Source: a virus. Taken from it: 64,000 bases of DNA. The notes beneath the pieces were generated by a model, which worked only from the letters and a program-made list of their open reading frames with translations, was not told the DNA's origin and made no database searches. The position numbers and the translations under genes were made by a program. Each line of letters starts with the position of its first letter. Positions within the stretch are counted from its first letter, which is position 1. The stretch spans positions 1 to 64,000 of IMG/VR virus record IMGVR_UViG_3300018424_005577, one strand, 5' to 3'. This document shows positions 1 to 64,000 of the stretch, piece after piece.

Positions 1-713
1 ATTCCGTTGTAGAGCTTTTTGAGTTGGTCTTCTGTGTATCCGTCAACCACTCTTGAGGCGGTTGGATCGGACTGAGGCTTGAGAGTGACATTAATACCTC
101 TGGCATGGAAATATAAGGCGTTGTCCCAGTCTCGTTCAAAGTTTTCTGGAACCATGACCATATTGATCGTAACTTGTACATCATGTTCTTGACATAGGAT
201 GAGTTTATTTGCAAACTCTTCCATCCTTTCAGTTGTATTTACATGTTCTGTGTGTAAACTAGCTGTAATAGAGGCTCTATGAAATGGCTTTGCACGTTCT
301 ACATAATCTTCAAACCATTTCATAGAGCGCGAACAGTTTGATGTCATGTGTATACTTGTGTAATTTGTGTTTTCTACATCATCTGCTAAATGCTTTAGTA
401 TATCGAGGTATCCAGGATGGAAAGTAGGTTCTCCTCCTGACAAGGAGAAGTGAAAAGAATTGAAGCCGTTGAGTCTGGCTTGACGTTTAATTTCATCCAC
501 TGTAAGCAAGCAGAGCTCGGTAGGACGATGGTCTTTACGGTCGCTTCTTGCGTAAGGCCAGCAGTAGGAGCATCTGTAATTGCAGAATCTACCAAGTAGC
601 CATGATACTGTAAATATATCACGATAAAGCAAAGTACGTTGACCAACACCGACAATATCGTTAAATGGGATCTTAGTGAAATCATAATTACTCCATTTTA
701 AATCTTCAGTCAT
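1..713 (-). CDS. Radical SAM protein, 3' end truncated by window edge (not in the ORF track)
   Basis: Manual translation from ATG 713: MTEDLKWSNYDF...FTVSWLLGRFCNYRCSYC...SLSGGEPTFHP...MTSN..., open to position 1. Has CxxxCxxC and GGEP; paralog of 3593..4780. Confidence 0.9.
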   Translation of the reverse strand, partial: MTEDLKWSNYDFTKIPFNDIVGVGQRTLLYRDIFTVSWLLGRFCNYRCSYCWPYARSDRKDHRPTELCLLTVDEIKRQARLNGFNSFHFSLSGGEPTFHPGYLDILKHLADDVENTNYTSIHMTSNCSRSMKWFEDYVERAKPFHRASITASLHTEHVNTTERMEEFANKLILCQEHDVQVTINMVMVPENFERDWDNALYFHARGINVTLKPQSDPTASRVVDGYTEDQLKKLYNG

Positions 714-718
714 AATTT

Positions 719-747
719 AGTATACTACCTTTAATTAAATATGTCAA
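719..747 (-). promoter_or_regulatory. Sigma70-type promoter TTGACA-17-TATACT, probably giving a leaderless mRNA
   Basis: TTGACA at 747-742, TATACT at 724-719, 17-bp spacer; ATG at 713 lies only 5 nt past the -10 box. Confidence 0.75.
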
Positions 748-1965
748 CTAACTTTGCAACCAATCTACTATGTTGCTATGTAAATAATCTTTGTAATTTT
801 GTTGCCTTGATTTATCAAACAATCCTACTTCTAATAACGCTTTAGCCTTATCGCATTTATTACGTAATACGGCATCATCTATTAAGTTAACTAACTTTTC
901 TGTGTCTTGATTCAATTTAAGTATATCTGTAAGAGCATCTTCTAAAATATCTACAGGCAAATGCTTTAATGCAACACCTCTATCAAAAGGATAAACTTCA
1001 GCCCAATGTACAATAGCTTCACAAGGTAAACTATGACACCATTCTATAAAATCAGGAATATTGTAAATATTGTATAGCATAGGAATAAAACTTATATGTA
1101 TATGTCTAGGCTTACAAGCGTCTATATATTTGCGTAAACTGCTATCAAGTTGCTTCCATGACATAGGATGTCTTATATATTCGTATACTTTTCCATGTCC
1201 GTCTATGCTAAAATTTAAATTAGTTTTAAACTCTTTCAGCATAGAACAAATTTCGTCGTCAAACAGTGTCCCGTTTGTATGAAATTCTAATTGTATATTT
1301 TTACTGTTACCTTCATCAATTGCTTTTTGTAAAAATTTAATTACATGAGGATTGTAAAAAGGCTCACCGCCTGCAAGTTTTAGGATGCTAAATTTGTCAG
1401 TGTTATTATGAATCCAATGCCATTGCTTTACATTGTCCATTTTCCAACTATGCGGAGACACTGCCCATCTACCATCTACTGCCTTGTCTATAGACGGAAT
1501 AAGTCCTTCTTTTTTAAAAAAATTTGTATCTTTTTTTAGTTGACTAGATGCAGACGGATCGCACATTCTACATCTAAGGTTACACGAATTATTTACATGT
1601 GTATCAATAATTTCTAGTTTAGGATTGTCAGCAAGTTTTTGTGCTTCGTCGTCATCTACTTGGGCGTCTTGACGGAAACTCTTTACACCTCTATCTTCCA
1701 TCTCCCAACATACTTTACATGCACTATCTCTTATACCATTTTTTAAATTTTGTCTTAGTTTTTCCATTCTAGGATGGTTAAACATTTCTAATGGCGTTAA
1801 CTGGCTTACATCTCCTTCAATTTGTAGCACATTACTATCTTGATGTACATCGTTACCCATCATACAACAAGGCCAAAAAGTTCTCAATGAACCGTCGGCT
1901 TCAAAAGTTTTAGGCGCAACTTGAGAAAATGGATGAACGCAAAAAGTAGACTTATCAATTGACAT
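748..1965 (-). CDS. N-terminal twitch-domain radical SAM protein
   Basis: N-terminal CVHPF...PCC...CKVC, then CNLRCRMC, AGGEPF, HTNGT, SIDG. Confidence 0.9.
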   Translation of the reverse strand: MSIDKSTFCVHPFSQVAPKTFEADGSLRTFWPCCMMGNDVHQDSNVLQIEGDVSQLTPLEMFNHPRMEKLRQNLKNGIRDSACKVCWEMEDRGVKSFRQDAQVDDDEAQKLADNPKLEIIDTHVNNSCNLRCRMCDPSASSQLKKDTNFFKKEGLIPSIDKAVDGRWAVSPHSWKMDNVKQWHWIHNNTDKFSILKLAGGEPFYNPHVIKFLQKAIDEGNSKNIQLEFHTNGTLFDDEICSMLKEFKTNLNFSIDGHGKVYEYIRHPMSWKQLDSSLRKYIDACKPRHIHISFIPMLYNIYNIPDFIEWCHSLPCEAIVHWAEVYPFDRGVALKHLPVDILEDALTDILKLNQDTEKLVNLIDDAVLRNKCDKAKALLEVGLFDKSRQQNYKDYLHSNIVDWLQS

Positions 1966-3055
1966 GTATATCTTCCTCTATCAAGTGATATAATTCTTTA
2001 TTCAGTGTTGACCAGTGTTCATTTCTTAGTTGATTTAATTTCGTATCCATGTGTAAAAACTTTTTAAAATCACCAGATTGTTTAAGTTCGTCTACAATAA
2101 GTTTGTATATAGGTTGATCCTTAAACTTGTATTTTTCAATGTAAATGTTTTTTACATGATCAGGTAGATGTCTTGGCATCATCCAATCAGGTCCGTCTGC
2201 CATTACATATTTTTGATTTATATCTAAAGATTTACAAAAGTCCATTAGTTCATGCACTTTATTAATGTTGTATATACTAGCAACGCTATGTACACTAGGA
2301 TTAGCACCTTGCTCTTTAAACCAAAGTATATTAGATTTTACTTCGTCCCATTTACTGCCTTTACGCAAAAAATCATTTAATGGACCATAGCTATCAACAC
2401 TTAATTTTACACTTAGTTTACCTACTTCTTTAAGTAGTTCTAATAGCTCGCCTTGCGGCCTGATTGTAGTATTAGTAATTAATAGTAATGTTAGATTAGG
2501 TCTATCGCATTTTTTAAGTAAATCAATAAGTTTTTGCTCTTCCATTAAAGGTTCGCCACCTAGTAATTTTATAAATCTTAATTCGCTAAGATCATATTCG
2601 TCAAGAATTGTGTTTTCTGCAATTATACCACTGTGTTTTATACCTAATTTCTTAGCATCACTATACCAACTAGTACTAAGTTCAGGGCCGCACATTCTAC
2701 ACTTGTTATTACAAACATTACTAAATGTTAGATCTATGTTTGTTAGTTTAGGCACCTTGCCTCGGCCTTCTTCAGGAAATCCAAAATTTTGTACTTTGTT
2801 CATATCTAGCCGCATACTATGGCCGCTAGTTTTTTCATCTGCATAGCATCTGCTACAACCTTCTATGTATTCATCATTAAGCATTTTTTGCCTAATTTCT
2901 TTAAGAAAAGGATGATTAAAAGGATCTTTATGCTTTACAGTCAAATCATCAGGTGTTTCTTCCCATCTAAAATAACAGCAAGGAAATACTCTACCATCTG
3001 GTCTAGTTGCAATATGATGGAATGGAAGATCGCAACTATGTTTGCGTTTAGTCAT
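1955..3055 (-). CDS. N-terminal twitch-domain radical SAM protein
   Basis: CDLPF...PCC...CSRC, then CNNKCRMC, LGGEPL, SVD. Confidence 0.9.
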   Translation of the reverse strand: MTKRKHSCDLPFHHIATRPDGRVFPCCYFRWEETPDDLTVKHKDPFNHPFLKEIRQKMLNDEYIEGCSRCYADEKTSGHSMRLDMNKVQNFGFPEEGRGKVPKLTNIDLTFSNVCNNKCRMCGPELSTSWYSDAKKLGIKHSGIIAENTILDEYDLSELRFIKLLGGEPLMEEQKLIDLLKKCDRPNLTLLLITNTTIRPQGELLELLKEVGKLSVKLSVDSYGPLNDFLRKGSKWDEVKSNILWFKEQGANPSVHSVASIYNINKVHELMDFCKSLDINQKYVMADGPDWMMPRHLPDHVKNIYIEKYKFKDQPIYKLIVDELKQSGDFKKFLHMDTKLNQLRNEHWSTLNKELYHLIEEDIHVN

Positions 3056-3590
3056 TCAAAAATCCCGATACTTGCATAGTATACTTAGGTGAAAGTCCTG
3101 CATTAGCACTTAAATGCAAATGATCGCTATCCCAAATAAAACCATCTCCTGCCTTCCAATGAGTGCTTGTCTGCCATTCCTTATTATGATCTTCATAATT
3201 AATAAAATGTCCAGGCTTCCAATCCTCTAAGTATATATTTGCACGTACTTTTTTTCTTGTATCGTTAGGATACTTTTTGTTTATTTGGAAAAAAGTATCT
3301 CTATGCAATGTAATTACATTTCCAGGAGGTTGTAAAATTGTGCTAAGAGTAACTACTTCTATGCCAAGTTGTTCTCCTATTAATTTGTAATCAACATCGC
3401 CGTCGTCCCACCATAGTTGTTGTATTCTAGTATTATCTTCGTGATAGCTTTCTGGAAACCCTTTGCCATATTTTTCGTGAAGATCTTCTTGTTCACGTTT
3501 TTGATAACTTATACAACTGCCATAATGCTGAGAATAATCAGCACTTAAAAATTTATCCAAGTTATAATTAAAATTTATATGTTCTATCAT
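3048..3590 (-). CDS. 2OG-Fe(II) oxygenase / Asp-Asn beta-hydroxylase-like cupin
   Basis: PPGNVITLHRD (HxD) and WKAGDGFIWDSDHLHLSAN (distal His) in a double-stranded beta-helix pattern. Confidence 0.7.
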   Translation of the reverse strand: MIEHINFNYNLDKFLSADYSQHYGSCISYQKREQEDLHEKYGKGFPESYHEDNTRIQQLWWDDGDVDYKLIGEQLGIEVVTLSTILQPPGNVITLHRDTFFQINKKYPNDTRKKVRANIYLEDWKPGHFINYEDHNKEWQTSTHWKAGDGFIWDSDHLHLSANAGLSPKYTMQVSGFLND

Positions 3591-3592
3591 GG

Positions 3593-4780
3593 TTATTCCT
3601 TTACTAACGGTGCAAGTACTTCGGTCCTAAAATGTCCTTTAGCAACGTCTATATAATTTTCTTTATATTTACTTTTAGGCGCACACAACCCGCAACCGCA
3701 GGTATGTTTAGGACACGTAATTGTCGGCATAGTACCACTTTTTAATTTTTCTTTTAATTCAGCAATAATTTTTTTGCCTTCACTTATTTTTCCTATTGCA
3801 CCTCTTGTTCCGTCAAATCGTGCTTGACAAGTTTGATGATGGAACACACTATCAGTTTGCTGTTCTAAATGTAGGAAAAACCAATTAACACTACAACTCC
3901 AACCTTTAAATTCTCTAAGATCTACAAATGTGCTTTTGCGACTTTCACCATTGTTACTAAGACACATTGTCCTACTACCGCAACAAGGTCTTCCTATTGT
4001 CATTCCTAGTTTTTTCTTTTCTGTAGTTTTTTCGCCAGCGGCACTTAACACTGCTGTTTCTTCTTGATCTTTTTGTTTTTTGTTTAATCTAGCATTTCTA
4101 TATTCCCAATAATTTTTCATATAGTCTAACTGCTCTTCAGTGTATGTATGAGCAAAGTTACTTCTGCTATCTGGCTCTTCTCCAATTATACGAGGTACAT
4201 ATTTTACTTCATGTTCGTCTAAAAACTCACACAAATCTTTGCACTCGTCAAAGTATGCCGCATGGAACATTACATTAACACTGACAGTAAAATTATTTGC
4301 AGGACCTTCAGTATGAAATTGTAGTATTCTATCTCTGACCTGTTGTTTTAGTTTGTTGTCACTTTCTGCATGATAGCTCACTGTAGCATGGCCAAAATTT
4401 TGCATAACTGCATCTGCCATTTTTTTACTCATTGCGCCATTAGTAGTGAGGGCAAACCCGCACTGCCATTTGTCTGCATATTTTTCGTCATACTGACTTT
4501 TCAAATATTGAGCAAACGGAATAAAATTGGGATTAACTGTAGGTTCTCCGCCGGTAAATCCTATATTTGCCTCTTTAAAAAGTCTATGTTGCATATAAGT
4601 GTCTATATATTCAAACAAGAAATCGGTATTATTTTTAAGTTCTTCTAAACTAGCATGTTTACTAAAATTATCATGCCTATGTGCTGGACAGTAACTACAG
4701 TCATAATTACAACGTCTGCCTGTATCCCATGTAACTTGAAAAACTTTGCCTGTTAGTAAGTCTATTGTATCAAAACTCAT
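3593..4780 (-). CDS. Radical SAM protein with Cys-rich C-terminal auxiliary cluster region
   Basis: CNYDCSYC, TGGEPT, TTNG; C-terminal PCC...C...C...C...CPKHTCGCGLC. Confidence 0.9.
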   Translation of the reverse strand: MSFDTIDLLTGKVFQVTWDTGRRCNYDCSYCPAHRHDNFSKHASLEELKNNTDFLFEYIDTYMQHRLFKEANIGFTGGEPTVNPNFIPFAQYLKSQYDEKYADKWQCGFALTTNGAMSKKMADAVMQNFGHATVSYHAESDNKLKQQVRDRILQFHTEGPANNFTVSVNVMFHAAYFDECKDLCEFLDEHEVKYVPRIIGEEPDSRSNFAHTYTEEQLDYMKNYWEYRNARLNKKQKDQEETAVLSAAGEKTTEKKKLGMTIGRPCCGSRTMCLSNNGESRKSTFVDLREFKGWSCSVNWFFLHLEQQTDSVFHHQTCQARFDGTRGAIGKISEGKKIIAELKEKLKSGTMPTITCPKHTCGCGLCAPKSKYKENYIDVAKGHFRTEVLAPLVKE

Positions 4781-6089
4781 TTAAATATTCCTTGAATGCA
4801 GGTTCTACTTCTGTTAAATTTTCGCCGCGTATAGCGTCTAAACGCTTCGTGTAGCGTTGGAATTCTTCCCAATGGGTGTTGTAGTAACTGTCACTATTCA
4901 TATACGTACACACACCGTTTGCAATGTCTTGTGCCTGCTTAACTACATGCTCATTAAAATTTTTATCCTTGGTCCATTGCACAAATTCTTCAAATCTTTT
5001 GGTTAATTTTTCTTTTGCTTCATCTGGCAACACTCTAATATTTAAGTGTTGAGGATGATGAGCAACATGATGTGTGACTATCGGACGCCTGGTTGTGCTA
5101 TTAATTTTATTAAAGTTGCTCTCTGTAAGTTTCCATTTCATAAAGTCAATCATATGATTAACATTATATGCTGTAACTGTAAATGCTAACCAACCAATTA
5201 TATTGCTGGGCATGTTATCTAGTGTAAGTAAGTTTTTATACAACTTGTCCCATTTAGCAGGATGTCTCTGATATTCTATAACTTTGCCGTATCCGTCTAT
5301 ACTTGCTCCTACTCTAACCTGTTTAAAATTTTCCCATAGTTTTGCAACTCTAGGAGGTAGTGTACTCATATTAGTATTATATTCAATAATAATGTCTTTT
5401 GCAGAATCTTGATCAATACAACGTTGCAAAAAATCATAGTGTCGATCAATCAACATAGGCTCTCCGCCTGCAAAATATATGTGTCTAATATTGTTAATAT
5501 GTTTTTCTAAATATTCCCAAAAAGGTTCGTGATTAGGCCAATCATATTCACTAGCACAAAGTTTACCGTTTATTTGTTTTATTTCAATATCGCCACTTGT
5601 TTCTTTAAAAAAATTAGAACCAGTAAGTTTTATCCAATCATCATACCAAGCATTTGAATCAGTAGGTCCACACATACGACATTTTAAATTACAAAAATTG
5701 CCAAATCTAAGATCATAATATTTTACAGGAGTAGACGTTACATCTATAGTACCATCATCTTCTGTATCTTTTATTGCATCTTCTAATGTGTAATTCCATT
5801 GCTCTTGTTCATATTGCCGTCTACTGTTTAAGCCTGAAGTTTCTTCAGCTAAACAACGACCGCATTCTTTGTTCCATTTACCTTGAAGCATATTCAAACG
5901 CATTTCTTTCATTAGATCTGCATTACGAGCTTCGTCTAAGTCGTCGGATCCTGCATTGTATGCTGTGCCGTCTGCTTTGCGTATTACACCTCTATTTTTT
6001 GTTACGTTGGCTTGACAGCAAACACGTAGATCTCCGTTTGCTCTAGCGGCTTGAAATATCCAAGGTATAGGACAAAATGTATTAGCCAC
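4770..6089 (-). CDS. N-terminal twitch-domain radical SAM protein (start revised to GTG 6089)
   Basis: CPIPW...VCC...CGRC, then CNLKCRMC, AGGEPM, YNTN, SIDG. GTG at 6089 overlaps the upstream stop as other genes in the operon do and aligns with paralog starts. Confidence 0.88.
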   Translation of the reverse strand: MANTFCPIPWIFQAARANGDLRVCCQANVTKNRGVIRKADGTAYNAGSDDLDEARNADLMKEMRLNMLQGKWNKECGRCLAEETSGLNSRRQYEQEQWNYTLEDAIKDTEDDGTIDVTSTPVKYYDLRFGNFCNLKCRMCGPTDSNAWYDDWIKLTGSNFFKETSGDIEIKQINGKLCASEYDWPNHEPFWEYLEKHINNIRHIYFAGGEPMLIDRHYDFLQRCIDQDSAKDIIIEYNTNMSTLPPRVAKLWENFKQVRVGASIDGYGKVIEYQRHPAKWDKLYKNLLTLDNMPSNIIGWLAFTVTAYNVNHMIDFMKWKLTESNFNKINSTTRRPIVTHHVAHHPQHLNIRVLPDEAKEKLTKRFEEFVQWTKDKNFNEHVVKQAQDIANGVCTYMNSDSYYNTHWEEFQRYTKRLDAIRGENLTEVEPAFKEYLNEF

Positions 6090-6906
6090 GATCAATTTCC
6101 CTAATAGTTTCTTGCAGTCTATCTTCGGCCCATTGCCTTTCTTCACACCACCAACACTGTTTGCACAAAGGAATGTCCATTCCATCTTTATAATCTTTGA
6201 AATGGCCACATGCTCTTTTTATAATTTCGTGTTGCTCTATATCGCCTTCACAACTACGAGTAATGTAGTACAACTCGTCTATACCGTAGATAAAATATTG
6301 TGCTACTATCCAATCTTTTTTAACAAATCGAAAAGGATGGGCAAGATATGCATCTTCTTTTTTACCGTATCTCCATACATCTTCAAGTACTCCGTCCTCT
6401 GCGTCTTTATCTCTATTTGTCATTCTATCAGCACGGGTTGCATCTGGATTTTTACTAGTAGCATTATAAACTGCATTTAAATTATTTTGCCAGGCAGCGA
6501 ATCTATTAAAACTTCCTACAATAATCTGATCTCCGCTTCTGCCATTTACAATAGGTCCTATAGCACCGTGTTCTAATTCAGGCGGAATATAATTTGTAAT
6601 TCTGTCAGTTATAATTTTAGGAAATCTGCTTTTTAACCAATTGTATACTTGTATGCTTACATAACCTTGCCAAGGTCTTGTTTCCCAACACCGTTGATAT
6701 GTTATTGCAGTCACAGTACAATCTGATTTATGTTTTTCAATAATAGAACAAATAAAGAAAGTTAACAACGCACTATCGGCACCTCCACTTAAATTAACAC
6801 CAACTTTTTTCCATGAAGGATCAAAAACAATTTTTAAATTACTAAAAGTTTCTACTATTTTATCTTGTGTAATTGTTTCATATAATTTGTTATTAATTTC
6901 AAACAT
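6082..6906 (-). CDS. QueC-like PP-loop ATPase (adenine nucleotide alpha-hydrolase fold)
   Basis: VNLSGGADS PP-loop and C-terminal TRSCE...CKQCWWCEER zinc-site pattern typical of the QueC family. Confidence 0.75.
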   Translation of the reverse strand: MFEINNKLYETITQDKIVETFSNLKIVFDPSWKKVGVNLSGGADSALLTFFICSIIEKHKSDCTVTAITYQRCWETRPWQGYVSIQVYNWLKSRFPKIITDRITNYIPPELEHGAIGPIVNGRSGDQIIVGSFNRFAAWQNNLNAVYNATSKNPDATRADRMTNRDKDAEDGVLEDVWRYGKKEDAYLAHPFRFVKKDWIVAQYFIYGIDELYYITRSCEGDIEQHEIIKRACGHFKDYKDGMDIPLCKQCWWCEERQWAEDRLQETIREIDRG

Positions 6907-8248
6907 TGAGATTCCTTATAATATTATTGCCGGTAAATTTATAATTAACCATATGATCGTTAAAATTTTGTTTCCAAATTTCATCAGTTTTTCTAATGTA
7001 TACCATAAATGCTTCCCATTCACTTTCAGAAACATTATTGTTTAACACATAATGTTCTAAAAAGTCTAAACCTTTTAATGCAGTTTCTATATCAGAAAAA
7101 CTTGCTCCTTGTGTATTAGGTCTATAAGATGCTCTATTCTTATAGTTGTCTAAATTATCTAAACGTTTTTGCCTTTCATTAAGAATTGCTTCTCTTGTTT
7201 CTGCAAAGTCTTCTATTACATAATGTTTAAATTTTAAATTCATTAACGCCGGATTCATATATTTAGGTGTATACACAATAGAACTATCTATAAAGTTTAC
7301 ATCTAATTCCATAAACGATTCGAAAACATTTTTAATATCCATTATCTGGTATGCACTTGTAGTACAAACAATATTAAGTTCTGTTTCTTTATCTATACGT
7401 CTAAATATGTCGATATTTCTTTTTAATGTTTGCCAGTTGCCTGTTCTAAAATATCCATAAATATTTTTTCCTGCATCAACACTAACATGTATAATTGTCC
7501 TATTAAATGGTTTAAGTAATTTACTAAGTAATACAGGATCAAATCTAGCATTAAAATTTGAATGGAAGGAAATTTTTATATTGGCCGCATTAGGATGAGC
7601 CGCTAATAATTTTAAACAAGGAAAAAATTGCTTTTGATATAAAACTTCACCTCCGGAAAAATCTACCTTCATTATATTAGGAAAATTATTTTGCAGATCA
7701 TTAATAATTTCTTCCATTTGTGAAATATCAATAGATATAGATAGATCTACATCTTGATCTGTTTTATGAAATTCTCTAGTTAGTTGTATAAGTTTATGTT
7801 TTCTATCTTCTTCATCTGAAGTATATCTTTTTAATTTGCTCATCCATCCTGACGAATAGACGTCTGAACAATGTAGGCAAGACATATTACAACTATTACT
7901 GAACCTAAGTTCTATATGTTTTACAGATGCAAAATCTATTTCACCAGTTTGTTCATTATAAAGATCTAAATCAACCACTTCATCAAGCATATAATCAAAG
8001 TCTTGCCGCATACTATGGCTACCAATTGCTTCGGCATCTTTACACAAATGACACCCTGGACTCCAAGTACCAGACATCATTTCCTTACGATGCTTACGAA
8101 ACCCTTCACTATTAATTACATCAGAAGGCTTTAAAGTAGTATTTGTAATATCACATAACCTGTCAGATTGCTGAGGACAACTAGTTACAAAACCATTTTT
8201 GTAATTTATTCCTCCTAATGTATAGGGACAAATAATTTTTTCAGCCAT
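6899..8248 (-). CDS. N-terminal twitch-domain radical SAM protein
   Basis: CPYT...SCP...CHLC, then CNMSCLHC, SGGEV, SVD. Confidence 0.88.
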   Translation of the reverse strand: MAEKIICPYTLGGINYKNGFVTSCPQQSDRLCDITNTTLKPSDVINSEGFRKHRKEMMSGTWSPGCHLCKDAEAIGSHSMRQDFDYMLDEVVDLDLYNEQTGEIDFASVKHIELRFSNSCNMSCLHCSDVYSSGWMSKLKRYTSDEEDRKHKLIQLTREFHKTDQDVDLSISIDISQMEEIINDLQNNFPNIMKVDFSGGEVLYQKQFFPCLKLLAAHPNAANIKISFHSNFNARFDPVLLSKLLKPFNRTIIHVSVDAGKNIYGYFRTGNWQTLKRNIDIFRRIDKETELNIVCTTSAYQIMDIKNVFESFMELDVNFIDSSIVYTPKYMNPALMNLKFKHYVIEDFAETREAILNERQKRLDNLDNYKNRASYRPNTQGASFSDIETALKGLDFLEHYVLNNNVSESEWEAFMVYIRKTDEIWKQNFNDHMVNYKFTGNNIIRNLNV

Positions 8249-9641
8249 TAAAGATATCCTTCATTTCAGGAAAAGTTTCAGCAAAACTATTGCTTCTTTG
8301 AGTGTCACATCGTTTCAAAAATTCTTGCATCTCTGGTAAACGTACACTCCAATCTTCGCTTTCCATAAATTTTAGCATGCCTTCTAATCTTTTTATACCA
8401 TAACCAGCGTCCATAAATTTTTCTTTTGTAACTTTTCCTTTATGCCAACTAGGAATTCCTAATTCCCAATTTTCTTCCCACCAAGGATAAAACTCTTCGT
8501 ACTTGCGACGGCATTCTTCTTTAAACCATTTAGGTAATACTTTAACATTTAAATGAGGAGGATGATAAACAAAATGATAGTTAATTCCTCCTGCTCCAAA
8601 TGGCCACATATTAATTTTTCTAAATCCTTGTTGCAATTTCCATTTAATAAAATCTGGTATGTAATAAATGTTTAGTGCTTGTACAGCACACGCAACTGTG
8701 ACTTCTGTATTATCAGGAGTTTCTTTATCAAGTATATGAAACACTTCTTCTGTACGTTCCCATTTACTAGGGTAACGAATATAACTATTCATTTCGTGTA
8801 TGCTGTCTACACTATAATGGAAACGTACTAATTTAAATTCTTTCCATAGATCAAACAAATCTTCACGCCATTCGACTCCATTACTATTATAACGCAGTTC
8901 TAGATCTTTTGCAATACCCTGACGTATTGCTTCTTCAAGTATTTCGTAGTGTTCTTCAATAATAAGACTTTCGCCGCCTGCAAAATATATTTGTTGCATG
9001 TTAGGCATTTGTTCATAAAACTGTTTCCAAAACGTAGGATTTTGTTTGTGCCAATTGTAACTACTACCGTTATAGCTTCCTTTGTCTTTCCATTGCATGG
9101 TTTCTTTTAGACTAGCATTTTCAACAGCAGGAAATATTGCTTTCCAATCTTTGATCCAACCTGAACTATCATGCGGGCTACACATTACACACGCAAGTTG
9201 GCACTTGGTACCAAAACGCAAATCAATATATGCAAGTTGCGGAGGAACGCTGCCATCTTCAGCTGTGCTTGCAATTAGGTTATCTACATCAACACGCTCG
9301 CTCCAATAAGCGGTCTCCCACATACGCTTACTATTATGTCCTGCCGCTTCTTCTTTGTAACATTTCATGCAACTGGGAGGCATTTCTCCATTGAGCATTT
9401 GTAGTCTTACATTTTTCATGTAAGTACTATTCCAGGCTGTTTCAAAATCGCTTACATTAAGATTATTAGGTTTGCCGTCATCAGTTTTTAATATTCCTAC
9501 TTGTCCGCCATGTTTTTTATCATTAGTAGGTCCTACACTGCTTGCATTAGCAGTGCAACAAACACGCATACTTCCGTCTGGTCTAGTTGATAGATGAACC
9601 CAAGGTAAAATACACCAAGTGTCGGATACTTTTTTAGTCAT
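8241..9641 (-). CDS. N-terminal twitch-domain radical SAM protein
   Basis: CILPW...VCC...CMKC, then CQLACVMC, AGGES, YNSNG, SVD. Confidence 0.9.
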   Translation of the reverse strand: MTKKVSDTWCILPWVHLSTRPDGSMRVCCTANASSVGPTNDKKHGGQVGILKTDDGKPNNLNVSDFETAWNSTYMKNVRLQMLNGEMPPSCMKCYKEEAAGHNSKRMWETAYWSERVDVDNLIASTAEDGSVPPQLAYIDLRFGTKCQLACVMCSPHDSSGWIKDWKAIFPAVENASLKETMQWKDKGSYNGSSYNWHKQNPTFWKQFYEQMPNMQQIYFAGGESLIIEEHYEILEEAIRQGIAKDLELRYNSNGVEWREDLFDLWKEFKLVRFHYSVDSIHEMNSYIRYPSKWERTEEVFHILDKETPDNTEVTVACAVQALNIYYIPDFIKWKLQQGFRKINMWPFGAGGINYHFVYHPPHLNVKVLPKWFKEECRRKYEEFYPWWEENWELGIPSWHKGKVTKEKFMDAGYGIKRLEGMLKFMESEDWSVRLPEMQEFLKRCDTQRSNSFAETFPEMKDIFNG

Positions 9642-9653
9642 ACTTATACTTAC

Positions 9654-10718
9654 CTAATTAACTACGTAGTTTATTTCGTTATGATATGCTTTGTTTTTTG
9701 CACAAGTTTTTATGCATCTAGGCAAATGCATACCGTGATATGGATGCCAACTTGCTTTTAGTAATTTTTGATACCACGGATGCTTCATAACTTCTTGTAT
9801 AGAATGAACTTTCAAACTATTCCAGTTAGGATCGAAGTTAGAAAGTTTGTCTAATATACCTTCTTTATTTTTAAAAGCACTATCCCAGAGAAAACAACAA
9901 GGCCACATAGTTAAATCGCTGGCAATAAATATTTCTCCTTCGTGAATGTACTTACAAACAATACTATCAGTAATTTCTTTTATCTTAGATTCATCTACTT
10001 TAGTGTTTTGATATTCTTCAATAAACTTGTCTAATTCTTTTACTGTTTTTACTTTGCTGTGTTCTTTTTCGCCGGTTGTTGTAATAGTTTTCTTTTCTTC
10101 TACAATTTTTTTATTTTGTTTTCTTTTTAATGTAGCTACCCAATCGTCATAACTATTACGCATACCTGTTCTAGTAGCAAATTTAAAACCTAATTCTTTG
10201 GCATGCTGTTTTGCAATTTCTAATTCGTGTTCATTATGATCAAAAACAATGTATATCCAAGACGCATTTTCTTTTGGTGCAACAGACGAAAATGCTTGCA
10301 TGTTTCTTTCAATAACATCAAATTTAGTGTTAACTCTGTAAATATGATTAGTTTCTTTATGTCCGTCTACACAAAAATGTATATGCAATCTGCCAGGATA
10401 ATCATTTGCTATTGCACCTAAACTTTTCCACCATTGTGCAGTTTGATAGCCACCGTTTGTACTAAGTTCGCAATACGCTCCGTTGGTCACTAGATAATCC
10501 ACCATCTTGACGCATTCTACATTAAGAGCCGGATCACCTAAAACTCCGCAAAATTTAAATTCTTTGCCACGTATGTCTGCTTCAGTAGGAAACAATCTTA
10601 CAATATCATGAAAGTTAAAACTATTAATTTTTAACCTATCACTATTAAGTGTTCTAGCACATCCTGGACACGCCGCATTGCAGTTACTTGTAATTTCTAA
10701 TTCAATTTTGTTTATCAT
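9654..10718 (-). CDS. Radical SAM protein with C-terminal twitch/SPASM region
   Basis: ELEITSNCNAACPGC, GDP, STNGG; C-terminal C...PCC...CIKTC. Confidence 0.9.
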   Translation of the reverse strand: MINKIELEITSNCNAACPGCARTLNSDRLKINSFNFHDIVRLFPTEADIRGKEFKFCGVLGDPALNVECVKMVDYLVTNGAYCELSTNGGYQTAQWWKSLGAIANDYPGRLHIHFCVDGHKETNHIYRVNTKFDVIERNMQAFSSVAPKENASWIYIVFDHNEHELEIAKQHAKELGFKFATRTGMRNSYDDWVATLKRKQNKKIVEEKKTITTTGEKEHSKVKTVKELDKFIEEYQNTKVDESKIKEITDSIVCKYIHEGEIFIASDLTMWPCCFLWDSAFKNKEGILDKLSNFDPNWNSLKVHSIQEVMKHPWYQKLLKASWHPYHGMHLPRCIKTCAKNKAYHNEINYVVN

Positions 10719-11800
10719 TTAAATTGTTCCGCATATGGATCAAACTCAGTTCCGCACTTCATTGCACAGACACCTAACTTTCCATTTTGTATTCCTTGTA
10801 TAGACCAACTGTCTTGTATTCCTTTCAGTAAAGTTCCTTGCATTACTTGTTCAAGATCATTGTTTATAATATCTATACCTTCCTTTCCGCCTGCTGAGTC
10901 AATATGATCCCAAATCTGTTCTACCCTTGGATCAGGATGCCACCATTTATACATACGTCCGGCAGTCCAACAACAAGGCATTAACAAGCCTTCGGCTGTT
11001 ACAAATATACTACCTTGTTCAGCAACTTTACATTTTACAGAACAGGTATCATAGTACTTTTGCATACTGCCGTATGTGTTAGTTATTTCTTCTTCTTTAA
11101 GCAAAGCTAAATTAATATTTTTTGTATCTTTAGGTTTTGCTAAATTTTGTGTTTGTTCTCCCTTTCTGTTCACTGCTTGGTGCGTTTCTTTTCCAGAAAG
11201 TTGCGAAGTGCTGTAAAATCTGCCTGTCTTTTTTCTTACAAATTTTTCAAAACCCATACTGTTCGCTATTTCTTCTGCACGATCAACTTGATGTTCGTTA
11301 TGTTCAAAAACTATAAAATCCCAGCGAGCTCTACCGCCGGCGGCAATAAATGCCTTAGCACTTCGTTCTACATTATCCCAAACAACATTCTGCCTGTATA
11401 GGTGATTAGTATCCCTAAGGCCATCCACGCTAAAAATAACAGCACCCATTCTACCAAAAACTTGGGCAAGTTCAGTCCACCATGCTTCATCTTTTGCTCC
11501 TGCATTTGTATTCATACTCAACCACATTTTAGGGTTATGTTCTCTAAAATATTTGAAAACTTCTAGTGTATCTTTAGCAACAATAGGATCGCCTAAGTTG
11601 CCACACATATACATTGTGTTAAGTTGTTTAATAAAGTCTGGTTTAAAAATACGTTTACAATCTTCAAGACTTAACTCTGCATTTGTTATGTGAGGATTAT
11701 CTGTGCCGCCATTACAATTTCTATCACACATAGGGCAGGCCGCTTGACAACGTTGTGTAATTTCTAAATGTACTTCTTTAATGTTTTCGTATCTATACAT
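10715..11800 (-). CDS. Radical SAM protein with C-terminal twitch/SPASM region
   Basis: HLEITQRCQAACPMC, GNLGDP, NTNAG; C-terminal C...PCC...CAMKC; paralog of 9654..10718. Confidence 0.9.
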   Translation of the reverse strand: MYRYENIKEVHLEITQRCQAACPMCDRNCNGGTDNPHITNAELSLEDCKRIFKPDFIKQLNTMYMCGNLGDPIVAKDTLEVFKYFREHNPKMWLSMNTNAGAKDEAWWTELAQVFGRMGAVIFSVDGLRDTNHLYRQNVVWDNVERSAKAFIAAGGRARWDFIVFEHNEHQVDRAEEIANSMGFEKFVRKKTGRFYSTSQLSGKETHQAVNRKGEQTQNLAKPKDTKNINLALLKEEEITNTYGSMQKYYDTCSVKCKVAEQGSIFVTAEGLLMPCCWTAGRMYKWWHPDPRVEQIWDHIDSAGGKEGIDIINNDLEQVMQGTLLKGIQDSWSIQGIQNGKLGVCAMKCGTEFDPYAEQFK

Positions 11801-12017
11801 CGTGTACTAACTTTACATCTTTTCCTGGGCCAACTTTACTAGGCAAATCACCATATTGAGCAACATACCAGAGAATTACTGCTTTGTACCAGTTATGACT
11901 ATTATGATGTGCTTCTTTGTTAAATTGTGTAATATTATTACTTGTTGCTTGCATGGTGCTTAATGCCCTTGCACTTTCTAATTGAAGTTCTCTGACTGTA
12001 AATTTATCTAATTCCAA
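11793..12017 (-). CDS. Small hypothetical protein (74 aa)
   Basis: Overlaps both neighbouring genes, consistent with translational coupling; no recognisable motif. Confidence 0.7.
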   Translation of the reverse strand: MELDKFTVRELQLESARALSTMQATSNNITQFNKEAHHNSHNWYKAVILWYVAQYGDLPSKVGPGKDVKLVHDV

Positions 12018-13047
12018 TTTTCATAAACCTCTTATATTTTTCTAAGTCTAACACACCTTCAAACAAAACTTGCTTCATCGGTGTTTCATCCGAAAACTCT
12101 TTAAGACTAGATTTACAATTAATATGTTCTTCGATATCAAAGTAATTATTTGTCTGCAATACAACTAAGGTGCCACTTTGTAATTTTTCATACCAATCAC
12201 TAAAATTAGGTATATGTTCACAACTTGTGTTAATAACTGTAGTAGGACTATCAGACATATTAGATAGTTGTCCTTCTTTGTTTATTGTTTGATAGTTATA
12301 ATTTTTATAATCTATATCAAATATATTTTTTGTTGTTGCTTTAAATTTCCAATCTTGTACTAACCAACTTTTATTAAAGACTTCTGCTATGTCGGCACAA
12401 CTAGGATCTATGTCAAAACTTCTAATTTTTGATATATGTAAATTACTTTCAAACAACATAGTTGCTAGTGTACCGTACCAACCAGCACATAAAAATACTG
12501 TGCCTAGTGATCTATTAATTTTTTGAAGTTCGTCTACTAACCATATTTTACTTTTAAGTTGTCCTCTACTAAAACAATCATTATCTATCTCTATACTATC
12601 TGCTAAAATTCTTTTAAAGGCTTGAGTAAAGTCAGTTTGAACAAATCTGTCAAATATATCAAACAGTTTCCAAATGTTATCTTCAAGTACAAGTTTACGA
12701 ACATCTTCGTCGTATATAAATCTAAATATGCTGTAAAGATTTTCGCCTATTACAGCCTTTCTTAATTCTACATTATCAACAAGTCTAAAAATACTGTGTA
12801 AATTATTTTCTAATATTGCTTTACGTAAATCATCAGCTTCGCCTTTTACTGTAACATCTCCAATAACACGAAACAAACTGTGTAGATTTTTTTCTACAAC
12901 TGCTTTACGTAGTTCTTCATTTGCATTAGTGACACGAAATATACTATTAAGGTCTTTATCTATATAGGCACGCCTTAGATTTGATATATTTGTGTCGTTT
13001 GGATACAGCAACTCATATCTATCTAGCAGTTCATGAATTTCTAGCAT
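12004..13047 (-). CDS. Class I SAM-dependent methyltransferase-like protein with N-terminal helical repeats
   Basis: LCAGWYG (motif I-like), SFDIDP, VINTSCEH; N-terminus has five LRKAxxExNLxSxFR-like repeats. Confidence 0.7.
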   Translation of the reverse strand: MLEIHELLDRYELLYPNDTNISNLRRAYIDKDLNSIFRVTNANEELRKAVVEKNLHSLFRVIGDVTVKGEADDLRKAILENNLHSIFRLVDNVELRKAVIGENLYSIFRFIYDEDVRKLVLEDNIWKLFDIFDRFVQTDFTQAFKRILADSIEIDNDCFSRGQLKSKIWLVDELQKINRSLGTVFLCAGWYGTLATMLFESNLHISKIRSFDIDPSCADIAEVFNKSWLVQDWKFKATTKNIFDIDYKNYNYQTINKEGQLSNMSDSPTTVINTSCEHIPNFSDWYEKLQSGTLVVLQTNNYFDIEEHINCKSSLKEFSDETPMKQVLFEGVLDLEKYKRFMKIGIR

Positions 13048-14638
13048 TAAATTGTTCCTTCAACCAATCAAAGTTGTTAATTTTTTTGAGAGCTTCAATA
13101 TCACCTCTGTTACTTTCACCGTATTTTCTGCCGGCTCTTGCACCGTCAGTTACATAATTACCAAATGGCTCGTCCTTGCCTTTATCACTACACCATATAT
13201 TTAGACGTAATTCCGTTTCGACATCCTTTTGTCTATCTATAACTTTGCTTGATAATTTGCAACATTCTCTAAAGCCACTTTTCCAAGCACTAAACGGGTC
13301 TGTATTAAACTCGGTACTATTAGAAACTTCTTTTACCGCTTTAAAATGTCTACTTATACTTGTAGTCATATCCGGTTTAGATGTATCCATTTCTATTGTT
13401 GCTATCCTTGGAAATAATTTTACTCCGCCGTAGCCATATTCTAAACCTTTTACTTTGTTTTCACATCGCCAAACATGAACGTGATCTTTTTCCTTAGCTG
13501 GCACCACATAATCAAAATTAAAATCATCATTTATAACTGCGTCTCCATCTACAATCCATATCATATCTGTACTACACTGTTTTGCCGCTTCAATATGTGC
13601 TTGATGGATTCCTTTTATCCCATGAACACGTTTTGCACGAGGAAATCTTTTAATTAAATTTTCATAGTTTTTGTCTGCGTTAACTTCATTGTAACTGATA
13701 AACACAATATCGTATTCTTCATTAGAAATACTTGAACTATTAGATATATTTTTGTAGCTAGATCGCTCTTGATTAATGTAAACAGTTTTAAAGAACTTGC
13801 TTTGATCTTCATCTAATGGTTCAACAGCTATAGGCAAATCTAATTCTTCTTTTAATTGAAATCCAAGATCTTCTATTGGACTATCTACGAATGAAAAGTC
13901 CTTATTATTCCAATATTCATTCAGCCATTTAAAATCACGCACATTTACAAAGTTCCAATCTGTACACATAGTTTTGTACAAACCTTCTCTTGCACCATAT
14001 ATTGCCCATTTACCGTTTTCTACGTCTGCACCTACCATTAACCATACATAAAGTCTGTGCAAGTTTTTCCAATGTAAACCTTTTAGTCTTTCTTTAGAAA
14101 CTTTTTGTCCTTCATTTAGTGCCATTTTAACACCTTCGCGGAATCCTGCTCTCCAGGCTTGTTGAGGTGTAGCATTATTCATAATAGTACTATATGTTCC
14201 AGGCAAATGATAATAATTTATATCCCAACAAAAGTCTACCTGTGCTTGTAGGTTATCAGGGGCGGCGTTTTCATGTGTTTTCATGTTTAGTATTATACTT
14301 TTAGGCCAACACTTTATTCCGCCGTTGCCATAAACTAATCCGTTGATGTTATTTTTTGCAGTAAAACTTATAACGGTTTTGTAAGGATTAAAATCATTGC
14401 CTAATACAAATTCTTGATTAATAAAATCTTGATTTACTATATTGTCGCCGTCTACAATAATTAATCTATCAGTTTCACTAATATTTGCACATGCTTTATG
14501 CGCCGCATCACTACCTTCAACACCATGAACACGTTTTGCCCAAGGAATTTTTTTGCATAAATCTGCATAATTCTTTTCTGCGTTTGGCTCGTCATACGAC
14601 AAGTATATTACATCACAGTCTGGTACTCTAAGTTTCAT
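13031..14638 (-). CDS. Glycosyltransferase with two tandem GT-A-like domains
   Basis: Both halves carry DxxxxSYxExNAxKNY, AKRVHG, AH, VDGD (DxD), GGxK and AWxxGFRE. Confidence 0.75.
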   Translation of the reverse strand: MKLRVPDCDVIYLSYDEPNAEKNYADLCKKIPWAKRVHGVEGSDAAHKACANISETDRLIIVDGDNIVNQDFINQEFVLGNDFNPYKTVISFTAKNNINGLVYGNGGIKCWPKSIILNMKTHENAAPDNLQAQVDFCWDINYYHLPGTYSTIMNNATPQQAWRAGFREGVKMALNEGQKVSKERLKGLHWKNLHRLYVWLMVGADVENGKWAIYGAREGLYKTMCTDWNFVNVRDFKWLNEYWNNKDFSFVDSPIEDLGFQLKEELDLPIAVEPLDEDQSKFFKTVYINQERSSYKNISNSSSISNEEYDIVFISYNEVNADKNYENLIKRFPRAKRVHGIKGIHQAHIEAAKQCSTDMIWIVDGDAVINDDFNFDYVVPAKEKDHVHVWRCENKVKGLEYGYGGVKLFPRIATIEMDTSKPDMTTSISRHFKAVKEVSNSTEFNTDPFSAWKSGFRECCKLSSKVIDRQKDVETELRLNIWCSDKGKDEPFGNYVTDGARAGRKYGESNRGDIEALKKINNFDWLKEQFNARNS

Positions 14639-15197
14639 TTTTTACTCTAAATCCGTAGTCTTTAAAACGCTTAGGCGTATAGATACTTAACTTTGTAAGA
14701 TTGCACTCGTCGTCAGTTGTGAACGGAATCTCAATTACACCAGTTTCACATAGTTCTTCTATGTCTACACGTAGTAATCTATACAATATGTTTAGATCAC
14801 CATGTTTAGTAACACTAAAATTTAATGTTTCACCTACAAACATGCCTTTCATGTTAGTACACAATTCATCTGAAAGAATAATTCGCCAAACTTTAGTTGT
14901 ATTATCCTTTTCTATAGTGCAATCTTTGTTACTATACGAATAAGGAATGCTATGATGGAAATCATTAATATCAAATGTAGTTTTATTAATAGAATCTGTT
15001 TCTTTTAACTCAAATTTTTTCGTTTCAGGATTATAAATTACCCTAAAATTGTTTTTTGATACTTTACCTTCAAGGATAGGTCCGGCTATTTCATATGGAA
15101 CTTGTATTTGCGAAGGAGCATCAATAGGAGGTGCGCCGATTTGCTTGATTTTACCAGTTTTTTTATCGAACCCTAGTGCAATATTACCCTTGTACAT
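14628..15197 (-). CDS. Hypothetical protein
   Basis: 189-aa ORF overlapping both neighbours within the operon. Confidence 0.7.
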   Translation of the reverse strand: MYKGNIALGFDKKTGKIKQIGAPPIDAPSQIQVPYEIAGPILEGKVSKNNFRVIYNPETKKFELKETDSINKTTFDINDFHHSIPYSYSNKDCTIEKDNTTKVWRIILSDELCTNMKGMFVGETLNFSVTKHGDLNILYRLLRVDIEELCETGVIEIPFTTDDECNLTKLSIYTPKRFKDYGFRVKNET

Positions 15198-15993
15198 CTT
15201 CGAACTTCCTAATTATATCCTCATTAACAAAACTATTATCTGTATAATGAAAAACAGTGTGTTGAGCATGATTTCCTATTTTTAAATTTGCATCATCATC
15301 TACAAAAACGCTTACTCTTGTTGACCAATTATCACTATACTTTTCCCAATTTTGTATTGCAGGTTTCATATGTACTAAATTAGGCATAATGTTATTTTTT
15401 TGTCTAATATCTAATACAATATGGGTAATTGCTGTAATGATATCCATGCTAGGTTCTTTAGGCATGTTCTTAGGGCAGAATATCCTGTAGTATTCTTGCC
15501 AATTATCAGCTATATGTTTTTGCGTAGTATAAAACTGTTTTGAATATTTGCTTTTTTTAAAGTAGAAAAATGCGTTATAAACGTTAGGTAAATTATTACT
15601 AATAAATGCTTTCCTGTAAAACGTATCTTTTATTTTCTCGCCCCTATATGTAAAGACAGTATCACAATAATAAACATCAGTATTCATTGCTTGCCAGAAA
15701 TAATCTAAATTATGCAATACTAATACATCACTATCCATTGAAATTGTTTCTTCGTAAGGAGACAGTTCATAGATAAACTGTCTAGCATAGGTTTTAAATC
15801 TACTATTATCGCCATTGTATGTAGGTACAGGAATTATTTTATCAAAAATATACTTGTAATTTGCTACATCAGTATTAGTAATTAGGCTTACTGGAATATG
15901 TTGATTAAATTTTTTTATACTTAATGCACACAGATATGCTTGTTGTATATATTGCTCACCTTCGGCATACAATACAAATCCTTTATTACTCAT
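15184..15993 (-). CDS. GT-A fold glycosyltransferase (GT8/nucleotide-diphospho-sugar transferase-like)
   Basis: YIQQAYLCALSIK, PVSLIT, SPYEETISMDSD (DxD), HY near the C-terminus. Confidence 0.75.
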   Translation of the reverse strand: MSNKGFVLYAEGEQYIQQAYLCALSIKKFNQHIPVSLITNTDVANYKYIFDKIIPVPTYNGDNSRFKTYARQFIYELSPYEETISMDSDVLVLHNLDYFWQAMNTDVYYCDTVFTYRGEKIKDTFYRKAFISNNLPNVYNAFFYFKKSKYSKQFYTTQKHIADNWQEYYRIFCPKNMPKEPSMDIITAITHIVLDIRQKNNIMPNLVHMKPAIQNWEKYSDNWSTRVSVFVDDDANLKIGNHAQHTVFHYTDNSFVNEDIIRKFEDVQG

Positions 15994-16816
15994 CTATACA
16001 CCTCTGTAGACTAAATTTATTCATTACATGCACATTAGCGTTTTTTATCGATAATGGAGTATATTGATTTTTATAGGTTGGCTTTTCTAATAAAAACTTT
16101 AAGTTATTTTCTTGCACTTTATACAAAATGCTTTTGTCTGTGATATAATATAAAGTTCCGGGCATTTCTTTTGCAAAATCGCCTGCTTGAAATCCATTCA
16201 TAATATGAATAGCAATACTAAATGCATAGTCATTACGGAATTTTAATGATTCGATAAAATATGTAATTCTATAATGTTGATAATTTTCTTGTATATGTTT
16301 TAATAAATCAAAGAAAATTTTGTTAGAATAAACTTTTCTAAAAAACACACATGTAGCCCAGTAAAAATCTATACTTATATCTGATATTCTTTCGAACTCG
16401 ATACCTGTTGTCATGTCTACTAGATTATGACATTGTTTGTATATTAAAAAATTATTGGATTGATTAAAACATTGTAAAAAATTATTGTTGCAAATTACAA
16501 CGTCAGTGTCTAACATTAAAGTTTCGTCGTAAGGAGTAAGCTCATATGCAAGGCTACGAGAATTATTCTTCCATAAAGACTTTACTGAATTACCTGAACC
16601 GTCATAGTGTGTTTTAAAATTGTTATCTACAGTATTTTCTAAGATAATAACTTTATCAAATGCAGATAAATCTGCATCTTCACAACTTTCTTTGTCTGTT
16701 ACCAAAGATACTGGTAAATCTAAATGCTGTTTTGCACGTTTAGCAAGGTCTTTTGCTTGTGAAATATAATTTAATGTATTGCTATTTCTGGCAAACACTA
16801 AGATGCCTTTACTCAT
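15986..16816 (-). CDS. GT-A fold glycosyltransferase, paralog of 15184..15993
   Basis: PVSLVTD, TPYDETLMLDTD (DxD), FRNDYAFS, HVMNK. Confidence 0.75.
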   Translation of the reverse strand: MSKGILVFARNSNTLNYISQAKDLAKRAKQHLDLPVSLVTDKESCEDADLSAFDKVIILENTVDNNFKTHYDGSGNSVKSLWKNNSRSLAYELTPYDETLMLDTDVVICNNNFLQCFNQSNNFLIYKQCHNLVDMTTGIEFERISDISIDFYWATCVFFRKVYSNKIFFDLLKHIQENYQHYRITYFIESLKFRNDYAFSIAIHIMNGFQAGDFAKEMPGTLYYITDKSILYKVQENNLKFLLEKPTYKNQYTPLSIKNANVHVMNKFSLQRCIDE

Positions 16817-17156
16817 CGTCTACTAGTTTCTCTACACTTCTGCTATTTTTTATGTTTTGATATTCTTGATAATATATACGTAGATTCTCGTCATATTTTT
16901 TTGCAATTTCTGCAAGAAAACCTGTAACATCTTCGACTAGAATTGGAATACTGTTATCATCTAGTAAGATTGCATTATTAGTTACATTAGATAATGCAGA
17001 CAAATGACTCATTAATGACGTTTCAATTGTAAATTGCCCGCCCCCATAATAGTATTTTGTGTTTTCTTTAAATTGTTCTAACAATATACGCCTTTGATTA
17101 TTAAGCGTTACCATATAATTTGAAAAATCTAAAGCATTTTTTAACTTTTCATCCAT
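16809..17156 (-). CDS. Hypothetical protein, first gene of the modification operon
   Basis: 115-aa ORF with an AGGAG Shine-Dalgarno, directly downstream of a consensus promoter. Confidence 0.8.
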   Translation of the reverse strand: MDEKLKNALDFSNYMVTLNNQRRILLEQFKENTKYYYGGGQFTIETSLMSHLSALSNVTNNAILLDDNSIPILVEDVTGFLAEIAKKYDENLRIYYQEYQNIKNSRSVEKLVDDE

Positions 17157-17178
17157 AAGATACTCCTGTATTGTGTAT

Positions 17179-17207
17179 ATTATACACGAATATCAGTACT
17201 ATGTCAA
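17179..17207 (-). promoter_or_regulatory. Perfect sigma70 consensus promoter TTGACA-17-TATAAT
   Basis: TTGACA at 17207-17202, TATAAT at 17184-17179. Confidence 0.85.
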
Positions 17208-17211
17208 GTAA

Positions 17212-18315
17212 TTATTCGAAAGTATTTGGATTTGCGAATGTAGGATACGGCAAAGTAAAGCGTCTTGTAGTGCCGTCTGTTTCAAAATCTAATGATCTAG
17301 GACGTCTTGCACCATAATCAAACAAAATATTTGCTGTCACTGGCTCAGTTACACCAGGTTCGATACTTCCTTTTGCACCAGCATCAAGGTTACTTTCTGG
17401 ACCGTCATCTACTAGTGTTAGTTTAAATCTTAAACGTCTTGTAAGTGATGATTCTATTCTAGCTTCTATTGTCCAATAACTATCACCATAGGTGCTTGCA
17501 CTTGCATCTCTTCTAAAAATAGTCTGGAAAGTTGTTGTTAATTGCCTTTGGCCTATTGCGCCATCTGGATAAGTAACTCCAGTGCTTTGGCCATCAATTG
17601 TTGTATAGTTATAACCAAATGCTATTGTACCGGGATTTTCAACCATTGACTGCCAACCTTGATTTCTTAGTACAGCCTTATTATTTGTTGCTGTAGTATC
17701 GCTTACGTTTTCAACTGTTCCTTCAATTAATATCTGTCCACCGGCATTAAAAAAATGACGTAGTGCATCATCACTAGAAAAAGTCACAGTAAATTCTGAA
17801 TCAATAGTACCATTAAAACTAGTTGTTCTTGCATCACCTCCGGGAACAATAGCACCATCTGACACTGTTTCTGCAACTGCGACTGTATCCTTGCCTGCTT
17901 CTAAGGCAGTCATAATTGTTAAGTAATCATTAAAACCCTGAGTATTATCTATGTTACTTAATGAGTAATCAATATTTCCGTCATTGTCTGCATCTTCATC
18001 ACTAAATGCTGGCAGATCGGATGTAGAAACATCGGCTCCTATCAAATCTCCGGTAGCTAATTGTGTTAGTCCTAAATTTGAGCCGTTTTGATGCTTGTAA
18101 GCACGGTCCATGTCGTCCCATAGCTCTTGCATTCTTTCGTGATCAACAATATCTCCGTCGCTACTAGGACCAGGTCCTGCGACTTGTCCGCTAGTGACTG
18201 TTTGTCCATAACCAGTGTTTTCGATTGCACTACCTGTACCTAAAATTTGTTCAATACGGTTTTGTAGTGTATTGTAATCTGACGCTGTTATGATTGCCTG
18301 CGGTAATACTGCCAT
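17212..18315 (-). CDS. Putative virion structural (tail/baseplate-associated) protein
   Basis: Thr/Gly/Asp-rich, has a DADNDG motif, is preceded by TATAAATA, and is the last gene of the fibre cluster. Confidence 0.55.
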   Translation of the reverse strand: MAVLPQAIITASDYNTLQNRIEQILGTGSAIENTGYGQTVTSGQVAGPGPSSDGDIVDHERMQELWDDMDRAYKHQNGSNLGLTQLATGDLIGADVSTSDLPAFSDEDADNDGNIDYSLSNIDNTQGFNDYLTIMTALEAGKDTVAVAETVSDGAIVPGGDARTTSFNGTIDSEFTVTFSSDDALRHFFNAGGQILIEGTVENVSDTTATNNKAVLRNQGWQSMVENPGTIAFGYNYTTIDGQSTGVTYPDGAIGQRQLTTTFQTIFRRDASASTYGDSYWTIEARIESSLTRRLRFKLTLVDDGPESNLDAGAKGSIEPGVTEPVTANILFDYGARRPRSLDFETDGTTRRFTLPYPTFANPNTFE

Positions 18316-18343
18316 ATCTTATGTTCCTTATTAAGTACGTAGT

Positions 18344-18351
18344 TATTTATA
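18344..18351 (-). promoter_or_regulatory. T4-type late promoter TATAAATA
   Basis: Exact T4 gp55 consensus, overlapping the upstream stop codon, about 30 nt before ATG 18315. Confidence 0.75.
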
Positions 18352-19861
18352 CCTTTAAAACGCACTCTATTAATTTTTCTGATTCCTCATTACTAGATTC
18401 TAGAGCAATACCAACTAATCCTGTTGACGCAATAGTTGTGCATACACCGTCTTGCCAGGCATATACTGGTTGTCCTTTAGATACTGGTCCACTAACACGC
18501 ACCGGAACACGACCTTTTAGTCCTAAAATTTGACCTTCGGCTTCTGCATTCATCAAATAAGCAGGCTTATCTGAAATAACTCCTATGCACATACAACTAG
18601 TACCAGCCGCTGTAGCTTCTTGTTTGCCGCCAACACACATTGCTGTGCCTACGGGGTATTCTTGATCTGTTAAATATTTTTCTGCTAAGTCAGCATAACG
18701 AGCAGTTAGTGCTGTACCAATAAATAGGTTTGCTTTTAAGTCACCCGAATTATCTCTTACAGCAATAGTATTCGCATTTGCTTCTATATCGCCTTGTCTA
18801 TTATTACCATTTACAACTAATGCTGTAGATTTTTCTGCAAGTCCAGTAAAATTATTTGCAAATATTTCATTAAATGGGAAGTTTGCACTACCAATAGCAA
18901 CTGTTTCGCTTACATATGCGTTTTCGTCTGTTTCTTCTATGTTTGTAACACCTGGAAGAAGTGCATCTGGTGTAATTCTTACAGTATTTTTAAGTGTTCC
19001 TGCGGCTGGCTTAGCTGATAAAAATATTGAATTACCAATTGTGTTTGCTATTGCTATTTTGTTGTCAGTTCCTGTAGGTACAAAAACTTGTAAGTCGTTA
19101 GAATCACCTACAGTAAAACCATCGTCTTTAAACTGAACTACATTTTCAAAGATAGTAGCCTGTCCTACAATAGATGTTACATATTGACTTGCATCTATGC
19201 CATTTAATTTTAACGCATTTGATGATGTACCCCAAAAGATATGTTCTGAGGTTGTTGTTCCGCCAGTCGATGCTTGAGTATTAACTAAAGTAATACCTCT
19301 TTTTACAATGTCAAAACCTGGAATTACATTTTCAGCATCTGTATTATCAATAGTAAATGCATCATTAGATATAATATGTACTACTGTATCATTAACTACA
19401 GAAGTAATAATACTGTGCGAAACTCCTAAGTTGTCACGTATTGAACGTGATTGCATCTGTGTAACGCCTTCGCCAGCATCCTGAGGTCCAATTAAAACCC
19501 AATCTGTTCCATTATAAGCATATAGCTGTTCGTTAGTTGTATCCCACCAAAAATCGCCTTCTGTTAGACCAGCAGGAGCAGTACCTGTAGTTTCTGCGCC
19601 ACCTGTTGTTCGCCATTTTGAACCATCAAAAAACTTTAATTTAGCTAGGGAAGAATCGAACCAAATTTGTCCACTTATTGCTCTAGGAGGAGGATTTGCT
19701 CCTGCAAAGTTTTCTAGTAGGAATAAAAAGTTTTCATTGTGTATTTCACCATACCCTGCGTAGTTTTTACCGACAAAATTCAAATCGGTAGTTTGATCGA
19801 TAGTACCGTCTTCAACTACAGTGAGTAATGTTTTATTATATCTATCTATTTGGTAAGCCAT
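18347..19861 (-). CDS. Tail fibre/spike protein with C-terminal intramolecular chaperone (peptidase G2-like) domain
   Basis: Shared N-terminal fibre module; C-terminal YADLAEKY...GVIS..PAYLMN...GRVPV.V.G.V.KG...G.ALE. Confidence 0.7.
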   Translation of the reverse strand: MAYQIDRYNKTLLTVVEDGTIDQTTDLNFVGKNYAGYGEIHNENFLFLLENFAGANPPPRAISGQIWFDSSLAKLKFFDGSKWRTTGGAETTGTAPAGLTEGDFWWDTTNEQLYAYNGTDWVLIGPQDAGEGVTQMQSRSIRDNLGVSHSIITSVVNDTVVHIISNDAFTIDNTDAENVIPGFDIVKRGITLVNTQASTGGTTTSEHIFWGTSSNALKLNGIDASQYVTSIVGQATIFENVVQFKDDGFTVGDSNDLQVFVPTGTDNKIAIANTIGNSIFLSAKPAAGTLKNTVRITPDALLPGVTNIEETDENAYVSETVAIGSANFPFNEIFANNFTGLAEKSTALVVNGNNRQGDIEANANTIAVRDNSGDLKANLFIGTALTARYADLAEKYLTDQEYPVGTAMCVGGKQEATAAGTSCMCIGVISDKPAYLMNAEAEGQILGLKGRVPVRVSGPVSKGQPVYAWQDGVCTTIASTGLVGIALESSNEESEKLIECVLKV

Positions 19862-19886
19862 GTTGTTCGATTCCTATTAACTACTG

Positions 19887-19894
19887 TATTTATT
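19887..19894 (-). promoter_or_regulatory. Late promoter variant AATAAATA
   Basis: TAAATA core in the intergenic gap about 25 nt upstream of ATG 19861. Confidence 0.6.
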
Positions 19895-19906
19895 CCTATT
19901 TTCAAT

Positions 19907-20365
19907 TTATTGTAATTGCATCAAACAAGCCCAGCTTCTTGTACTACTTGCTATGTCAACTTTGTGTATTTGTTTTAGACTAAATTTTATACCTTCGCCT
20001 TTTTGCAAAGTTACTGTTTGTCCTGCAACTGTAATTGAATTGTTGTTTACTAAAGAATATGCTACAACAGTTCCCGAGTCTGGCTTATCTACCCAATAGT
20101 CCATTTCATCTAAAAATCCTGTATTTCCTGGAAATTCTAAAAACCAACCAACTATTGCAGTAGACATATGATCATTTAACAAAGTTTTAAAATTATTCCT
20201 TTGTTCTAATGACCAGTCATGCCATTTTGATGTACTGTATACACTTAACTTGTCTAAGCCGTTAGTGCCTATTCTTACATTGTTAGAAGAAAATGCAACA
20301 TCAGCTTTAATATTAATTAAAGAATCTACAGTAGCATTATCTAATTGTTCTAGTGTTTCATGCAT
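19907..20365 (-). CDS. Cupin/2OG-oxygenase-like protein, possibly degenerate
   Basis: LQKGEGIKF...IHKV...R pattern, but no HxD motif. Confidence 0.4.
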   Translation of the reverse strand: MHETLEQLDNATVDSLINIKADVAFSSNNVRIGTNGLDKLSVYSTSKWHDWSLEQRNNFKTLLNDHMSTAIVGWFLEFPGNTGFLDEMDYWVDKPDSGTVVAYSLVNNNSITVAGQTVTLQKGEGIKFSLKQIHKVDIASSTRSWACLMQLQ

Positions 20366-20372
20366 ATTTTTC

Positions 20373-20852
20373 TCACTCGTACAAATAAACTAAAGAGTAT
20401 CTTAATTTTTTAGCAGGAGGAACAGAATGTATAGGTCCTATCCCTTCAATAAGCACTCCTTGTCCTATTTTGTCTTCTACAAATTTATCTTCCTCGTCAA
20501 TATATAGACCATCTCCGCTTTCTTGTAAACTTATAACTAAGTTTCTTCTAAAATCGTGTTTGTCTTTGTGCTGGCCTATATAATCTCCTATTTTATATCT
20601 GTTAACTGCTAAATCAGCTAACTTAAAATCTTCGTATACAGGAGCAATTTCTTTTAATTGTTCCTTCATTTCTTTTTTCATTTGCATATGGTTACAATAA
20701 TCGTAAGCACATGTAGAATTATTAATAGCTCTACCCGGCTGTAATTTAGTTCTTCTAATCCACCTAGGCTCTTCGATAGATTCAATGAGTTTATAGACAG
20801 ATTCTACTGTGTCTTTATCAAAAACCTCATAAATCACTAAATTGTCCTTCAT
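20373..20852 (-). CDS. 2OG-Fe(II) oxygenase (prolyl-hydroxylase-like); start uncertain
   Basis: VNRYKIGDYIGQHKD (HxD), HSVPP, RYSLV: facial triad plus RxS. Confidence 0.75.
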   Translation of the reverse strand: MKDNLVIYEVFDKDTVESVYKLIESIEEPRWIRRTKLQPGRAINNSTCAYDYCNHMQMKKEMKEQLKEIAPVYEDFKLADLAVNRYKIGDYIGQHKDKHDFRRNLVISLQESGDGLYIDEEDKFVEDKIGQGVLIEGIGPIHSVPPAKKLRYSLVYLYE

Positions 20853-21345
20853 AAGCCTGTATACTACCTTCATATTTTGTAGCAATCATTTCATCTAATT
20901 CTTCAGTACTCTTATAATTGTATTCTGTACTGTTAGCATAGAATTGTTTGCGTATTGCATTGGCTCTTTTTATTTCGTTGATATAATCATTCATAATTTT
21001 TATATCAGTTGAATCAACGCCTGCCGCATCGGCTAAACGCTCTATTGTATTGCCAATTATTGTTAATTGCTTTTCTATTGGATATTCTTTTACAATTTTA
21101 TTCCTAGCAAGTTCATTGAGCATATCTTCGTTTATTTCTAAAGGTTGCTCGTGTATATTTACTATAGAAAAATTATCGTATGTTCCTACAACTGTTTCGT
21201 TGTCAATATCAATTTCTATTTCTTTGTAAAGGTAATAGTCATGATTTAACAAGGACATGTCTGGGACAGTTCCTAACACCATTGTAAACATATTGTTTAA
21301 CTTATTAAATTGGGCTAACGCTGTAATTCTTGTTATTTCTGTCAT
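20827..21345 (-). CDS. Hypothetical protein, possible tail-fibre assembly chaperone
   Basis: Directly follows a fibre gene; has a helical segment RNKIVKEYPIEKQL. Confidence 0.4.
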   Translation of the reverse strand: MTEITRITALAQFNKLNNMFTMVLGTVPDMSLLNHDYYLYKEIEIDIDNETVVGTYDNFSIVNIHEQPLEINEDMLNELARNKIVKEYPIEKQLTIIGNTIERLADAAGVDSTDIKIMNDYINEIKRANAIRKQFYANSTEYNYKSTEELDEMIATKYEGSIQAYEGQFSDL

Positions 21346-21347
21346 AA

Positions 21348-23159
21348 TTAACCTCCGATGTTAGTCCAAGTATTTGCACCAGTCTTTTTGACTGTACGTC
21401 TATATCTATCACTTATACTTACACTACCACCATTAGAGTTTGCAGGTCTTGTGTAGTTTCTTTCTTCCCAAAATGAAACTCTAGTACCATTAGGATAGTT
21501 TGCATAAGTTGCTTTTACATTACTGAATGTTGTAGCGCCTGCCCAAAGCGGATCACTTTGTGCAACTAAATCGTCTACATATTGTTTTGTAGCGGCATGC
21601 ATGTCACTTGTAGGATCAGCATGTAAAGTAATGTAGCCGCTAACTGCGCCACCAGTTTTTCTATAAAACTGAGTTTGTGCAACGCCGCCGACTGTATTTG
21701 AATCTCTAGCTAACGCGGCTTCGTCTGCAAAGTCTGCCGCTACTGCTTTACCGTCTACTTCTAAAAAATCTACTGCTTGTAATCCATCCAGTGTATCTGC
21801 GTTTAAACCTGAACCAGGGCCGTCATTACCGGCATGCCATATTTCATTGCCCTTCCATTCAAACTTAGCTGTGTCGATATACAATAATTCTGTAAGAGCA
21901 TCACCCGGACTAACACTATCAGCTGTAATAAACAATGCTCCGTCAGTTGCAGGATTGCCATCTCTAAGGTTTATGATTCTACTGTCATTGTTTACAGTTC
22001 CGCTCAGTGACGTTCTTGCACCGCCGTTCTTAAATTCAAAACCTTCGCCTGCATTAATATACAATTCATTTACTGTTAATTTTCCATTAAGGACATCATC
22101 TTCGTCGCTTCTTAAGAACTGTGTAGAATCTATACCATCTAATAGTTCTGCATCTACTGCCTTTGCACTTACTTTAAGAAAATCAGTATGATTGTAACCA
22201 TCTAAAGTATCTGCATCTAATCCAGATCCAGATCCGTGATTACCGCTGTGCCAAATAGTATTTCCAAGATAAGTTAATCCTAATGTATTAGCACTTGGAT
22301 TAATTTTTAAAGTTTCTGTGTTACCTGCTAAAAATATTGTATTATCTGTACTTCTGTTTTGTAAAACTAATTTTTGTTCAGCATCATAACCTTTAATGTA
22401 TATGTCACCTGCTACCCAATTTATTCCAGTGCCAGAAGTAGATAATGTAAATTCTCCGGTTAGAGCAGTGTTTTGATCACTTCTTAAAAATTGTGTGTTA
22501 TTTAATCCGTCTAACAATTCAGCATTTGTTGCTGTTCCCCAAAACCAAGTTTCAGCAGGATCAGTTATTCCATCTGCAGATTGTGAATCAGCAAGTGTTA
22601 TACCTTTTCTAATAATTGTGTAACCAGTAATAGGATTAGAAGCATTTAACGTGAATTCATCATCGCTTATAACAAACATTACTACATCGTCAACTACTGC
22701 TTTTATAATTGCATGTTCTGTGCCTATTGTATCTAATACTAAAGCACTTACCATACGTGTAGTGTTTGGTCCTGCCTTTTCTGGTCCTATTAGCTCTAAC
22801 GCTGTACCGTTATAAGCATACCATTGCTTTTTATCCGAATCCCACCATGCATCACCTTCTTGCAAATTAGTTGGTGCAGTGTCAGATACTTGGGTAACAC
22901 CCAATGTTCTCCATATACTATTATCGTAAACTTTAATTTTTTTAGAACCGCTATCGTACCAAAGCTGACCGCTTAAAGGTTTGCTAGGAGGATTGCCTCC
23001 TGCAAAATTTTCTAGCAAGTATAAGAAATTTTCGTTTTGTATTTCGCCATAACCGGCAAAGTTTTTACCAATGAACTGTAGTTCAGTAGTTCTATCTATT
23101 GTACCATCTTCTATAACTGCTAGAAGTGTTCTATCAAATCTATTAATTGAATACGACAT
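21348..23159 (-). CDS. Tail fibre protein
   Basis: Shared N-terminal module; shaft repeats WHxGNxGxGSGLxADTLDG and AELLDGxxxTQFLRSD; AATKQYVD. Confidence 0.8.
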   Translation of the reverse strand: MSYSINRFDRTLLAVIEDGTIDRTTELQFIGKNFAGYGEIQNENFLYLLENFAGGNPPSKPLSGQLWYDSGSKKIKVYDNSIWRTLGVTQVSDTAPTNLQEGDAWWDSDKKQWYAYNGTALELIGPEKAGPNTTRMVSALVLDTIGTEHAIIKAVVDDVVMFVISDDEFTLNASNPITGYTIIRKGITLADSQSADGITDPAETWFWGTATNAELLDGLNNTQFLRSDQNTALTGEFTLSTSGTGINWVAGDIYIKGYDAEQKLVLQNRSTDNTIFLAGNTETLKINPSANTLGLTYLGNTIWHSGNHGSGSGLDADTLDGYNHTDFLKVSAKAVDAELLDGIDSTQFLRSDEDDVLNGKLTVNELYINAGEGFEFKNGGARTSLSGTVNNDSRIINLRDGNPATDGALFITADSVSPGDALTELLYIDTAKFEWKGNEIWHAGNDGPGSGLNADTLDGLQAVDFLEVDGKAVAADFADEAALARDSNTVGGVAQTQFYRKTGGAVSGYITLHADPTSDMHAATKQYVDDLVAQSDPLWAGATTFSNVKATYANYPNGTRVSFWEERNYTRPANSNGGSVSISDRYRRTVKKTGANTWTNIGG

Positions 23160-23180
23160 GCCTAACCCTATCTATATTGG

Positions 23181-23188
23181 TATTTATC
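23181..23188 (-). promoter_or_regulatory. Late promoter variant GATAAATA
   Basis: TAAATA core, intergenic, 21 nt before ATG 23159. Confidence 0.6.
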
Positions 23189-23192
23189 GGAT

Positions 23193-25049
23193 CTACGTAG
23201 TGCTTACCCAAACCCATGTACCTCCGCTTGTTCTAAATAACATATTACTTCTGTCAGGCACAAAAGATGCAGATCCTGCAACAGGATCAAAGTTAACATC
23301 TTCAACTACCGATACAGCAGAACTGTCATCTGCCATGACACTAATGTAACTCTTGTTCATTGCCCCTTGAACGTCAATACCAGTAACGTTAACATTAGAA
23401 TAAGAAGTACAATGTATTCTTGCTTCGACGCCATCTTCGAAATTAGCTGCCGTTGCAATGTCTTCTAAAATATCTCTTACATCTGTATAAGGATTAGCTA
23501 CTGACGGTACAGTCAATCCAGTAATATCAATTGATAGTGCAAAATTTTGACTTCTTAATTGAGTGTCAACATATGTTTTTGTTGTAGCGTCTTGTGCATT
23601 TGTAGGATTTGCTAGATTTGTAATTTTACTATTTGTTACAGAAATATCGCCCGAAGCATTTATGTTTAACGGTGTGCTTACTGTAATTGTGCTTCCATCA
23701 ATATTAACGTTGTCTACGTCAAGCTCTACAAGTGTGCCTATACTAGTTAATCCATTAGCAGTAGTAACTGTAGACCCCAGTGTAGTTCTACTTAAAACTA
23801 ATTGATCCTCAATCCTATAATCTTTTCCTAGCGGTATGTTTATAGTTTCTGTTAGATCAAAACTTTGAGTAGCATTATCAAAAGTAATTGATTTATCACC
23901 ATCAGTAGATTTCATAATAACGCCGGCACCGTCGATTTGAGCATCAGTGCCCGGTGTACCGCCTTCTACTACTCCTAGTTCTATGTTGATGTCTGCAATT
24001 TGTAAATTATCAATGTTAATATACGTTGTGTTACCGTTTACAGTTAAATTTCCATCAATTATTGCATCGCCAGTTGATCTAAATGTTCCGTCAACATCTA
24101 AAGTATACTCGGGATCATCTCTATAGATACCTACCCTACTAGTTGCACCATCTGCATAAAATGCATTTTCGAATCTGTTTGATGTTCTAGTTCTAATTGT
24201 TATAGCAGTTTCTTTTTGTTGCGTTTCTAAAGAAGTTGTAGTTCCTATAACTTTAAGAGTTGCATATTCTTCTTCCTCAAGTGCAATACCTAAACCTGCT
24301 GGATTTCTAATAATAATACTACCGGTTGTTTCACCATTTTCTGTAGTTGGTAAAAAGTCTGCACTAGTAAATGCATTACCCTGAACATCAACAAGTGAAC
24401 GTGATTTTGCCGCAGTTCCTTGATAAAAGAACGTAGAGTCTACTAAATTAAATCCTTTTAAAAATAACTGTCTTGCAGGAAAAACAACATCGTCAGGATC
24501 ATCGGGGTATCCAGGCATTTTGTTTGTACCGCTTAATCTAAATTCTTCTTTGGTTATAACACCAAATAATGTTCCGCCTATCCAAATTTTAAGAACAACA
24601 CGCTCTCTGGCAGAAATATCAATGACAGAAACAACTTCAAATCCTGTTTGCCCTTGGCCTGAATCATAATCTGGTCCTACTAGAACAAGATCAGTTCCGT
24701 CAAAGAAATACATTTTGTTATTTGCGTTGTCTATCCATATATCGCCTGCAACCATGTCTGGTCTAGTAGCAGATACAATCGGTCCTCCCGAAGTTCTAAA
24801 ACTAGTACCATCATATAGTCTAAGTCTTTGCGAACTTGTATCATACCAAAGCTGTCCTACTAATGGATTGCTAGGCGCACCGGTTGATGCAAAATTTTCT
24901 AGAATTTTAATAAAGTTTTCGTTTACTGCTTCACCGAACCCTTTAAAATTTCTACCAATAAGAGTTACATCAGTTGTAGTAGTATCTATCTGTCCGTCTG
25001 CTAGTTCTACTAGTAATTCGCCATCAGTTTTATTTAATTTGTAACTCAT
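23193..25049 (-). CDS. Tail fibre protein
   Basis: Shared N-terminal module; GNLTVNGNTT and ITNLANPTNAQDATTKTYVD fibre motifs. Confidence 0.8.
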   Translation of the reverse strand: MSYKLNKTDGELLVELADGQIDTTTTDVTLIGRNFKGFGEAVNENFIKILENFASTGAPSNPLVGQLWYDTSSQRLRLYDGTSFRTSGGPIVSATRPDMVAGDIWIDNANNKMYFFDGTDLVLVGPDYDSGQGQTGFEVVSVIDISARERVVLKIWIGGTLFGVITKEEFRLSGTNKMPGYPDDPDDVVFPARQLFLKGFNLVDSTFFYQGTAAKSRSLVDVQGNAFTSADFLPTTENGETTGSIIIRNPAGLGIALEEEEYATLKVIGTTTSLETQQKETAITIRTRTSNRFENAFYADGATSRVGIYRDDPEYTLDVDGTFRSTGDAIIDGNLTVNGNTTYINIDNLQIADINIELGVVEGGTPGTDAQIDGAGVIMKSTDGDKSITFDNATQSFDLTETINIPLGKDYRIEDQLVLSRTTLGSTVTTANGLTSIGTLVELDVDNVNIDGSTITVSTPLNINASGDISVTNSKITNLANPTNAQDATTKTYVDTQLRSQNFALSIDITGLTVPSVANPYTDVRDILEDIATAANFEDGVEARIHCTSYSNVNVTGIDVQGAMNKSYISVMADDSSAVSVVEDVNFDPVAGSASFVPDRSNMLFRTSGGTWVWVSTT

Positions 25050-27112
25050 TAGGTTAACGCCCTCCCTGTGTAAATGATGTAGTTGATCGTCATTGTAGGA
25101 GGCATAACATTAAACGGAATTTGATCTTCTGGATAACTTTGAATTCCTCCGCTGTTTGGAAGTGCCTGTCCTGATCCTGATCCTGTTGGTGAATCATATG
25201 GTGTTGCATCTGAATCACTCGGTGTGCCGCTAATATCTCTAATTGCGTAATACTGAGCACCTTCTGAACCATCACCTTTTAAATCGTGTTTGTGATCAGG
25301 TAAGTTTCCAGTAATAAGCAACTTATCTTCTGCTCCGCCAACTTGTCCTAAACCATCTGCATAATCTGCTTGTACATTGTTAGCACTTGTGCCGCCCATG
25401 TTGTCTGCACCTAGGGGTAATCTGCCTCGTAAATCTGGTACTCTAAATAATCCTGCTTCTGCTAGTGTGTTTCCAGGACTTGTTACAGACTCTAGTGTTC
25501 TTGCTCCATATAAAAATTTAATTACATCATACAATTCACCAGGGTTGTTATAGTCAGAAATTCTGTGTTCTCCTCCGTCACACAATAACCATGCACTGTT
25601 AGGAGGTGTAACGCCTGCATATGGTAAAATCATTCCTGCAAAGAAGCTAGGTACGGCAGCTAAAAAGTCGTCACGTTGTATTTTAAACAATCCTGTACTT
25701 TTATTGATCAAAATTTCATCTGTTCTTTCTGTTACAGATGTTTCATCCTGATCACCAATAAAATCATTTCGTAGTTTTGTATCAAATATCTTTAACGATC
25801 CGCCAGTTTGTCCATCAAATGTAACATCATCTGCTGTAATATCACCAATAAGTCTAAATGTACTTGCAGATGTTAGTTTATTTGCTGTACCTGCTGTACC
25901 AGATACTGTACCGTTAACATTACCTGTTACGTTTCCTACGAAAGTTGTAGCATAAACATTTTGCCATTTAGAAGTTGCTGAACCTAAATTCCTTGTGTTG
26001 TTACCATCAGGTATAGTATTACCTAACGTAGTAAGATTACTTACTTTTAAATCTCCTCCAACATTAACATTTTTTGCTATTCCAGCGCCGCCTTTGGTAA
26101 TAAAACTACCTGTGCTAATAGTTTGACTTTCTGTTGTTCCGTTAATGAATACGCCTGAATCTGTCTGTATATTTCCTACAACATCTAGTGCTTCGTCAGG
26201 AGCTTCGTTGTTTATACCTAATCTTAATGCACTATCAACACGCAATACTGTTTTTGTAGATCCTTGATTTCTAACACGAACGTCAATATTAGATCCTTCA
26301 ATTTGGTGTTGTATTATACCTGCCTGTCCTTCAACTGCAAAGTTTAGGGCGGCATCTGTACCGACTGTTAATCCTGTATTGTTTTGTACATTCAAAGGAA
26401 ATAGTGTTGTACTAGTTGTGTCGCCTCTTAAGAAGTTACCAGCTAAAACTGTATTGTTGTTAACAATCAAAGATTCTGCTTTTTCAGAAGTACCAATGAA
26501 TTTTGGAGTTCCTGTACCTGATATATCTCTAGTTGATAAATTTATACCAGGTTTAAGAGTAGTAAATCCTGGAATAACTGTTTTAGGTGTGAATCCGTCT
26601 TTAGTTATAATTGCAACAGGTTGTGCCGCAACTTCAACTTGTATAACTGTATATGTTACATTATCAGTGCCAACAAGATTAGTAGGCGTTGCACCTGTAA
26701 CTAAACCATCACTAAAATTAGGTCCTACTAATACCCAGCCAGAACCTGAATTCAAATAAAGCTGTTGGTTATCAGTATCTACCCAAAGATCACCAGTTTG
26801 CGACAATGCAACATCAGGTTCAGATGGTGATTTATTCAATCCGCCTGCTGGTACCCAACTTGTGCCATCATAAATTTTTAGTTGTTCAGATCCTACTGTA
26901 CTGTTATACCATAACTGTCCTTCTGAAGGTCTTGCTGGCTCAGTTGCACTTGCAAAATTCTCTAACAAATGTAGGAAATTTTCTGCAATAGTTACACCGT
27001 AACTACTAGTATTTCTTCCTGGTAACTTTATAGTTGTTTCATTGTTAATAGTGTTATCTTCAACAATTAAAACACCTTTAGTTTGATCTGTATAGGGTAT
27101 TTGATAAGCCAT
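25049..27112 (-). CDS. Tail fibre with tail-collar domain (T4 gp12/short fibre-like C-terminus)
   Basis: Shared N-terminal module; GMILPYAG..PP..WLLCDG...FRVPDLRGR collar; LPDHKH (HxH); NVMPP...NYII. Confidence 0.85.
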   Translation of the reverse strand: MAYQIPYTDQTKGVLIVEDNTINNETTIKLPGRNTSSYGVTIAENFLHLLENFASATEPARPSEGQLWYNSTVGSEQLKIYDGTSWVPAGGLNKSPSEPDVALSQTGDLWVDTDNQQLYLNSGSGWVLVGPNFSDGLVTGATPTNLVGTDNVTYTVIQVEVAAQPVAIITKDGFTPKTVIPGFTTLKPGINLSTRDISGTGTPKFIGTSEKAESLIVNNNTVLAGNFLRGDTTSTTLFPLNVQNNTGLTVGTDAALNFAVEGQAGIIQHQIEGSNIDVRVRNQGSTKTVLRVDSALRLGINNEAPDEALDVVGNIQTDSGVFINGTTESQTISTGSFITKGGAGIAKNVNVGGDLKVSNLTTLGNTIPDGNNTRNLGSATSKWQNVYATTFVGNVTGNVNGTVSGTAGTANKLTSASTFRLIGDITADDVTFDGQTGGSLKIFDTKLRNDFIGDQDETSVTERTDEILINKSTGLFKIQRDDFLAAVPSFFAGMILPYAGVTPPNSAWLLCDGGEHRISDYNNPGELYDVIKFLYGARTLESVTSPGNTLAEAGLFRVPDLRGRLPLGADNMGGTSANNVQADYADGLGQVGGAEDKLLITGNLPDHKHDLKGDGSEGAQYYAIRDISGTPSDSDATPYDSPTGSGSGQALPNSGGIQSYPEDQIPFNVMPPTMTINYIIYTGRALT

Positions 27113-27116
27113 TTAA

Positions 27117-27731
27117 TTACCCCTCGTTAAAACCGCTTAATGATTGTACACGAACTGTATAATCAATTTGTATTAATCTGTTAAGTGACTTCTGTACTGG
27201 ATGGAAAATTACATGTGTTAGCAATCTACCTGTACCATCTGCAGAATAGCTTCTTAAACCTAGCTCATCAAAAATATACGAACTATTTTCATCTGTGGCA
27301 GTATCAAATGCATCTTGTCCGCTTGGTTCGCTATAGTCTAATAAACATGTCACTAAAATATCTGTATAGTTTGTACCGCTGACATGACGTGTTTCAATTT
27401 TATTCCTTATAGGATCAATATTGTTTACGCTTCTGTCATCAATAACTTTTGAATAAGTTTGATTGTACAAACTTGCATTAGTTCCTGTGCTATTTGGTGT
27501 GAGGTATGTAATTATTCCAGTAGGATCTACTGAAGTGCCTCCATTACCAAAACTCATTTCGTATATCCAACCGTCGCCCTTGTTTCCTATAGACTCTGCA
27601 AGAGATATACTCATATTCTCATAGTGTATGGCATTACGTTTATCTATTAAAACTTCGCCCGATTTAGGGTCATGAATTTTAATATGTCCTTGTAGCAATA
27701 CACCGCTTTGATCTTTAAAATTGTCTGCCAT
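27117..27731 (-). CDS. Baseplate/fibre-attachment protein (putative)
   Basis: Lies between the wedge and fibre genes; beta-rich, with FGNGG...DELGL...HPVQK. Confidence 0.5.
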   Translation of the reverse strand: MADNFKDQSGVLLQGHIKIHDPKSGEVLIDKRNAIHYENMSISLAESIGNKGDGWIYEMSFGNGGTSVDPTGIITYLTPNSTGTNASLYNQTYSKVIDDRSVNNIDPIRNKIETRHVSGTNYTDILVTCLLDYSEPSGQDAFDTATDENSSYIFDELGLRSYSADGTGRLLTHVIFHPVQKSLNRLIQIDYTVRVQSLSGFNEG

Positions 27732-27748
27732 TTTATTTTCCTATACAG

Positions 27749-27756
27749 TATTTATC
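27749..27756 (-). promoter_or_regulatory. Late promoter variant GATAAATA
   Basis: Overlaps the stop codon of the giant gene, 17 nt before ATG 27731. Confidence 0.6.
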
Positions 27757-30700
27757 GTGGTACGTCAGTTGTGCTTGATAGTAAGAAATTAGCTACGTCA
27801 CTATTTGCATCAACTAACCTATGTCCTGGGTTTGACCATACAGTACCTATTTTTCTTACTATAGTCACATTTGTTCCGTTTTCAGGTGGATATGTAAGTC
27901 TTACATATGCACCAATCGCTTTATTTACAGCAAATTCTGCTTCTACATTTTTATCACCTTCTGGCGAATCCTGCGCTGTATAATCATAAACAGCAATAGG
28001 TGTTTTACGAAGTCTACGACCTCCTGCAAATACTTCTATATCTTGTGCTTCCCAATATTCATATGGTATGCTTGCAAAATCAAGTAATCTACCTGTACCT
28101 GTTAAAAGTGTTGTATCTACATCTCTTGGTATGATAAATTCTGTTCCAGATAAATTATTAGGTGCTCCAATTTGTGTAAAATCAGTAGTTCCTTTAGAAT
28201 CAATTATATAACCTCGTCCCGGAATACCTTGACTTACTGGTATAGACACAAGTTCTTTATACCAACCTGTTTGTTCTAATTCGCTCCATTGATCTTCTGA
28301 TGCTGGATTAGGTGTAGGTGCAAACGGTAATAATATTTGCAAATAAGGTATTGCTTTAGGAACAACTACACTAGTCTGCGCTCTATCAATAGGAACATTA
28401 GTTGCAGGATTTACAATTACTAAATCATATGCTCCTACAGGTAATGCCGGAGTTTTAAAATACAATTCTGTGTCATTTACGTATGTAGTTTCGCACTCGG
28501 TTTCTCCTACAATAGCTTTTACATTAGTTTCAAAACCTGTACCATACACAACACAGCTTTGCCCAGGATATCCTATACTAGGTATTGGATCGCCTCCTAA
28601 TGGAAATGCGCTATTGTTGTTGCTTGTAAAATAAAATCTTTCTACGGTTACACCCGGTGAATCTTCGTAAATGGTGCTTGCTATGTCATAGCCGCCGGCT
28701 TCTACTGTCACAACTTCTGTCTCGTCTTTGTATGGTAGATTAGTATCTGCACCTTGTTCAATAATTTTTGTTCCAGCTAGGTATAGATCCTTGACACCTG
28801 TACCTAATGTACCTCTACGTATTTGCAATAATTCATTTCCGTCGACTTGGAAATATTCTATACGCTCTCCTTCAATAAATATCACACCCGGATATTCCGA
28901 ATTAAACACAGGTACCGGAATATTTGTAGCATCTTTAAGTTTTATAGTTTTATCTGTCCATGCTAAATCTTCAGCCAATTCATATGACGTTTCTAACCTC
29001 TTATAATGAGTTCTGTTAAGCATGTCTTTAAATTGACGCCATCCAAATCTTTCTGTAATTTTAGCATTAGCAAAATGTTGTACAACAATTACATCATTTT
29101 CTTGAGGTATTTGCTGTAACTTAATGTATCTATTATCTAATGTTACACTATAATCTATACTTGGTGTTAATAGATTTCCGTTTACAGAAACCCATACATA
29201 TTGAGCATCTTCTGCTGGTGTTGTAAGTTCTATAATACCTCTACTTAGTCTTCTATATTCATAGTAAGCAGTAGTGCCTTCTGTTAATTTAGTTTTTTCT
29301 GAAACTACAAATTTTTGTGTTTCTATGCCCTGACTGTCATGATTACTAAATTGATATACAGTTATTATATCGTCTTCGTTGAACGGTTCATTAAAATGAA
29401 TTGTTCCGGGAGTTTTTATAAAATCGTTATCACTTTCATAATAACCTAATTTAAACTCAGCATCAGTAATTATATAAGCCTGTAGTTTATCTCCAGGATC
29501 GCCTACACCTCTTTCTAGTGTTATTGTGCTACCTGCTTGTTCATCTTCAGGTTTTGTATCGTCAAATGCTCCAGCGCCTTGATAAGTCCATTCTTGTAAG
29601 TATTCTAATTGTCTACCATTAAGATATAATTCAATCTCGTATGCATTAACAGCACCTACCGGAACTTGTGTTAAATCAAAGGTATAGTTTCTGTTTGATG
29701 TAACTTCAAACTGTTCTGTATATCCTGGATTTAAAAATCTATCATTTACTTTAACTAGCATAAATGCTCTGGACGGATTTTGCGTAAATGGTGCTTTACC
29801 TAAATCGTATTGCAGTGTACTTCCGTCGGCAACAATAGTGTCTATGGTTACCTGACTATATTCAACATTAATTAAGCCTTTAGAAGCTATAAGCAATTTA
29901 ATAACTGCTGTATCAAAAGGTGCTTCTGCAAATTTAATCACATAGTTTCCTGGAAGTTCATATGTATCATCACTTTTAAACAGTTGTACATTAACAACCT
30001 TTCCATTGATAGTAACAAATGCTTCAGAATTTTCTTCAAACCTACTATTTGTTAAAAACTCTACAGTTTCTCCATCGCCTACAAAATCGTCTATATCGAT
30101 AATAGATATAGATGACAAACCTATAGAAGCAACAAATATAGTAGCATTATCTGCGGGTGCAGTATTAAACACAATATCTTTTGTGTTAAAATCAATATAA
30201 TAAGTATTCTTTTCTTGAATTATATTATCAATTTTTACAAAAAGATTATCTCTTGTAACTGGCGAATCGCCTATGTTAAATCTAACAGTCTGGCCGTCTC
30301 CCCTATAGTTTCTAGAAACTATTTGACTTGCTCCTCCTGTTGATTTTTCAAATACGGTAATATCTAAAGTATCAACAACTTGCCCTGGAACAACTTCCTC
30401 AGGGCCTTGTGATGTTGTTACAGTAACAAAACCGTCTCCGTCTATGTTAATATCTGCAGAATTCAAGCCAGTAGCACTTTGATATGAAAGATCGCCGCCT
30501 TGTATTAAAGCATCATAAGAATCATTATCAGGTTTAAATGCACCATCTGAAGTTATTTTTCTTACGTAGAATACATCGCTTTGTCCAAATGTTATATTGA
30601 TATTATCTAAGTTAATTCTTGTAGTAACTCCGTCGCCTACTATTGACGCCATAACAACATCAGGTTTATTTAATAAAGGAGCTCCTTCATAATCAGGATC

Positions 30701-33700
30701 ATCAAGTCTAACTGCAATATCAGAGCCTGTAGCTTTGAAATATATGTTATATGTTACTCCGTCTTCTAAAGGCTTTGCTAATTCTAAATAGTTAACAATG
30801 CTACTAGGTATAGCATTTGCGTTTATACCTGTATCTATGTTTATGTTTGTATCAGTTGAATTTACAATTTGTGTACTTAATAATGTACTGTCATCGTATC
30901 TTATTTCGCTTTGGGTATCAAATTCTTGATCGAACTGAGCCGAAACATTAAGAACATTTGCAGAACCTGTAACAGAAGCACTACCTTGTGCATTAGTATT
31001 ATCTTGAGTAATTCTTGCACTTCTTAGGTTAATATCTTCAGGGAATGTAATTTCTACTAATTTTCTATAAATTATTTCATCTTCAAAAGTAGTGTCATAA
31101 AGATCCCAGCCTCTACTCATCCAGGGCGCAGAATCCCATCCGCTTATTCCTCCAAAGTCAAATGATTTAACTTCTACACCTCCATAGTCAACACCTGTCA
31201 TTAATTGACCTAATGTTTTACCAAACTGATCAACTGTAGGCTCATATGCTATGTTAATTCTATCCTGAGCATTTAACAAAGAAATATCTTTATGATATTC
31301 TATTTTTATTTGCGCCTCGTCAGCTGGAGGATCTATAAATTCAATTTGACCATAATATCTATCATAACCTTTAGAAGTATCTAAAATATTTTTGTATGCA
31401 TAATTTCCTGCTAACACTTCTGTGTTATCAATAGATACTGTAACTTTAGTTGTACGTAAATCCATTGGCCATAGTAAATTGAAGAATACTTTACTACCTG
31501 TTGCTACAAAATTTTCTGTTGTAGATAGGTTAATAAATTCAAACTCTCCTGATACCCTGTCAAATTTTACTACAGTATTCATCGACCTTACTGGACTTCC
31601 GCCTAGAATTGCTACAGCCTTTGCACTACGACCTCCGTCTGCTATAGTTCCGTCTATAGATACTGTTGGCATGCTAAGATAACCTGATCCTTCTGTAACT
31701 ATCTGTATAGAAGTAATCGTGCCTCCTCTACCAAGCGAGGCTTTTGCTATTGCTCCGGTGCCGCCGCCGCCGGTGACAGTTACAACAGGTGTAGTAACAT
31801 AACCAGACCCAGGATCAGCAACTGCTATTTCTTTAATACTATAACCTGCATTATCCGCCCAATGCTTATCAGGATATGTTGTAATTGGTCCTTCTTGTGA
31901 AACTAAATTATCATCAATTACTTTTACAGTTCTTGTAATAATATTGTCAGTACCTTCTATATATAAAGGAGGCAAGTCAAAATCTGTAGTCATTGACTGA
32001 GAATTATCTATTTTTTCGTAACTACTTAAATATTCTCTAATTTTAGTCTTATACGGTTTTACTTCTTTAATATATTTTTCGTAACTAGGCAAATTATCGT
32101 TTTGGAAATTAATTTTTTGATCTAATTCTCCTACGTTATGCTGTGCTTTTATAAATGATGTTTTAAATGCCCAATCTACATAATTTTGCTCTGCAAAAAC
32201 ATAACGTAAACTTGAGAAAAACAATTTATTATATTCAAGTGCTAAATCATCAACAAAAATATCATCTCTAATTGCTTCTAGAACAATTCTTAATTCTACG
32301 CTTGGCTGACCGTCAAATGTTAATGTATCAAATGTAGTTGTATCATAGCCTACTAAATTTTTTGACACATCATATAAAGTATCTGACAACTGGATTGTAC
32401 CATTTTGTCTGCCAACTGTTTGATAATTTATAGTGTAGTCGACACCGGTTTGGTTATCAATTTTTTCTAGAAGTAACCATCCGCCTGTGCCTACAGATTG
32501 AATTTTTACAATATCACCTATTTCATTGTCTAAGCCTTGTAGTTCGTAAGCAAAGTCTATAGATTGATTTATTTCTGTAAATTGACTATAACCATCTTCG
32601 TACCAATCTACATATTGCCAGTATTGATTAACATCATAACTTTGACTTGCTACTCTAATCCATTCATCAGTAGTAGTATCTCTTTCATACAATGCCCATC
32701 TACCGTTTACAGTTGAATCTGATTTGACTAAGACTGTAAATCTTCTTACTGAAATAGATGTATTTGAACTATTGTAATTTTCTCCAGCATTAATAATATT
32801 TGTGTCTGTTATTTTTCCGTTACTATCTATAACGGTTTCTATAACAGCATTTTGTCCTGTGCCAAATACTTCTACTGTTGGTGCTTGTAAATAGCCTCTA
32901 CCTGGTTGATTTATTTCTACTCTTACAATTTCGCCATTTTCTACAACAGGAGTTAGCGATGCTTGGTTAGCTTTAGACACACCTACAAACTGTAATTCAG
33001 TTACGGTGTCTACTGTTGTGTCAAAGAGTCTACTTGCAACACTGGGCTCTGCTTCTTTCTCAGTTAGCCTGTTAAGATTTTTATCATCGACTATTAAGTT
33101 ATCTAAAAGAACACTGTTTATTCTGTTTACTACTTCTTTTAGAGCTTCTACTCTATTGACAAACCAAGTTTGTCTAGGTCTATTTAAAATACCATAACGC
33201 TCTTTTATACTTAATTCCGGAGCAGGTACAGGCCTATCTGCAAGATCCCAACCTATTAAACTGTCAAACCATTTTTGTTCAATATCTCTGTTAGGTTTGC
33301 TTGTTTCTAATCCATCAGATATAATTTGATACTGATTATGTATATTAATATCTTGATCTTCTATTGTCCAATATTGTACACTTATAGCAACTTCGTTGCC
33401 TCTAATTAACGATTCACAATTAAAAAGAGCAAACTGTGTAGGACTAATAAAGCTAACAAATCTATATCCTTGTCCAGCAGGATCTTCTATTAGTTGTGCA
33501 ATACTATTAGCACTTAAAGTTCTATCCTCTATATTAGGTACTGTTGTCTTTTGTCCTACCCAGAAATAATAATATGTTGTAAATGTTTTACTTGCTTTAT
33601 CATAAACTTGCTTAGTAACATAAGCATTATTTCCGTATTTGCTTTTTCCGCTTATACCTTTAGATGCTCCGCGTTCAGTTCCTGCTTGCTTATCCCATTC

Positions 33701-36700
33701 TTCAGGTAGTACTGTTGATTTTACCCATTCGTAAACATTAATGGAATTAGTATTTGAATACTTTTTGTTCCAATTGTTTGCACTAAAGATTACATCAGAC
33801 TGATAAGGATTAATAAATTTAGCAGTTGTTAAATCCCACCATAATTTACCTACTTGGATCTCGCCCCAACTATTTGTAGTATCTACATTTACACCTGTTC
33901 CAACTGTATAAGTTGCTGGATCATAATACGTTTTATAAGATAGTTCTTGTTCTGCAGGTCCTGGAATTTTACCTTGTAATACATCGACATAATCTAAATA
34001 TTGTATTATTTCGTTGTCCGAAGTATTATATAACATAACACGTTTTATTTTGTTTACATCGACAGTAGGTTTACTTTGTCTTAATACTGACCAAATATCT
34101 TTCTGTTTATAAAAATCAACAACTGTACCTGCCGTGTTTGCAGAATATTCAACTAATGGCATACCTGCATAAATGTGATTGTTTGAAACTTTAATATTAG
34201 AACCAAATAATATTGTAGAGCTATCATCAAAATCTATCATCTGTCCGTAAATTAAAGAATCGTCAATTCTTTCATATACCCTAATTACTCCAGAATTATT
34301 ATCGTAAGACCTAATTTTAGTTAAGTCATTGTCAAAAGTTGTTGTATTACTATCAAATGTATCTTGTACAAAAGAGTCGCCATTTCTACAACCAACAACA
34401 AGATTGTTCCCATCAAAATCAACTTTATAACCAAATAATTCTGCTTTGTCTTCTGCTGGACTATAGAGTTCTTGAGATAATTCAAATATTCCGTTTACTT
34501 GTTTGTATATGTAAACTTTTCCAAAATCAACACCTTTATCGTCGTTGAATGGCGCACCAACTGCTATGATTCTGCCATCAGCACTAATAGAAATAGTAGA
34601 TCCGTATTCGGTAGTTTTACTCGGAGCCGGTATTTTTTGATATCTTACAAAAGATCCGCCGTCGTTTCTATAAACAACTAAACTATTATCTTTACTATCT
34701 TCATACTTTACTGAAACAACTAAAACTTCACCATTCTCGCTTACATCAAAACTTTCTGCAAATTCTGCTAATAGATCTTGATCAAGCACTGTGCTGATGT
34801 CATCTCCGATTAAAAGTCCTGTATCATTAGGTATATAACCAAGGTAATCTTTGTTTGTTTCTAATAAAGTCCAATTTGAAATATCAAATAATCCGGGAGC
34901 CATATTAGTAACAGATTCATACAAATTACCATCATAATATACAATATCATTTTCAAAATATGTTCTGGTGTTTTGATACTGTCCTCTGTATTGCTTATCT
35001 CTACTAAATTCCCAACCAAAAGAATAATCATCATTTACACCATTATTAATGATGTAAATCCTACCTTTGCTATCATCATAGACTAAATTGTTAGGTTTAT
35101 CATTTTGCGGATAACTTCCTAAACTTTTAACAAACAACTTATACAAGTCGCCTGATTTAGACATTTTAAGTTGGTGACCAAGTTTATTATAATTACTTCT
35201 ATCTGGTATTGCAAATGCACCTAATTTGTTGTATAGGCCTGTACCTCGTCTTTCAAAGACAGTATACATTCCTTCTTTTTCAAGTCCGCTACTTGTTCCG
35301 CCTGCAACTACTGGTAAATTAAATACCTCAGTCCAATCATTATTATTTTCTGCAGGAGCATTAGCTGTTCTAGGTATACCAAATACATCGCCTTCTCTGC
35401 TAAACCAATATTCCGGACCTTGAGCACCGTCTGATACATTTTGCCCAGTAACATTTACTAATACTTGTTGTTCTGTTACAGGTAAAGGGAATCCTGCATC
35501 GATTGCAATTAACTTTCCTATACCAGCTTGAGGTAATGAAAAACTTCTCGTTCTAATTTGTCCGAATTCTGCTGAGCCTGGTGACCCGTCATTTTTTGGA
35601 GGAAGATCATATTCTGTTCCTGCGTCGGCTGGGTCTGTAGAGCTTAGATATTCAACCGATCTATTATCTCCATATTTTTGTCCTGCCGCCCAAGTACCAG
35701 ATACGTTTTTCAAATATAATCTAGTATCCTGACCGTTAAATTTCTGATAAAATGCTATTTCAGCTGTGCCGCCATTTACAGTATCTCTAATAGTAAGACC
35801 TACCTTTGGCTCTTTAAATAAATTTTGATCTAAGGGATTTGGTATTGTAAGTTCTACATCAATAAATCCGTCATAAATGTCATAGACTTTATGTGTTTTA
35901 TTCAATGTTTCTATAGCAAGACCGATATCGCTAGGGTCTTTAAATATTAATCCGTCTAACGGTTCATAAAACAAGCTATTAAATTGGTCATTATTGTCTA
36001 AAAACTCTTCTGGACTTGTGTGAGCAGTTTTAACTCTCCAGTATATTGTATCATATGCACTAGTTGCATATTTTAAAACTGTACCAGAAACATAATTTGT
36101 TAATGGTTGCCATACTCCGTCTTCAAATTGCGGAAGAGAATTGTAAAATAAATCAATAGTATCGTTATCGTCGTCACCAGGAGCAACTACATTCAAATTA
36201 TTAGTTAATTCATCTGGCGCTTTTACAACAAATATATTACTTGCAAAATCATCTGTTACATTTAACGGTCCTGGTGCTCCGTAATATGAAAGATTAGCAA
36301 TTCTAGTATAAATGTCGTCGTCTGAATAAAAAGGATTATTTGCTAAAACTTCGTCAGCTCTATAGTCTAAAATGTTATAATAGAATCTATTTGGATCAGC
36401 TTCTCCGTTTGGTACAATATCAAAATAAACTAAACCTCTACCAGTATCTGAATTAATTTGATCTACATTTACATTTGCAGGAAGATTAATTTTCCAATAT
36501 CCTCCCCAATATTCATCATACCCAATTACTTCATCAATAGGTGCTACAGTTTCATATTCACCAACAAATTCACCAATAGTAGTAGTTAAAGATCCAGCTG
36601 TTCCAAAACTACCATTAACATCTTTCAAATAAATTGTAGTATTTGCAGTAGCATCTTGTTCAGTAGAAGGATTAAATGTGTAACTTACAGTACCAAATCC

Positions 36701-39700
36701 GCCAGCCACTTCTACAACTTGACCTATTAAAGGAATAACGTTTGCTTCTGGTACAAATAGTATCACATCTATTTTTTCTTGAATAGTATGATCGCCTGAA
36801 ATAAAAGAGCTATCTAATCCAGGAATATCTCCCTGGAACGGCTCTACTGCTTCTAATTCATCTTGTATCTGATCCTGATATGCATAACTTAAAGTATTCC
36901 ATTTTAGTTTTAATGTATCTCCGATACCTGAACCTTGATACATATCTAACGGAGCTCTTACAATTATATGATCAACTTCTGTGCCAGTAAATGGATAGTT
37001 ACCTGTCATTAACGTAGGTGTATTTTCGCTGTCTGAAGCAGTAAGGTTTAGTTCTGTTCTAATACGTGCAATAGATTCAAAACTTCCAAATACAATATTG
37101 TCAACTGCACCTAAAATGTCTGTAGTAGCTTGCCATAAACTGTCTTGGTACCTTACAATGTCTCTATCTGAGTAATTAGAAGACTCAACAAAATTATCTT
37201 TAAACAATGTTGTTACATTAGACGCATCAGGGGAACCAATTACTAAGTATCTGCCGTCTGTAGATACCGCAAGTGCGGCACCAAATCGTTGGCCATTATC
37301 TGCTACACTATTATCAGCATCTAAAATCTGTGATACTTTCCAAGTACCTACAGAACCTGCTCTAGTATAAACAAATACTTTACCGTTGTTTGAATCAGGT
37401 GCTCCGATTACAAGTACAGTGTTAGCTTTATTGACTGCTAGTGCTACTCCAAAGTTGGCGTCTTCACCTGCTGTTTCATTTACTAATATTTGTTTTTCTT
37501 GGAATGCATCTGTTCTATCTAAAACCAGCCATTCTTCTTTAGCATCTTTATCTATCCAAAGTCTATTAATTGTTTCTTTATTTTGTTGTAATAATTTATT
37601 TGCTGTATCTATATCGTCTACCCTAGAATCAACAAATTTAATAATTCTACCATTAAGATTTTCAGTTTCTGTTGCTGATGCAAGACCTGTATCATCAAGT
37701 ACTTCAATAGCTGTTCCCGATACAGAGCTAACTTTGTAAAAACTTGCAATTCCGTCTATGTTATAAACGCCTATAATATCATCTTTGGATATATCATCTA
37801 TTCTTGTAGTATCTAGTATTAGTTTGCCACTCGATCCCAATTGTTCTATACTAGTAATATTATAATCTGTACGTAGAGCAGTATAAACATTCCAGATTAA
37901 ATTATCATTGCCTATCCAGAATTTGTCACCTTCTCTAATATTTGCAAATGTTAAAGATAACAAACTATTATACTGATTTAGAACAAATTCTACATCTTCT
38001 GAATTTACATAACCAGAATTTTTTGTGTATGTTTTAGTAACATACTTTTCAGGAAATGGTGCATGATTATAATTTTGCGGACGCAAATATGTTTCAAATG
38101 GCTGTATTCTGTAAACTAAATCAGTTTCTAATCCAGTGATTCTATCTACTAGTTCAAAACTTTGCGGACTTAGGCGCATTTTACTTTCGTCTAATTTATA
38201 CTCAACTTCTTCAAATCCGTCGGCTGCGCCATACTGGCCGCATTTGATTGCCCATTCTTCATAAAATTCTAAACTATCTTTGTCTGCACTGCTTAATACA
38301 TTAAACAATTTATCTAAGGCATTCTGTGTGCCTTTATCTTGTATCATTCCCTGATAAAACTTATACTGACTTACATCATCATTAATAATATTTGCTAGGT
38401 AGTCTCTATTTTGATATCCTATCAAATGCTGTGCAAATTTTTGCTGTTCTATATCAAAATTATCTGTGTCTAAATCATAAAAATCTGCAAATTGATTAAC
38501 CTTGTATTCAAAGTTTGGAATAAGTTTCATCTCTGGGTCTTCTGACAGACGTACCCATTGATTAGCATCAAATACATTATTACCCGGAACCTTATTTCTT
38601 GCAGTGTAGAAAAACTCTTTATACTTAACAAGGTCACCTATAGCATAATCTTTCCATTGTTCCCATTCGGTAACTCTTGCATTATCAAAAATAAAACCTG
38701 GAACATTTAAACTACCGTCCCAGTCTGTAGTTCTATAACCTAGTACTTTAATTCTTTCTTGTCTATAGCCTGGTTCTTGATCATAAATTATATCTCCAAA
38801 CACTGTTTTGTTGTCTATTAAAACTACATGTTCTTTTTGAACAAGAGATAATCTAATTCCAAATATACCATCAGCAGTAGCCTTAGGCTTAATTACAAAT
38901 TCGTTTGGATTCTCTCTCGTTAGTCTAGCATTCTGCGGTTCTAACTTTTTGCCATCAGCTTTAAATAAACTGTATCCATAAAAAGTATCGTAAATATCAT
39001 CTACTATAGAATACTCTGAATTAAATTTAATTTGAAATGCGCCCGGGCTTAGGGTAATAACACTGCCTGCTCCCCAATTTTGTGTTGTCCAGAACATAAA
39101 TTCTTTGGAGCTAGTTTGCCAGTCTGCAATAAAACCATTTTCTTCGTCAAAATAATCAAAAACAAAGCCCTGACTTTCTAAATATTTTCCGTATCCTAAC
39201 AAAAAGTCAACAACCTGTTGTATAGTTGTGTAAACTGTTCCGTAAGAAACTTTTTCAGGAATTGTTGAGAATGTTCTCCTAAATACTGCTTGACGACCAC
39301 CTACAACTGGTAGTTCTGGAATTTTTGCAAATTTTGTACTATCAAATTCAGTTGTGCTAGTATGTGTTGTTGTTACACGATAATAATTATTTTCAAATTC
39401 TACAATAGATCCTGCACTATATAATTTATTAGAATCCCATAATATAAATGTTTGACTTACGCCGCCCACATTAATAACAGGATCACTTTCTATTTCAAAC
39501 GGTCTATAATATGTAAAATAAGGTTGTTGTACATTGTAGCCTTTTACAACAAAACCGTAACTTTGTTTTTCTATGATTACACCGCTATAGGTTATATTTT
39601 TTATAGGACTACTTGTGTTTAAAAATATTTTGTAATTTTCTTCAGGTACAAAAACATTTCCTTCGTTTAAAGGAGTTCTACTATCTAGCAATAATTTAAA

Positions 39701-42700
39701 TTTGTCTTTAGAAGTATATCCTCCTAATTTAAATCCTATAAAGTTTGAAATATTTTTTAAATTATTTTTATACGAATCATATGTTACAGTAACATCAGAA
39801 GATAGATAATCAAAAACATAATTAACAAATCCACTTGTATAAACTCGTTGTGTATCCTTTATAGTATTTGGAAAAACAATATTAGATAGTTTTAATTGAA
39901 CATTAGGATTATCATAGATAATGTCATCTACTAATCCTCTTTTTTGACGAAGTCTGTCCCATGCTACACTCATTGACCTATTAGGCTGGTTAACAAATAT
40001 AGACGCAACTAAAGCAAATGGATATTCTGAGCTATTTCTCCATGTAGTCTCTACAGGACTATGGTCGCCATATACAAAGTTAAAATCAAGGTCAGTTGTA
40101 ATAAACTCTTTGACATAACCGCTGTATACAGGACTTACCAACTCGCCATTTTCGTCTACAGGCAAATGATCTAATAAATCCGGACGTTTGTATTTTTCAT
40201 TAACTGTATACGAACCTTGTGCGTTTCTAACTATACCGTTTTGAATATCTTCCCATAACAGGAAATTATTACTTGTATAAGGTGCTTCTCCGTACTGTTC
40301 GTCCCACCAAGTAGGTTTGATAGTAAAGCCTTGCATTTCCCAAGGATGAGTATGCGGACGGTCTGTATCATAGGCCCATTTATAAATTCCGCGCCACCAA
40401 CCGCTAATTGCATTACCGCTTGGATCTAACATTCCTTTATGGTTAAATGTAAAAGAGTTTTCCCTAATATAGTTTATATTGTCTGTGTAATCGTTATCTA
40501 CAAGTTGCAACCATTGAACAAAATCACTTAACATTGTGTCATCTAACTGCTTTTTAGTAACACCTGTATTTCTATATTCGCTAGGCACATAGTCGCTAAT
40601 ATCAAACAGATCCTTGTCATATTCAACTTTAAGGTTATTGTAAATTCTTCTTTCGAACTCAAGAATTAACTCATCTCTAAAATCGCCATAAGTTTTTATA
40701 ATACTTCCGTCATGGCCTTGAATTACTTCAGTAGGTTCTAAATATCTATCGTCAATAAATTTAGTAGGAATATACTTAGGATATAACCCTAATTTTGTTG
40801 GAGTAGCAGGACAGAAAGATCCGTTAGTTGATTCATATTCATAAATTTCTATGACATCGCCGATTTGCTTTATAGTTGTAATAATAGCAAAACCTTCGCT
40901 GTTAAAAGTATAATCAACGCCGTGTACTAATTGAATGCCGTTTTGATATATCTGCACAGCTTTATCGCTTGCATTTTCTAAACTAAATGGATAAGTCAAT
41001 GCAAAAAATTGGAGATCGATGTCATTTATTTCAAATACATTACGAGTCGATGCTCCTGTAGGAATCATGTCTGTAAAATAAAACGGCATTGTATTTGTTT
41101 TATCTTTAAGCATTTCACGTAAGATTAAATCTACGTGTGTTTTAACTGGTCCGTCAAAACCTAGTTCTTCGGCTTTTTTTATAAATGTTCTTTTATATTT
41201 TCCGTATTCTCTTCGAGCATATTTTATAGCCTTTACTAAATTAGATTCTTTGTCTAGTAAATGATATAATGCTAAGTTCATTGGTGCAGAATGTTTTACA
41301 ATTCTTTTACCATATTTTGTAATATCTGTAATATCACGTAAATTACTTACTCCGGGAAATAAACCATCAAAATTATCTGCTTCTTCTACGATAGACCTTA
41401 CATGGTCATTAACTTCGCCTAGTGTAAATTCAGTTATGTTTTCGTTTAAAGGATTTCTTTCAAAATTATTTGCTATTTCGTAGTAACCGTTTTCATTTTT
41501 TACAGCAGAACTACGTGTTTTTATTTTAATAACATCGCCATAATTAGGTGCTACTGTAAAATTAATTACAGATTGATTTTCGTTATTTGTTGTAAGAGTA
41601 TAATCTATATTAGGTTGTTGAATTTGATTATTAACAAAAACTCTAATCCATAAATCTTCTAATAATGCACTTTCATCATATACATCAATAGGATATGATA
41701 TTCTTGTATTATCTACATCATACTGTCTAATAACATTTTGACTACTTAAAGTGTCTGCTTTTTTCCAACCGTTTACATACTCAAAGTCAGAAAGCCCGTT
41801 ATACTTTCTTAAATAACCTATACCGGACAACGTTGTACTATAAGATTCATCGACATATGCAATGCCATCTGAAAGTAAGTCAAAGTTAAAAACTAAATCA
41901 CCTACGTTCTGTATGCTTCTATAAGATAAAGGAAATCCTAATTCTGTATCATTTGTGCCGCTGCCAACTTTATATGAAAAAAGTTTTGTTCCGGTAAAGT
42001 CTTGCGATTCGTAATAATTAGTATCTCCTAAACTGTTACCATTTACATCATAAATGTCAAATAAAGGCGACTGGTTAATTGTTGTTTTGTCTTGAGCTAG
42101 TTGCCAACGTGTTCCGTTGTAAAACAACATTTTACCTTTGTAAACTTCTCCATTTTTACAAAGAACAACTTCATTTTCGATTGGAGCAGAATCTTCAACT
42201 TCTAAAAGCGCAATTTGTCTAGAATTTCCAAACAATATAAAACTTACTTCGTAAATTCTACCATTTACCCTTTCATCAGTATCTGCGGTAAACATAACTC
42301 GCATACCGTTGGCTAAATCTACTCCGTCAACATTGTAACCTTCAGATCCTTCTATAGTACTAAAAACATCAATTGTAAAATCATCAACTAAGTCGATGTT
42401 ACTTTTAACTTGTGTTCCAAAATTAAATAATTTTAAATTAGATTCAAACTCTATAATTGGTCTTACTGCTCTTTTTGTTTGATCTATATTAGCAGGTATA
42501 CCATTTATACTTGCAGATTTTTCAATAATGCTTTTATGGAACCATCTATTATATTTTGACCAAAGGTTACCATCTTTACTACCGCGGTTAATTGTAATAT
42601 AATCTTTGTTGACAGGATAACCAATTGCTTCAGAATATGGCAAGTTGTCAAATCCGTCATTGTCAAAACTTACTTCAAGGTCAGTAGTAAAAGAACTAGG

Positions 42701-43858
42701 TACATTTAATTCTACTTCAGAAATAAGAACAATTTTGTCACCTACACCTTCTACATACCAATTTCCTGTATTATATTTTTCAGGTATTACAGTTCCTTGG
42801 AAAGAAAGTTTCATACCATTTGATATTTCTATACCACTATTAGTAGTATATGTCTTCTTTCCTAATATTTCTGTACCTACATCTAATGAAGATGCTTCGT
42901 CAATATCGTAAATTCTTATTAAATTTCCTGCATTTACATCAGTGTCTGCAACATAGTAAATTTCATTAGGAGTGCCGTTGTCGGGAGTAAACTCGATTAC
43001 TCCTTTTTCTACTCCATTATCACTAACTTCCCTAGTTAAATTAAATGTAGTATCTATTTCCCACTTACTTGCATCATCGGTAAACTCTTTAGATGCTCTA
43101 AAGTCTTGTAACGATTTATAAATTGTATTTTGATAAAAAACTCTTTCGCCAATAGAATACAAAGTTTCTGGCACCCAAGCTGGAGCATTTTCTCTTTTTG
43201 ATCTTAGTGAAAACGGCAATCCTGGTGTGTCTATTTCAAATCTATAAGTAACACCTCTGTACAAAGTTAGTTGAGGATTTTGTGTAATACCGTCAGGAGA
43301 TAAAATATATGCAAAATTATCTGTGTTGTCTATAGATCTTACAGTGTATGTGCTTACAACTAGATCGCTTACACCAGATACTGTGATTGCTTGAGGACCG
43401 TCTGGCAGCCAATAATATTCACGAAAGTTTACAAATTTATCCCAATTGATATGAGGATTCCATGCATAGTATTCTTGTCTATTTAAAATGCTATGGTCAT
43501 CTACTGTGCCGTCTAAGTTTTTAATTTGATTAATGTAATCATTATAGTCTCTATAAAAATTAACATTACCTAAATCGTCTTTAATTACTGCCGCTGGCTC
43601 AAGTTGATAATTTTCTCTTTGTTGATTTACATCGCCGATATAAAAATCATCTATAGCATGACCCGGAGAACTTTTTCTTCCGACATAGCCATTTAGTTTT
43701 TCTGCAACACCGGGTTGTATAAGTTGATCAAGTGTGCTAGATAAAAACTTGTTGTTAACTTCAGACCTAAAGTAACGGGGCAGATGCTGAGAACTTTTTC
43801 TGCGTTGTTTTCCATCGCCTGGCAACGGAAGCTCATTTTGATCTTTATTATAAGCCAT
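27752..43858 (-). CDS. Giant 5368-aa baseplate wedge/adhesin-like virion protein (gp7 position)
   Basis: Uninterrupted ORF coupled to gp6; contains CBM5/12-like repeats, FG-GAP-like blades, GxGY...GGGGxGA repeats and GDGxT Ig-like repeats. Confidence 0.75.
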   Translation of the reverse strand: MAYNKDQNELPLPGDGKQRRKSSQHLPRYFRSEVNNKFLSSTLDQLIQPGVAEKLNGYVGRKSSPGHAIDDFYIGDVNQQRENYQLEPAAVIKDDLGNVNFYRDYNDYINQIKNLDGTVDDHSILNRQEYYAWNPHINWDKFVNFREYYWLPDGPQAITVSGVSDLVVSTYTVRSIDNTDNFAYILSPDGITQNPQLTLYRGVTYRFEIDTPGLPFSLRSKRENAPAWVPETLYSIGERVFYQNTIYKSLQDFRASKEFTDDASKWEIDTTFNLTREVSDNGVEKGVIEFTPDNGTPNEIYYVADTDVNAGNLIRIYDIDEASSLDVGTEILGKKTYTTNSGIEISNGMKLSFQGTVIPEKYNTGNWYVEGVGDKIVLISEVELNVPSSFTTDLEVSFDNDGFDNLPYSEAIGYPVNKDYITINRGSKDGNLWSKYNRWFHKSIIEKSASINGIPANIDQTKRAVRPIIEFESNLKLFNFGTQVKSNIDLVDDFTIDVFSTIEGSEGYNVDGVDLANGMRVMFTADTDERVNGRIYEVSFILFGNSRQIALLEVEDSAPIENEVVLCKNGEVYKGKMLFYNGTRWQLAQDKTTINQSPLFDIYDVNGNSLGDTNYYESQDFTGTKLFSYKVGSGTNDTELGFPLSYRSIQNVGDLVFNFDLLSDGIAYVDESYSTTLSGIGYLRKYNGLSDFEYVNGWKKADTLSSQNVIRQYDVDNTRISYPIDVYDESALLEDLWIRVFVNNQIQQPNIDYTLTTNNENQSVINFTVAPNYGDVIKIKTRSSAVKNENGYYEIANNFERNPLNENITEFTLGEVNDHVRSIVEEADNFDGLFPGVSNLRDITDITKYGKRIVKHSAPMNLALYHLLDKESNLVKAIKYARREYGKYKRTFIKKAEELGFDGPVKTHVDLILREMLKDKTNTMPFYFTDMIPTGASTRNVFEINDIDLQFFALTYPFSLENASDKAVQIYQNGIQLVHGVDYTFNSEGFAIITTIKQIGDVIEIYEYESTNGSFCPATPTKLGLYPKYIPTKFIDDRYLEPTEVIQGHDGSIIKTYGDFRDELILEFERRIYNNLKVEYDKDLFDISDYVPSEYRNTGVTKKQLDDTMLSDFVQWLQLVDNDYTDNINYIRENSFTFNHKGMLDPSGNAISGWWRGIYKWAYDTDRPHTHPWEMQGFTIKPTWWDEQYGEAPYTSNNFLLWEDIQNGIVRNAQGSYTVNEKYKRPDLLDHLPVDENGELVSPVYSGYVKEFITTDLDFNFVYGDHSPVETTWRNSSEYPFALVASIFVNQPNRSMSVAWDRLRQKRGLVDDIIYDNPNVQLKLSNIVFPNTIKDTQRVYTSGFVNYVFDYLSSDVTVTYDSYKNNLKNISNFIGFKLGGYTSKDKFKLLLDSRTPLNEGNVFVPEENYKIFLNTSSPIKNITYSGVIIEKQSYGFVVKGYNVQQPYFTYYRPFEIESDPVINVGGVSQTFILWDSNKLYSAGSIVEFENNYYRVTTTHTSTTEFDSTKFAKIPELPVVGGRQAVFRRTFSTIPEKVSYGTVYTTIQQVVDFLLGYGKYLESQGFVFDYFDEENGFIADWQTSSKEFMFWTTQNWGAGSVITLSPGAFQIKFNSEYSIVDDIYDTFYGYSLFKADGKKLEPQNARLTRENPNEFVIKPKATADGIFGIRLSLVQKEHVVLIDNKTVFGDIIYDQEPGYRQERIKVLGYRTTDWDGSLNVPGFIFDNARVTEWEQWKDYAIGDLVKYKEFFYTARNKVPGNNVFDANQWVRLSEDPEMKLIPNFEYKVNQFADFYDLDTDNFDIEQQKFAQHLIGYQNRDYLANIINDDVSQYKFYQGMIQDKGTQNALDKLFNVLSSADKDSLEFYEEWAIKCGQYGAADGFEEVEYKLDESKMRLSPQSFELVDRITGLETDLVYRIQPFETYLRPQNYNHAPFPEKYVTKTYTKNSGYVNSEDVEFVLNQYNSLLSLTFANIREGDKFWIGNDNLIWNVYTALRTDYNITSIEQLGSSGKLILDTTRIDDISKDDIIGVYNIDGIASFYKVSSVSGTAIEVLDDTGLASATETENLNGRIIKFVDSRVDDIDTANKLLQQNKETINRLWIDKDAKEEWLVLDRTDAFQEKQILVNETAGEDANFGVALAVNKANTVLVIGAPDSNNGKVFVYTRAGSVGTWKVSQILDADNSVADNGQRFGAALAVSTDGRYLVIGSPDASNVTTLFKDNFVESSNYSDRDIVRYQDSLWQATTDILGAVDNIVFGSFESIARIRTELNLTASDSENTPTLMTGNYPFTGTEVDHIIVRAPLDMYQGSGIGDTLKLKWNTLSYAYQDQIQDELEAVEPFQGDIPGLDSSFISGDHTIQEKIDVILFVPEANVIPLIGQVVEVAGGFGTVSYTFNPSTEQDATANTTIYLKDVNGSFGTAGSLTTTIGEFVGEYETVAPIDEVIGYDEYWGGYWKINLPANVNVDQINSDTGRGLVYFDIVPNGEADPNRFYYNILDYRADEVLANNPFYSDDDIYTRIANLSYYGAPGPLNVTDDFASNIFVVKAPDELTNNLNVVAPGDDDNDTIDLFYNSLPQFEDGVWQPLTNYVSGTVLKYATSAYDTIYWRVKTAHTSPEEFLDNNDQFNSLFYEPLDGLIFKDPSDIGLAIETLNKTHKVYDIYDGFIDVELTIPNPLDQNLFKEPKVGLTIRDTVNGGTAEIAFYQKFNGQDTRLYLKNVSGTWAAGQKYGDNRSVEYLSSTDPADAGTEYDLPPKNDGSPGSAEFGQIRTRSFSLPQAGIGKLIAIDAGFPLPVTEQQVLVNVTGQNVSDGAQGPEYWFSREGDVFGIPRTANAPAENNNDWTEVFNLPVVAGGTSSGLEKEGMYTVFERRGTGLYNKLGAFAIPDRSNYNKLGHQLKMSKSGDLYKLFVKSLGSYPQNDKPNNLVYDDSKGRIYIINNGVNDDYSFGWEFSRDKQYRGQYQNTRTYFENDIVYYDGNLYESVTNMAPGLFDISNWTLLETNKDYLGYIPNDTGLLIGDDISTVLDQDLLAEFAESFDVSENGEVLVVSVKYEDSKDNSLVVYRNDGGSFVRYQKIPAPSKTTEYGSTISISADGRIIAVGAPFNDDKGVDFGKVYIYKQVNGIFELSQELYSPAEDKAELFGYKVDFDGNNLVVGCRNGDSFVQDTFDSNTTTFDNDLTKIRSYDNNSGVIRVYERIDDSLIYGQMIDFDDSSTILFGSNIKVSNNHIYAGMPLVEYSANTAGTVVDFYKQKDIWSVLRQSKPTVDVNKIKRVMLYNTSDNEIIQYLDYVDVLQGKIPGPAEQELSYKTYYDPATYTVGTGVNVDTTNSWGEIQVGKLWWDLTTAKFINPYQSDVIFSANNWNKKYSNTNSINVYEWVKSTVLPEEWDKQAGTERGASKGISGKSKYGNNAYVTKQVYDKASKTFTTYYYFWVGQKTTVPNIEDRTLSANSIAQLIEDPAGQGYRFVSFISPTQFALFNCESLIRGNEVAISVQYWTIEDQDINIHNQYQIISDGLETSKPNRDIEQKWFDSLIGWDLADRPVPAPELSIKERYGILNRPRQTWFVNRVEALKEVVNRINSVLLDNLIVDDKNLNRLTEKEAEPSVASRLFDTTVDTVTELQFVGVSKANQASLTPVVENGEIVRVEINQPGRGYLQAPTVEVFGTGQNAVIETVIDSNGKITDTNIINAGENYNSSNTSISVRRFTVLVKSDSTVNGRWALYERDTTTDEWIRVASQSYDVNQYWQYVDWYEDGYSQFTEINQSIDFAYELQGLDNEIGDIVKIQSVGTGGWLLLEKIDNQTGVDYTINYQTVGRQNGTIQLSDTLYDVSKNLVGYDTTTFDTLTFDGQPSVELRIVLEAIRDDIFVDDLALEYNKLFFSSLRYVFAEQNYVDWAFKTSFIKAQHNVGELDQKINFQNDNLPSYEKYIKEVKPYKTKIREYLSSYEKIDNSQSMTTDFDLPPLYIEGTDNIITRTVKVIDDNLVSQEGPITTYPDKHWADNAGYSIKEIAVADPGSGYVTTPVVTVTGGGGTGAIAKASLGRGGTITSIQIVTEGSGYLSMPTVSIDGTIADGGRSAKAVAILGGSPVRSMNTVVKFDRVSGEFEFINLSTTENFVATGSKVFFNLLWPMDLRTTKVTVSIDNTEVLAGNYAYKNILDTSKGYDRYYGQIEFIDPPADEAQIKIEYHKDISLLNAQDRINIAYEPTVDQFGKTLGQLMTGVDYGGVEVKSFDFGGISGWDSAPWMSRGWDLYDTTFEDEIIYRKLVEITFPEDINLRSARITQDNTNAQGSASVTGSANVLNVSAQFDQEFDTQSEIRYDDSTLLSTQIVNSTDTNINIDTGINANAIPSSIVNYLELAKPLEDGVTYNIYFKATGSDIAVRLDDPDYEGAPLLNKPDVVMASIVGDGVTTRINLDNINITFGQSDVFYVRKITSDGAFKPDNDSYDALIQGGDLSYQSATGLNSADINIDGDGFVTVTTSQGPEEVVPGQVVDTLDITVFEKSTGGASQIVSRNYRGDGQTVRFNIGDSPVTRDNLFVKIDNIIQEKNTYYIDFNTKDIVFNTAPADNATIFVASIGLSSISIIDIDDFVGDGETVEFLTNSRFEENSEAFVTINGKVVNVQLFKSDDTYELPGNYVIKFAEAPFDTAVIKLLIASKGLINVEYSQVTIDTIVADGSTLQYDLGKAPFTQNPSRAFMLVKVNDRFLNPGYTEQFEVTSNRNYTFDLTQVPVGAVNAYEIELYLNGRQLEYLQEWTYQGAGAFDDTKPEDEQAGSTITLERGVGDPGDKLQAYIITDAEFKLGYYESDNDFIKTPGTIHFNEPFNEDDIITVYQFSNHDSQGIETQKFVVSEKTKLTEGTTAYYEYRRLSRGIIELTTPAEDAQYVWVSVNGNLLTPSIDYSVTLDNRYIKLQQIPQENDVIVVQHFANAKITERFGWRQFKDMLNRTHYKRLETSYELAEDLAWTDKTIKLKDATNIPVPVFNSEYPGVIFIEGERIEYFQVDGNELLQIRRGTLGTGVKDLYLAGTKIIEQGADTNLPYKDETEVVTVEAGGYDIASTIYEDSPGVTVERFYFTSNNNSAFPLGGDPIPSIGYPGQSCVVYGTGFETNVKAIVGETECETTYVNDTELYFKTPALPVGAYDLVIVNPATNVPIDRAQTSVVVPKAIPYLQILLPFAPTPNPASEDQWSELEQTGWYKELVSIPVSQGIPGRGYIIDSKGTTDFTQIGAPNNLSGTEFIIPRDVDTTLLTGTGRLLDFASIPYEYWEAQDIEVFAGGRRLRKTPIAVYDYTAQDSPEGDKNVEAEFAVNKAIGAYVRLTYPPENGTNVTIVRKIGTVWSNPGHRLVDANSDVANFLLSSTTDVPR

Positions 43859-46800
43859 TAGTAACTAAGTCCTCCGGTATTTGATGAGCTAAAAGAACCA
43901 CTTTGTATTCCTGTATTTGTTGTTGTTACTTCTGTAACAATATTACCGCTTGCTTTTAATCTATTTGCTGTTATAGCATCTATAATATCTATGTCTGCAA
44001 CTGTTGCCGCGCTAATAAAAATTTCGTCTGCTTCAGATTTTATTTCATACAATGAACCAAATGATTGATCTTCTTGTACTGGAACAATTACAAATGTAAC
44101 TAAATCCGGAGATAATTCATTCATTACATAACTAGAAAGTTCTGAGAAATAAAACTTATCTCCAAAGTCCCAATTTTCAAGTGCAAAAAATCTGTTTACA
44201 GCACGAATTACATTAGACTTTAGTTCATTATCATTTATAACTAAATCAGGATTTTTAACTATTTTGAATCTAGCTTGCAAATCAGCCTCCGCCTTGTCTC
44301 CAAAAAGCACTTTATACTTAACCGGATGATAAATTACTTCATCGCTAAGTGATTTAATTTTGTTAATTTCAGACCCATAACTTATAAACAAATCATCACT
44401 ACTAGGAGGAAGAGGTTTATCATTTATACTGTCATCTAGATATTGCCTAAACAAAGAGTCGTATCCTCTTGTTAAGAGATAAGTGTCTATTATATTACTT
44501 GCACTAGGATCAATTCTCGAATTTTGATCAGCGGCATGTAGGTATTGGAATTTAAAACCTGCACGGCCAATTTGCGCTTTATATTCACTAGTAACTGTAA
44601 GTTCACTATTATTATTCAAAACTTCAAAAATATCTTCTTCTAGATAGTAGAATGTAGTGCCTGCATCATATTGGCTAATGGCGCCAATAGTAGCTTTCGA
44701 TGTAAAGATTTTTAAGTTTATAGAATCTTTATCTACATAAACAAAGTCATTTACTCCGTCAGTAGTTGTAATCTTTTTAAGAATAACTAGTTTATCAATA
44801 GCATTAGTTTCTTCATCTACAATTTCTGCAAATAAATCAGGGTTGTCAACTACACCATCATCGTCGGAATCAAAGAAACTAACTTGTATTTTTTTGCTAT
44901 CTACATATCCTTCAGCATCTCTATATTCTTCAACTATTTCCCAGTCAAAATCATAATTAAAAGGATACAAGCTATCAGGTTTATTGTTTATGTTTAAGAT
45001 ACTAATTTTATCCTTAATAATTTTTCCGGTTTTATTGTTATAAATTTTATCAGTACTATCGTAATAAAATCTAACCTCTTGATCACTTTCAAAAACATAC
45101 CTCATTGCTCTATAGGTAATTGTATATTTTTCACCATCAGTTTGGAATAGTAACAACCAACTACTATCAAGTTGTTGTCCTGTGCTATCGCCTGTTTTAC
45201 CTGTGCTAAATTCACTCGAGATGTCTAAATTATCTTCAGTTACTATTCGCCATTCGCCATTTACTTGATCATATCTTAAACCAAAAGTTTGATATGCAAA
45301 AATCTGTGTAACTGCCTGGGCTTTTACGTCAGCAGTTAATGCTGTTGGTAATGCTGTACGAATTTCTGTTAATCTTGATCCGGTAGGAATAACATCGTTG
45401 AATACAATAGGACCTGTGCCGTCTTCTAATAGCTCAGTACCGTCGTCGCTTACGCTAACAACTTTAGTCCATTTGTATGTTGAACCTCCCCTGTAATCTG
45501 GTTCACCATCTACAAGTTCACCGTTTAAAAAATGTTTGCCGGCAGGCGGTTCAAATTTTAACAAACTGTTTAGTTTTACATATTTCATGTTAGAACCAGT
45601 AAATGTTCCAACTTTAACTTTTACAGAATTAGGATTTGTAAGATAACCTGTAACAGAATTAGTATCAGAAGTAATCTGATTCCAGACCGAACCTAAATCA
45701 TCAACAAACAAACGAGGATATTTGTCATAATAATAATTTCTAACTTTTATACTTCCTAATATTGGCTGAATAGTGTTAACAATAGCGCCTTCAATATCAG
45801 TTAATGTATCAAAACTAAATGTTTGTTTTAAGCTAAGATAATCTTTGTAAATTGAACCATCTTTACCGTACAAGTTTGTAGTAGAATATTTGCCTGTTGC
45901 ATCTACTAAATCAAAATATCTGCTTATACCACTAGAGGTTCTGTTAACTGCTTTTGCCTTTACAATTTCTTGACTTGTTGTAAGCGGTCCGATTTGATAA
46001 TCTTCTGCTGTAATTAATCTATTTTGAGTATAATAAGTTGCAGGAGCATTAGCTTTTATGCTTGCATTTGATTCAGATACTGTTGCGTTATCTACAGTAT
46101 ATTTTAATGATAAAGTTAGAGTAATTGTTTCTGCTTTTCCTGCTTTAGATACATATGGTATTCTTATTGAAATTCCTCGCATATCATCAGGGGTTACTAA
46201 TACTCTTTGATTTTTACTAGTTCTATAGTAAACTCTAAAATTACCTTGAGGTAAATTACCAAATACACCGTCTGAGAAGATTAAACTAATTCTATCTTCA
46301 ATTCTTGTCAAGACACTGTATATGTTTCTTTGGTTTCTAGAAAGACTATTATAAATTATGTTGTTACCTTCGACCGAATCAACTTTTGTCCATAACTCTT
46401 GCTCATTACCTAAACTATCTAATTTATAAAGCCAAACATCACTTTGATTAATATTCGTTGCATCAACTGCAACTACTTGGCTAGTACTAGGATTGGTGAC
46501 ATTAAATGTGCCTGTGTCTAATGTACCTTGTCTAAAGTGTACAAAAAATCCTGTGTTTGAACTAGCAGAACCTTGTCCATCATCTCTATATAAAAATGCA
46601 AAGTTGTTTCCTGGAAACGGTGCTTCTTCAACAATTTCTGCATCAGTAATATCAGTAGAAATTATTTCAAAACTAGTGCTTCTACCATCTACTGTTTTTG
46701 TAAAACTATAGGCTGGAACTTCAGTATTTGTACTATTAAATCTATATTGTTGAGTAGGAATATCATTTATTATTCCGCTTTTAACTGGACGGCCGACTGT

Positions 46801-47304
46801 ACCGTTAACTGGTAATGCGGCATTTAATACTCTAGTATATTGCTCAAACCAATCTGGGTTACTTGGGTCATTCCATAGAATAGTTTGATTCTCTAAATTA
46901 ATGTTATTACTGTCTGTTACTTCTTCAGTTGTAGATACTGAATCTATTTTTAGTAGGCCATTTGCACATCTATTTCTTTTAGGATTATACGATAGTAATC
47001 TTGCTAAACGAAGTACGCTCTCACGACGCTCTGCAAGTTCTAAATAGTTTTCACGAGCATTAAGATCAATACGGAAAGCAATGTTTTGACCGAGGTAGGC
47101 AATAAGGTCAATAAGTGCAAGATATTCACTTGATTCTGTGTAGTCATTAAAGTCTTCTGGATAGTTTTCACGCAAGTATGCGATCATTGTACGACGAAGA
47201 TTATCAAAGTCATACGACTTAAAATCTGCGTTTCTAAAAGTTTGGTATACTCGCTTCCAATCTTCTGCAAGTAGTAGTCTATTTTGTCTATCTGTTGACG
47301 ACAT
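43858..47304 (-). CDS. gp6: Baseplate wedge subunit, T4 gp6-like
   Basis: DFDNLR...YL...FNDY.ESS..LIDLIAY...NARENYL..A.RRESV..LA..L.Y.P; FSDGVFG..P; ES..SIK.NAP..Y.TQNR.ITAEDY. Confidence 0.85.
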   Translation of the reverse strand: MSSTDRQNRLLLAEDWKRVYQTFRNADFKSYDFDNLRRTMIAYLRENYPEDFNDYTESSEYLALIDLIAYLGQNIAFRIDLNARENYLELAERRESVLRLARLLSYNPKRNRCANGLLKIDSVSTTEEVTDSNNINLENQTILWNDPSNPDWFEQYTRVLNAALPVNGTVGRPVKSGIINDIPTQQYRFNSTNTEVPAYSFTKTVDGRSTSFEIISTDITDAEIVEEAPFPGNNFAFLYRDDGQGSASSNTGFFVHFRQGTLDTGTFNVTNPSTSQVVAVDATNINQSDVWLYKLDSLGNEQELWTKVDSVEGNNIIYNSLSRNQRNIYSVLTRIEDRISLIFSDGVFGNLPQGNFRVYYRTSKNQRVLVTPDDMRGISIRIPYVSKAGKAETITLTLSLKYTVDNATVSESNASIKANAPATYYTQNRLITAEDYQIGPLTTSQEIVKAKAVNRTSSGISRYFDLVDATGKYSTTNLYGKDGSIYKDYLSLKQTFSFDTLTDIEGAIVNTIQPILGSIKVRNYYYDKYPRLFVDDLGSVWNQITSDTNSVTGYLTNPNSVKVKVGTFTGSNMKYVKLNSLLKFEPPAGKHFLNGELVDGEPDYRGGSTYKWTKVVSVSDDGTELLEDGTGPIVFNDVIPTGSRLTEIRTALPTALTADVKAQAVTQIFAYQTFGLRYDQVNGEWRIVTEDNLDISSEFSTGKTGDSTGQQLDSSWLLLFQTDGEKYTITYRAMRYVFESDQEVRFYYDSTDKIYNNKTGKIIKDKISILNINNKPDSLYPFNYDFDWEIVEEYRDAEGYVDSKKIQVSFFDSDDDGVVDNPDLFAEIVDEETNAIDKLVILKKITTTDGVNDFVYVDKDSINLKIFTSKATIGAISQYDAGTTFYYLEEDIFEVLNNNSELTVTSEYKAQIGRAGFKFQYLHAADQNSRIDPSASNIIDTYLLTRGYDSLFRQYLDDSINDKPLPPSSDDLFISYGSEINKIKSLSDEVIYHPVKYKVLFGDKAEADLQARFKIVKNPDLVINDNELKSNVIRAVNRFFALENWDFGDKFYFSELSSYVMNELSPDLVTFVIVPVQEDQSFGSLYEIKSEADEIFISAATVADIDIIDAITANRLKASGNIVTEVTTTNTGIQSGSFSSSNTGGLSY

Positions 47305-47326
47305 CGCCTATTCCTCTAATATAAAC

Positions 47327-47334
47327 TATTTAGC
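47327..47334 (-). promoter_or_regulatory. Late promoter variant GCTAAATA
   Basis: TAAATA core, intergenic, upstream of gp6. Confidence 0.55.
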
Positions 47335-47360
47335 GTATTTGATAAAGTGCGTAGTTTATT

Positions 47361-47807
47361 CTATGCAAGAAAGCCAGCGTTTTCATCAAATTTTAGCCTC
47401 ATAGATTCTGATATGTTATAAGGCAAATATGTTAAACTACACTCAATTTGAATTCCACTTTCATAAGTGTCTACTGTAATATTATCAACTGTTACTCTTG
47501 GGTCATAATTTATAATTTTTGACACATTTTTTATGATTGCATCTTTAAGAGGTTCGGTTAATGGTTCGTACAGTAAATCCCAAACAATCGTTCCGAATGA
47601 CGGGTCACTTAACTTTTCGCCTTGTCTTATGTGAAAATGATTAATAATATCTTGTTTTATTAAGGCAATATCGTATAAAGTCCACGAAGTAGCATCAGGG
47701 TTTACTGTGCTTGTACCTACATATGCCCTACTTTCAGGAATTACTTTAGCCTTTTTACCTGAAGGGACAATAATTTGTTTGTATATGCTTTTTTCTAATG
47801 AACTCAT
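47361..47807 (-). CDS. gp25: Baseplate wedge subunit, gp25-like
   Basis: IKQDIINHFHIRQGEKLSDPSFGT...LLYEP...I..YDPRV. Confidence 0.88.
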   Translation of the reverse strand: MSSLEKSIYKQIIVPSGKKAKVIPESRAYVGTSTVNPDATSWTLYDIALIKQDIINHFHIRQGEKLSDPSFGTIVWDLLYEPLTEPLKDAIIKNVSKIINYDPRVTVDNITVDTYESGIQIECSLTYLPYNISESMRLKFDENAGFLA

Positions 47808-47814
47808 AACGTAT

Positions 47815-49320
47815 TTAACCTCTATTTGGTTCTTGTATTACTTCTGTGTTTTGCGCCGGAGACTCTTGAGCAGGAGCCTCGGCTCTCTGTGTATTCTTTG
47901 CAAACGTATCTGGAGTACCAATGCCAGGCTCGGCTCCATTTAAATGTTCATGACCGTCCCATGGCTCGTGTTCTGGCACACGTTGTGACGGTTCTGCGTC
48001 GGCTGCCTCTGATGGTTCAGTTGCAGTAGGACCGTTTTGTTCTATTGGTCCTGTGAATGTATGTTTACCTGCGGTCCAATGTGTATTGGCAGCGCCTAAT
48101 CTAGTGTCGCCGCCAGATTTTACGTCAACTAATCCGCCTGTTGTAAGTTTTCCGTCTGTACCTACTTTTATTTCCCAATTTGCATCAGCAGATTGAAAAA
48201 TATTTGCGCCAGCTTTCATATGTATATCTGCGCCAGCTTCGAAATACATACTTCCATCTGCTTTAAAATTCATATTAGACTCAGTATGTACACTTACATC
48301 ACTAGCGGCATAAATGTCTACTTTACCATTACTGCTTAATTCTATCCATGCAGTGCCTCTGCTATTGCCTATATAGATAAAGTCTTCAGTATTATGCATT
48401 AATATCTGATGGCCAGTTCTAGTTCTTAGTCTAACTAATTCGTTATGAGGTCTAGTTACATCACCATCTGTTTCGCCACCTTCAGCATTTGCGTATTCTG
48501 GAGGTGTTGCATCTGGGCCGCCTGGAGGACCTTTTCTAAGTAACGATGGATCGCCGTCATCAAATACTAGACTAGTTCCGCCTAGTCTATTATGAGCTGT
48601 TGTTGTTTGAGCAAATTTTTCTCCATACCTAGCTTTAGGTGCACCGTCTCTTCTATCTTGCGGTCCAGGTGTGCTTATACCAAAAACAGTACTAGGTACT
48701 TCTCGTCTAGCACTAGAAGAAGTTAAACCTCTAAATTCATCTTCGAGTAATCCTTGTTCTTGCAAAAAATCTTGTGCATCTGTGTTGACTGGTTTAATAA
48801 ATTTCGTTGCGTCTCTTCCGCTAGCTGTTTCTGTTTTTTTATTAAATTCTCCAACAGGCAATTTTTTAGAACTATCTTGATCATTAAACGTTGTTGCAGG
48901 AGCACCTGCCGGTAACATAAAATTAGTATATTCTTCTTGAATGCAACCTATCCAAAAGTACTGTCCGCCTTCTGCACAAATAACTAAAACCTGAGTTCCT
49001 ATATCAGGAGGTACTGCCCAAAATCCGTAACTTTTTTGACTAAACTGATGTCCTCCGTTAGCTGTCAGCCCGTTATAAGGCGTAATACCATAAAACGGAC
49101 TTAGGTAACTGCAAGGTACAGACTTACCCGGAGTATCTGGTGAGTTACCAGAACCTGCTTTAGTTTGTATTAATACTTCTAATCTACCTGCATATGTAGT
49201 ATCTAAATGATTAGTAACAACTCCAATAAACGGGCCAGGATTGTTAGCACCTGAGGTGTCAACAGCAGAGGATACTGTACGTGTTTCTTGTCCGGTATTT
49301 TGATTAACTGGGTCTGTCAT
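47815..49320 (-). CDS. gp5: Baseplate central spike, gp5/VgrG-like, without a lysozyme domain
   Basis: N-terminal OB-fold pattern (GVV...D....GRL.V...PPDIGTQVLV...WIG), RTRTGHQILM, beta-helix repeats, C-terminal HEPWDGHEH. Confidence 0.75.
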   Translation of the reverse strand: MTDPVNQNTGQETRTVSSAVDTSGANNPGPFIGVVTNHLDTTYAGRLEVLIQTKAGSGNSPDTPGKSVPCSYLSPFYGITPYNGLTANGGHQFSQKSYGFWAVPPDIGTQVLVICAEGGQYFWIGCIQEEYTNFMLPAGAPATTFNDQDSSKKLPVGEFNKKTETASGRDATKFIKPVNTDAQDFLQEQGLLEDEFRGLTSSSARREVPSTVFGISTPGPQDRRDGAPKARYGEKFAQTTTAHNRLGGTSLVFDDGDPSLLRKGPPGGPDATPPEYANAEGGETDGDVTRPHNELVRLRTRTGHQILMHNTEDFIYIGNSRGTAWIELSSNGKVDIYAASDVSVHTESNMNFKADGSMYFEAGADIHMKAGANIFQSADANWEIKVGTDGKLTTGGLVDVKSGGDTRLGAANTHWTAGKHTFTGPIEQNGPTATEPSEAADAEPSQRVPEHEPWDGHEHLNGAEPGIGTPDTFAKNTQRAEAPAQESPAQNTEVIQEPNRG

Positions 49321-49322
49321 TA

Positions 49323-52016
49323 TTAGAATCCTATATTAGCACCGTTTTCTCTTGCTTGTAAAATATTATTAATTCTTTGTTCTTCATTTCTTCTTGCAAT
49401 TATGCGCTGTGCCGCGGCTTCGTCGCCTGCGCCAGATTCAACATCAGCGCCGCTGTCGTCTGTGTTAGGATTTGCCGAGCCTGAACCGTTAGCATTTGTA
49501 CCTCCAGTTCCTCCTTGACTTCCGCTTTCTGCGTCTGCACCGTTAAAGGTGCCTGCTGGGCTTGAAGGTGTTTCTGCTATAGATGCGCCTCCTGCACCTT
49601 CTACTACTACTTCGTTATTTTGACTTGTTGCATCAGCAGTTACGTCATCTTCTTGGTTTCTGCGTCTAATTGTTTTCATCTCTTGAGTAAATTTTCCGCC
49701 GTTAAATTTGTTTAAAACATAAATTACTTGATATAATCCGCTAAATGCTCCAATTGGTTTTGTACCCAATCCCGGGAAGTCCATAAAGCCATCTGCGCCA
49801 ATATCTAAGGGAGTTCTAAAATTAATTAATACATCTACTTCACCGGATTGATAATCCATTGTACCATCAGTTGTAAGATTCATTGCTTCTGCAATTTCTC
49901 CTGCACTATAATTTCCCATTCCGCTATCTGCAATATAATAAGGGTCTCCCCATATTTCTAAATCTGCACTAATCAAATCAACAGGGGAGTTAACTATTGC
50001 ATCATTGAATGCTCTAGCAACTGCGGTCTCAGGATGATTTTGTACTGTTCCGCCTAAGCCTGTGTTAGATCTAGTACTTTGTCCTGTTGACGATGTTCCT
50101 GAGCTAGATCTGTTAGCATTATTTCCTACATTTCTACGATGCAATGGATGATCAGGAGCTTGTGTTAGAGAACTCGATCCAGCAGTTTGCTGGTCTTGTC
50201 CTAATTGTCCCATATCACTTTGTATTGCTGTAAAGAAGGCGCCATCAACTTGTATGTCAAAGTTTATAATATCGTCGTTGTCTCCAGTATAGATATAATC
50301 ATACTGTTTTAATGCTTGACGTTTTAAATTTGATATACCCGGAGTAGGTGCTGTTGGCGAATTAATTCTTGAAGTATTAATTTTATAAGGAACTACTCTA
50401 TACACATAAACTTTTGGTGTCTTGCCTGTCTGATCAACATTTGCACTATCTGTTACATTGTAAACATCAGTTTCAATTCTAAACCAAGTTTTATTTCCGT
50501 TTTCATCAGATGCTTCTGTAACAAATTGTCTACCATACTCCGAAAGTAAAACTAATTCTTCAATTATATCTTGTATTCTAGTTCCCTTTTTAAAGTTTAT
50601 TCTACGGCCTTCGTCACTAATTTGCATAGGTCCTCTTGTAAATATACCTTCGTTATTTTCATCCCTCACAAATGCAGGCCTGCCAAAATACTGTTGTCCG
50701 CTATCGAGATAACTTTTTACAATAGAAGAAGTTCCTATAGCATTCATGTTTGACCCTTCTTCTGCAAAATCACGAATACTTTCACCTATAGCACTACGTC
50801 TTACCGTAAGTCCAAGAATACTACTTAATTCTGCATCAAAATCATCAGGTATTTCTCCGCCTTGTATTCCAGATATTGTTTCGAAAATTTCTTGTCTTCT
50901 AGCATCGGTAAATTGTCTAAATTCAGTTGCAGTAGTTGCACCGCTGTCCTCTACAATTTGTCCTAGTAATCCTTCAGTTTCAGAACTTCTTTGTGTAGGG
51001 AAAAGAATAACAAACTGGTCAGCAGTAGAAACGCTTCCGGATTCTTCTTGTTCTACTTGTCTACTGTTTAACATTGTTGCTAAACTTTCTGCACCTGTTT
51101 GTAAAAACTGACCTATTGTTTCACCTTTTATGTCTATATCTTCTTTAATAGTTTGAACAGAATCAGATAGAGCTTGTTCATGCCAGGGTATACCGTCAAC
51201 TTGATATATACTTCCTCCGGCACTTGTATTAAATGTTGCAAGAGCTAATTTCATTGGAAACATTCTTTTTGTTTGCGGAATAGAAATAGGATTGCCATTG
51301 TCGTCCCAACCTACAAATTCAACAGTAAGTAGATAAGGTGCTTCTAAATAATTTTTATGACCAGCTTGTAATGCGCTTATTTGTAATGTTTGTAAAAACA
51401 TCCCCATCGAATAAGGTTCCATTACTTCAAAAGATAAACTAGTTGCATTGGTTTGTTTAGTTTGCGGGGTAGGAGCAATTATTGTGTCAATTTGTACATT
51501 GTCAATAAAATATTCTGTAGTAATATTTCTTTCTTTTTCAAAAAGAGTTTTTACTTGATTGTTGCCTGTTCCGCCGCTTTTTAAAATAACAATACTAGGT
51601 CCGTTTTTTCTATAAGTTGCATCAGGATAATTAATTTCAAAATTAGTTAATGGACCAAATGTGAAAATATAGTTATAACTTGCAAATTGTGCTAATTTGT
51701 TTTTTAAAGGTCCGCCTGTATATCCTATACCTTTAGCACCAGGTTGAACTCCATTGATGCCGCCGCTTCCAACTCTATTTCCGCCTGCACTAGTACTGCC
51801 CCTTCCGAAGTTAAGTAAACCTCCAAACGCATCTGAGATAGCACCTTTGAGCTGATTGGCAGCGCCTTCTACTGCACTGTTTATACCGTCAACAAAAATA
51901 TTAGGAGAATTCCTAATACCATTTATATCTGTCTCAATTTGTCTTCCAAAATCTTCTACAGACTGACCTAGCTGTCTAGCTCTTGCTTCTAAGTTTTGGA
52001 TTCTAAAATCTGCCAT
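49323..52016 (-). CDS. Baseplate hub protein (gp27/gpD-like)
   Basis: Lies between the gp53 and gp5 homologs; C-terminal LEIWGDPY...FSGLYQV..V...F..GKFTQ pattern. Confidence 0.6.
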   Translation of the reverse strand: MADFRIQNLEARARQLGQSVEDFGRQIETDINGIRNSPNIFVDGINSAVEGAANQLKGAISDAFGGLLNFGRGSTSAGGNRVGSGGINGVQPGAKGIGYTGGPLKNKLAQFASYNYIFTFGPLTNFEINYPDATYRKNGPSIVILKSGGTGNNQVKTLFEKERNITTEYFIDNVQIDTIIAPTPQTKQTNATSLSFEVMEPYSMGMFLQTLQISALQAGHKNYLEAPYLLTVEFVGWDDNGNPISIPQTKRMFPMKLALATFNTSAGGSIYQVDGIPWHEQALSDSVQTIKEDIDIKGETIGQFLQTGAESLATMLNSRQVEQEESGSVSTADQFVILFPTQRSSETEGLLGQIVEDSGATTATEFRQFTDARRQEIFETISGIQGGEIPDDFDAELSSILGLTVRRSAIGESIRDFAEEGSNMNAIGTSSIVKSYLDSGQQYFGRPAFVRDENNEGIFTRGPMQISDEGRRINFKKGTRIQDIIEELVLLSEYGRQFVTEASDENGNKTWFRIETDVYNVTDSANVDQTGKTPKVYVYRVVPYKINTSRINSPTAPTPGISNLKRQALKQYDYIYTGDNDDIINFDIQVDGAFFTAIQSDMGQLGQDQQTAGSSSLTQAPDHPLHRRNVGNNANRSSSGTSSTGQSTRSNTGLGGTVQNHPETAVARAFNDAIVNSPVDLISADLEIWGDPYYIADSGMGNYSAGEIAEAMNLTTDGTMDYQSGEVDVLINFRTPLDIGADGFMDFPGLGTKPIGAFSGLYQVIYVLNKFNGGKFTQEMKTIRRRNQEDDVTADATSQNNEVVVEGAGGASIAETPSSPAGTFNGADAESGSQGGTGGTNANGSGSANPNTDDSGADVESGAGDEAAAQRIIARRNEEQRINNILQARENGANIGF

Positions 52017-52017
52017 G

Positions 52018-52320
52018 TTAGATTCCTAAAGTATTTTTTAAGTTACTTTGTTTTGGCAAATAAATTTCTGTACCTGCAACAAAATCATATACAGGATCTT
52101 TTATGATATCCATATTTCGCTGTGCAAAGATCCAATATAATTTATGATCACCGTATAGGTCATAGGCAAGTAGATCTGGTCTATAAGTATACTGCGGTTC
52201 AATAGTATATAATATATCGTCATTCTCAGCCGGTACAGGTCTGATATTCAACGGACCTAAGTATTGTCCGTTGACTACTTTAGTTTTATAATAAGGACTG
52301 CTTTCGTTGTAAATTGCCAT
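52018..52320 (-). CDS. gp53: Baseplate wedge gp53-like / LysM-like protein
   Basis: YTI...YRPDLLAYDLYG...YWIFAQRN...GTEIYLP. Confidence 0.75.
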   Translation of the reverse strand: MAIYNESSPYYKTKVVNGQYLGPLNIRPVPAENDDILYTIEPQYTYRPDLLAYDLYGDHKLYWIFAQRNMDIIKDPVYDFVAGTEIYLPKQSNLKNTLGI

Positions 52321-53129
52321 TATAAATATCCTGTTCCGCTATTTAAAACATATCCGCCTGACACAAATCTATCTAGGCTAAACTTATTAACAGCATCTCT
52401 ACTGTATGCAGGTACTAGTGTAACTGCAATAGTTGATCTAGCTGGTGCCCAAGAACCATTTGCACCTATGTCGGCTTTGATATAGTCAACTTCGCCGGTA
52501 AGTTCAACGTTAAAACTTTGTACTATTACTGGAACATTATTAAAAACATAATCACCGTATCCGTTGAGTTTCACAACTGGAGGAGGTGTACCTTTATTAG
52601 CACTATCACCGTAAGCCATTTTAGTAATACTTTTTAAATAATGTGTTGCCGCTATCCAATATAATGCTTCTTTAGAATTTTCAACTGTAAATTCACCTGT
52701 AATTGTAAACTGATCAACTTGGGCCGCCTCGAAAGCATAGAAAGGATAATTACTATGAGTAGGTTGTAAAGCATTATAATTAGCAGAATGAGTTATGTAA
52801 ACACTAGGTGTGTATGGAAAAACCATAGCATTGCCAGTTTCAGCTAATGGCGCAAGGAGAACACTATCAGTGAATGGATTAGTAGGAGGCAAACTTAGAC
52901 GTACACGCCAATCGGTACTGTTAGTTGAATTCCAAACAGCATTTGTAAATGAACCATCAGGTTTTTCAGCGCCAGGAAGCAGGTTTACTGCTCTTAGAAC
53001 TTTTCCTAAATTAGTATCGTCGAGATAATCGACAACACCTTGTTTAGCTCTTTCTACTATGCGTGTTCCGAAAGTTTGTTCTTCAGAACCTTGTCTAACA
53101 TCTCTACCTTGTGCGGGATTGTTTGCCAT
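52320..53129 (-). CDS. Baseplate tail-tube initiator (gp48/gp54-like)
   Basis: FPYTP...ANY; PPPVVKLNGYG.YVFNNVPVIV.SF, a tube-fold pattern; position in the baseplate module. Confidence 0.6.
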   Translation of the reverse strand: MANNPAQGRDVRQGSEEQTFGTRIVERAKQGVVDYLDDTNLGKVLRAVNLLPGAEKPDGSFTNAVWNSTNSTDWRVRLSLPPTNPFTDSVLLAPLAETGNAMVFPYTPSVYITHSANYNALQPTHSNYPFYAFEAAQVDQFTITGEFTVENSKEALYWIAATHYLKSITKMAYGDSANKGTPPPVVKLNGYGDYVFNNVPVIVQSFNVELTGEVDYIKADIGANGSWAPARSTIAVTLVPAYSRDAVNKFSLDRFVSGGYVLNSGTGYL

Positions 53130-53149
53130 AAGTTGTCTCCTATATACAT

Positions 53150-53157
53150 TATTTAGT
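53150..53157 (-). promoter_or_regulatory. Late promoter variant ACTAAATA for the baseplate operon
   Basis: TAAATA core 20 nt upstream of ATG 53129, followed by an AGGAG Shine-Dalgarno. Confidence 0.65.
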
Positions 53158-53185
53158 TGACAAAATTAACTGCATATATTATAAT
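53157..53185 (+). promoter_or_regulatory. Perfect sigma70 promoter TTGACA-17-TATAAT for gp55
   Basis: TTGACA at 53157-53162, TATAAT at 53180-53185; AGGAG Shine-Dalgarno before 53210. Confidence 0.85.
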
Positions 53186-53209
53186 AGTAACATAATTTTA
53201 GGAGTTTCG

Positions 53210-54043
53210 ATGAGAAAAGTTAATTATTTAAACAACAAGGACATTTTAGCGGAGATACACAAATCCAAAAGCTCTTTTTGCAGTTTTGTTGACCCTGAAT
53301 ACCATCAATTTGACATAATTTTACCAAGTATAGACAAAATCAATATTAGAACCATTGCAGAAGCAAAACGTAACAAAGCAAAAAGGCTTACTGTTGCAGA
53401 ATTTGATAGAAGAAAACAAGCAGGAGAAAAAGTCAAGCAATCAGAATGCGAACACGACTATAAAAAAATTACAAAAGAAGAACTAATTTTTCGTATTATG
53501 AGTTTTGACCATATTCCAGACGAACCTGGTCGCAAGAAAAATCCTAAAACAGTAGCAGACACAAAAGTAAAACTAAACTTTCCTCCATTTCAGCACTACA
53601 AATTTAATGATGAAGGAGAACTAGTATGTGTTGGTAAAAGTCATTGGGTAGGAGGAATGGAAAATGGAAATTTTGATCTTAGATCAGGAAAAGCAACAGA
53701 AAAATTAGCAAGAATGTGGATGAAGTTGTGTGATAGATATGCGACTAGAGGTAATGTTCGCGGATATACCTACAATGACGAAATGCGAGGACAAGCGATA
53801 CTACAACTTGCACAAATTGGACTACAGTTTGACGAGTCAAAGTCCAACAACCCGTTTGCTTACTACACTGCGGCGGTCACAAACTCATTTGTACGTGTTA
53901 TCAACATTGAAAAACGCAATCAAAACATTAGAGACGACATCCTCGAAATGAATGACCTAAATCCTAGTTATACTAGACAACACGCCGGAGAATGGGAAGC
54001 CGCAGTTGCAAGAGAAAAGGCAAAAAGTACTAATAACGGTTGA
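53210..54043 (+). CDS. gp55: Late-transcription sigma factor, T4 gp55-like
   Basis: NYLNNKD.L; GYTYNDEM; FDESKSNNPFAYYT...NSFVR.I..EK; adjacent to gp47/gp46 as in T4-like phages. Confidence 0.88.
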   Translation: MRKVNYLNNKDILAEIHKSKSSFCSFVDPEYHQFDIILPSIDKINIRTIAEAKRNKAKRLTVAEFDRRKQAGEKVKQSECEHDYKKITKEELIFRIMSFDHIPDEPGRKKNPKTVADTKVKLNFPPFQHYKFNDEGELVCVGKSHWVGGMENGNFDLRSGKATEKLARMWMKLCDRYATRGNVRGYTYNDEMRGQAILQLAQIGLQFDESKSNNPFAYYTAAVTNSFVRVINIEKRNQNIRDDILEMNDLNPSYTRQHAGEWEAAVAREKAKSTNNG

Positions 54044-54068
54044 CATTGCTTTAAAAATAGCGTATTAT
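54040..54068 (+). promoter_or_regulatory. Sigma70 promoter TTGACA-17-TATTAT for gp47-gp46
   Basis: TTGACA at 54040-54045 (contains the gp55 TGA stop), TATTAT at 54063-54068. Confidence 0.75.
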
Positions 54069-54097
54069 ATACTAGATCAATATGGAGAAATTACGTT

Positions 54098-55108
54098 TTG
54101 TTTAAAAAAGCGGCTGTGTTTACCGATATTCACTTCGGTTTAAAAGGAAATAGCAGAGTACACAACGATGATTGTGAAGAATTTGTAGATTGGTTTATAG
54201 AACAGGCAAAAGCTAACGGTTGTGAAACTGCAATCTTCTGTGGAGATTGGCATCATAACAGAAATAGTCTAAATCTAACTACAATGGATGCAACTATTCG
54301 AAGTTTAGAAAAAATAGGTAAATCTTTTGAGAAGTTTTACATGTTTGTAGGCAATCATGACTTGTATTACAAAGACAAGCGTGATGTAAGTTCAACTATA
54401 TTCGGAAAACATATTGATGGTGTTACATTTGTAGATGAAATCTATGAACAAGACGATGTAGCACTTGTTCCGTGGCTTGTCGGCGACGAATGGAAGAAGA
54501 TTGAAAAAATTAAAGCCAAATATATGTTTGGACATTTTGAACTGCCGAGTTTCTATATGAATGCTATGGTGCAAATGCCTGATCATGGTGATCTACGTGC
54601 TGAGCATTTTAAAAATCAAGACTATGTTTTTAGCGGGCACTTTCATAAACGTCAAGTACAAGGCAAAATACATTACATTGGTAATGCGTTTCCTCACAAC
54701 TATGCAGATGCATGGGATGACGAACGCGGTATGATGATACTTGATAAAGAAAATGGTAAAGAACCTGAGTACATTAACTGGTGGAACTGTCCTAAGTATC
54801 GTACAACTACACTAAGCAAACTGTTGGATCCAAATGCAGACATTATAAAACCTAAAATGTATTTGCGTGTTACTATTGATGTTCCTATTAGTTACGAAGA
54901 AGCACAGTTTATCAAAGAAACATATATTTCTCAATATAATTGTAGAGAAATAACACTAATACCGCAAAAACAAATTGAAGAAATTACAACTGACTTAGAT
55001 ATCTCAGCATTTGAAAGTGTTGACGAAATTGTATCTAAAGAAATAACTGCAATTGATTCAGAAAACTTTAACAAAAAAATGTTACTAGACATTTACAATG
55101 AGTTATAA
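54098..55108 (+). CDS. gp47: Recombination endonuclease subunit (Mre11/SbcD-like), TTG start
   Basis: Metallophosphoesterase motifs DIHFG, GDWHH, GNHD, GHF, SGHFH. Confidence 0.92.
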   Translation: MFKKAAVFTDIHFGLKGNSRVHNDDCEEFVDWFIEQAKANGCETAIFCGDWHHNRNSLNLTTMDATIRSLEKIGKSFEKFYMFVGNHDLYYKDKRDVSSTIFGKHIDGVTFVDEIYEQDDVALVPWLVGDEWKKIEKIKAKYMFGHFELPSFYMNAMVQMPDHGDLRAEHFKNQDYVFSGHFHKRQVQGKIHYIGNAFPHNYADAWDDERGMMILDKENGKEPEYINWWNCPKYRTTTLSKLLDPNADIIKPKMYLRVTIDVPISYEEAQFIKETYISQYNCREITLIPQKQIEEITTDLDISAFESVDEIVSKEITAIDSENFNKKMLLDIYNEL

Positions 55109-56881
55109 ATGATAAAAGTAAAAGATCTTACAGTAAAAAACTTTATGAGTGTGGGTAATCAAACTCAGGCTGTTGATTTCAACAGAGAAAAGTTAACGTT
55201 GGTGCTAGGTGAAAACTTAGATCAGGGAGGTGACGATTCTGGCTCACGAAACGGTACAGGTAAAACTACGATAATCAATGCATTATCCTACGCCTTGTAC
55301 GGCCAAGCACTAACAAACATCAAGCGAAACAACCTTATCAATAAAACTAACAGTAAAGGTATGGTTGTTTCGCTTGACTTTGAAAAGGATGGACAAACAT
55401 ATAGAATCGAAAGAGGCCGTTCACCTACATTCTTAAAGTTTTATGTAAACGATCAAGAGCAAGAAGCTGAAGACGAATCGCAAGGCGACAGTCGTAAAAC
55501 GCAAGAGTACATTAATGACTTGTTAGGTATGAGTCATGACATGTTCAAGCATATTGTTGCACTGAATACATATTCAGAACCATTCCTTGCAATGCGTCAA
55601 AATGATCAACGTGCTATAATTGAACAACTTCTCGGTATTACTATATTATCAGAAAAAGCAGATGCTCTCAAAGAACAAATACGTGTTACTAAAGAAAGTA
55701 TTACTCAGGAAACACTTAAGATAGATGCTATCAATAGTGCAAACGCACACATTGAAGATACTATTAAAAGTCTTAAAACTAAACAAAGTGCATGGAACTC
55801 TAAAAAACAACAAGATCTTGGAAGATTACAACAAGGATTAGATGAATTAGAGCATCTAGACATTGATGCAGAACTAGATGCACACGAAAAACTGTCTAGT
55901 TGGACAGAAATGAACAATGCTATTTTGGCTCTTAATAAAGAAAAAAGCACACTAGATGGTGCGTTACTACAAGCTGATAAACGTGTTAAAAAGATTGAAA
56001 AAGATGTCTTAGATCTTGAAGATGCAGTATGTTATACATGCGGACAATCACTTCATGAAGATAAAAAACAAGAAGTCTTATCACAAAAAGCAACCGAATT
56101 AGAAGAAGCAATAGCTTATCAGACTGATGTTACTAATAAACTAAACGGAGTATTAAAGAATCTCGACGACATTGGTGATATTAACGGTAAACCATCAACG
56201 TTTTACGAAACTGCTAAAGAAGCATACGATCATCGAAACAATGTGGATAATCTAAAACAAGCAGTTCGGACAAAAGAAGATGAAACAGATCCTTATGACA
56301 GTCAAATAAAAGAATTAACACAAGAAGCAATACAAGAAGTTGACTGGACACCTGTAAATGACCTTACAAATCTTAAAGATCATCAAGAATTCTTATTAAA
56401 ATTACTTACAAACAAAGATAGTTTCATTCGTAAAAAGATTATTGAGCAAAATCTAGCATATCTAAACAACCGACTAACATATTATCTTGATAAACTAGGG
56501 TTGCCTCATCAAGTTCTTTTCCAAAACGATCTAAATGTTGAGATTACCCAACTAGGACAGGACTTAGACTTTGATAATTTGTCAAGAGGTGAGCGTAACA
56601 GACTTATTTTAGGTTTAAGTTTTGCATTCCGTGATGTTTGGGAAAGTTTATATCAAAATATTAATTTGTTATTCATTGACGAGTTGATTGATAGCGGTAT
56701 GGACACAGCAGGTGTTGAAGGATCTCTTGCTGTTCTCAAAAAAATTGCACGTGAACGTGATAAAAATATTTTCTTAATCAGTCACAAAGATGAACTAGTC
56801 GGTCGTGTAAACACGATATTAAAAGTTGTAAAAGAAAATGGATTTACAAGTTATGAAAACGATTTGGACGTAGTAGAATGA
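55109..56881 (+). CDS. gp46: Recombination ATPase subunit (Rad50/SbcC-like)
   Basis: KNFMSVG, NGTGKT Walker A, coiled coil with CYTC hook, LSRGE signature, FIDE Walker B, ISH. Confidence 0.93.
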   Translation: MIKVKDLTVKNFMSVGNQTQAVDFNREKLTLVLGENLDQGGDDSGSRNGTGKTTIINALSYALYGQALTNIKRNNLINKTNSKGMVVSLDFEKDGQTYRIERGRSPTFLKFYVNDQEQEAEDESQGDSRKTQEYINDLLGMSHDMFKHIVALNTYSEPFLAMRQNDQRAIIEQLLGITILSEKADALKEQIRVTKESITQETLKIDAINSANAHIEDTIKSLKTKQSAWNSKKQQDLGRLQQGLDELEHLDIDAELDAHEKLSSWTEMNNAILALNKEKSTLDGALLQADKRVKKIEKDVLDLEDAVCYTCGQSLHEDKKQEVLSQKATELEEAIAYQTDVTNKLNGVLKNLDDIGDINGKPSTFYETAKEAYDHRNNVDNLKQAVRTKEDETDPYDSQIKELTQEAIQEVDWTPVNDLTNLKDHQEFLLKLLTNKDSFIRKKIIEQNLAYLNNRLTYYLDKLGLPHQVLFQNDLNVEITQLGQDLDFDNLSRGERNRLILGLSFAFRDVWESLYQNINLLFIDELIDSGMDTAGVEGSLAVLKKIARERDKNIFLISHKDELVGRVNTILKVVKENGFTSYENDLDVVE

Positions 56882-56905
56882 GTTAATGTGTTATATTAGG
56901 TTACC

Positions 56906-57115
56906 ATGAGTGAAATAAAAGACGATATACATGACCAACTAACAAAGGCATACATGGAATATTTTAAGGCAAACGAAAAGTTTGAGTCTAGAAATTCTGT
57001 GAGAACACATCGTGAAGCACGGAAATGGTTGCGAATTATTAGAAGTTTAGCAAAACAACGCATGGAAGAAATACATTCAAAACACACAACCAAAAAAGAA
57101 GGCAACAAAGAATAG
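56906..57115 (+). CDS. Small basic helical protein (possible nucleic-acid binding)
   Basis: 69 aa, Arg/Lys-rich helix REARKWLRIIRSLAKQR; co-oriented with neighbours. Confidence 0.55.
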   Translation: MSEIKDDIHDQLTKAYMEYFKANEKFESRNSVRTHREARKWLRIIRSLAKQRMEEIHSKHTTKKEGNKE

Positions 57116-57133
57116 GCACAGGTAAGTAAGTTC

Positions 57134-57583
57134 ATGCAGTGGACTTACAAAGGCAAAGTAATAGACAAAATACCAGACGAGTATGAAGGCTTTGTATATC
57201 TCATAACCAATCTTAAAACTGGGCAAAAGTACGTAGGCAAGAAACTAGCAAAGTTCAAAACAACAAAACCTCCGCTAAAAGGCAAAAAGAACAAACGCAG
57301 AGGCTACAAAGAATCAGACTGGCGTGACTATTGGGGAAGTTCTGATAGATTAAACGCAGATGTAGCAAAGCTAGGCGAAAAAAACTTCACTAGAGAAATA
57401 CTATACCTATGTAAAGGCAGGGGCGAAATGTCCTATATTGAGGCAAGAGAGCAATTTGACCGCCGTGTATTAGAGACGGATGAGTATTATAATGGAATTA
57501 TTAATGTTAGAGTTGGCGGTTCCGATAAATTGCGCAAGGCTTTGCTAGAACACACCATCAAGGCAAAACAATCCAACACATAA
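57134..57583 (+). CDS. GIY-YIG family nuclease (Seg-like), single domain
   Basis: GFVYLITN...KYVGKK, YWGSS, F.REIL, E, YYN; 149 aa with a basic insert. Confidence 0.8.
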   Translation: MQWTYKGKVIDKIPDEYEGFVYLITNLKTGQKYVGKKLAKFKTTKPPLKGKKNKRRGYKESDWRDYWGSSDRLNADVAKLGEKNFTREILYLCKGRGEMSYIEAREQFDRRVLETDEYYNGIINVRVGGSDKLRKALLEHTIKAKQSNT

Positions 57584-57586
57584 GGT

Positions 57587-57949
57587 TAGCGGGCCAGTTT
57601 AGAAATACCGCTGTGGAAAAAGCACTCGTATAGAGGCACACGTAACACGTTGAGCGGCGTTCGGTAGTAGAGCGTTTGATTGACGTAGATGGAATGTTGG
57701 CTGTCGAAAAACTGCAAAGTACATAAAAACCGTATGCACAGGAACGAAGCAACGGGTAGCGCAAGCGATGTCGACGTAGGTTGGGAAAGGTCAGAGCCCA
57801 TTGTACAGCAGAAAATACCTACTTCCAAGTCTCGGCTGTGACGAACTCACATGAAGCGAATTTTGAGACAGGCTGGAACCGTAACAGGTTCCGTCTGACT
57901 GAAACAATCTACATGAAACTTAGACGCTTTACTTCGTAAAGCGTTTTTT
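57587..57949 (+). ncRNA. Candidate structured non-coding RNA (~360 nt), family unknown
   Basis: Longest intergenic gap in the window; 48% GC over 57601-57900 by hand count; many nested stems, a long-range GTAGAT/ATCTAC pair, and a 3' terminator. Confidence 0.55.
57924..57949 (+). terminator. Rho-independent terminator
   Basis: ACGCTTTAC-TTC-GTAAAGCGT followed by a T run. Confidence 0.8.
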
Positions 57950-58002
57950 CATATATAATCACTTCTATCATACAAAACGAAGTGTATAGTTTGAGCGATA
58001 GC

Positions 58003-58030
58003 GAAAACAAATATCTACGAAGTAGATATT
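58003..58030 (-). terminator. Hairpin, possible minus-strand terminator
   Basis: Minus strand reads AATATCTAC-TTC-GTAGATATT then TGTTTTC. Confidence 0.45.
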
Positions 58031-58040
58031 CAAAAAGATA

Positions 58041-58048
58041 ACTAAATA
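58041..58048 (+). promoter_or_regulatory. Late promoter variant ACTAAATA
   Basis: TAAATA core 28 nt upstream of ATG 58077. Confidence 0.6.
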
Positions 58049-58076
58049 CATTATAAGTTAGGAAAAGATTAAGCCG

Positions 58077-59219
58077 ATGAAAGTTTACGATATTGTTTCT
58101 CTTAGAGAAGATGAATTGCCAAACGCTAGTATGAGCGATTTGCGTTCTATGCAGTTTGTTGCTGACAAGCAAATATTACCTGATGGAAAAGTAAGAGTTT
58201 TATTACCAGATGGTCAAATCTTAGATTTTGCCGACGAGGCTGAACTAGAAAGAGAAACACGAAAAGCTAAATCTAGACTAGCAACAAAAATAAGAGGGAT
58301 ACCTAGTTTAACTAAACTTGCATCAAGTGCCGCAAGAGTAAACTGGTGGATACAAATTTCGGAAGCAATATATTCAGCTTACACAGAATTTAGCACAAAT
58401 GGAATTAACGGTAATTACGAAGCAGTAAAAATGGAACTGCTTGAAGTAGGTGTTGCCGCTGGTTTAAGAGTAGTAATAGGAACTGTAAGAACACTGGCTA
58501 AAGGAGCAGGAGCTCTTAAATGGATCAAACGTTTAACTACTGCTAAACGTTCAGCACAAATGGCAACAGCGGCGTTAGGCGCGGCAGGTTTTGCAACAGG
58601 AGGTATAACCTGGGTAGGTGCATTGATTACAGGTGCCGGTTGGATTGCTACGGAAGTTGCGCTATACCTAGCTACAGATTATATAGCCGATATGATCATG
58701 GATGAGTTTTTCAATCCTGAAGAAGTTGAAAAAGAATTAGCAGAACAACTGCAAGATGAATTAAGTTTAATTTTAGGTTTGACTAGAAGTGCTAGACACG
58801 TAGACGCTGACGGTGATGGCGAGCCAGACAATATCAATCCAGAAACTGGCAATGTAGTAGATCCAGAAACTGGTCAGGATTACAAATATGATTTAGGTGA
58901 TTTAACTCCTGATGATATAGAAAGATTACGCAATGCTACTCCAGGTCAAATTAATCAACTAGCCGATGATCCAAGATTTTCTGATGTATTGTCAGACTAT
59001 AGAAATAGGATGGACAGCATAGGCGGTCCTAATTCACGTCGTAGAAGTATAACTGATTTCGAAAGAGAATCAGTGCGTGAAGAATCTGACGAAGGAAAAG
59101 TAGCAGGTACTGAAGAACTACAAGGATTTGTAAACTTCTTAAAAGACAAAGGCTACGACAGAGATTTACGCACTAAAGTTGTAAAAGTTGCACAGCATAC
59201 TATGCGTCAATCAGATTAA
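58077..59219 (+). CDS. Hypothetical late protein with hydrophobic Gly/Ala-rich segments
   Basis: 380 aa; central AALGAAGFATGGITWVGALITGAGWIA, DADGDG motif, acidic C-terminal half. Confidence 0.7.
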   Translation: MKVYDIVSLREDELPNASMSDLRSMQFVADKQILPDGKVRVLLPDGQILDFADEAELERETRKAKSRLATKIRGIPSLTKLASSAARVNWWIQISEAIYSAYTEFSTNGINGNYEAVKMELLEVGVAAGLRVVIGTVRTLAKGAGALKWIKRLTTAKRSAQMATAALGAAGFATGGITWVGALITGAGWIATEVALYLATDYIADMIMDEFFNPEEVEKELAEQLQDELSLILGLTRSARHVDADGDGEPDNINPETGNVVDPETGQDYKYDLGDLTPDDIERLRNATPGQINQLADDPRFSDVLSDYRNRMDSIGGPNSRRRSITDFERESVREESDEGKVAGTEELQGFVNFLKDKGYDRDLRTKVVKVAQHTMRQSD

Positions 59220-59444
59220 CGGCAATCCTGTTTTATTAGTAGTTTCAATATTATCTTTAATAATCTTAGATAGAACATCTCTATCGTCTACACTTATTTT
59301 ATAGAACAAGTCGTCGTAGCTTAGTGCGCCTCTCATATTCCAACCTATTCTATACAATGTATCTTTGAGTTGTTTTATATCGTTTTCGTATTGTACTGAA
59401 AGCTCTTGTATCGCCGAGACGGATAGATTCAAGAGCGTGTTACG
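59211..59444 (-). CDS. C-terminal -1 frame extension of the hub chaperone (gp51-position small ORF)
   Basis: Open -1 frame overlapping the end of 59429..60256 at a T TTT TTC slippery site; no convincing independent start with a Shine-Dalgarno. Confidence 0.65.
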   Translation of the reverse strand, partial: RNTLLNLSVSAIQELSVQYENDIKQLKDTLYRIGWNMRGALSYDDLFYKISVDDRDVLSKIIKDNIETTNKTGLPLI

Positions 59445-60256
59445 AAAAAACTTGAGTAGTCCATGTTTACATTTGTAGTAAACGCATGATCGCATTCTGC
59501 ACAATTTACAGTTTCTAAAGGATTGTTAAATGTTTTTTTAATTTCTTCAACATGTTTTTTTATTTCTCTATAAAACAATGAATCGCTTTGTGCAATGAAA
59601 TCATTTATAGATTTTGGATCAGTTTCTTTTTCGTTTGTAGACTCAATGCTAGAAATATACTCTAACATTATTTCTAATTGAAGTGCTGTAAGCTCTTTCA
59701 TTACTTCAGAAATATGAGCATCTTTTTGTTCTTTGGTCCAGTCTTCGGGCAATCCTACAACCTGTCTTTGGAAAGTATAGTTACGTAAATTATACGCAGT
59801 CATTTGATCATAAGTCATAGGTTCATAATTAAATTTTAGACCCTCTATAACATTAGAATCAGGAAATGTTCTGTTTTGAAATTTTTCGAGATAGGCTTGT
59901 AAATTTAAAGCAAACGAAGATTTAGCCTTACATTCAGGACATGTTACTTCCATATCTAGTGTTTCGCCATATGTAGCTATTCTAATAGCAATTAACGCAA
60001 AGTCTATGTCAATAGTAGGCATTAGTCCTGGTTTTAATATTGTAGGAATACAACTTTGAATAACTTGCTTTGTAGCATCGCCATTAAAAAGTGCATCTGG
60101 TGTTTTAAGTAATATTTCGTCTGCCGCAGTCATTCCGAATACTGGCAGACTTACAGCTTGTCCATCAGCTAAAACCCCGTCGGGATAATAATTAGGAGAC
60201 GGTAGATCAATATATATCTTAGGCTGTCTTTTGTACGATTCAAGAAAACTGCTCAT
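59429..60256 (-). CDS. gp26: Baseplate hub assembly protein, T4 gp26-like
   Basis: IDLPS, MTAADE..L, DIDFALIAIR..TYGE.L...VTCPEC, C-terminal CAEC...SSFF. Confidence 0.75.
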   Translation of the reverse strand: MSSFLESYKRQPKIYIDLPSPNYYPDGVLADGQAVSLPVFGMTAADEILLKTPDALFNGDATKQVIQSCIPTILKPGLMPTIDIDFALIAIRIATYGETLDMEVTCPECKAKSSFALNLQAYLEKFQNRTFPDSNVIEGLKFNYEPMTYDQMTAYNLRNYTFQRQVVGLPEDWTKEQKDAHISEVMKELTALQLEIMLEYISSIESTNEKETDPKSINDFIAQSDSLFYREIKKHVEEIKKTFNNPLETVNCAECDHAFTTNVNMDYSSFFVTRS

Positions 60257-60267
60257 ATTATAATTCC

Positions 60268-60310
60268 TATAAATACATTATGTTATATACTTTATTTAAG
60301 TCTATAAATA
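60268..60310. promoter_or_regulatory. Divergent late promoter cluster
   Basis: TATAAATA (+) at 60268-60275 and 60303-60310; CTTAAATA (-) at 60300-60293. Confidence 0.7.
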
Positions 60311-60326
60311 ACCAGGAGATTTAGAT

Positions 60327-62654
60327 TTGGCAGTAAGAATACAAGGTGGTGGTGAACTTGACGGTGCAATACTAGCAGGTGTAGCTACCGAAGATGGTCA
60401 AAACGCAATCAGACAGCTTTTAGGCGGTCTACCTGGTGAATTAGGCAGAACTACCGCAGATAATATCAACGCAGCCAACGATTCTGGCGCTAACATGATC
60501 AGTCGCATGGCGCAAGGTACTATGACCGCTGTTACAGAAACGTTAACAGGAACTGCAAGTACGATTGCAGGAATAAGCGGTAACTTAATCCAAGGTAATT
60601 TTGCTCTTACTGATCAAACTAAAGTATTAAAAGATTCTTTTGGAAATTTAAACACAGGCTCTAATTTTCTAAACGGAGCCTTTGCAACTCTAGCAGGCGG
60701 TGCCGACAATGTAGTAAAATACATTCAAGATTCAGCAGATGCATTTAGGGGAATGAGTGATGCTGGCGGAGGTCTTGAAGGAGATTTAATTACTCTTAGA
60801 GTAGCCGCGGCCCAAACTAGAATGCCTCTAGATGAATTTGCAGGAATGGTAACTGAAAATTCTGCAAAACTTTTAGCATTAGGTGGTAGTGTTGATCAAG
60901 GTACAAGAGCATTTGTAGAACAAAGTAAAGCATTTTATGATAGTAGACTAGGTTTAGGTGTTCAAGCTCTAGGTATAGGATTTGAAGAATCAAATCAATA
61001 TCTAATGGACTATATGGATGCCCAGCGTAGAAATGATACCTATCAAAATATGACTACAAGTCAGAGAAATAAAGCCGCTCAAGATTATATCTACGAATTA
61101 GATACACTAGCAAGACTAACAGGTAAAAGTCGTAAAGAACTTCAAGATGAAGCTAGGCAAAGAATGCGAGCAGGTCAAACTCAAGCCGCTCTAAGGCAGA
61201 TAGAAAAACGCACAGGTCAAGATGTTACTGCGGCTTATCAAACAATGGCTAGAGATATCAACGGAACACTCGGTCCTGGTTTTGCAGATATGTTTGATAG
61301 CATGGTTGCACTAAATGGCGCAATTGACCCAACTAATGAAGCAATGAAAGGGTTGTATGCCGCGGCACCAGAGGCTGCTGAATCTATGAGTCAGGCAGCA
61401 AAATTAATGAACCAAGGTGACATTGAAGGTGCTAATCGAATGATGGAGCAAGCACAGGCTCAAGCACTAGCAAGAATGGATTCTGATGAATACCTAAGTG
61501 TAGCAAGACTGGGCGGACTAGCAGGCGCAGTTGGTACAGCAAGTTCGGATTTACTAGAAGTTAATCAAGACTTTTTAGATGCAATTAAAACTCAAATTGA
61601 TGGTAATAACAGAGCTGGTGCAAGTGCAGAAGAATTTGCAAATGCGTTAAACAGGGCAAGAGAAAATATTGCTACAGCACAAAATAACACGCAAAGCTCT
61701 CCAACTATGGGAGGTGTTGTTGCAACTGAAACAATGATTAGAGATACTGCTAGTGCTTTAGTAACAGAAATTGGCACTCAGTTTAGAACACAAATCGAAG
61801 GTGGAATGTTAGCTGTAAGAGATACAGTATTAAACAGCGAAATCGATCAAACAGTTCAAGATGTTATAAGAGGCGCAGGATCGATTATAGATCCTTCTGG
61901 TGTAGATGGAATAATAAACGGATTACAAAATATTATTAATGATCCTGAAGCAAGCGAGCAATCTAAAGCCAATGCTCAACAATTATCAGAAATACTACAA
62001 GAACAAAGAGCAATACTTGTTGATTTAAATTCTTCACAAGCAGAAAAAGAAGCGGCTCTAGCATCTATCCAAGCAATATCACTAGAAGCACAAAATGATG
62101 TTACAAGAGTTCGCGAAGATATGCAACAAAATGATATTAATTTGGTTAACAGTTTAGTTGAAAGTGTAGGCACTGCTATTACTGATGCATTTAATAGTAT
62201 TTTTGGTAACGGAACTACAATACCAGACGCAGAATTTCCTAACGCACAATTTCCAGAAGGGTCACCTCCTACTCAGATGAACAACGGTACAGTTGGCGAA
62301 TTTGGTAGACTATTTGCTGATTTTGGCGAAGGTACATCAGCAACATTACATAACAACGAAATGGTAGCAAACGAAGCTCAAATGCGAGAAGGTGTAAGAG
62401 AACTTACAAGTAGAATACAAAGTAGAGCAATTACTGCTCGTGCGAATCAACCTGCTCCTAACCAAGATTTTTCAGAAGTTATAAATCAACTTAGAACAAT
62501 GCTTCAAGAATCAGGCAGTCAGGGACAAGAAATGTTAAATACTACACTACAAGAATTAGCTGGCGTAGCACATAGACAGCTTGATGTTCAGTCTAAGAAC
62601 TTACGTGCTTCTAGAAATTTAAGTGGAAATGTGTTTAAAGGCTTAGGATTTTAA
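60327..62654 (+). CDS. Probable tail tape measure protein (TTG start)
   Basis: 775 aa, Ala/Gln/Gly-rich and helical; AGGAG Shine-Dalgarno and late promoter; next to the hub chaperone; C-terminal FGEGT.A.LH.NE.V. Confidence 0.65.
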   Translation: MAVRIQGGGELDGAILAGVATEDGQNAIRQLLGGLPGELGRTTADNINAANDSGANMISRMAQGTMTAVTETLTGTASTIAGISGNLIQGNFALTDQTKVLKDSFGNLNTGSNFLNGAFATLAGGADNVVKYIQDSADAFRGMSDAGGGLEGDLITLRVAAAQTRMPLDEFAGMVTENSAKLLALGGSVDQGTRAFVEQSKAFYDSRLGLGVQALGIGFEESNQYLMDYMDAQRRNDTYQNMTTSQRNKAAQDYIYELDTLARLTGKSRKELQDEARQRMRAGQTQAALRQIEKRTGQDVTAAYQTMARDINGTLGPGFADMFDSMVALNGAIDPTNEAMKGLYAAAPEAAESMSQAAKLMNQGDIEGANRMMEQAQAQALARMDSDEYLSVARLGGLAGAVGTASSDLLEVNQDFLDAIKTQIDGNNRAGASAEEFANALNRARENIATAQNNTQSSPTMGGVVATETMIRDTASALVTEIGTQFRTQIEGGMLAVRDTVLNSEIDQTVQDVIRGAGSIIDPSGVDGIINGLQNIINDPEASEQSKANAQQLSEILQEQRAILVDLNSSQAEKEAALASIQAISLEAQNDVTRVREDMQQNDINLVNSLVESVGTAITDAFNSIFGNGTTIPDAEFPNAQFPEGSPPTQMNNGTVGEFGRLFADFGEGTSATLHNNEMVANEAQMREGVRELTSRIQSRAITARANQPAPNQDFSEVINQLRTMLQESGSQGQEMLNTTLQELAGVAHRQLDVQSKNLRASRNLSGNVFKGLGF

Positions 62655-62657
62655 TAG

Positions 62658-64000
62658 ATGAGTTGGAAAAAATATTTTACTCCTGTTCAAACTGGTGATA
62701 ATACATCAGGAAGCTTCTCTCCTTTTTCTAATACTAGAGGAGGACAGCCAGGACCTGCACGTACAAATTATAGTTCATATTTGCCAGATGTATACGTAGG
62801 ATCGCCCAACCGTGTTGAAAGATACGGACATTATAATACAATGGATTTAGATTCTGAAGTAAATGCGGCATTAGACATTCTTGCAGAATTTTGCACACAA
62901 AAGAATGACCAAAACGGAACAAACTTCAAGTTCGAATTTACCAAAAGTGCAACCAACTCAGAAGTACAAATTTTAAGTCAGTACCTCAAACAATGGTACA
63001 AACTCAATAACTTTGAAACTAGAATGTTCAGAGTATTGCGTAATGTATTCAAGTATGGTGATCAAATCTTTTTAAGAGATCCAGAAACAAAAAAATTATT
63101 TCATATTGATCCAGCTAAAGTTAAAAGAATTATTGTAAATGAATCAGAAGGTAAAACTCCTGAGCAATATATTGTTAGAGATATAAACTTTAACTTTAGA
63201 GATTTAGTAGCTACAACGCCTCATCAAACAAATGGAAACATTACTGGAGGCGGAGAAGGTTATATCACCGGCGGTGTTAGAGGCATGGTAGGACAACCTA
63301 ATCAAGCAACCTCCGGCAGTCGTTTTTCACTAGAAGATGGTGAAATAGCTATTGATGCAAAACATATTATACATCTAAGTTTATCAGAAGGTCTTGATAA
63401 TAACTATCCATTTGGTAATAGCTTGCTTGAAACAGTATTTAAAGTGTACAAGCAAAAAGAATTGCTTGAAGATGCAATTATTATCTACAGAGTGCAACGA
63501 GCACCTGAAAGGAGAGTATTCTACGTTGATGTGGGCAACATGCCATCACACCTTGCTATGCAATTTGTTGAGCGTGTTAAAACGGAAATACACCAAAGAC
63601 GTATCCCATCCGCGACTGGGGGCGGTCAGAATGTCATAGACTCTAGTTACAATCCTCTATCAATCAACGAAGATTACTTTTTCCCTCAAACTGCTGAAGG
63701 CCGTGGCAGTAAAGTTGAAACACTACCAGGAGGAACTAATCTCGGAGAAATTGACGACTTAAGATATTTTACAAATAAACTTGTACGCGGTTTGCGTATA
63801 CCTAGCTCATACTTACCAACAGGTGCAGACGATGGCGCAACATCTTATAATGACGGTCGTGTTGGTACTGCATACATTCAAGAACTTCGTTTTAACACAT
63901 ACTGTGAACGCTTGCAAGGTCTTGTAATAGAAGATTTAAATCAAGAATTTAAACGTTACTTGTTAGAAAAAGGTGTAAACATTGATACTAACATGTTTGA
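62658..64000 (+). CDS. gp20: Portal vertex protein, T4 gp20-like, 3' truncated (not in the ORF track)
   Basis: Manual translation: MSWKKYF...LLEDAIIIYRVQRAPERRVFYVDVGNMP...EDYFFP...GRGSKVETLPGG.NLGEIDDL.YF..KL.RGL.IP.S, the gp20 signature. Confidence 0.93.
   Translation, partial: MSWKKYFTPVQTGDNTSGSFSPFSNTRGGQPGPARTNYSSYLPDVYVGSPNRVERYGHYNTMDLDSEVNAALDILAEFCTQKNDQNGTNFKFEFTKSATNSEVQILSQYLKQWYKLNNFETRMFRVLRNVFKYGDQIFLRDPETKKLFHIDPAKVKRIIVNESEGKTPEQYIVRDINFNFRDLVATTPHQTNGNITGGGEGYITGGVRGMVGQPNQATSGSRFSLEDGEIAIDAKHIIHLSLSEGLDNNYPFGNSLLETVFKVYKQKELLEDAIIIYRVQRAPERRVFYVDVGNMPSHLAMQFVERVKTEIHQRRIPSATGGGQNVIDSSYNPLSINEDYFFPQTAEGRGSKVETLPGGTNLGEIDDLRYFTNKLVRGLRIPSSYLPTGADDGATSYNDGRVGTAYIQELRFNTYCERLQGLVIEDLNQEFKRYLLEKGVNIDTNMF

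Follow-up and report, generated by a model that had tools for sequence, protein, structure and literature searches.

The window analysed (64,000 nucleotides) contains, at positions 1-17156, a block of approximately 17 kb that adjoins the tail-fibre genes and forms the start of a 101.9-kb record from an uncultured marine giant phage. This block, termed the island, consists of 18 genes, all on the minus strand (Table 1). The ORF listing contains 17 long ORFs, because the conserved gene for a 74-aa protein (sp74), which fills the apparent gap between g12 and g11 at 11793-12017, was missed. Neighbouring genes overlap by 4-17 nt, with the exception of three gaps (g10/g9, 12 nt; g5/g4, 2 nt; g2/g1, 34 nt). 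Thus, the 18 co-oriented, mostly overlapping genes of the preliminary description are confirmed, and the genes for glycosyltransferases, methyltransferase and radical SAM enzymes constitute one translationally coupled unit. The cluster runs past the window edge, as that description also stated. The g1 protein is cut to 237 of approximately 371-395 aa because the window begins at contig base 1 (a full-length orthologue, L003:16521-17636, has 371 aa), and relatives contain at least three further radical SAM genes beyond g1. None of the island proteins has a membrane segment. All of them are soluble, and the island would thus be a fully cytoplasmic enzyme set.

Table 1. Positions of genes and promoters at the island
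Feature	Position	Strand	Description
g1	3..713	-	radical SAM, group C, g5 paralogue; C-terminus cut; core member
sigma70-like promoter	719..747	-	TTGACA-17-TATACT, in 34-nt gap upstream of g1
g2	748..1965	-	radical SAM, N-terminal twitch domain; NF033640 238.7 bits
g3	1955..3055	-	radical SAM, N-terminal twitch domain; NF033640 241.8 bits
g4	3048..3590	-	180-aa soluble protein; invariant H96-x-D98...H159
g5	3593..4780	-	radical SAM, group C, g1 paralogue; Cys-rich C-terminal SPASM-like region
g6	4770..6095	-	radical SAM, N-terminal twitch domain; NF033640 376.5 bits
g7	6082..6906	-	PP-loop ATP pyrophosphatase, QueC-like, four-Cys site
g8	6899..8248	-	radical SAM, N-terminal twitch domain; NF033640 209.7 bits
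g9	8241..9641	-	radical SAM, N-terminal twitch domain; core; NF033640 419.1 bits
g10	9654..10718	-	radical SAM, group B, g11 paralogue; C-terminal Cys motifs
g11	10715..11800	-	radical SAM, group B; core; PF04055 31.1 bits
sp74	11793..12017	-	conserved 74-aa soluble protein
g12	12004..13047	-	helical-repeat N-terminal domain and class I SAM-dependent methyltransferase fold; core
g13	13031..14638	-	tandem GT-A glycosyltransferase, two DxD domains; core
g14	14628..15197	-	189-aa protein; conserved in 16 loci
g15	15184..15993	-	GT8-like GT-A glycosyltransferase; invariant D87-x-D89
g16	15986..16816	-	GT8-like GT-A glycosyltransferase, g15 paralogue
g17	16809..17156	-	115-aa protein; first gene of unit; conserved in 14 loci
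sigma70 promoter	17179..17207	-	upstream of g17; perfect consensus TTGACA-17-TATAAT
g18	17212..18315	-	acidic 367-aa protein between fibres and island

The promoter upstream of g17 is one of two perfect sigma70 sites in 64 kb, and equivalent sites are located ahead of the first island gene in relatives. Consensus promoters are also located upstream of the g1 orthologues in 11 related loci. These sequences suggest that the island is probably transcribed early from its own host-type sigma70 promoter. The operon had been described as directly adjoining the fibre genes. The island does sit behind the fibres, but it is more than an extension of the fibre operon, because it has its own perfect promoter, separate from the fibres. 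The g18 gene is a possible member of the island. A late-type TATAAATA box is located ahead of it at 18344-18351, and its homologues, found in 12 loci, are sometimes duplicated and sometimes located behind sigma70-like promoters.

Proteins encoded by the island

The CxxxCxxC motif is present in nine island proteins, in agreement with the preliminary description. Each of these proteins matches PF04055, and for seven the match exceeds the Pfam cut-off. No further radical SAM gene is detected elsewhere in the whole 101.9-kb record. All nine enzymes contain auxiliary-cluster Cys motifs, and in NCBIfam the next-best models for them are those of peptide maturases. The nine proteins represent three old paralogue groups. 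In the HMM classification proposed in the preliminary description, five of them (g2, g3, g6, g8 and g9) match NF033640 at full score (210-419 bits, as compared with a curated cut-off of 170 bits) over the whole model of 398 positions, and have four invariant N-terminal Cys in addition to CxxxCxxC. No control genome passes this cut-off, and the enzymes match no housekeeping families. The true start of g6 is probably TTG 6095 or GTG 6089 rather than 6209: the long ORF extends upstream as far as 6209, and the NF033640 match starts at its residue 43. The sequence around the g7 stop was also used for this revision. In group B, g10 is similar to g11 (blastp E 2e-35), and matches PF04055 weakly (19.6 bits) and the radical SAM family phrog_21308 with an E value of 2e-16. 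In group C, g1 matches PF04055 with an E value of 1.8e-15 (motif CNYRCSYC) and the QueE models weakly, and g5 matches PF04055 with an E value of 8e-10 and contains Cys at positions 266, 267, 273, 296, 318, 356, 361, 363 and 366.

All four GT-A domains and the methyltransferase-like protein noticed previously are recovered. The g13 protein contains an internal repeat with one DGD motif per domain (IDGDN and VDGDA), and both GT-A domains are visible in its AF2 model (pLDDT 85.5). In the PDB, it best matches two-domain glycan polymerases (K4CP, E 2.7e-7; Mimivirus R699; LARGE1). The g15 and g16 proteins are similar to each other (blastp E 5e-12) and share an invariant DxD in a common alignment, and their profile matches glycogenin in the PDB (E 2e-6). 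The AF2 model of g12 (pLDDT 90.5) matches NodS, RebM and Coq5 in a Foldseek search of the PDB with a probability of 1.0; in this model, the fold is nearest to those of sugar and Nod-factor methyltransferases. The g12 and g13 genes are fused in 14 loci, encoding proteins of approximately 1000 aa.

The QueC-like ATPase of the preliminary description, g7, stands as a PP-loop protein: SGGxDS and C219, C248, C251 and C254 (C...CxxCxxC) are invariant across 14 homologues. Its PP-loop matches in the PDB and NCBIfam are weak, and a cellular neighbour family matches Pfam QueC. Fusions of g7 with a radical SAM enzyme (proteins of approximately 830 aa) are present in 6 loci. The g4 protein, previously called a 2OG oxygenase, may be a small oxygenase of the Fe(II)/2OG or cupin type, as suggested by its invariant H-x-D...H; this assignment comes from the motif alone, and g4 has no match in Pfam, PHROG or PDB. 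It has 781 metagenomic relatives, and its slot is occupied by a gene for an SDR-like 184-aa protein in 14 relatives. No match is detected for g14 in Pfam, PHROG or PDB, or for g17 in Pfam or PHROG.

The sp74 gene is present in 68 of the 80 phage loci compared (best 80 of 327), always between g12 and g11; it is absent from the cellular loci examined and found in the phage versions only. The protein is conserved over its full length and contains aromatic-x-Lys motifs, but neither Cys nor a leader/core split. In one metagenomic protein it is fused in-frame to a g11 orthologue, although this fusion could be a frameshift artefact, because a single contig is behind it. The sp74 protein is a candidate accessory subunit; a role as peptide substrate is less likely.

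Relatives in phages and in Bdellovibrionota

Close relatives of the island are present in 327 IMG/VR loci, of which the best 80 matches to g9 were used for comparison of phage loci. Linkage of the genes is conserved across hundreds of loci. The radical SAM cassettes are variable, with 8-16 radical SAM genes per related record counted. Within the island, conservation is highest for g9 (84-93% identity across the best 80 of 327 loci; 55-62% in Bdellovibrionota), the phage copies of which form one clade. The g11 gene is present in 74 of the best 80 of 327 phage loci (approximately 41-48% identity in Bdellovibrionota), and g1 orthologues show 77-89% identity in 34 phage loci and approximately 58-70% in Bdellovibrionota. 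No orthologue of g2 with at least 45% identity is found among the best 80 of 327 loci; g3 has 447 metagenomic relatives (E 1e-5 or better). The island is located behind fibre genes in every related record checked, and the synteny analysis proposed earlier indicates that it tracks them in five related records, in which the order baseplate, giant protein, fibres and island is kept. The phage is not shown to be a pelagimyophage, because its baseplate protein is nearest to those of Rak2/Atu_ph07/SCTP-2-type jumbo phages (34-38% identity).

On the chromosomes of Bdellovibrionota, predatory bacteria of the Bdellovibrio type, the recurring core is g13, g12, g9, g11 and g1. Among the 49 cellular loci of at least 15 kb, 31 contain members of each of the three radical SAM groups; a glycosyltransferase gene or the methyltransferase gene is also present in 26 of these 31. 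The cellular islands encode UDP-Glc/GDP-Man dehydrogenases, NAD epimerase/dehydratase, DegT aminotransferase, GT1, GT2, GT28, a TagF-like enzyme, a polysaccharide lyase, YrdC with a Kae1-type carbamoyltransferase, and multi-span membrane proteins with the size of flippases or polymerases. A fibre-like neighbour is present in only 2 of 77 Bdellovibrionota loci. The core, which comprises one enzyme from each radical SAM group together with g13 and g12, appears from these comparisons to be ancient and shared with Bdellovibrionota.

Proposed pathway and alternatives

We propose, with a probability of roughly 0.6, that the island encodes a self-contained, early-expressed pathway in the cytoplasm, by which a glycan is built and then tailored through radical chemistry. 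The g13, g15 and g16 proteins would use host nucleotide sugars to assemble an oligo- or polysaccharide on a cytoplasm-facing acceptor, g12 would methylate the glycan, and g7 may activate a carboxylate, such as that of a uronic acid, for conversion to an amide or nitrile. Each of the at least nine SPASM/twitch radical SAM enzymes would abstract a hydrogen atom at one particular sugar position, so that this position could be oxidised, epimerised, deoxygenated or cross-linked, and helper redox proteins (g4, or its SDR-like replacement in relatives) may complete these steps. The non-core radical SAM paralogues would be interchangeable cassettes that diversify the product. We infer the substrate class and every chemical step. 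The coupled unit, the fusions of glycosyltransferase and methyltransferase and the neighbouring sugar genes support the original suggestion of an uncharacterised multi-step pathway with an unusual glycan as its most likely product. Oxidation of sugar-type alcohols is known from twitch radical SAM enzymes, BtrN among them.

Other observations count against a glycan. No gene for sugar-nucleotide biosynthesis, an initiating transferase, a flippase or an exporter is found in the island or in the best 80 of 327 phage loci, and sp74 is located directly upstream of the radical SAM run. In some relatives, there are also nitroreductase-, AMP-binding- and fatty-acid-desaturase-like genes, which suit other chemistries. 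A sequence-level search of the PDB gives nothing informative for g11 and no match for the full-length g1 orthologue. Peptide maturation is the best-known role of SPASM/twitch enzymes, and we are aware of no tested function for any protein of NF033640, group B or group C.

It is unlikely, though conceivable, that the island instead performs RiPP-type maturation of sp74 or of a virion protein. The radical SAM enzymes would then introduce cross-links, epimerised residues or other amino-acid changes into this protein, and the glycosyltransferases and methyltransferase would decorate it afterwards. The auxiliary-cluster Cys and the peptide-maturase matches of all nine enzymes, the position of sp74 directly upstream of g11 in the 68 of the best 80 of 327 loci, its aromatic-x-Lys motifs and its fusion to g11, the nitroreductase-family genes in some relatives and the constant location behind fibre genes are consistent with such maturation. 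However, sp74 is conserved end to end without a leader/core split or Cys, and is missing from the cellular loci that retain the same three radical SAM core enzymes. Moreover, no RRE/PqqD domain, protease or transporter is found, the cellular neighbours are sugar-pathway genes, and the single fusion may be artefactual. Production of a diffusible small molecule (aminoglycoside- or nucleoside-like, or a cofactor) that is made during infection and bound to no macromolecule is rather improbable. The all-soluble set, in which no acceptor-specific or export component is seen, is compatible with this product, as are the AMP-binding and nitroreductase-like genes and the pairs of radical SAM and SDR-like genes in relatives, which presumably recall sugar deoxygenation of the AprD4/AprD3 type. 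However, a polymerase-type tandem GT-A enzyme with two more glycosyltransferases suggests that a chain is made, not a single glycoside, none of the enzymes seen is scaffold-forming (cyclase, NRPS or PKS), and cassette variation beside the fibres and the multi-span membrane proteins of the cellular islands better fit a surface or structural glycan.

DNA, which the preliminary description gave as another possible target, receives no support, and it is very improbable that the enzymes build a modified base (deazapurine-type, or glycosylated/methylated) on phage DNA against host restriction. Phage enzymes of the glycosyltransferase and radical SAM types take part in known hypermodifications of thymidine and cytidine, a sigma70-type promoter suits the early expression required of DNA-modifying enzymes, g7 has the QueC Zn-site pattern, g1 matches QueE models weakly, and every enzyme is soluble. 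However, no TGT/DpdA homologue is detected in this contig and four relatives (approximately 640 kb in total), which is weak evidence because all five records are fragments, and the sole ThyA-like gene in these records is canonical in score and far from the island. In addition, the GT-A and GT8 glycosyltransferases resemble glycan polymerases, the cellular homologues are located in polysaccharide-type chromosomal islands, and the island lies in the structural/fibre region, away from replication genes.

The final acceptor of the glycan that we propose could, with about equal likelihood, be virion fibre proteins or a precursor of a host envelope glycan. The fibre proteins favoured in the preliminary description agree with the gene order kept in five related records, but not with the consensus sigma70 early-type promoters or the scarcity of fibre-like neighbours in Bdellovibrionota.

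Comparison with known systems

The g2, g3, g6, g8 and g9 proteins resemble NF033640 (N_Twi_rSAM, twitch domain-containing radical SAM protein) over the whole model, but the island is distinct in that five diverged members are present together with two other radical SAM groups. To our knowledge, this family has merely been catalogued, with no member of known substrate or reaction. The island enzymes presumably share with BtrN-type sugar enzymes a radical SAM core with an auxiliary 4Fe-4S cluster domain, and gene neighbours that we take to be equivalent, namely glycosyltransferases and sugar-modifying enzymes. However, no specific sequence relationship to BtrN or other aminoglycoside tailoring enzymes is detectable, and five of the nine have their auxiliary domain at the N-terminus. 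The number of radical SAM enzymes (9 in this island and as many as 16 in the relatives counted) is, as far as we know, far above that of any characterised sugar pathway. The g13 protein resembles the two-domain GT-A polymerases (E. coli K4 chondroitin polymerase K4CP, LARGE1 and Mimivirus R699) in its tandem GT-A domains with a DxD each, but its global TM-scores are low (approximately 0.2), its identity is 9-12%, and it is fused to a methyltransferase in relatives. The mycobacteriophage Che8-type operons and the chlorovirus and mimivirus glycan systems likewise have soluble virus-encoded GT-A enzymes adjoining structural genes, and the structural matches include the Che8 enzyme and many giant-virus multi-glycosyltransferase proteins. 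These systems are not known to contain radical SAM enzymes, whereas the island has them and looks to be transcribed early, not late.

Radical SAM cassettes have so far appeared in the literature in passing only. They are merely mentioned for the pelagimyophage/cyanomyophage host recognition cluster (Zaragoza-Solas et al. 2020, PMC7029224) and for a T4-like genome of marine origin that carries 12 radical SAM genes (Nishimura et al. 2017, PMC5332604), where host O-chain modification was proposed without analysis. The island resembles these phages in having a hypervariable region that adjoins the tail fibres, and in the combination of GT8-type glycosyltransferases with radical SAM cassettes that vary between close relatives.

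Layout of the island and its viral relatives

Since the window represents the first 64 kb of a linear IMG/VR virus record of 101.9 kb, the gene island at its beginning is truncated at the contig end. Every long ORF of the island is on the minus strand, and neighbouring ORFs mostly overlap by 4-17 nt. Its genes are numbered g1 to g17 from the contig edge; g18 encodes an acidic protein of 367 aa between the fibre genes and the island. The possibility that the island is a recent foreign insertion is rejected, because its GC content (31-35%) is similar to that of the remainder of the window. The completeness of the record is estimated by CheckV to be 28%, which corresponds to a genome of about 350 kb. 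Among cultured phages, the baseplate gp6-like protein is matched best by jumbo phages of the Rak2/Atu_ph07/SCTP-2 type (34-38% identity), and this nearness agrees with the genome size implied by CheckV. The single ORF of 5368 aa listed in the table may encode the giant VrlC-like protein described for marine myophages. The four fibre-like proteins differ from one another in their C-terminal parts.

Coordinates of the features in the window
Feature	Position	Strand	Remarks
Island	17156-3	-	
g4	3048-3590	-	
g6, most likely start	6095 or 6089	-	
sp74 (ORF of 74 aa)	11793-12017	-	TTG start, AAGAGG Shine-Dalgarno; fills apparent 200-nt gap between g12 and g11
Perfect sigma70 consensus promoter	17207-17179	-	in 55-nt gap just upstream of g17; heads the island
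Four successive fibre-like proteins	18347-27112	-	common N-terminal module of ~90 aa (phrog_15511 / phrog_14394)
ORF of 5368 aa	27752-43858	-	between baseplate genes and fibre genes
Perfect sigma70 consensus promoter	53157-53185	+	before gene at 53210, on opposite side of baseplate block

A relative of g9, one of the radical SAM genes, is encoded in 327 IMG/VR stretches, and the best 80 of them, in which g9 is 84-93% identical, are retained as related phage loci. The gene content around g9 is strongly variable, with other radical SAM genes coming and going between loci. The most constant genes are g9, g11, g12, g1 and g13. The preliminary description had regarded the island as one multi-step pathway and had named conserved linkage as a check; such linkage is indeed found, the core genes being the most constant companions of g9 in these best 80 of 327 loci. 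Five related records contain 8-16 radical SAM genes each, and in all five the order is the baseplate gp6-like gene, then the fibre region, as in the window, and then the island. In the relatives, g1 is followed by at least three additional radical SAM genes. Fusions of g13 with g12 are present in 14 loci, and six loci have g7 fused to a radical SAM enzyme. sp74 is present in 68 of the 80 loci, always between g12 and g11, and is fused in frame to a g11 orthologue in one metagenomic protein (P0242); an ESM Atlas search with sp74 returned nothing. AMP-binding, nitroreductase-family and fatty-acid-desaturase-like genes are added in related loci (for example L008:1121-2110, L014:14857-15489 and L024:1216-1962) and are absent from the window. 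No close homologue is found in cultured phages, and megablast of the island against cultured phages gives no match. Distant N-twitch paralogues are present in Vibrio phages K566/K567 (four) and Ralstonia phage RsoM2USA (one).

Perfect sigma70 consensus promoters occur only twice in the 64-kb window, and a site with one mismatch precedes g1. In the relatives, a consensus promoter is located before the first island gene (g17 in 10 loci, g13 in 19) and, in 11 loci, before g1. A single exact late-type TATAAATA box is present close to the island, ahead of g18 and beside the fibre genes. By analogy with T4-type regulation, this arrangement suggests that the island is an early unit transcribed by the host polymerase, separately from the late fibre genes. 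A hydrophobic segment of membrane-span strength is absent from all 19 proteins that were scanned (g1-g18 and sp74), and only one multi-span family, which is desaturase-like, is detected across the 80 phage loci.

Enzyme families encoded by the island

The CxxxCxxC motif together with a match to the radical SAM model (PF04055) is found in nine island proteins, and no further radical SAM gene is found in the whole 101.9-kb record. Seven of the nine matches are above the Pfam cut-off, and those of g8 (26.4 bits) and g10 (19.6 bits) are below it. These two proteins are nevertheless assigned to the radical SAM enzymes, because g8 passes the cut-off of NF033640 and the paralogy of g10 and g11 is clear. 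The nine proteins are divided by all-against-all BLAST into three paralogue groups, A (g2, g3, g6, g8 and g9), B (g10 and g11) and C (g1 and g5). All members of group A cover the whole model of NF033640 (N_Twi_rSAM), a catalogued NCBIfam family with a curated whole-protein cut-off of 170 bits, with scores of 419 (g9), 377 (g6), 242 (g3), 239 (g2) and 210 bits (g8). This cut-off is not reached by g1, g5, g10 and g11. Assignment to housekeeping families is rejected, because none of 14 control genomes passes it. Four cysteine residues ahead of CxxxCxxC (C10, C28, C91 and C94 in g9 numbering) are invariant among eight aligned members and are predicted to be ligands of a twitch auxiliary cluster. 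Groups B and C have Cys-rich C-terminal regions in place of this N-terminal set. The family of g9 is mostly viral in the ESM Atlas, and no literature on NF033640 was found.

An internal repeat in g13 carries two DxD motifs, and the AlphaFold model of this protein (pLDDT 85.5) consists of two GT-A domains. Its best PDB matches are the two-domain glycan polymerases K4CP, Mimivirus R699 and LARGE1. Like the tandem GT-A polymerases of the K4CP/LARGE type, g13 has two GT-A domains per chain with a DxD motif in each, and it fits this type by domain make-up, as a putative polymerase. g15 and g16 are paralogues. A profile of 16 homologues of these proteins matches glycogenin (GT8) in the nucleotide-binding half (E 2e-6), D87-x-D89 is invariant among these homologues, and the C-terminal half is unmatched in the PDB profile search. 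The combination of a GT-A fold with DxD and similarity to glycogenin suggests that g15 and g16 are GT8 enzymes. The AlphaFold model of g12 (pLDDT 90.5) consists of helical repeats and a class I methyltransferase domain, in which residues ~150-347 match NodS, RebM and Coq5 with a Foldseek probability of 1.0. g12 is therefore predicted by fold to be a class I SAM-dependent methyltransferase. PDB sequence and profile searches give nothing useful for g4, g11, g12, g13, g14 and full-length g1, and no function is assignable to g14 and g17.

g7 is QueC-like in that it contains an invariant PP-loop SGGxDS and a C...CxxCxxC site. None of the QueC models in Pfam and NCBIfam is significant for g7 itself, and one cellular neighbour family matches PF06508 weakly. 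In g4, H96-x-D98...H159 is invariant among 13 homologues, a pattern that would fit the metal triad of Fe(II)/2OG oxygenases or cupins, and no match is found in Pfam or by PDB profile search. The preliminary description had listed radical SAM enzymes, glycosyltransferases, a methyltransferase, a QueC-like ATPase and a 2OG oxygenase. This inventory is correct, apart from the call of a 2OG oxygenase (g4), which is weak, the H-x-D...H pattern being the one sign of it. The possibility that g4 corresponds to the SDR-like gene of the relatives is rejected, because the two have their position in common and no similarity. The g4 family has 781 metagenomic relatives (65-84% identity). In the 80 related loci, no member of this family is found at a distance of 10 kb or less from g9. 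g4 looks like a widespread marine phage gene inserted in place of the SDR-like gene.

Cellular relatives

A scan of one genome per prokaryotic species gives 77 cellular loci, nearly all of them in Bdellovibrionota. The identities in Bdellovibrionota are ~55-62% for g9, ~58-70% for g1, ~41-48% for g11, ~38-46% for g13 and ~30-44% for g12, and additional paralogues of the g6, g5, g10 and g7 types are present. The possibility that these copies are binned phage DNA is rejected, because many of them are located on chromosomal contigs of 0.5-3 Mb between housekeeping genes. All three radical SAM groups are present in 31 of the 49 cellular loci of at least 15 kb, with a glycosyltransferase or methyltransferase in 26 of these 31. 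Single cellular genomes contain 6-11 members of NF033640 in islands of 25-36 kb. In these islands the radical SAM genes are interleaved with genes for UDP-Glc/GDP-Man dehydrogenases, NAD epimerase/dehydratase, DegT aminotransferase, GT1, GT2 and GT28 transferases, a TagF-like enzyme, a YrdC plus Kae1-type carbamoyltransferase and a polysaccharide lyase, and also with those for multi-span membrane proteins. In some Bdellovibrionales, g9 is present alone amid housekeeping genes. In the g9 tree, the phage copies fall into a single clade, and the bacterial copies are arranged approximately by family. This topology speaks for a single origin of the phage set and for a long-standing presence of the gene in Bdellovibrionota.

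A 13.5-kb contig from a MAG labelled Neisseriaceae (L082, CANEUJ010000032.1) carries a phage-type island that groups with the phage clade (76% identity for g9, 69% for g11 and 73% for sp74). It is probably phage DNA mis-binned into a bacterial MAG, and is the only such cellular locus. Orthologues of g9 (55-59% identity) are also present in two MAGs of the candidate phyla radiation, one of Dojkabacteria (L117) and one of Parcubacteria (L123/L163-L164). The latter contains a co-oriented operon of ~35 kb, in which over 12 radical SAM genes are found together with aminotransferase, aldo-keto reductase-ferredoxin and GT1/GT28/TagF-like genes. A link to fibres in bacteria is rejected, because an S74-chaperone fibre protein is nearby in only 2 of the 77 loci. 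These are the Bdellovibrio genomes of L112 (17254-21321) and L110, in which a Peptidase_S74 protein of 1355 aa is ~6 kb from the g9 orthologue. No literature on a Bdellovibrio cluster of radical SAM and glycosyltransferase genes was found.

Proposed pathway, alternatives and known systems

The best-supported explanation is that the island encodes a cytoplasmic pathway, in which a glycan is assembled and is tailored by methylation, by activation of a carboxylate and by radical functionalisation of many C-H positions; this last step would be carried out by the radical SAM enzymes on the assembled glycan. This explanation is based on the enzyme families, their coupling, the gene fusions, the promoter, the solubility of the proteins and the location of the cellular homologues among sugar-pathway genes. 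Both the class of substrate and each reaction of the pathway are predicted. Virion fibres are favoured as the acceptor by the conserved place of the island behind the fibres, by the absence of genes for export and by precedents of virion glycans that are made by viruses. A host envelope glycan is favoured by the promoters of early type and by the location of the bacterial homologues in polysaccharide islands.

Modification of a RiPP or protein would be consistent with the adjacent and conserved sp74 and with the general habits of SPASM enzymes, but this explanation is weaker, because no RRE/PqqD-like domain, leader protease or exporter is detected in any island protein with Pfam or NCBIfam, and no membrane protein is encoded. 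Moreover, sp74 is conserved uniformly and contains no cysteine, and it is missing, also by profile search, from the cellular versions that retain the core enzymes, with the sole exception of a contig resembling mis-binned phage DNA. Hypermodification of DNA is likewise a weaker explanation. With regard to the 7-deazaguanine pathway, the QueC motifs of g7 (SGGxDS and Cys4) are present and invariant, and the QueC models are not significant for this protein. DpdA/TGT (PF01702) is absent from the record of the window and from four relatives, all of which are fragments, and the single ThyA-like gene lies far from the island. It is possible that the pathway yields a free small-molecule product.

Jumbo phages and predatory Bdellovibrionota are alike in needing to recognise bacterial cells and to attack them. 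As a rather unlikely extension, the product of glycan assembly with radical SAM tailoring may belong to a hitherto undescribed glycan class, whose sugars are altered at many C-H positions by a series of dedicated radical SAM enzymes. These phages and bacteria would have this chemistry in common, and the swappable cassettes would generate diversity in a glycan that serves recognition or shielding on fibres or cell surfaces. It would follow, if this is true, that these abundant marine jumbo phages exchange genes with Bdellovibrionota or even infect them. If the explanation as a glycan pathway is right, hundreds of aquatic jumbo phages and a whole predatory phylum devote 15-40 kb each to such a pathway, with three uncharacterised families of radical SAM enzymes at its centre, and numerous sugar-modifying reactions new to enzymology would be expected. 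The pathway would yield a virus-made decoration of a new kind, with a possible role in host recognition, superinfection or evasion of defence. The 'radical SAM cassettes' and Fe-S auxiliary genes, which have been noted in marine phage genomes since 2017, would gain a concrete function. Family members in culturable Bdellovibrio sp. isolates and Vibrio phages K566/K567 provide testable models.

A T4-like marine genome with 12 radical SAM genes has been described (Nishimura et al. 2017, PMC5332604), and O-chain modification has been proposed for a host recognition cluster that contains GT8 transferases and 'radical SAM cassettes' (Zaragoza-Solas et al. 2020, PMC7029224). Such cassettes are mentioned in the literature only in passing. 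With regard to a possible place of the phage in the lineage of pelagimyophages or cyanomyophages, the gp6-like protein, the one protein compared, has its best cultured matches in jumbo phages of the Rak2/Atu_ph07/SCTP-2 type at 34-38% identity. The island resembles the host recognition cluster of pelagimyophages and cyanomyophages (PMC7029224), a hypervariable block of glycosyltransferase and radical SAM genes by the tail fibres, in that its gene content differs between loci with g9 84-93% identical and its post-fibre position is retained.

What the first reader, a model, noticed from the sequence alone, without database searches (positions are those of the whole stretch)
57134..57949. Stand-alone GIY-YIG nuclease followed at once by a ~360-nt structured RNA candidate: possible ribonucleoprotein system
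Seen: the gap begins at the nuclease stop and is 48% GC in an AT-rich genome. Pairings: AGCGG 57588-92 / CCGCT 57608-12; GGCGTTC 57656-62 / GAGCGTT 57670-76; long-range GTAGAT 57685-90 / ATCTAC 57907-12. The long-range pair encloses GTAGGT 57776-81 / ACCTAC 57817-22 (inner TGGG/CCCA), GTCTC 57829-33 / GAGAC 57865-69 (inner GTGA/TCAC) and GGAACC 57875-80 / GGTTCC 57887-92. A terminator follows. The protein has a basic insert (KPPLKGKKNKRRG) but no visible C-terminal DNA-recognition domains of the kind homing GIY-YIG enzymes carry. Known analogy: IscB and TnpB nucleases use an adjacent ncRNA. Inference: the RNA is a cofactor, guide or regulator of the nuclease, or an independent new phage ncRNA.
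Basis: partly seen in the sequence, partly recalled or inferred. Interest (0 to 1): 0.85.

Follow-up and report, generated by a model that had tools for sequence, protein, structure and literature searches.

The report
Twin-box phage RNA beside nuclease gene
The gene-free stretch behind a small DNA-cutting enzyme gene of this uncultured giant marine phage encodes a real, knotted RNA of about 350-390 bases from an uncatalogued family; the RNA also occurs in small phages without the enzyme, so it is not the enzyme's guide, and its job is unknown.

Summary
Window 57560-57946 (+) encodes a large pseudoknotted RNA. Across 76 distinct relatives, 54 base pairs in 10 helices are 98% canonical and 24 pairs show compensatory changes. 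G-U outnumbers A-C 450 to 11, which fixes the + strand. No conserved ORF is present and Rfam 15 has no match. The RNA starts inside the last codons of the 149-aa GIY-YIG gene, not at its stop. Its long-range GTAGAT/ATCTAC pair and the inner GTGA/TCAC pair are refuted.

Linkage to the nuclease is not obligate. Podophage-like contigs (about 30 kb estimated) carry the RNA without any GIY-YIG gene. The complete Melnitz phage genome has a 66%-identical GIY-YIG gene but no such RNA. No guide-like segment exists; the variable parts are swappable hairpins.

Two identical 7-9-nt single-stranded words (57850-56 and 57912-18) change together, with at least 12 matched versions. In some relatives a small PF12843-like ORF lies directly upstream of the RNA, and this ORF+RNA pair recurs in both phage types.

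Earlier follow-ups of this scan found the same 'twin-box' RNA on other DNA. Function remains inferred.

The parts
57134..57583 (+). 149-aa stand-alone GIY-YIG protein gene: catalytic domain plus a 26-aa tail. The last 7 codons are encoded by the RNA's 5' flank.
   Evidence: PF19835 at E 1e-34 over the full profile, and phrog_447, a 148-aa family. The protein is under strong purifying selection. Third-position entropy falls to 0.34 in the last 10 codons.
57560..57946 (+). Whole RNA element: 5' flank AGGCAAAAC.., pseudoknotted body, twin boxes and terminal hairpin. The 3' limit is uncertain and could reach about 58031.
   Evidence: Conserved at 66-95% in all related loci. Covariation. The 5' flank is homologous to non-coding sequence in L137, L092 and L147.
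57573..57578 (+). H1 5' strand (CCAACA), inside the GIY-YIG ORF. It pairs with 57695-57700.
   Evidence: 76 of 76 sequences are canonical at all 6 pairs, and 4 pairs show compensatory changes.
57588..57612 (+). Hairpin Ha (AGCGG/CCGCU) with a 15-nt loop whose middle varies.
   Evidence: 73-76 of 76 canonical, with compensatory changes at 4 pairs.
57613..57641 (+). Hairpin Hb (GUG/CAC) with an inner stem that swaps sequence.
   Evidence: 57614-57640 shows UA 62, AU 11, GC 2. Inner-stem swaps are visible.
57647..57686 (+). Helix Hc (ACGUUGA/UUGACGU). It encloses a replaceable peripheral hairpin, 57655-57677 in the short form.
   Evidence: Three pairs have 22-30 compensatory cells each. A long alternative insert occurs in other members.
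57688..57705 (+). Hairpin Hd. Its loop 57695-57700 is the H1 3' strand, which makes pseudoknot 1.
57712..57723 (+). Long-range helix H2, 5' strands (CUGC, GUACA). They pair with 57802-57811.
   Evidence: GUAC/GUAC alternates with ACAC/GUGU and GUUC/GAAC, and CUGC/GCAG with ACACA/UGUGU. UUGCA/UGCAA is seen in L216.
57730..57755 (+). Hairpin He with an invariant AGGAACGAAGC loop.
   Evidence: 57731-54 shows UA 39, CG 30. 57732-53 shows CG 52, GC 20.
57757..57768 (+). Hairpin Hf, GNRA-capped in the window. In relatives it is the site of 20-130-nt hairpin insertions.
57776..57822 (+). Helix Hx (GUAGGU/ACCUAC). It crosses H2, which makes pseudoknot 2. It encloses the invariant core UGGGAAAGGUCAGAGCCCA.
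   Evidence: Distant members support the inner stem.
57829..57869 (+). Helix Hy (GUCUC/GAGAC), which encloses box 1.
   Evidence: Compensatory variants GUCA/UGAC and GUCUU/AAGAU.
57850..57856 (+). Twin box 1 (CAUGAAG), predicted single-stranded.
   Evidence: It always matches box 2. At least 12 matched versions exist across the family.
57872..57895 (+). Hairpin Hz (GGAACC/GGUUCC plus an extension).
   Evidence: 76 of 76 canonical. 57880-87 shows CG 66, UA 10.
57912..57918 (+). Twin box 2 (CAUGAAA), predicted single-stranded.
57922..57946 (+). Terminator-like hairpin with a UUCG loop and a T-run.
   Evidence: The stem sequence varies but stays paired in relatives.
57988..58007 (+). Conserved downstream block GTTTGAGCGATAGCGAAAAC. 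It also follows the RNA in the small phages.
   Evidence: 57996-58001 shows CG 63, UA 8. Its role is unknown.

Best explanation
Window 57560-57946 (+) is a gene for a member of a new, widespread family of large, doubly pseudoknotted phage non-coding RNAs, called 'twin-box RNA' here. It is transcribed with or just behind the upstream gene and ends at a hairpin terminator.

It is an autonomous RNA module, not a cofactor of the GIY-YIG protein. The same RNA, often preceded by a small PF12843-like 'MAKIDW...' ORF, travels between giant T4-like phages and podophage-like contigs of about 30 kb estimated size. In the window's lineage that small ORF is missing. I infer that it was deleted, which would have left the RNA's 5' flank encoding the last 7 codons of the nuclease gene.

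Inferred mechanism: the conserved, knotted core is a rigid scaffold. It presents two identical single-stranded 7-9-nt words (57850-56 and 57912-18) to two copies, or two sites, of one partner outside the RNA. That partner co-evolves quickly and is a protein or nucleic acid of the phage or its host.

Shown: the structure, the strand, the family, the independence from the nuclease, and the concerted change of the twin boxes. Inferred: that the RNA acts as a free RNA, and what it binds.
For: Structure:
- 54 pairs are 98.1% canonical and 24 show compensatory change. Slid controls give 35-43% canonical and 4-9 pairs. Shuffles reach at most 91.7% and 20 pairs.
- G-U cells number 450 against 11 A-C cells.
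- Lengths run 330-475 nt and are not multiples of three.

No known family:
- Rfam 15 finds nothing at gathering score in the window.
- Nothing at E<=10 in the locus.
- Nothing meaningful in 12 related loci.

Spread:
- More than 119 IMG/VR stretches hold the exact 21-nt core.
- GTDB species genomes hold none, and blastn finds none in 50,697 phage isolates.

Independence from the nuclease:
- L107, L113 and L213-L223 have the RNA without GIY-YIG.
- The covariance model finds L107, which it was not trained on, at 84 bits. It finds nothing in the complete Melnitz genome, which has a 66%-identical GIY-YIG gene.
- Melnitz gp46 is only 28% identical.
- A spacer or small ORF sits between GIY and RNA in 11 of 84 giant-phage contexts.

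Small-ORF module:
- L122 (giant phage) against L213 (small phage) gives 31% identity over 83 aa, pairwise E 5e-15. PF12843 hits are at or near the cut-off.

Twin boxes.

RNA-library contigs from three salt-marsh studies and a 2009 marine 454 library hold near-identical RNA sequence. This is a weak sign of expression.
Against: - No transcript ends, abundance or strand were measured. Contigs from RNA libraries can contain DNA.
- No partner for the twin boxes was found, so the 'two copies of one outside partner' step is pure inference. Concerted change could also come from gene conversion between the two copies or from DNA-level sites.
- In 84 of 84 giant-phage contexts the GIY-YIG gene lies within 900 nt upstream. 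A link in that lineage cannot be ruled out.
- The window's record is only about 28% complete, so a small-ORF homologue elsewhere in the genome cannot be excluded.
- The 3' boundary is uncertain, because a conserved block continues to about 58010.
Confidence: 0.6

Rival explanations
1. The RNA is a cofactor, guide or regulator of the adjacent GIY-YIG nuclease. This catalytic-domain-only enzyme lacks a DNA-binding domain and would borrow target recognition from the RNA, as IscB and TnpB do with their omega RNAs.
For: The protein is a bare catalytic domain. Adjacency holds in 84 of 84 giant-phage contexts across gp46 divergence down to 52%. The ORF end is buried in helix H1.
Against: The RNA occurs without the nuclease and the nuclease without the RNA. 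A small ORF or spacer is inserted between them in 11 of 84 contexts. No unpaired variable segment of guide length exists; the variable parts are paired hairpins. The 148-aa short form is a widespread phage family (phrog_447), found in 847 isolate records that blastn shows to lack this RNA.
Confidence: 0.07
2. The RNA works together with the small PF12843-like 'MAKIDW' protein encoded directly upstream of it in many relatives. This would be a two-part protein-RNA module. The window carries a version that lost the protein gene or keeps it elsewhere.
For: Homologous small ORFs abut the RNA in both giant and small phages.
Against: 73 of 84 giant-phage contexts, the window included, have no such ORF between GIY and RNA. 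None is found in the 102-kb record or in a 236-kb relative. The twin boxes still change in concert in those lineages. Other small phages have unrelated small ORFs at that place.
Confidence: 0.15
3. It acts in cis. It could be a 3'-UTR or leader element that stabilises the upstream message, couples to its translation, or controls read-through of the terminal hairpin into the downstream genes. Those are the packaging genes in the small phages and a hypervariable 380-aa gene here.
For: An upstream same-strand ORF always ends within about 20 nt of, or inside, the 5' end. A terminator-like hairpin lies at the 3' end. In small phages the RNA sits just before the terminase genes.
Against: The size and double pseudoknot far exceed known cis antiterminators. 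Upstream and downstream genes differ between lineages. Small-phage copies lack a clear terminator.
Confidence: 0.12
4. It marks a replication origin, a priming site or a packaging site. The twin boxes would be DNA sites for one phage protein, and the RNA a primer or by-product.
For: Identical direct repeats 62 bp apart that change in parallel are typical of sites read by one DNA-binding protein. In small phages the element lies next to terminase genes and often near contig ends. An earlier follow-up of this scan proposed an origin.
Against: G-U pairs (450) far outnumber A-C (11) and helix covariation is extensive, so selection acts on one RNA strand. Cumulative GC skew shows no turn at the locus. 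Contig ends can equally be assembly breaks at a conserved repeat-like sequence.
Confidence: 0.08
5. It is a self-processing RNA such as a ribozyme or degenerate intron. The twin boxes would be two identical processing sites that release the 62-nt piece between them.
For: It has a ribozyme-like ornate core with invariant unpaired nucleotides. A P3/P7-like crossing of helices H2 and Hx is present. GIY-YIG genes often accompany group I introns (established knowledge).
Against: No Rfam ribozyme or intron model matches at E<=10. No split host gene is present, and flanking genes differ among lineages. There is no hairpin between the H2 3' strand and the Hx 3' strand where group I has P8. One RNA contig skips 57803-57878, but it is a single low-depth record.
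Confidence: 0.05

Closest known systems
GOLLD (RF01998) and ROOL (RF03087) large ornate RNAs
   Same: They are large, elaborately folded non-coding RNAs often carried by phages or prophages. They have modular peripheral hairpins, were found by comparative genomics, and have no known biochemical job (PMC12286853 describes their cryo-EM assemblies).
   Different: No sequence or structure match was found. This RNA is smaller (330-475 nt), occurs in marine and estuarine phages, and carries the co-varying twin boxes. Oligomerisation was not tested.
OMEGA systems (IscB with HEARO/omega RNA; TnpB with its RNA)
   Same: A compact nuclease gene is followed or overlapped by a structured RNA gene on the same strand.
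   Different: The nuclease here is a GIY-YIG catalytic domain, not RuvC/HNH. Co-occurrence is not obligate. No guide segment and no transposon ends were seen.
Free-standing GIY-YIG (Seg-type) endonuclease genes of T4-like phages, e.g. SegB among the T4 tRNA genes
   Same: The protein has a SegE-type GIY-YIG domain. The gene sits beside a highly conserved RNA gene. It is far more similar between distant phages than core genes are (66% against 28%).
   Different: It has 149 aa and no C-terminal DNA-binding domain. It is fixed and under purifying selection in this lineage rather than patchy. Homing was not tested.
Group I introns with GIY-YIG ORFs (T4 td / I-TevI)
   Same: The ORF's 3' end overlaps RNA core structure. 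A long-range helix is crossed by a second helix, A-rich joining strands are present, and GNRA-capped peripheral hairpins serve as insertion sites.
   Different: No RF00028 match, no exons, a different helix order, and the ORF lies outside the RNA.

Membership tests
PF19835 SegE_GIY-YIG (protein) | Profile match above the curated cut-off over the whole domain | tested here: met
   119.7 bits against a cut-off of 25. Residues 3-123 match profile positions 1-123.
Seg-type homing endonuclease | C-terminal DNA-binding or recognition domain behind the catalytic domain | tested here: not met
   Only 26 residues follow the domain, and no second Pfam hit appears at E<=0.1. The relatives in the fetched loci are 141-158 aa, and the phrog_447 profile is 148 long.
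Seg-type homing endonuclease | Patchy presence among close relatives (mobile, dispensable) | tested here: inconclusive
   It is present in 84 of 84 giant-phage contexts. Yet it is 66% identical to the Melnitz copy at another locus, while gp46 is 28% identical.
RNA-guided nuclease systems (IscB/TnpB type) | Nuclease and RNA always occur together | tested here: not met
   RNA without nuclease: L107, L113, L213-L223. Nuclease without RNA: complete Melnitz genome.
RNA-guided nuclease systems (IscB/TnpB type) | Variable unpaired guide next to a constant scaffold | tested here: not met
   The variable segments are base-paired, replaceable hairpins. The only variable unpaired words are the 7-9-nt twin boxes and about 10 nt of the Ha loop.
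Group I intron (RF00028) | Covariance-model match; interrupted host gene with exons | tested here: not met
   No hit at E<=10. Flanking genes are unrelated across lineages.
GOLLD / ROOL / HEARO / Polynucleobacter-1 (Rfam) | Covariance-model match | tested here: not met
   No hit at gathering score or at E<=10, 5 or 1, in the window and in 12 related loci.
Structured non-coding RNA (general) | Compensatory base changes beyond controls, strand-specific G-U, no conserved reading frame | tested here: met
Intrinsic terminator | GC-containing hairpin followed by a T-run | tested here: met
   57922-57946, 11 pairs, followed by TTTTCAT. Many relatives keep the hairpin but not the T-run.

The most novel reading that the evidence does not exclude
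The twin-box RNA is a new functional class: a knotted scaffold that reads one fast-evolving outside partner twice through two identical single-stranded words. The partner could be a host defence or RNA-processing factor that it traps, or a phage protein dimer that it organises. The RNA would be traded as a module between giant and small marine phages. A still bolder variant is that the domain-less GIY-YIG enzyme in the giant-phage lineage is aimed by this RNA.
Probability: 0.3. Interest if true: 0.85.

Novelty: new variant of a known kind. Interest (0 to 1): 0.62.

Why it matters
Large RNAs with this much conserved tertiary architecture are rare, and the known ones are ribozymes, riboswitch-like sensors or RNP scaffolds. 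This family is common in uncultured marine and estuarine phages: hundreds of IMG/VR contigs hold it. It crosses phage families, appears in RNA libraries, and is in no catalogue.

The twin boxes give a concrete experimental handle. One or both words can be changed and tested for what is lost or no longer bound. The work also removes a tempting but unsupported claim of an RNA-guided GIY-YIG nuclease.

Tried and rejected
- Rfam at gathering score and at permissive E-values, on the window and 12 related loci: nothing.
- ARAGORN for tRNA or tmRNA: none.
- Single-sequence folding: not better than shuffles on either strand.
- blastn of the locus and of the L113 version against 50,697 phage isolates: no match.
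- Exact 21-mer in GTDB species genomes: none.
- The RNAalifold proposal GUAGGUUG/CAAUCUAC was rejected by 10 mismatching cells, where the rival pairing has compensatory changes.
- Search for an internal complement of the twin boxes (7-mer, at most 1 mismatch, G-U allowed): no consistent site.
- Box-box pairing fails for the CAUAAU, CAGAAA and CAUCAA types.
- The boxes are not start codons or a small ORF. Several box types lack AUG, GUG or UUG, and the indels are not in threes.
- Rolling-template idea: no reverse transcriptase (PF00078) in three records of up to 236 kb.
- C-GAA-G hairpins downstream are not special to the locus; they occur elsewhere in the window as ordinary hairpins.
- PDB sequence search with the protein: no hit.
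- Pelagiphages HTVC202P and HTVC111P, the nearest TerL relatives of the small phages at 46%: no RNA by the covariance model in the 8-kb regions around TerL.
- RNA-library contigs cover 57134-57920 and not 57940-58080. Contigs cannot give ends or strand, and the stop coincides with the variable hairpin.
- Literature searches found no described GIY-YIG/ncRNA system or this RNA.
- No complex prediction was run, because the tool takes no RNA chain.

Full report
**Setting**

The window is part of a 101.9-kb IMG/VR virus record that CheckV estimates at 28% complete. A 236-kb relative is estimated at 66% complete. Both point to a giant phage of about 360 kb.

Upstream lie T4-type gp47 and gp46 recombination nuclease genes, at 54098-55108 and 55109-56881. 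Their best isolate relatives are PA5oct-like giant phages at 49% identity. Next come a 69-aa ORF, the GIY-YIG gene (57134-57583), a 493-nt stretch without an annotated gene, a 380-aa ORF, and a gp26-like gene on the minus strand.

**The protein**

Residues 3-123 of 149 match the whole PF19835 SegE_GIY-YIG profile at E 1e-34. The protein also falls in phrog_447, whose profile is 148 long. The short form is therefore a family trait, and the basic stretch lies within the profile.

Across 59 distinct alleles the amino-acid sequence hardly varies while third codon positions do, which indicates purifying selection. In the last ten codons third-position entropy drops to 0.34, against 0.5-1.35 elsewhere, while the amino acids there do change. 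That signals a second, nucleotide-level constraint on the ORF end.

**The RNA is real**

- A protein-seeded scan gave 595 related IMG/VR stretches, and 80 were kept.
- The gene-free stretch is conserved right behind the gene at 66-95% identity, with many indels. The gp47-gp46-ORF-GIY order is kept, but the 380-aa gene is not.
- Alignments show constant blocks separated by hairpins that swap sequence but stay paired, plus two sites where whole hairpins are inserted or replaced.
- On 76 distinct sequences, 54 pairs in 10 helices are 98.1% canonical and 24 pairs carry compensatory changes.
- Sliding the partner by 1-3 columns gives 35-43% canonical and 4-9 such pairs. Column shuffles never exceed 91.7% and 20 pairs.
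- G-U cells number 450 against 11 A-C cells, so the + strand is the RNA.
- Lengths run from 330 to 475 nt in all three residue classes modulo 3, and no frame stays open.
- The window's sequence alone folds no better than shuffles.

**Architecture (window coordinates)**

- H1 pairs 57573-78 with 57695-700. Its 5' strand lies in codons 147-149 of the nuclease gene. Its 3' strand is the loop of hairpin Hd (57688-92/57701-05), which makes the first pseudoknot.
- Inside H1 lie hairpins Ha (57588-92/57608-12), Hb (57613-15/57639-41) and Hc (57647-53/57680-86), the last with a replaceable tip.
- A long-range helix H2 (57712-15 and 57719-23 with 57802-06 and 57808-11) encloses He (57730-33/57752-55, with an invariant AGGAACGAAGC loop) and the GNRA-capped Hf.
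- Hx (57776-81/57817-22) crosses H2, which makes the second pseudoknot. It holds the invariant core with the small stem 57782-85/57797-800. That stem changes to GGA/UCC in distant members.
- Then follow Hy (57829-33/57865-69), Hz (57872-80/57887-95) and a terminal hairpin with a T-run (57922-46).
One holds only in the short-form subset. The long-range GTAGAT/ATCTAC pair and the inner GTGA/TCAC pair fail.

**Twin boxes**

Two predicted single-stranded words, CAUGAAG (57850-56) and CAUGAAA (57912-18), are each preceded by a similar ..CUCA/..UCUA context. They carry the same sequence in every member but differ between members.

- Versions seen include ACAUGAA, ACGUGAA, ACAUGAU, ACAUAAU, ACAGGAA, GUAUGAA and ACAUGAG.
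- In small phages the versions are ACAGAAAG, AUCAUCAAG, GUCGAAAG, ACAGAAUG, CCAUGAU and UUGUGAA.
- ACGUGAA occurs both in close relatives of the window and in a distant one (L138), so the switch happened more than once.
- I found no internal complement, and the boxes cannot pair with each other in several versions.
- I saw this repeat before consulting earlier notes (note). Earlier follow-ups of this scan on other genomes describe the same 'twin-box' feature.

**Is it tied to the nuclease?**

- The exact 21-nt core occurs in more than 119 IMG/VR stretches and in no GTDB species genome.
- Among 91 distinct upstream contexts, 84 are giant-phage loci, and all have the GIY-YIG gene within 900 nt.
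- In 73 of these the gene abuts the RNA. In 5 it is separated by a spacer. In 6 another small ORF lies between.
- Seven contexts have no GIY-YIG at all. They come from contigs of about 8-26 kb whose records CheckV puts at 28-29% complete (about 30 kb full size).
- In those contigs the RNA sits between a small ORF and the terminase genes. Their TerL is 46% identical to that of Pelagibacter podophages.
- A second pattern scan on the shared 5' end found more such phages. Some have divergent cores. Six have the same 5' domain joined to a different 3' domain that again carries twin boxes.
- A covariance model of 57767-57919 finds one copy per RNA-bearing record. It recovers L107, which was left out of training, at 84 bits.
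- The same model finds nothing in the complete genome of Methylophilales phage Melnitz.
- Melnitz has the closest isolate homologue of the nuclease (66%), at another locus behind a ribonucleotide reductase gene. Its gp46 is only 28% identical.
- The RNA and the nuclease gene therefore each occur, and move, alone.

**Why the RNA starts inside the ORF**

In L137, L092, L147 and others the nuclease ORF ends 230-300 nt earlier with a different tail. A small ORF follows, and then comes the same flank AGGCAAA(A)C..CCAACACAUAAGG, there non-coding. In the window that flank encodes the last seven residues and the stop codon. The overlap is best read as the scar of a deletion that removed the small ORF.

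The small ORF (85-102 aa) starts MAK(I/L)DW and carries a WPxxGK(H/Y)xGxx(I/L)xxLxxxYLxW motif. PF12843 hits it at or just under the cut-off. It is homologous between giant and small phages: L122 against L213 gives 31% identity over 83 aa at E 5e-15. ORF plus RNA thus looks like the ancestral travelling module. The ORF is absent from the window's 102-kb record and from a 236-kb relative, so it is not a universal partner either.

**Expression**

RNA-library contigs from three salt-marsh studies and one record from a 1.2-Mb marine 454 library of 2009 match the nuclease gene and the RNA up to about 57920, and nothing at 57940-58080. Contigs cannot give ends, strand or level, and the break coincides with the variable hairpin. 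This is only a weak hint that the region is transcribed.

**Reading**

The structure and its independence from the nuclease are shown. The function is not.

The size, the two pseudoknots, the long invariant unpaired runs and the modular periphery resemble ribozymes and large ornate RNAs such as GOLLD and ROOL. No model of any described family matches.

The parallel change of two identical words is what one expects if both are read by the same fast-evolving outside partner. I take that as the most likely mechanism, and I list the alternatives above: a cis role, an origin or packaging site, self-processing, a small-protein RNP, and a nuclease cofactor.

The guide-RNA analogy fails three of its defining features: obligate co-occurrence, a guide segment, and the nuclease type.

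Noticed in passing
window 58077-59219: The 380-aa gene behind the RNA has no homologue at E<1e-5 in any of about 50 syntenic relatives, which carry other genes at that place. Only the first few codons look alike. It is a hypervariable slot between the RNA and the baseplate-hub genes.
   Followed up: partly
L001-L080, L083-L161, L202-L222 (contig ends): Many metagenome contigs end inside the RNA. About 25 of the 80 GIY-seeded loci stop 37-260 nt after the nuclease stop, and 6 small-phage contigs end within 700 nt of the RNA. This is either assembly breakage at a sequence shared by many co-occurring phages or, in the small phages, true genome ends.
   Followed up: no
window 57988-58007; also L107, L113, L213, L220: A conserved block of the form GTTYGAGCGA.CGAAA follows the RNA in all phage types. 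It includes a mini-hairpin with a covarying pair (57996-58001). The RNA may extend this far.
   Followed up: partly
L138 and L140, spacer between GIY-YIG and RNA: Two or three direct repeats of CAGACACMAAGTC fill the spacer in these divergent giant-phage relatives.
   Followed up: no
L118, about 75 nt upstream of the RNA: A near-consensus sigma-70-type promoter (TTGACA, 17 nt, TATACT) precedes the RNA in this relative. This suggests the RNA can have its own promoter.
   Followed up: no
L214, L215, L218, L221, L222, L223: A second RNA type shares the 5' domain (ACAAACAGGACAUAAGGUUGGUCACCGG...) but has an unrelated 3' domain, again with twin boxes flanking a hairpin. It also has no Rfam match.
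   Followed up: partly
phrog_447 and isolate records H5-H30: Homologues of this GIY-YIG protein are widely annotated as 'NAD synthetase' in cyanophage and rhizobiophage records. The Pfam match indicates that this label is a propagated error.
   Followed up: partly
L071 and L109, ORF between GIY-YIG and RNA: A variant small ORF ends in a CxxC-containing stretch (..GKIICNDCGGKFV.WLPKG). It sits in place of the YLxW motif and may be zinc-binding.
   Followed up: no

Follow-up and report, generated by a model that had tools for sequence, protein, structure and literature searches.

A probable -1 ribosomal frameshift joins gp26-like and gp51-like coding sequences in one gene of a giant T4-related phage

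Tail assembly chaperone genes of long-tailed phages are known to undergo a conserved -1 frameshift, of which gpG and gpGT of lambda are the described example (Levin 1993; Xu, Hendrix, Duda 2004; in Atkins et al. 2016, PMC5009743). Few recoding events in viruses are as conserved as frameshifting in tail chaperone genes. Conservation of the G-T frameshift has been described for long-tailed phages in general, "except T4" (Atkins et al. 2016, PMC5009743).

In T4, gp26 and gp51 are hub assembly chaperones needed for assembly of the hub, and gp51 is absent from the particle (Leiman et al. 2010, PMC3004832). Genes 26 and 51 are essential, and as hub-assembly factors they have remained mechanistically obscure for fifty years. 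Both proteins belong to the family PF12322, which covers residues 1-206 of the 208 residues of gp26 (E = 8.8e-64) and residues 1-201 of the 249 of gp51 (E = 3.9e-52). T4 gp26 ends a few residues past a conserved F(F), and in gp51 the PF12322 body runs in frame into a C-terminal tail. T4 thus has two genes and no slip site: gp26 ends GAG TTC TTT GAG TTA CTA TAA.

KVP40 and the T4-like cyanophages carry the same gene pair as the locus described here, identical in heptamer and in relative frame. Their database records present "gp26" and a small "gp51 baseplate hub assembly catalyst" ORF as independent genes, with no ribosomal slippage annotated, and the KVP40 record already notes that its small ORF is similar to the C-terminus of T4 gp51. 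No report of a frameshift in gp26 or gp51 was found in the literature searched, subscription-only papers being outside the scope of the search.

The locus under study belongs to the virus IMGVR_UViG_3300018424_005577, a giant T4-related phage. Positions 1 to 64,000 of its record were analysed, and this whole stretch of 64,000 nucleotides is called the window hereafter. A first-pass annotation, made from the sequence alone, had proposed that a gp26-like gene ends in a slippery heptamer followed by a 7-nt spacer and a stem-loop, that the 0 frame stops after 275 aa, and that the -1 frame prolongs the product into a fusion of ~348 aa. Sequence and translations bore out these claims in every detail (Table 1).

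Table 1. Features of the frameshift locus and of the neighbouring gene in the window.
Feature	Position	Strand	Description
0-frame gene	59429..60256	minus	275 aa, PF12322 (T4 gp26/gp51 family); short product, T4 gp26 equivalent
Slippery heptamer T_TTT_TTC	59450-59444	minus	0-frame phase AGT TTT TTC; X_XXY_YYZ
Spacer GTAACAC	59437..59443	minus	7 nt, from slip site to hairpin; read from the sequence
Downstream hairpin	59402..59436	minus	probable frameshift stimulator; 7-bp outer stem plus inner pairs
-1 frame	59211..59450	minus	FF + 77-aa extension (translation); stop 59213-59211; T4 gp51 equivalent
Candidate tape measure	60327..62654	plus	775 aa; divergent from the PF12322 gene; gp20-like portal gene next

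Family membership of the gp26-like gene rests on Pfam. The 275-aa protein matches PF12322 (T4_baseplate) with E = 9.4e-17 and 61.9 bits, above the curated gathering cut-off of 24.5, and the match spans residues 51-271 of the protein and positions 36-218 of the 219 in the profile. It is the single PF12322 match in the whole 101,911-base record. A PHROG search gave phrog_150, "baseplate hub", with E = 5.8e-19; the hhalign comparison of the gp26-like alignment with the single T4 gp26 sequence was weak. AlphaFold2 modelled the 275-aa protein with a mean pLDDT of 87. Like T4 gp26, the 0-frame product ends a few residues past the conserved F(F). The window differs from T4 in having one gene with a probable -1 frameshift, and its proteins (275 and 348 aa) are larger and only distantly similar to those of T4.

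Read in the 0 frame of the minus strand, the end of the gene is ...TCA AGT TTT TTC GTA ACA CGC TCT TGA. The stop codon (TGA, 59431-59429) lies four codons past the heptamer, in the 5' arm of the hairpin. The outer stem of this hairpin pairs GCTCTTG (59436-59430) with CAAGAGC (59408-59402), and an inner TATC/GATA pairing closes a 9-nt loop. Its stability is -14.7 kcal/mol (z = -3.24), a value equalled by only 1 of 200 dinucleotide shuffles. The -1 frame contains 79 open codons and reads FFRNTLLNLS...; residues 1-271 of the 0-frame protein plus the 77-aa extension add up to 348 aa, with a predicted trans-frame tryptic peptide ...DYSSFFR followed by NTLLNLSVSAIQELSVQYENDIK. Hence, every component of a canonical -1 frameshift cassette is present in the window: a phased heptamer, a hairpin whose 7-nt spacer falls in the canonical range of 5-9 nt, and an open -1 frame.

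Conservation of the heptamer and of the overlap had been set beforehand as a check on the proposal. In about 100 related loci, belonging to two deeply split clades, the heptamer occupies the same codon position, with RaK2, GAP32, CBB, PA5oct, Atu_ph07, KVP40, S-PM2 and P-SSM2 among the carriers. In a first set, TTTTTTC was in phase in 38/38 loci, followed by a variable 0-frame stop 1-14 codons later and by a -1 ORF of 75-79 codons; among the distinct relatives in this set the heptamer was invariant (30/30), three synonymous sites inside it being frozen. A second set gave TTTTTTC in 43 of 45 frameshifted loci, the remaining two having TTTTTTA and TTTTTCC. All ten cultured jumbo phages sampled had the heptamer; it is present in GAP32, XbC2, Vibrio phage 2.275.O, ELP-22, RaK2, CBB, Phosso and 7t3. 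KVP40, S-PM2 and P-SSM2 carry TTTTTTC, and HTVC008M carries TTTTTTT. Such conservation is more than chance: TTC is a rare phenylalanine codon in the window (140 vs 793 TTT) and the spelling T_TTT_TTC is used for only 2 of the 25 FF dipeptides in the window's genes, yet it is near-invariant in the relatives.

In jumbo-phage records the extension is either unannotated or called hypothetical, and the small ORFs found in GenBank at the -1 region are 40-76 aa long. A separate observation, and an indirect lead on the G/GT analogy, is that the PA5oct homologue is not flagged as detected by mass spectrometry, though its neighbours are.

Protein conservation in the -1 frame begins at the FFR junction, that is, at the heptamer, and not at an internal MRG; a start at MRG would have spoken against the proposal. 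From FFR onward the -1 peptide is conserved, and the 0-frame tails past the heptamer are short and unconserved. Five residues of the extension (F1, F2, R3, L9 and I14) are invariant in an alignment of 23 sequences. Codon-position entropy follows frame 0 ahead of the heptamer and frame -1 from 9 nt past the start of the heptamer, which locates a phase switch at the heptamer. Within the clade of the window the extension has 72-79 codons, as compared with 59-65 in KVP40 and the cyanophages; the 77 aa of the window compare with about 57-63 aa in the latter, and similarity between the two types is detected at profile level only. Four helices are predicted by AlphaFold2 (pLDDT 82).

The first-pass annotation had also stated that the -1 frame has no good start of its own. 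This holds for the window and its clade, if more loosely than was worded, since the conserved WNMRG motif of the -1 frame does contain an ATG. The methionine of this motif is replaced by T in two related loci (L027 and L033) and is missing in PA5oct.

The existence of small annotated ORFs admits an explanation other than frameshifting: two separate genes, with the -1 ORF made alone by coupled re-initiation or from an internal start, and the heptamer merely encoding FF. In its favour, databases annotate small "gp51-like" ORFs and gene callers predict many short forms. Furthermore, KVP40, S-PM2 and P-SSM2 have a -1-frame ATG that lies a few codons at most from the 0-frame stop, and coupled re-initiation could yield a separate small protein in KVP40 and the cyanophages. 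However, the annotated starts vary among phages (ATG or TTG, at different codons), the window has no start codon near the junction, and HTVC008M lacks an in-frame one there as well. The conserved peptide, moreover, extends upstream of every proposed start. The need to encode FF leaves unexplained both the frozen wobble T that precedes it and the fixed TTT-TTC order, which goes against codon usage. Lastly, the tail is functional when joined to a PF12322 body, as natural in-frame fusions (see below) and T4 gp51 demonstrate. We thus regard the two-gene explanation as highly improbable.

The downstream hairpin was examined in 71 distinct related loci. A comparably placed hairpin fell below the 5th percentile of the local background in 27 of them, and hairpins 3-8 nt past the heptamer were strongly enriched without being universal: in about half of the 71 loci, no unusually stable downstream structure was found. 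Stem sequences and registers differ among loci and clades.

These data bear on a second alternative, transcriptional slippage, in which RNA polymerase would add an extra U in the U6 run and the same SSFFR... fusion would be made without any slip of the ribosome. The site is indeed a homopolymer of six T (eight in HTVC008M), the protein product would be identical, and a strong downstream hairpin is missing from about half of the relatives. Against this possibility, known sites of transcriptional slippage in prokaryotes usually require runs of at least 8-9, so that a run of six is short. In addition, nearly every locus keeps a run of exactly six and then C, with no drift towards greater length, and the enrichment of downstream hairpins (27/71 below the 5th percentile) fits a stimulator of ribosomal frameshifting. 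Transcriptional slippage is, in our opinion, very hard to sustain, and we retain ribosomal frameshifting as the preferred reading.

A profile search with the extension retrieved 418 relatives, and 20 in-frame fusions were found among the best 150. These natural fusions are 319-351 aa long and have a PF12322 N-terminus and an xFR junction; in three loci (L047-L049) the in-frame fusion was seen in the DNA. No longer protein with the extension came out of a word-indexed search, which reflects a limit of sensitivity, since the exhaustive profile search did find them. The in-frame forms have a different junction, with a single F and no T run, and in the tree they group in a single clade (95/98) that lies within the frameshift genes, beside the window gene. 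These fusions show only that the fused architecture is functional in relatives, in which the long protein is a real product. Detection of a fusion product had been proposed as a check: the natural fusions show that such a protein exists, while the junction peptide itself is without proteomic data and the trans-frame protein is without experimental detection.

One might also suspect an artefact or gene decay, that is, a one-base homopolymer error or a recent pseudogenising frameshift that split an in-frame gene. Homopolymers are prone to error, and in-frame versions do exist in a related clade. However, the same arrangement is found in about 100 independently sequenced loci, some of them in finished genomes of cultured phages that were produced on different platforms, and the in-frame forms carry a different junction and form a single derived clade. 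This possibility can be practically discarded.

The relationship of the locus to T4 was examined by profile comparison. A profile of the cyanophage and KVP40 -1 ORFs matched the tails of T-even gp51 from the junction onward (hhalign, 96.4% probability, E = 1.4e-9). The window-type extension gave 74% and E = 2.7e-5 over 28 columns against gp51 tails together with cyanophage and KVP40 -1 ORFs. Homology of the extension to the gp51 tail is thus strongly supported for the KVP40/cyanophage clade and moderately for the clade of the window. An HMM built from the -1 ORFs matched gp51 only, among 230 ORFs. The signal is seen only by profile-profile comparison with aligned gp51 tails: when the extension alignment of 23 sequences was compared by hhalign with the whole of T4 gp51, the match was misplaced and of low probability, and BLASTP gave no significant match between the KVP40 small ORF and T4 gp51. 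The tree unites gp26 and gp51 in a clade (94/97) that is sister to the KVP40 frameshift gene and nested among single frameshift genes. From this nesting we infer that an ancestral pair of short and long forms became two separate genes in T4, in other words, that the T4 condition is a derived duplication. The earlier proposal of a gp26/gp51 pair held: both T4 proteins are PF12322 members, and the -1 ORF matches the C-terminal tail of gp51.

Altogether, we consider it very likely that the PF12322 gene yields products of 275 and 348 aa by -1 ribosomal frameshifting on TTTTTTC. The slip signal, its conservation, the phase switch, the gp26/gp51 homology and the tree are direct observations; slippage itself and its rate are inferred, and there are no product data. 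In the proposed mechanism, most ribosomes would read AGT TTT TTC and four more codons and stop at UGA, giving a 275-aa form that ends just past the conserved FF, like T4 gp26. A fraction of ribosomes would pause at the hairpin 7 nt downstream with tRNA-Phe in the P and A sites on U_UUU_UUC; both tRNAs would re-pair one base back (UUU UUU), and decoding would restart at CGU to give ...SSFF-RNTLL..., 348 aa. The 77-aa helical tail of this long form would correspond to the C-terminal tail of T4 gp51. A single gene may thus supply the short and long forms in a fixed ratio, where T-even phages use the paralogous genes 26 and 51; in the nested environmental clade, the pair would have been reduced to the in-frame long form only.

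A bolder reading joins three propositions: that the -1 frameshift is ancestral for the PF12322 family, with frameshift lineages in T4-like cyanophages, pelagiphages, KVP40 and jumbo phages of the RaK2/GAP32/PA5oct type; that duplication in T-even phages replaced it; and that the pair is the counterpart of G/GT in the T4 lineage, with a short:long ratio that matters. Taken jointly, these propositions are favoured by a modest margin only. If they are true, the T4 "exception" would disappear, and the "catalytic" role of gp51, long without explanation, would for the first time be open to a mechanistic approach. If one slipping gene in relatives of T4 does make the same pair of short and long forms, the exception would be a case of gene duplication in place of recoding, and a testable model of gp26 and gp51 would follow, in which the common body binds one partner, the tail binds a second one, and stoichiometry is set by the slip rate. 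On the practical side, corrected annotation would then be needed in hundreds of phage genomes, including jumbo phages that are therapeutic candidates and abundant marine cyanophages, and small "gp51" or "hypothetical" ORFs would be the 3' part of a trans-frame protein.

Comparison with lambda G/GT reveals both likenesses and differences. The two systems share a -1 slip, inferred in the window, at an X_XXY_YYZ heptamer located a few codons ahead of the stop codon in a gene for tail morphogenesis, and a pair of short and C-terminally extended proteins with a common N-terminal body. The PF12322 body is, however, about twice as long as lambda gpG. No sequence or fold similarity to lambda G, lambda T or other chaperone families was found using Pfam for either part, Foldseek and VIA-align. 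PDB fold searches revealed no credible relative of the AlphaFold2 model of the extension (Foldseek) nor of the body (Foldseek and VIA-align, wide search), and the sole match was a generic helical hairpin with Z below 8. A match of the extension to a PHROG "tail assembly chaperone" was not significant (E = 0.19). The equivalence to G/GT put forward by the first-pass annotation remains plausible and inferred, without detected homology to lambda G or T.

Existing labels point in two directions. Expert annotation in the Berthold GenBank record names gp26 and gp51 "tape measure protein assembly chaperone". The CBB homologue is labelled "structural protein", and this label counts against the G/GT analogy because G and GT are absent from virions. 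On balance we lean, without much margin, towards a G/GT-like tape-measure chaperone role for the short/long pair, in which binding to the tape measure and to the tube is inferred. Under such a model the common PF12322 body would hold the tape measure or a hub protein during initiation of the hub and the tube, and the long form would use its tail to contact a second partner.

The gene had also been said to neighbour the tape measure, a claim that held in part: the 775-aa neighbour is a plausible candidate only, and its identity is unproven. It has no Pfam or PHROG family and no PDB sequence match. BLASTP relates it to the GAP32 virion structural protein gp244 (E = 4e-8), to a PA5oct structural protein detected by mass spectrometry (E = 4e-5) and to T4 gp29 (E = 0.016); hhalign against T4 gp29 gave nothing. 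PF25671, the T4 tape measure family, cannot decide the matter because the model is too T4-specific, as indicated by the absence of matches in KVP40, the cyanophages or RaK2. Atlas feature matches of the 775-aa protein to tape-measure clusters scored 0.91, and in RaK2 the protein encoded at the corresponding position carries the annotation "similar to ... tail tape measure protein", although no comparison with the protein of the window was made.

Gene order is a further point of comparison. In lambda the chaperone gene lies between the tube and tape-measure genes on one strand, and this criterion is not met in the window, where the PF12322 gene is divergent from the candidate tape measure. No tube gene adjoins it in the window, and its opposite flank is occupied by a convergent 380-aa ORF. 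A lambda-like order is, however, seen in KVP40 and S-PM2: a tube-like gene, gp26, the -1 ORF and a large ORF.

P0001, the 275-aa product of the 0 frame, matches the Pfam family PF12322 'T4_baseplate' (E = 9.4e-17; 61.9 bits, cut-off 24.5) and also phrog_150 'baseplate hub'. Its gene ends with the codons TCA AGT TTT TTC GTA ACA CGC TCT TGA, and the downstream hairpin (-14.7 kcal/mol, z = -3.24) was equalled by 1/200 shuffles. Phe codons in the window are 793 TTT and 140 TTC, and 2 of the 25 FF dipeptides are written T_TTT_TTC. Slippage would give a product of 271 + 77 = 348 aa. The first-pass annotation had proposed a -1 frameshift in this gp26-like gene, and every one of its coordinates was correct. 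The gene very likely yields two products, a short form (275 aa) and a long form (348 aa), although slippage itself is inferred from the sequence.

Features of the frameshift gene and of neighbouring genes in the window
Feature	Position	Strand	Remarks
0-frame ORF (P0001, 275 aa)	ATG 60256 to TGA 59431-59429	minus	PF12322 and phrog_150 matches
Heptamer T_TTT_TTC	59450-59444	minus	canonical X_XXY_YYZ, phase correct
Spacer, 7 nt	59443-59437	minus	between heptamer and hairpin
Hairpin	59436-59402	minus	0-frame stop within its 5' arm
-1 frame, FFRNTLLNLS...	open 79 codons, stop 59213-59211	minus	translation
380-aa ORF	58077-59219	plus	convergent with frameshift gene
SegE-like endonuclease gene	57134-57583	plus	PF19835, E = 1.1e-34
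gp6-like baseplate wedge gene (1148 aa)	43858-47304		
5368-aa ORF	27752-43858	minus	within tail and baseplate region

None of the sets of relatives examined lacked the heptamer, and its codon position was the same in each. TTTTTTC is present in 37/37 related loci (35 IMG/VR contigs, Atu_ph07 and PA5oct), where it lies 1-14 codons ahead of a 0-frame stop of variable position, and where the -1 ORF has 75-79 codons throughout. The heptamer occupies the same position in GAP32, XbC2, Vibrio phage 2.275.O, ELP-22, RaK2, CBB, Phosso and 7t3. Among 45 further frameshifted IMG/VR loci, 43 have TTTTTTC, one TTTTTTA and one TTTTTCC; KVP40, S-PM2 and P-SSM2 have TTTTTTC, and pelagiphage HTVC008M has TTTTTTT within a T run of eight. 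The variant loci are L073 (heptamer at 4428) and L087 (4792), with TTTTTCC and TTTTTTA. The former is non-canonical and might reflect an error or slippage in the P site only; the latter is canonical with Z = A. The first set contains 30 distinct sequences; in these, entropy is zero at 7/7 heptamer positions, three synonymous sites included, and the preceding codon varies (AGT, AAT, CAT, GAT, TCT, TAT) with T always as its last base. Sequencing error as the origin of the arrangement is all but excluded by its occurrence in about 100 independent loci.

In the same 30 sequences, positional entropy follows the frame 0 pattern ahead of the heptamer and the frame -1 pattern from 9 nt past the heptamer start (mean entropy in the -1 region: 1.26, 0.89 and 1.50 at codon positions 1, 2 and 3). 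Residues F1, F2, R3, L9, I14, W37, R40, G41 and N67 of the -1 peptide are invariant, while the 0-frame tails past FF (1-14 residues) lack conservation. Conservation therefore starts at the slip site and not at the internal Met, which is T in two related loci (L027 and L033) and missing in PA5oct. The annotated start of the downstream ORF varies between records. The first-pass annotation would have been refuted by an unconserved heptamer and overlap, or by -1 conservation beginning only at the internal MRG; neither was the case.

The 79-aa extension was turned into a profile (alignment A1) and compared with 1.84 billion representative proteins. Most of the 418 matches at E up to 1e-3 were gene-caller fragments of 41-102 aa with inconsistent starts. 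Of the best 150, 20 were proteins of 319-351 aa with the extension domain at the extreme C-terminus; PF12322 was at the N-terminus in 6/6 of those scanned, and only one F is present at the junction (xFR). At the DNA level, the related loci L047-L049 contain unbroken 340-codon ORFs with the junction TCA CAA TTT AGA and no T run. The fused protein thus occurs in nature, as in-frame fusions of relatives. The in-frame form was not found in any cultured phage of the collection searched. These fusions (L047-L049 together with proteins P0020, P0022, P0028, P0029, P0037, P0040, P0051 and P0055) make up a monophyletic environmental clade that apparently has no means of making the short form, a natural experiment on its dispensability.

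An alternative is that the small ORF is a separate gene, initiated independently. This seems very unlikely, as conservation extends upstream of every candidate start, synonymous sites are frozen and natural in-frame fusions exist. In KVP40 and cyanophages, however, an ATG lies right at the stop, and there independent initiation may coexist with frameshifting.

RNA structure was surveyed in 71 distinct loci (50 nt from 3 nt past the heptamer) against the local background. Folds below the 5th percentile were found in 27/71 and folds of -10 kcal/mol or lower in 37/71, with a mean z of -1.2. A conserved TTTTTT(C/T) with compensatory stem changes had been suggested as a check: the heptamer held, but stems are unrelated in sequence between loci and differ slightly in register. 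The stimulatory hairpin is therefore recurrent yet evolutionarily labile. In roughly half of the loci no strong hairpin is present; lambda G/GT too functions without a strong stimulator. Transcriptional slippage on U6 would give an identical protein, but is disfavoured and very unlikely: the T run is short and of fixed length, and hairpins are enriched downstream of the heptamer. Ribosomal frameshifting remains the preferred reading.

T4 has two genes, with no slip site in gp26, whereas the window has one gene with the heptamer, the sole PF12322 gene of the 101,911-base record. T4 gp26 (208 aa) is PF12322 end to end (E = 8.8e-64) and ends ...KEFFELL, with gene 25 beginning at its stop. T4 gp51 (249 aa) carries PF12322 across residues 1-201 (E = 3.9e-52), followed by 48 further residues (...DVFKLLVNPDEIF...). 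The small -1 ORF is annotated 'gp51' in the KVP40 and S-PM2 records, and the former notes its similarity to the T4 gp51 C-terminus. When an HMM from four -1 ORFs (KVP40, cyanophage, pelagiphage) was run against 230 ORFs of six T-even-type loci, all matches at E < 1 were gp51, across the final ~50 residues (E = 1.2e-6 to 0.055 with Z = 1e5; Berthold gp51 gave only E = 4). With hhalign, the KVP40/cyanophage/pelagiphage -1 profile aligned to six gp51 tails from the FR junction (96.4% probability, E = 1.4e-9), and the window/jumbo-type extension aligned to gp51 tails plus those -1 ORFs over columns 41-69 (74%, E = 2.7e-5). The proposed gp26/gp51 identity therefore held: both are PF12322 proteins, and the extension resembles the gp51 tail. 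Genes 51 and 26 are divergent in T4 and tandem in Cronobacter phage GAP161 (L110, 1201-2494), where they share a strand and follow gp48 and gp54; a recent duplication would be expected to leave such a tandem layout.

An IQ-TREE phylogeny of 41 PF12322 bodies has two major clades (support 100/100 each). In one, T-even gp26 and gp51 group together (94/97) as sister to the KVP40 frameshift gene (85/80), with the cyanophage and pelagiphage frameshift genes outside. The other contains jumbo and environmental sequences, the window among them, and there the in-frame fusions cluster in a single clade (95/98) nested among frameshift genes, beside the window's subclade. Because frameshift genes occur in both clades, frameshifting spans the deepest split and, by parsimony on this tree, is likely ancestral. 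It is also likely, as inferred from the tree, that T-even phages substituted gene duplication for the frameshift and that one environmental lineage joined the two frames into one.

No report of the gp26/gp51 slip was found in the full-text literature searched (subscription-only papers were outside its scope), and no slippage is annotated at the site in the GenBank and RefSeq records examined; the claim that standard annotation misses it thus held for those records. Tail-chaperone frameshifts are a known kind, and Atkins et al. 2016 (PMC5009743) named T4 as an exception ('except T4') to their conservation. What is new is a frameshift of this type in a different protein family and its replacement by duplication in T4, slippage, chaperone role and replacement being inferred.

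The gp26/gp51 family is listed among hub assembly chaperones, and gp51 is needed for assembly but is not present in particles (Leiman et al. 2010, PMC3004832). The Berthold record labels gp26, gp51 and gp28 'tape measure protein assembly chaperone'. Gene order in KVP40 and S-PM2 (tube-like gene, PF23849 in S-PM2; gp26; -1 ORF; a large ORF, 656 or 1167 aa) matches lambda V-G-T-H, whereas order in the window is not canonical. The 775-aa protein of the divergent neighbouring gene in the window shows weak homology to virion structural proteins of GAP32 (E = 4e-8) and PA5oct (E = 4e-5), has tape-measure-like language-model features and gives E = 0.016 against T4 gp29 (BLASTP); the RaK2 protein at its position is annotated as tape-measure-like, without comparison with the window protein. 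A tape-measure identity of this neighbour is plausible but unproven. Sequence and fold searches found no homology of the short body or the extension to lambda G, lambda T or any solved fold. The proposed G/GT equivalence thus held only in part, resting on leads; on balance we lean towards a G/GT-like chaperone role for the pair, an inference without binding data.

In S-PM2 (L107, 3357-6860), the 1167-aa ORF immediately after gp26 and the -1 ORF, the place expected for a tape measure, has ADP-ribosyltransferase-like (PF01129, E = 1.3e-5) and phage tail lysozyme (PF18013, E = 7e-25) domains. The gp26-like gene of Pectobacterium phage CBB (L096, 1378-2235) is annotated 'structural protein'; if based on virion mass spectrometry, the label would count against a purely non-structural chaperone.

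The viral record has an estimated CheckV completeness of 28% and is therefore a fragment of a jumbo phage. Nearby genes encode a gp20-like portal, a gp55-like sigma factor and nuclease subunits that resemble gp46/47, and a baseplate operon there includes genes like those for gp5, gp25 and gp6. The SegE-like GIY-YIG homing endonuclease is encoded by a stand-alone gene that has the gp46-like gene on one side and the 380-aa ORF on the other. The 380-aa ORF, without family, overlaps the final 9 nt of the -1 ORF (59211-59219); its only matches, none of them significant, were with a VTT membrane domain (E = 0.027) and with a tape-measure PHROG (E = 0.078). The single 5368-aa ORF lies downstream of the gp6-like gene.
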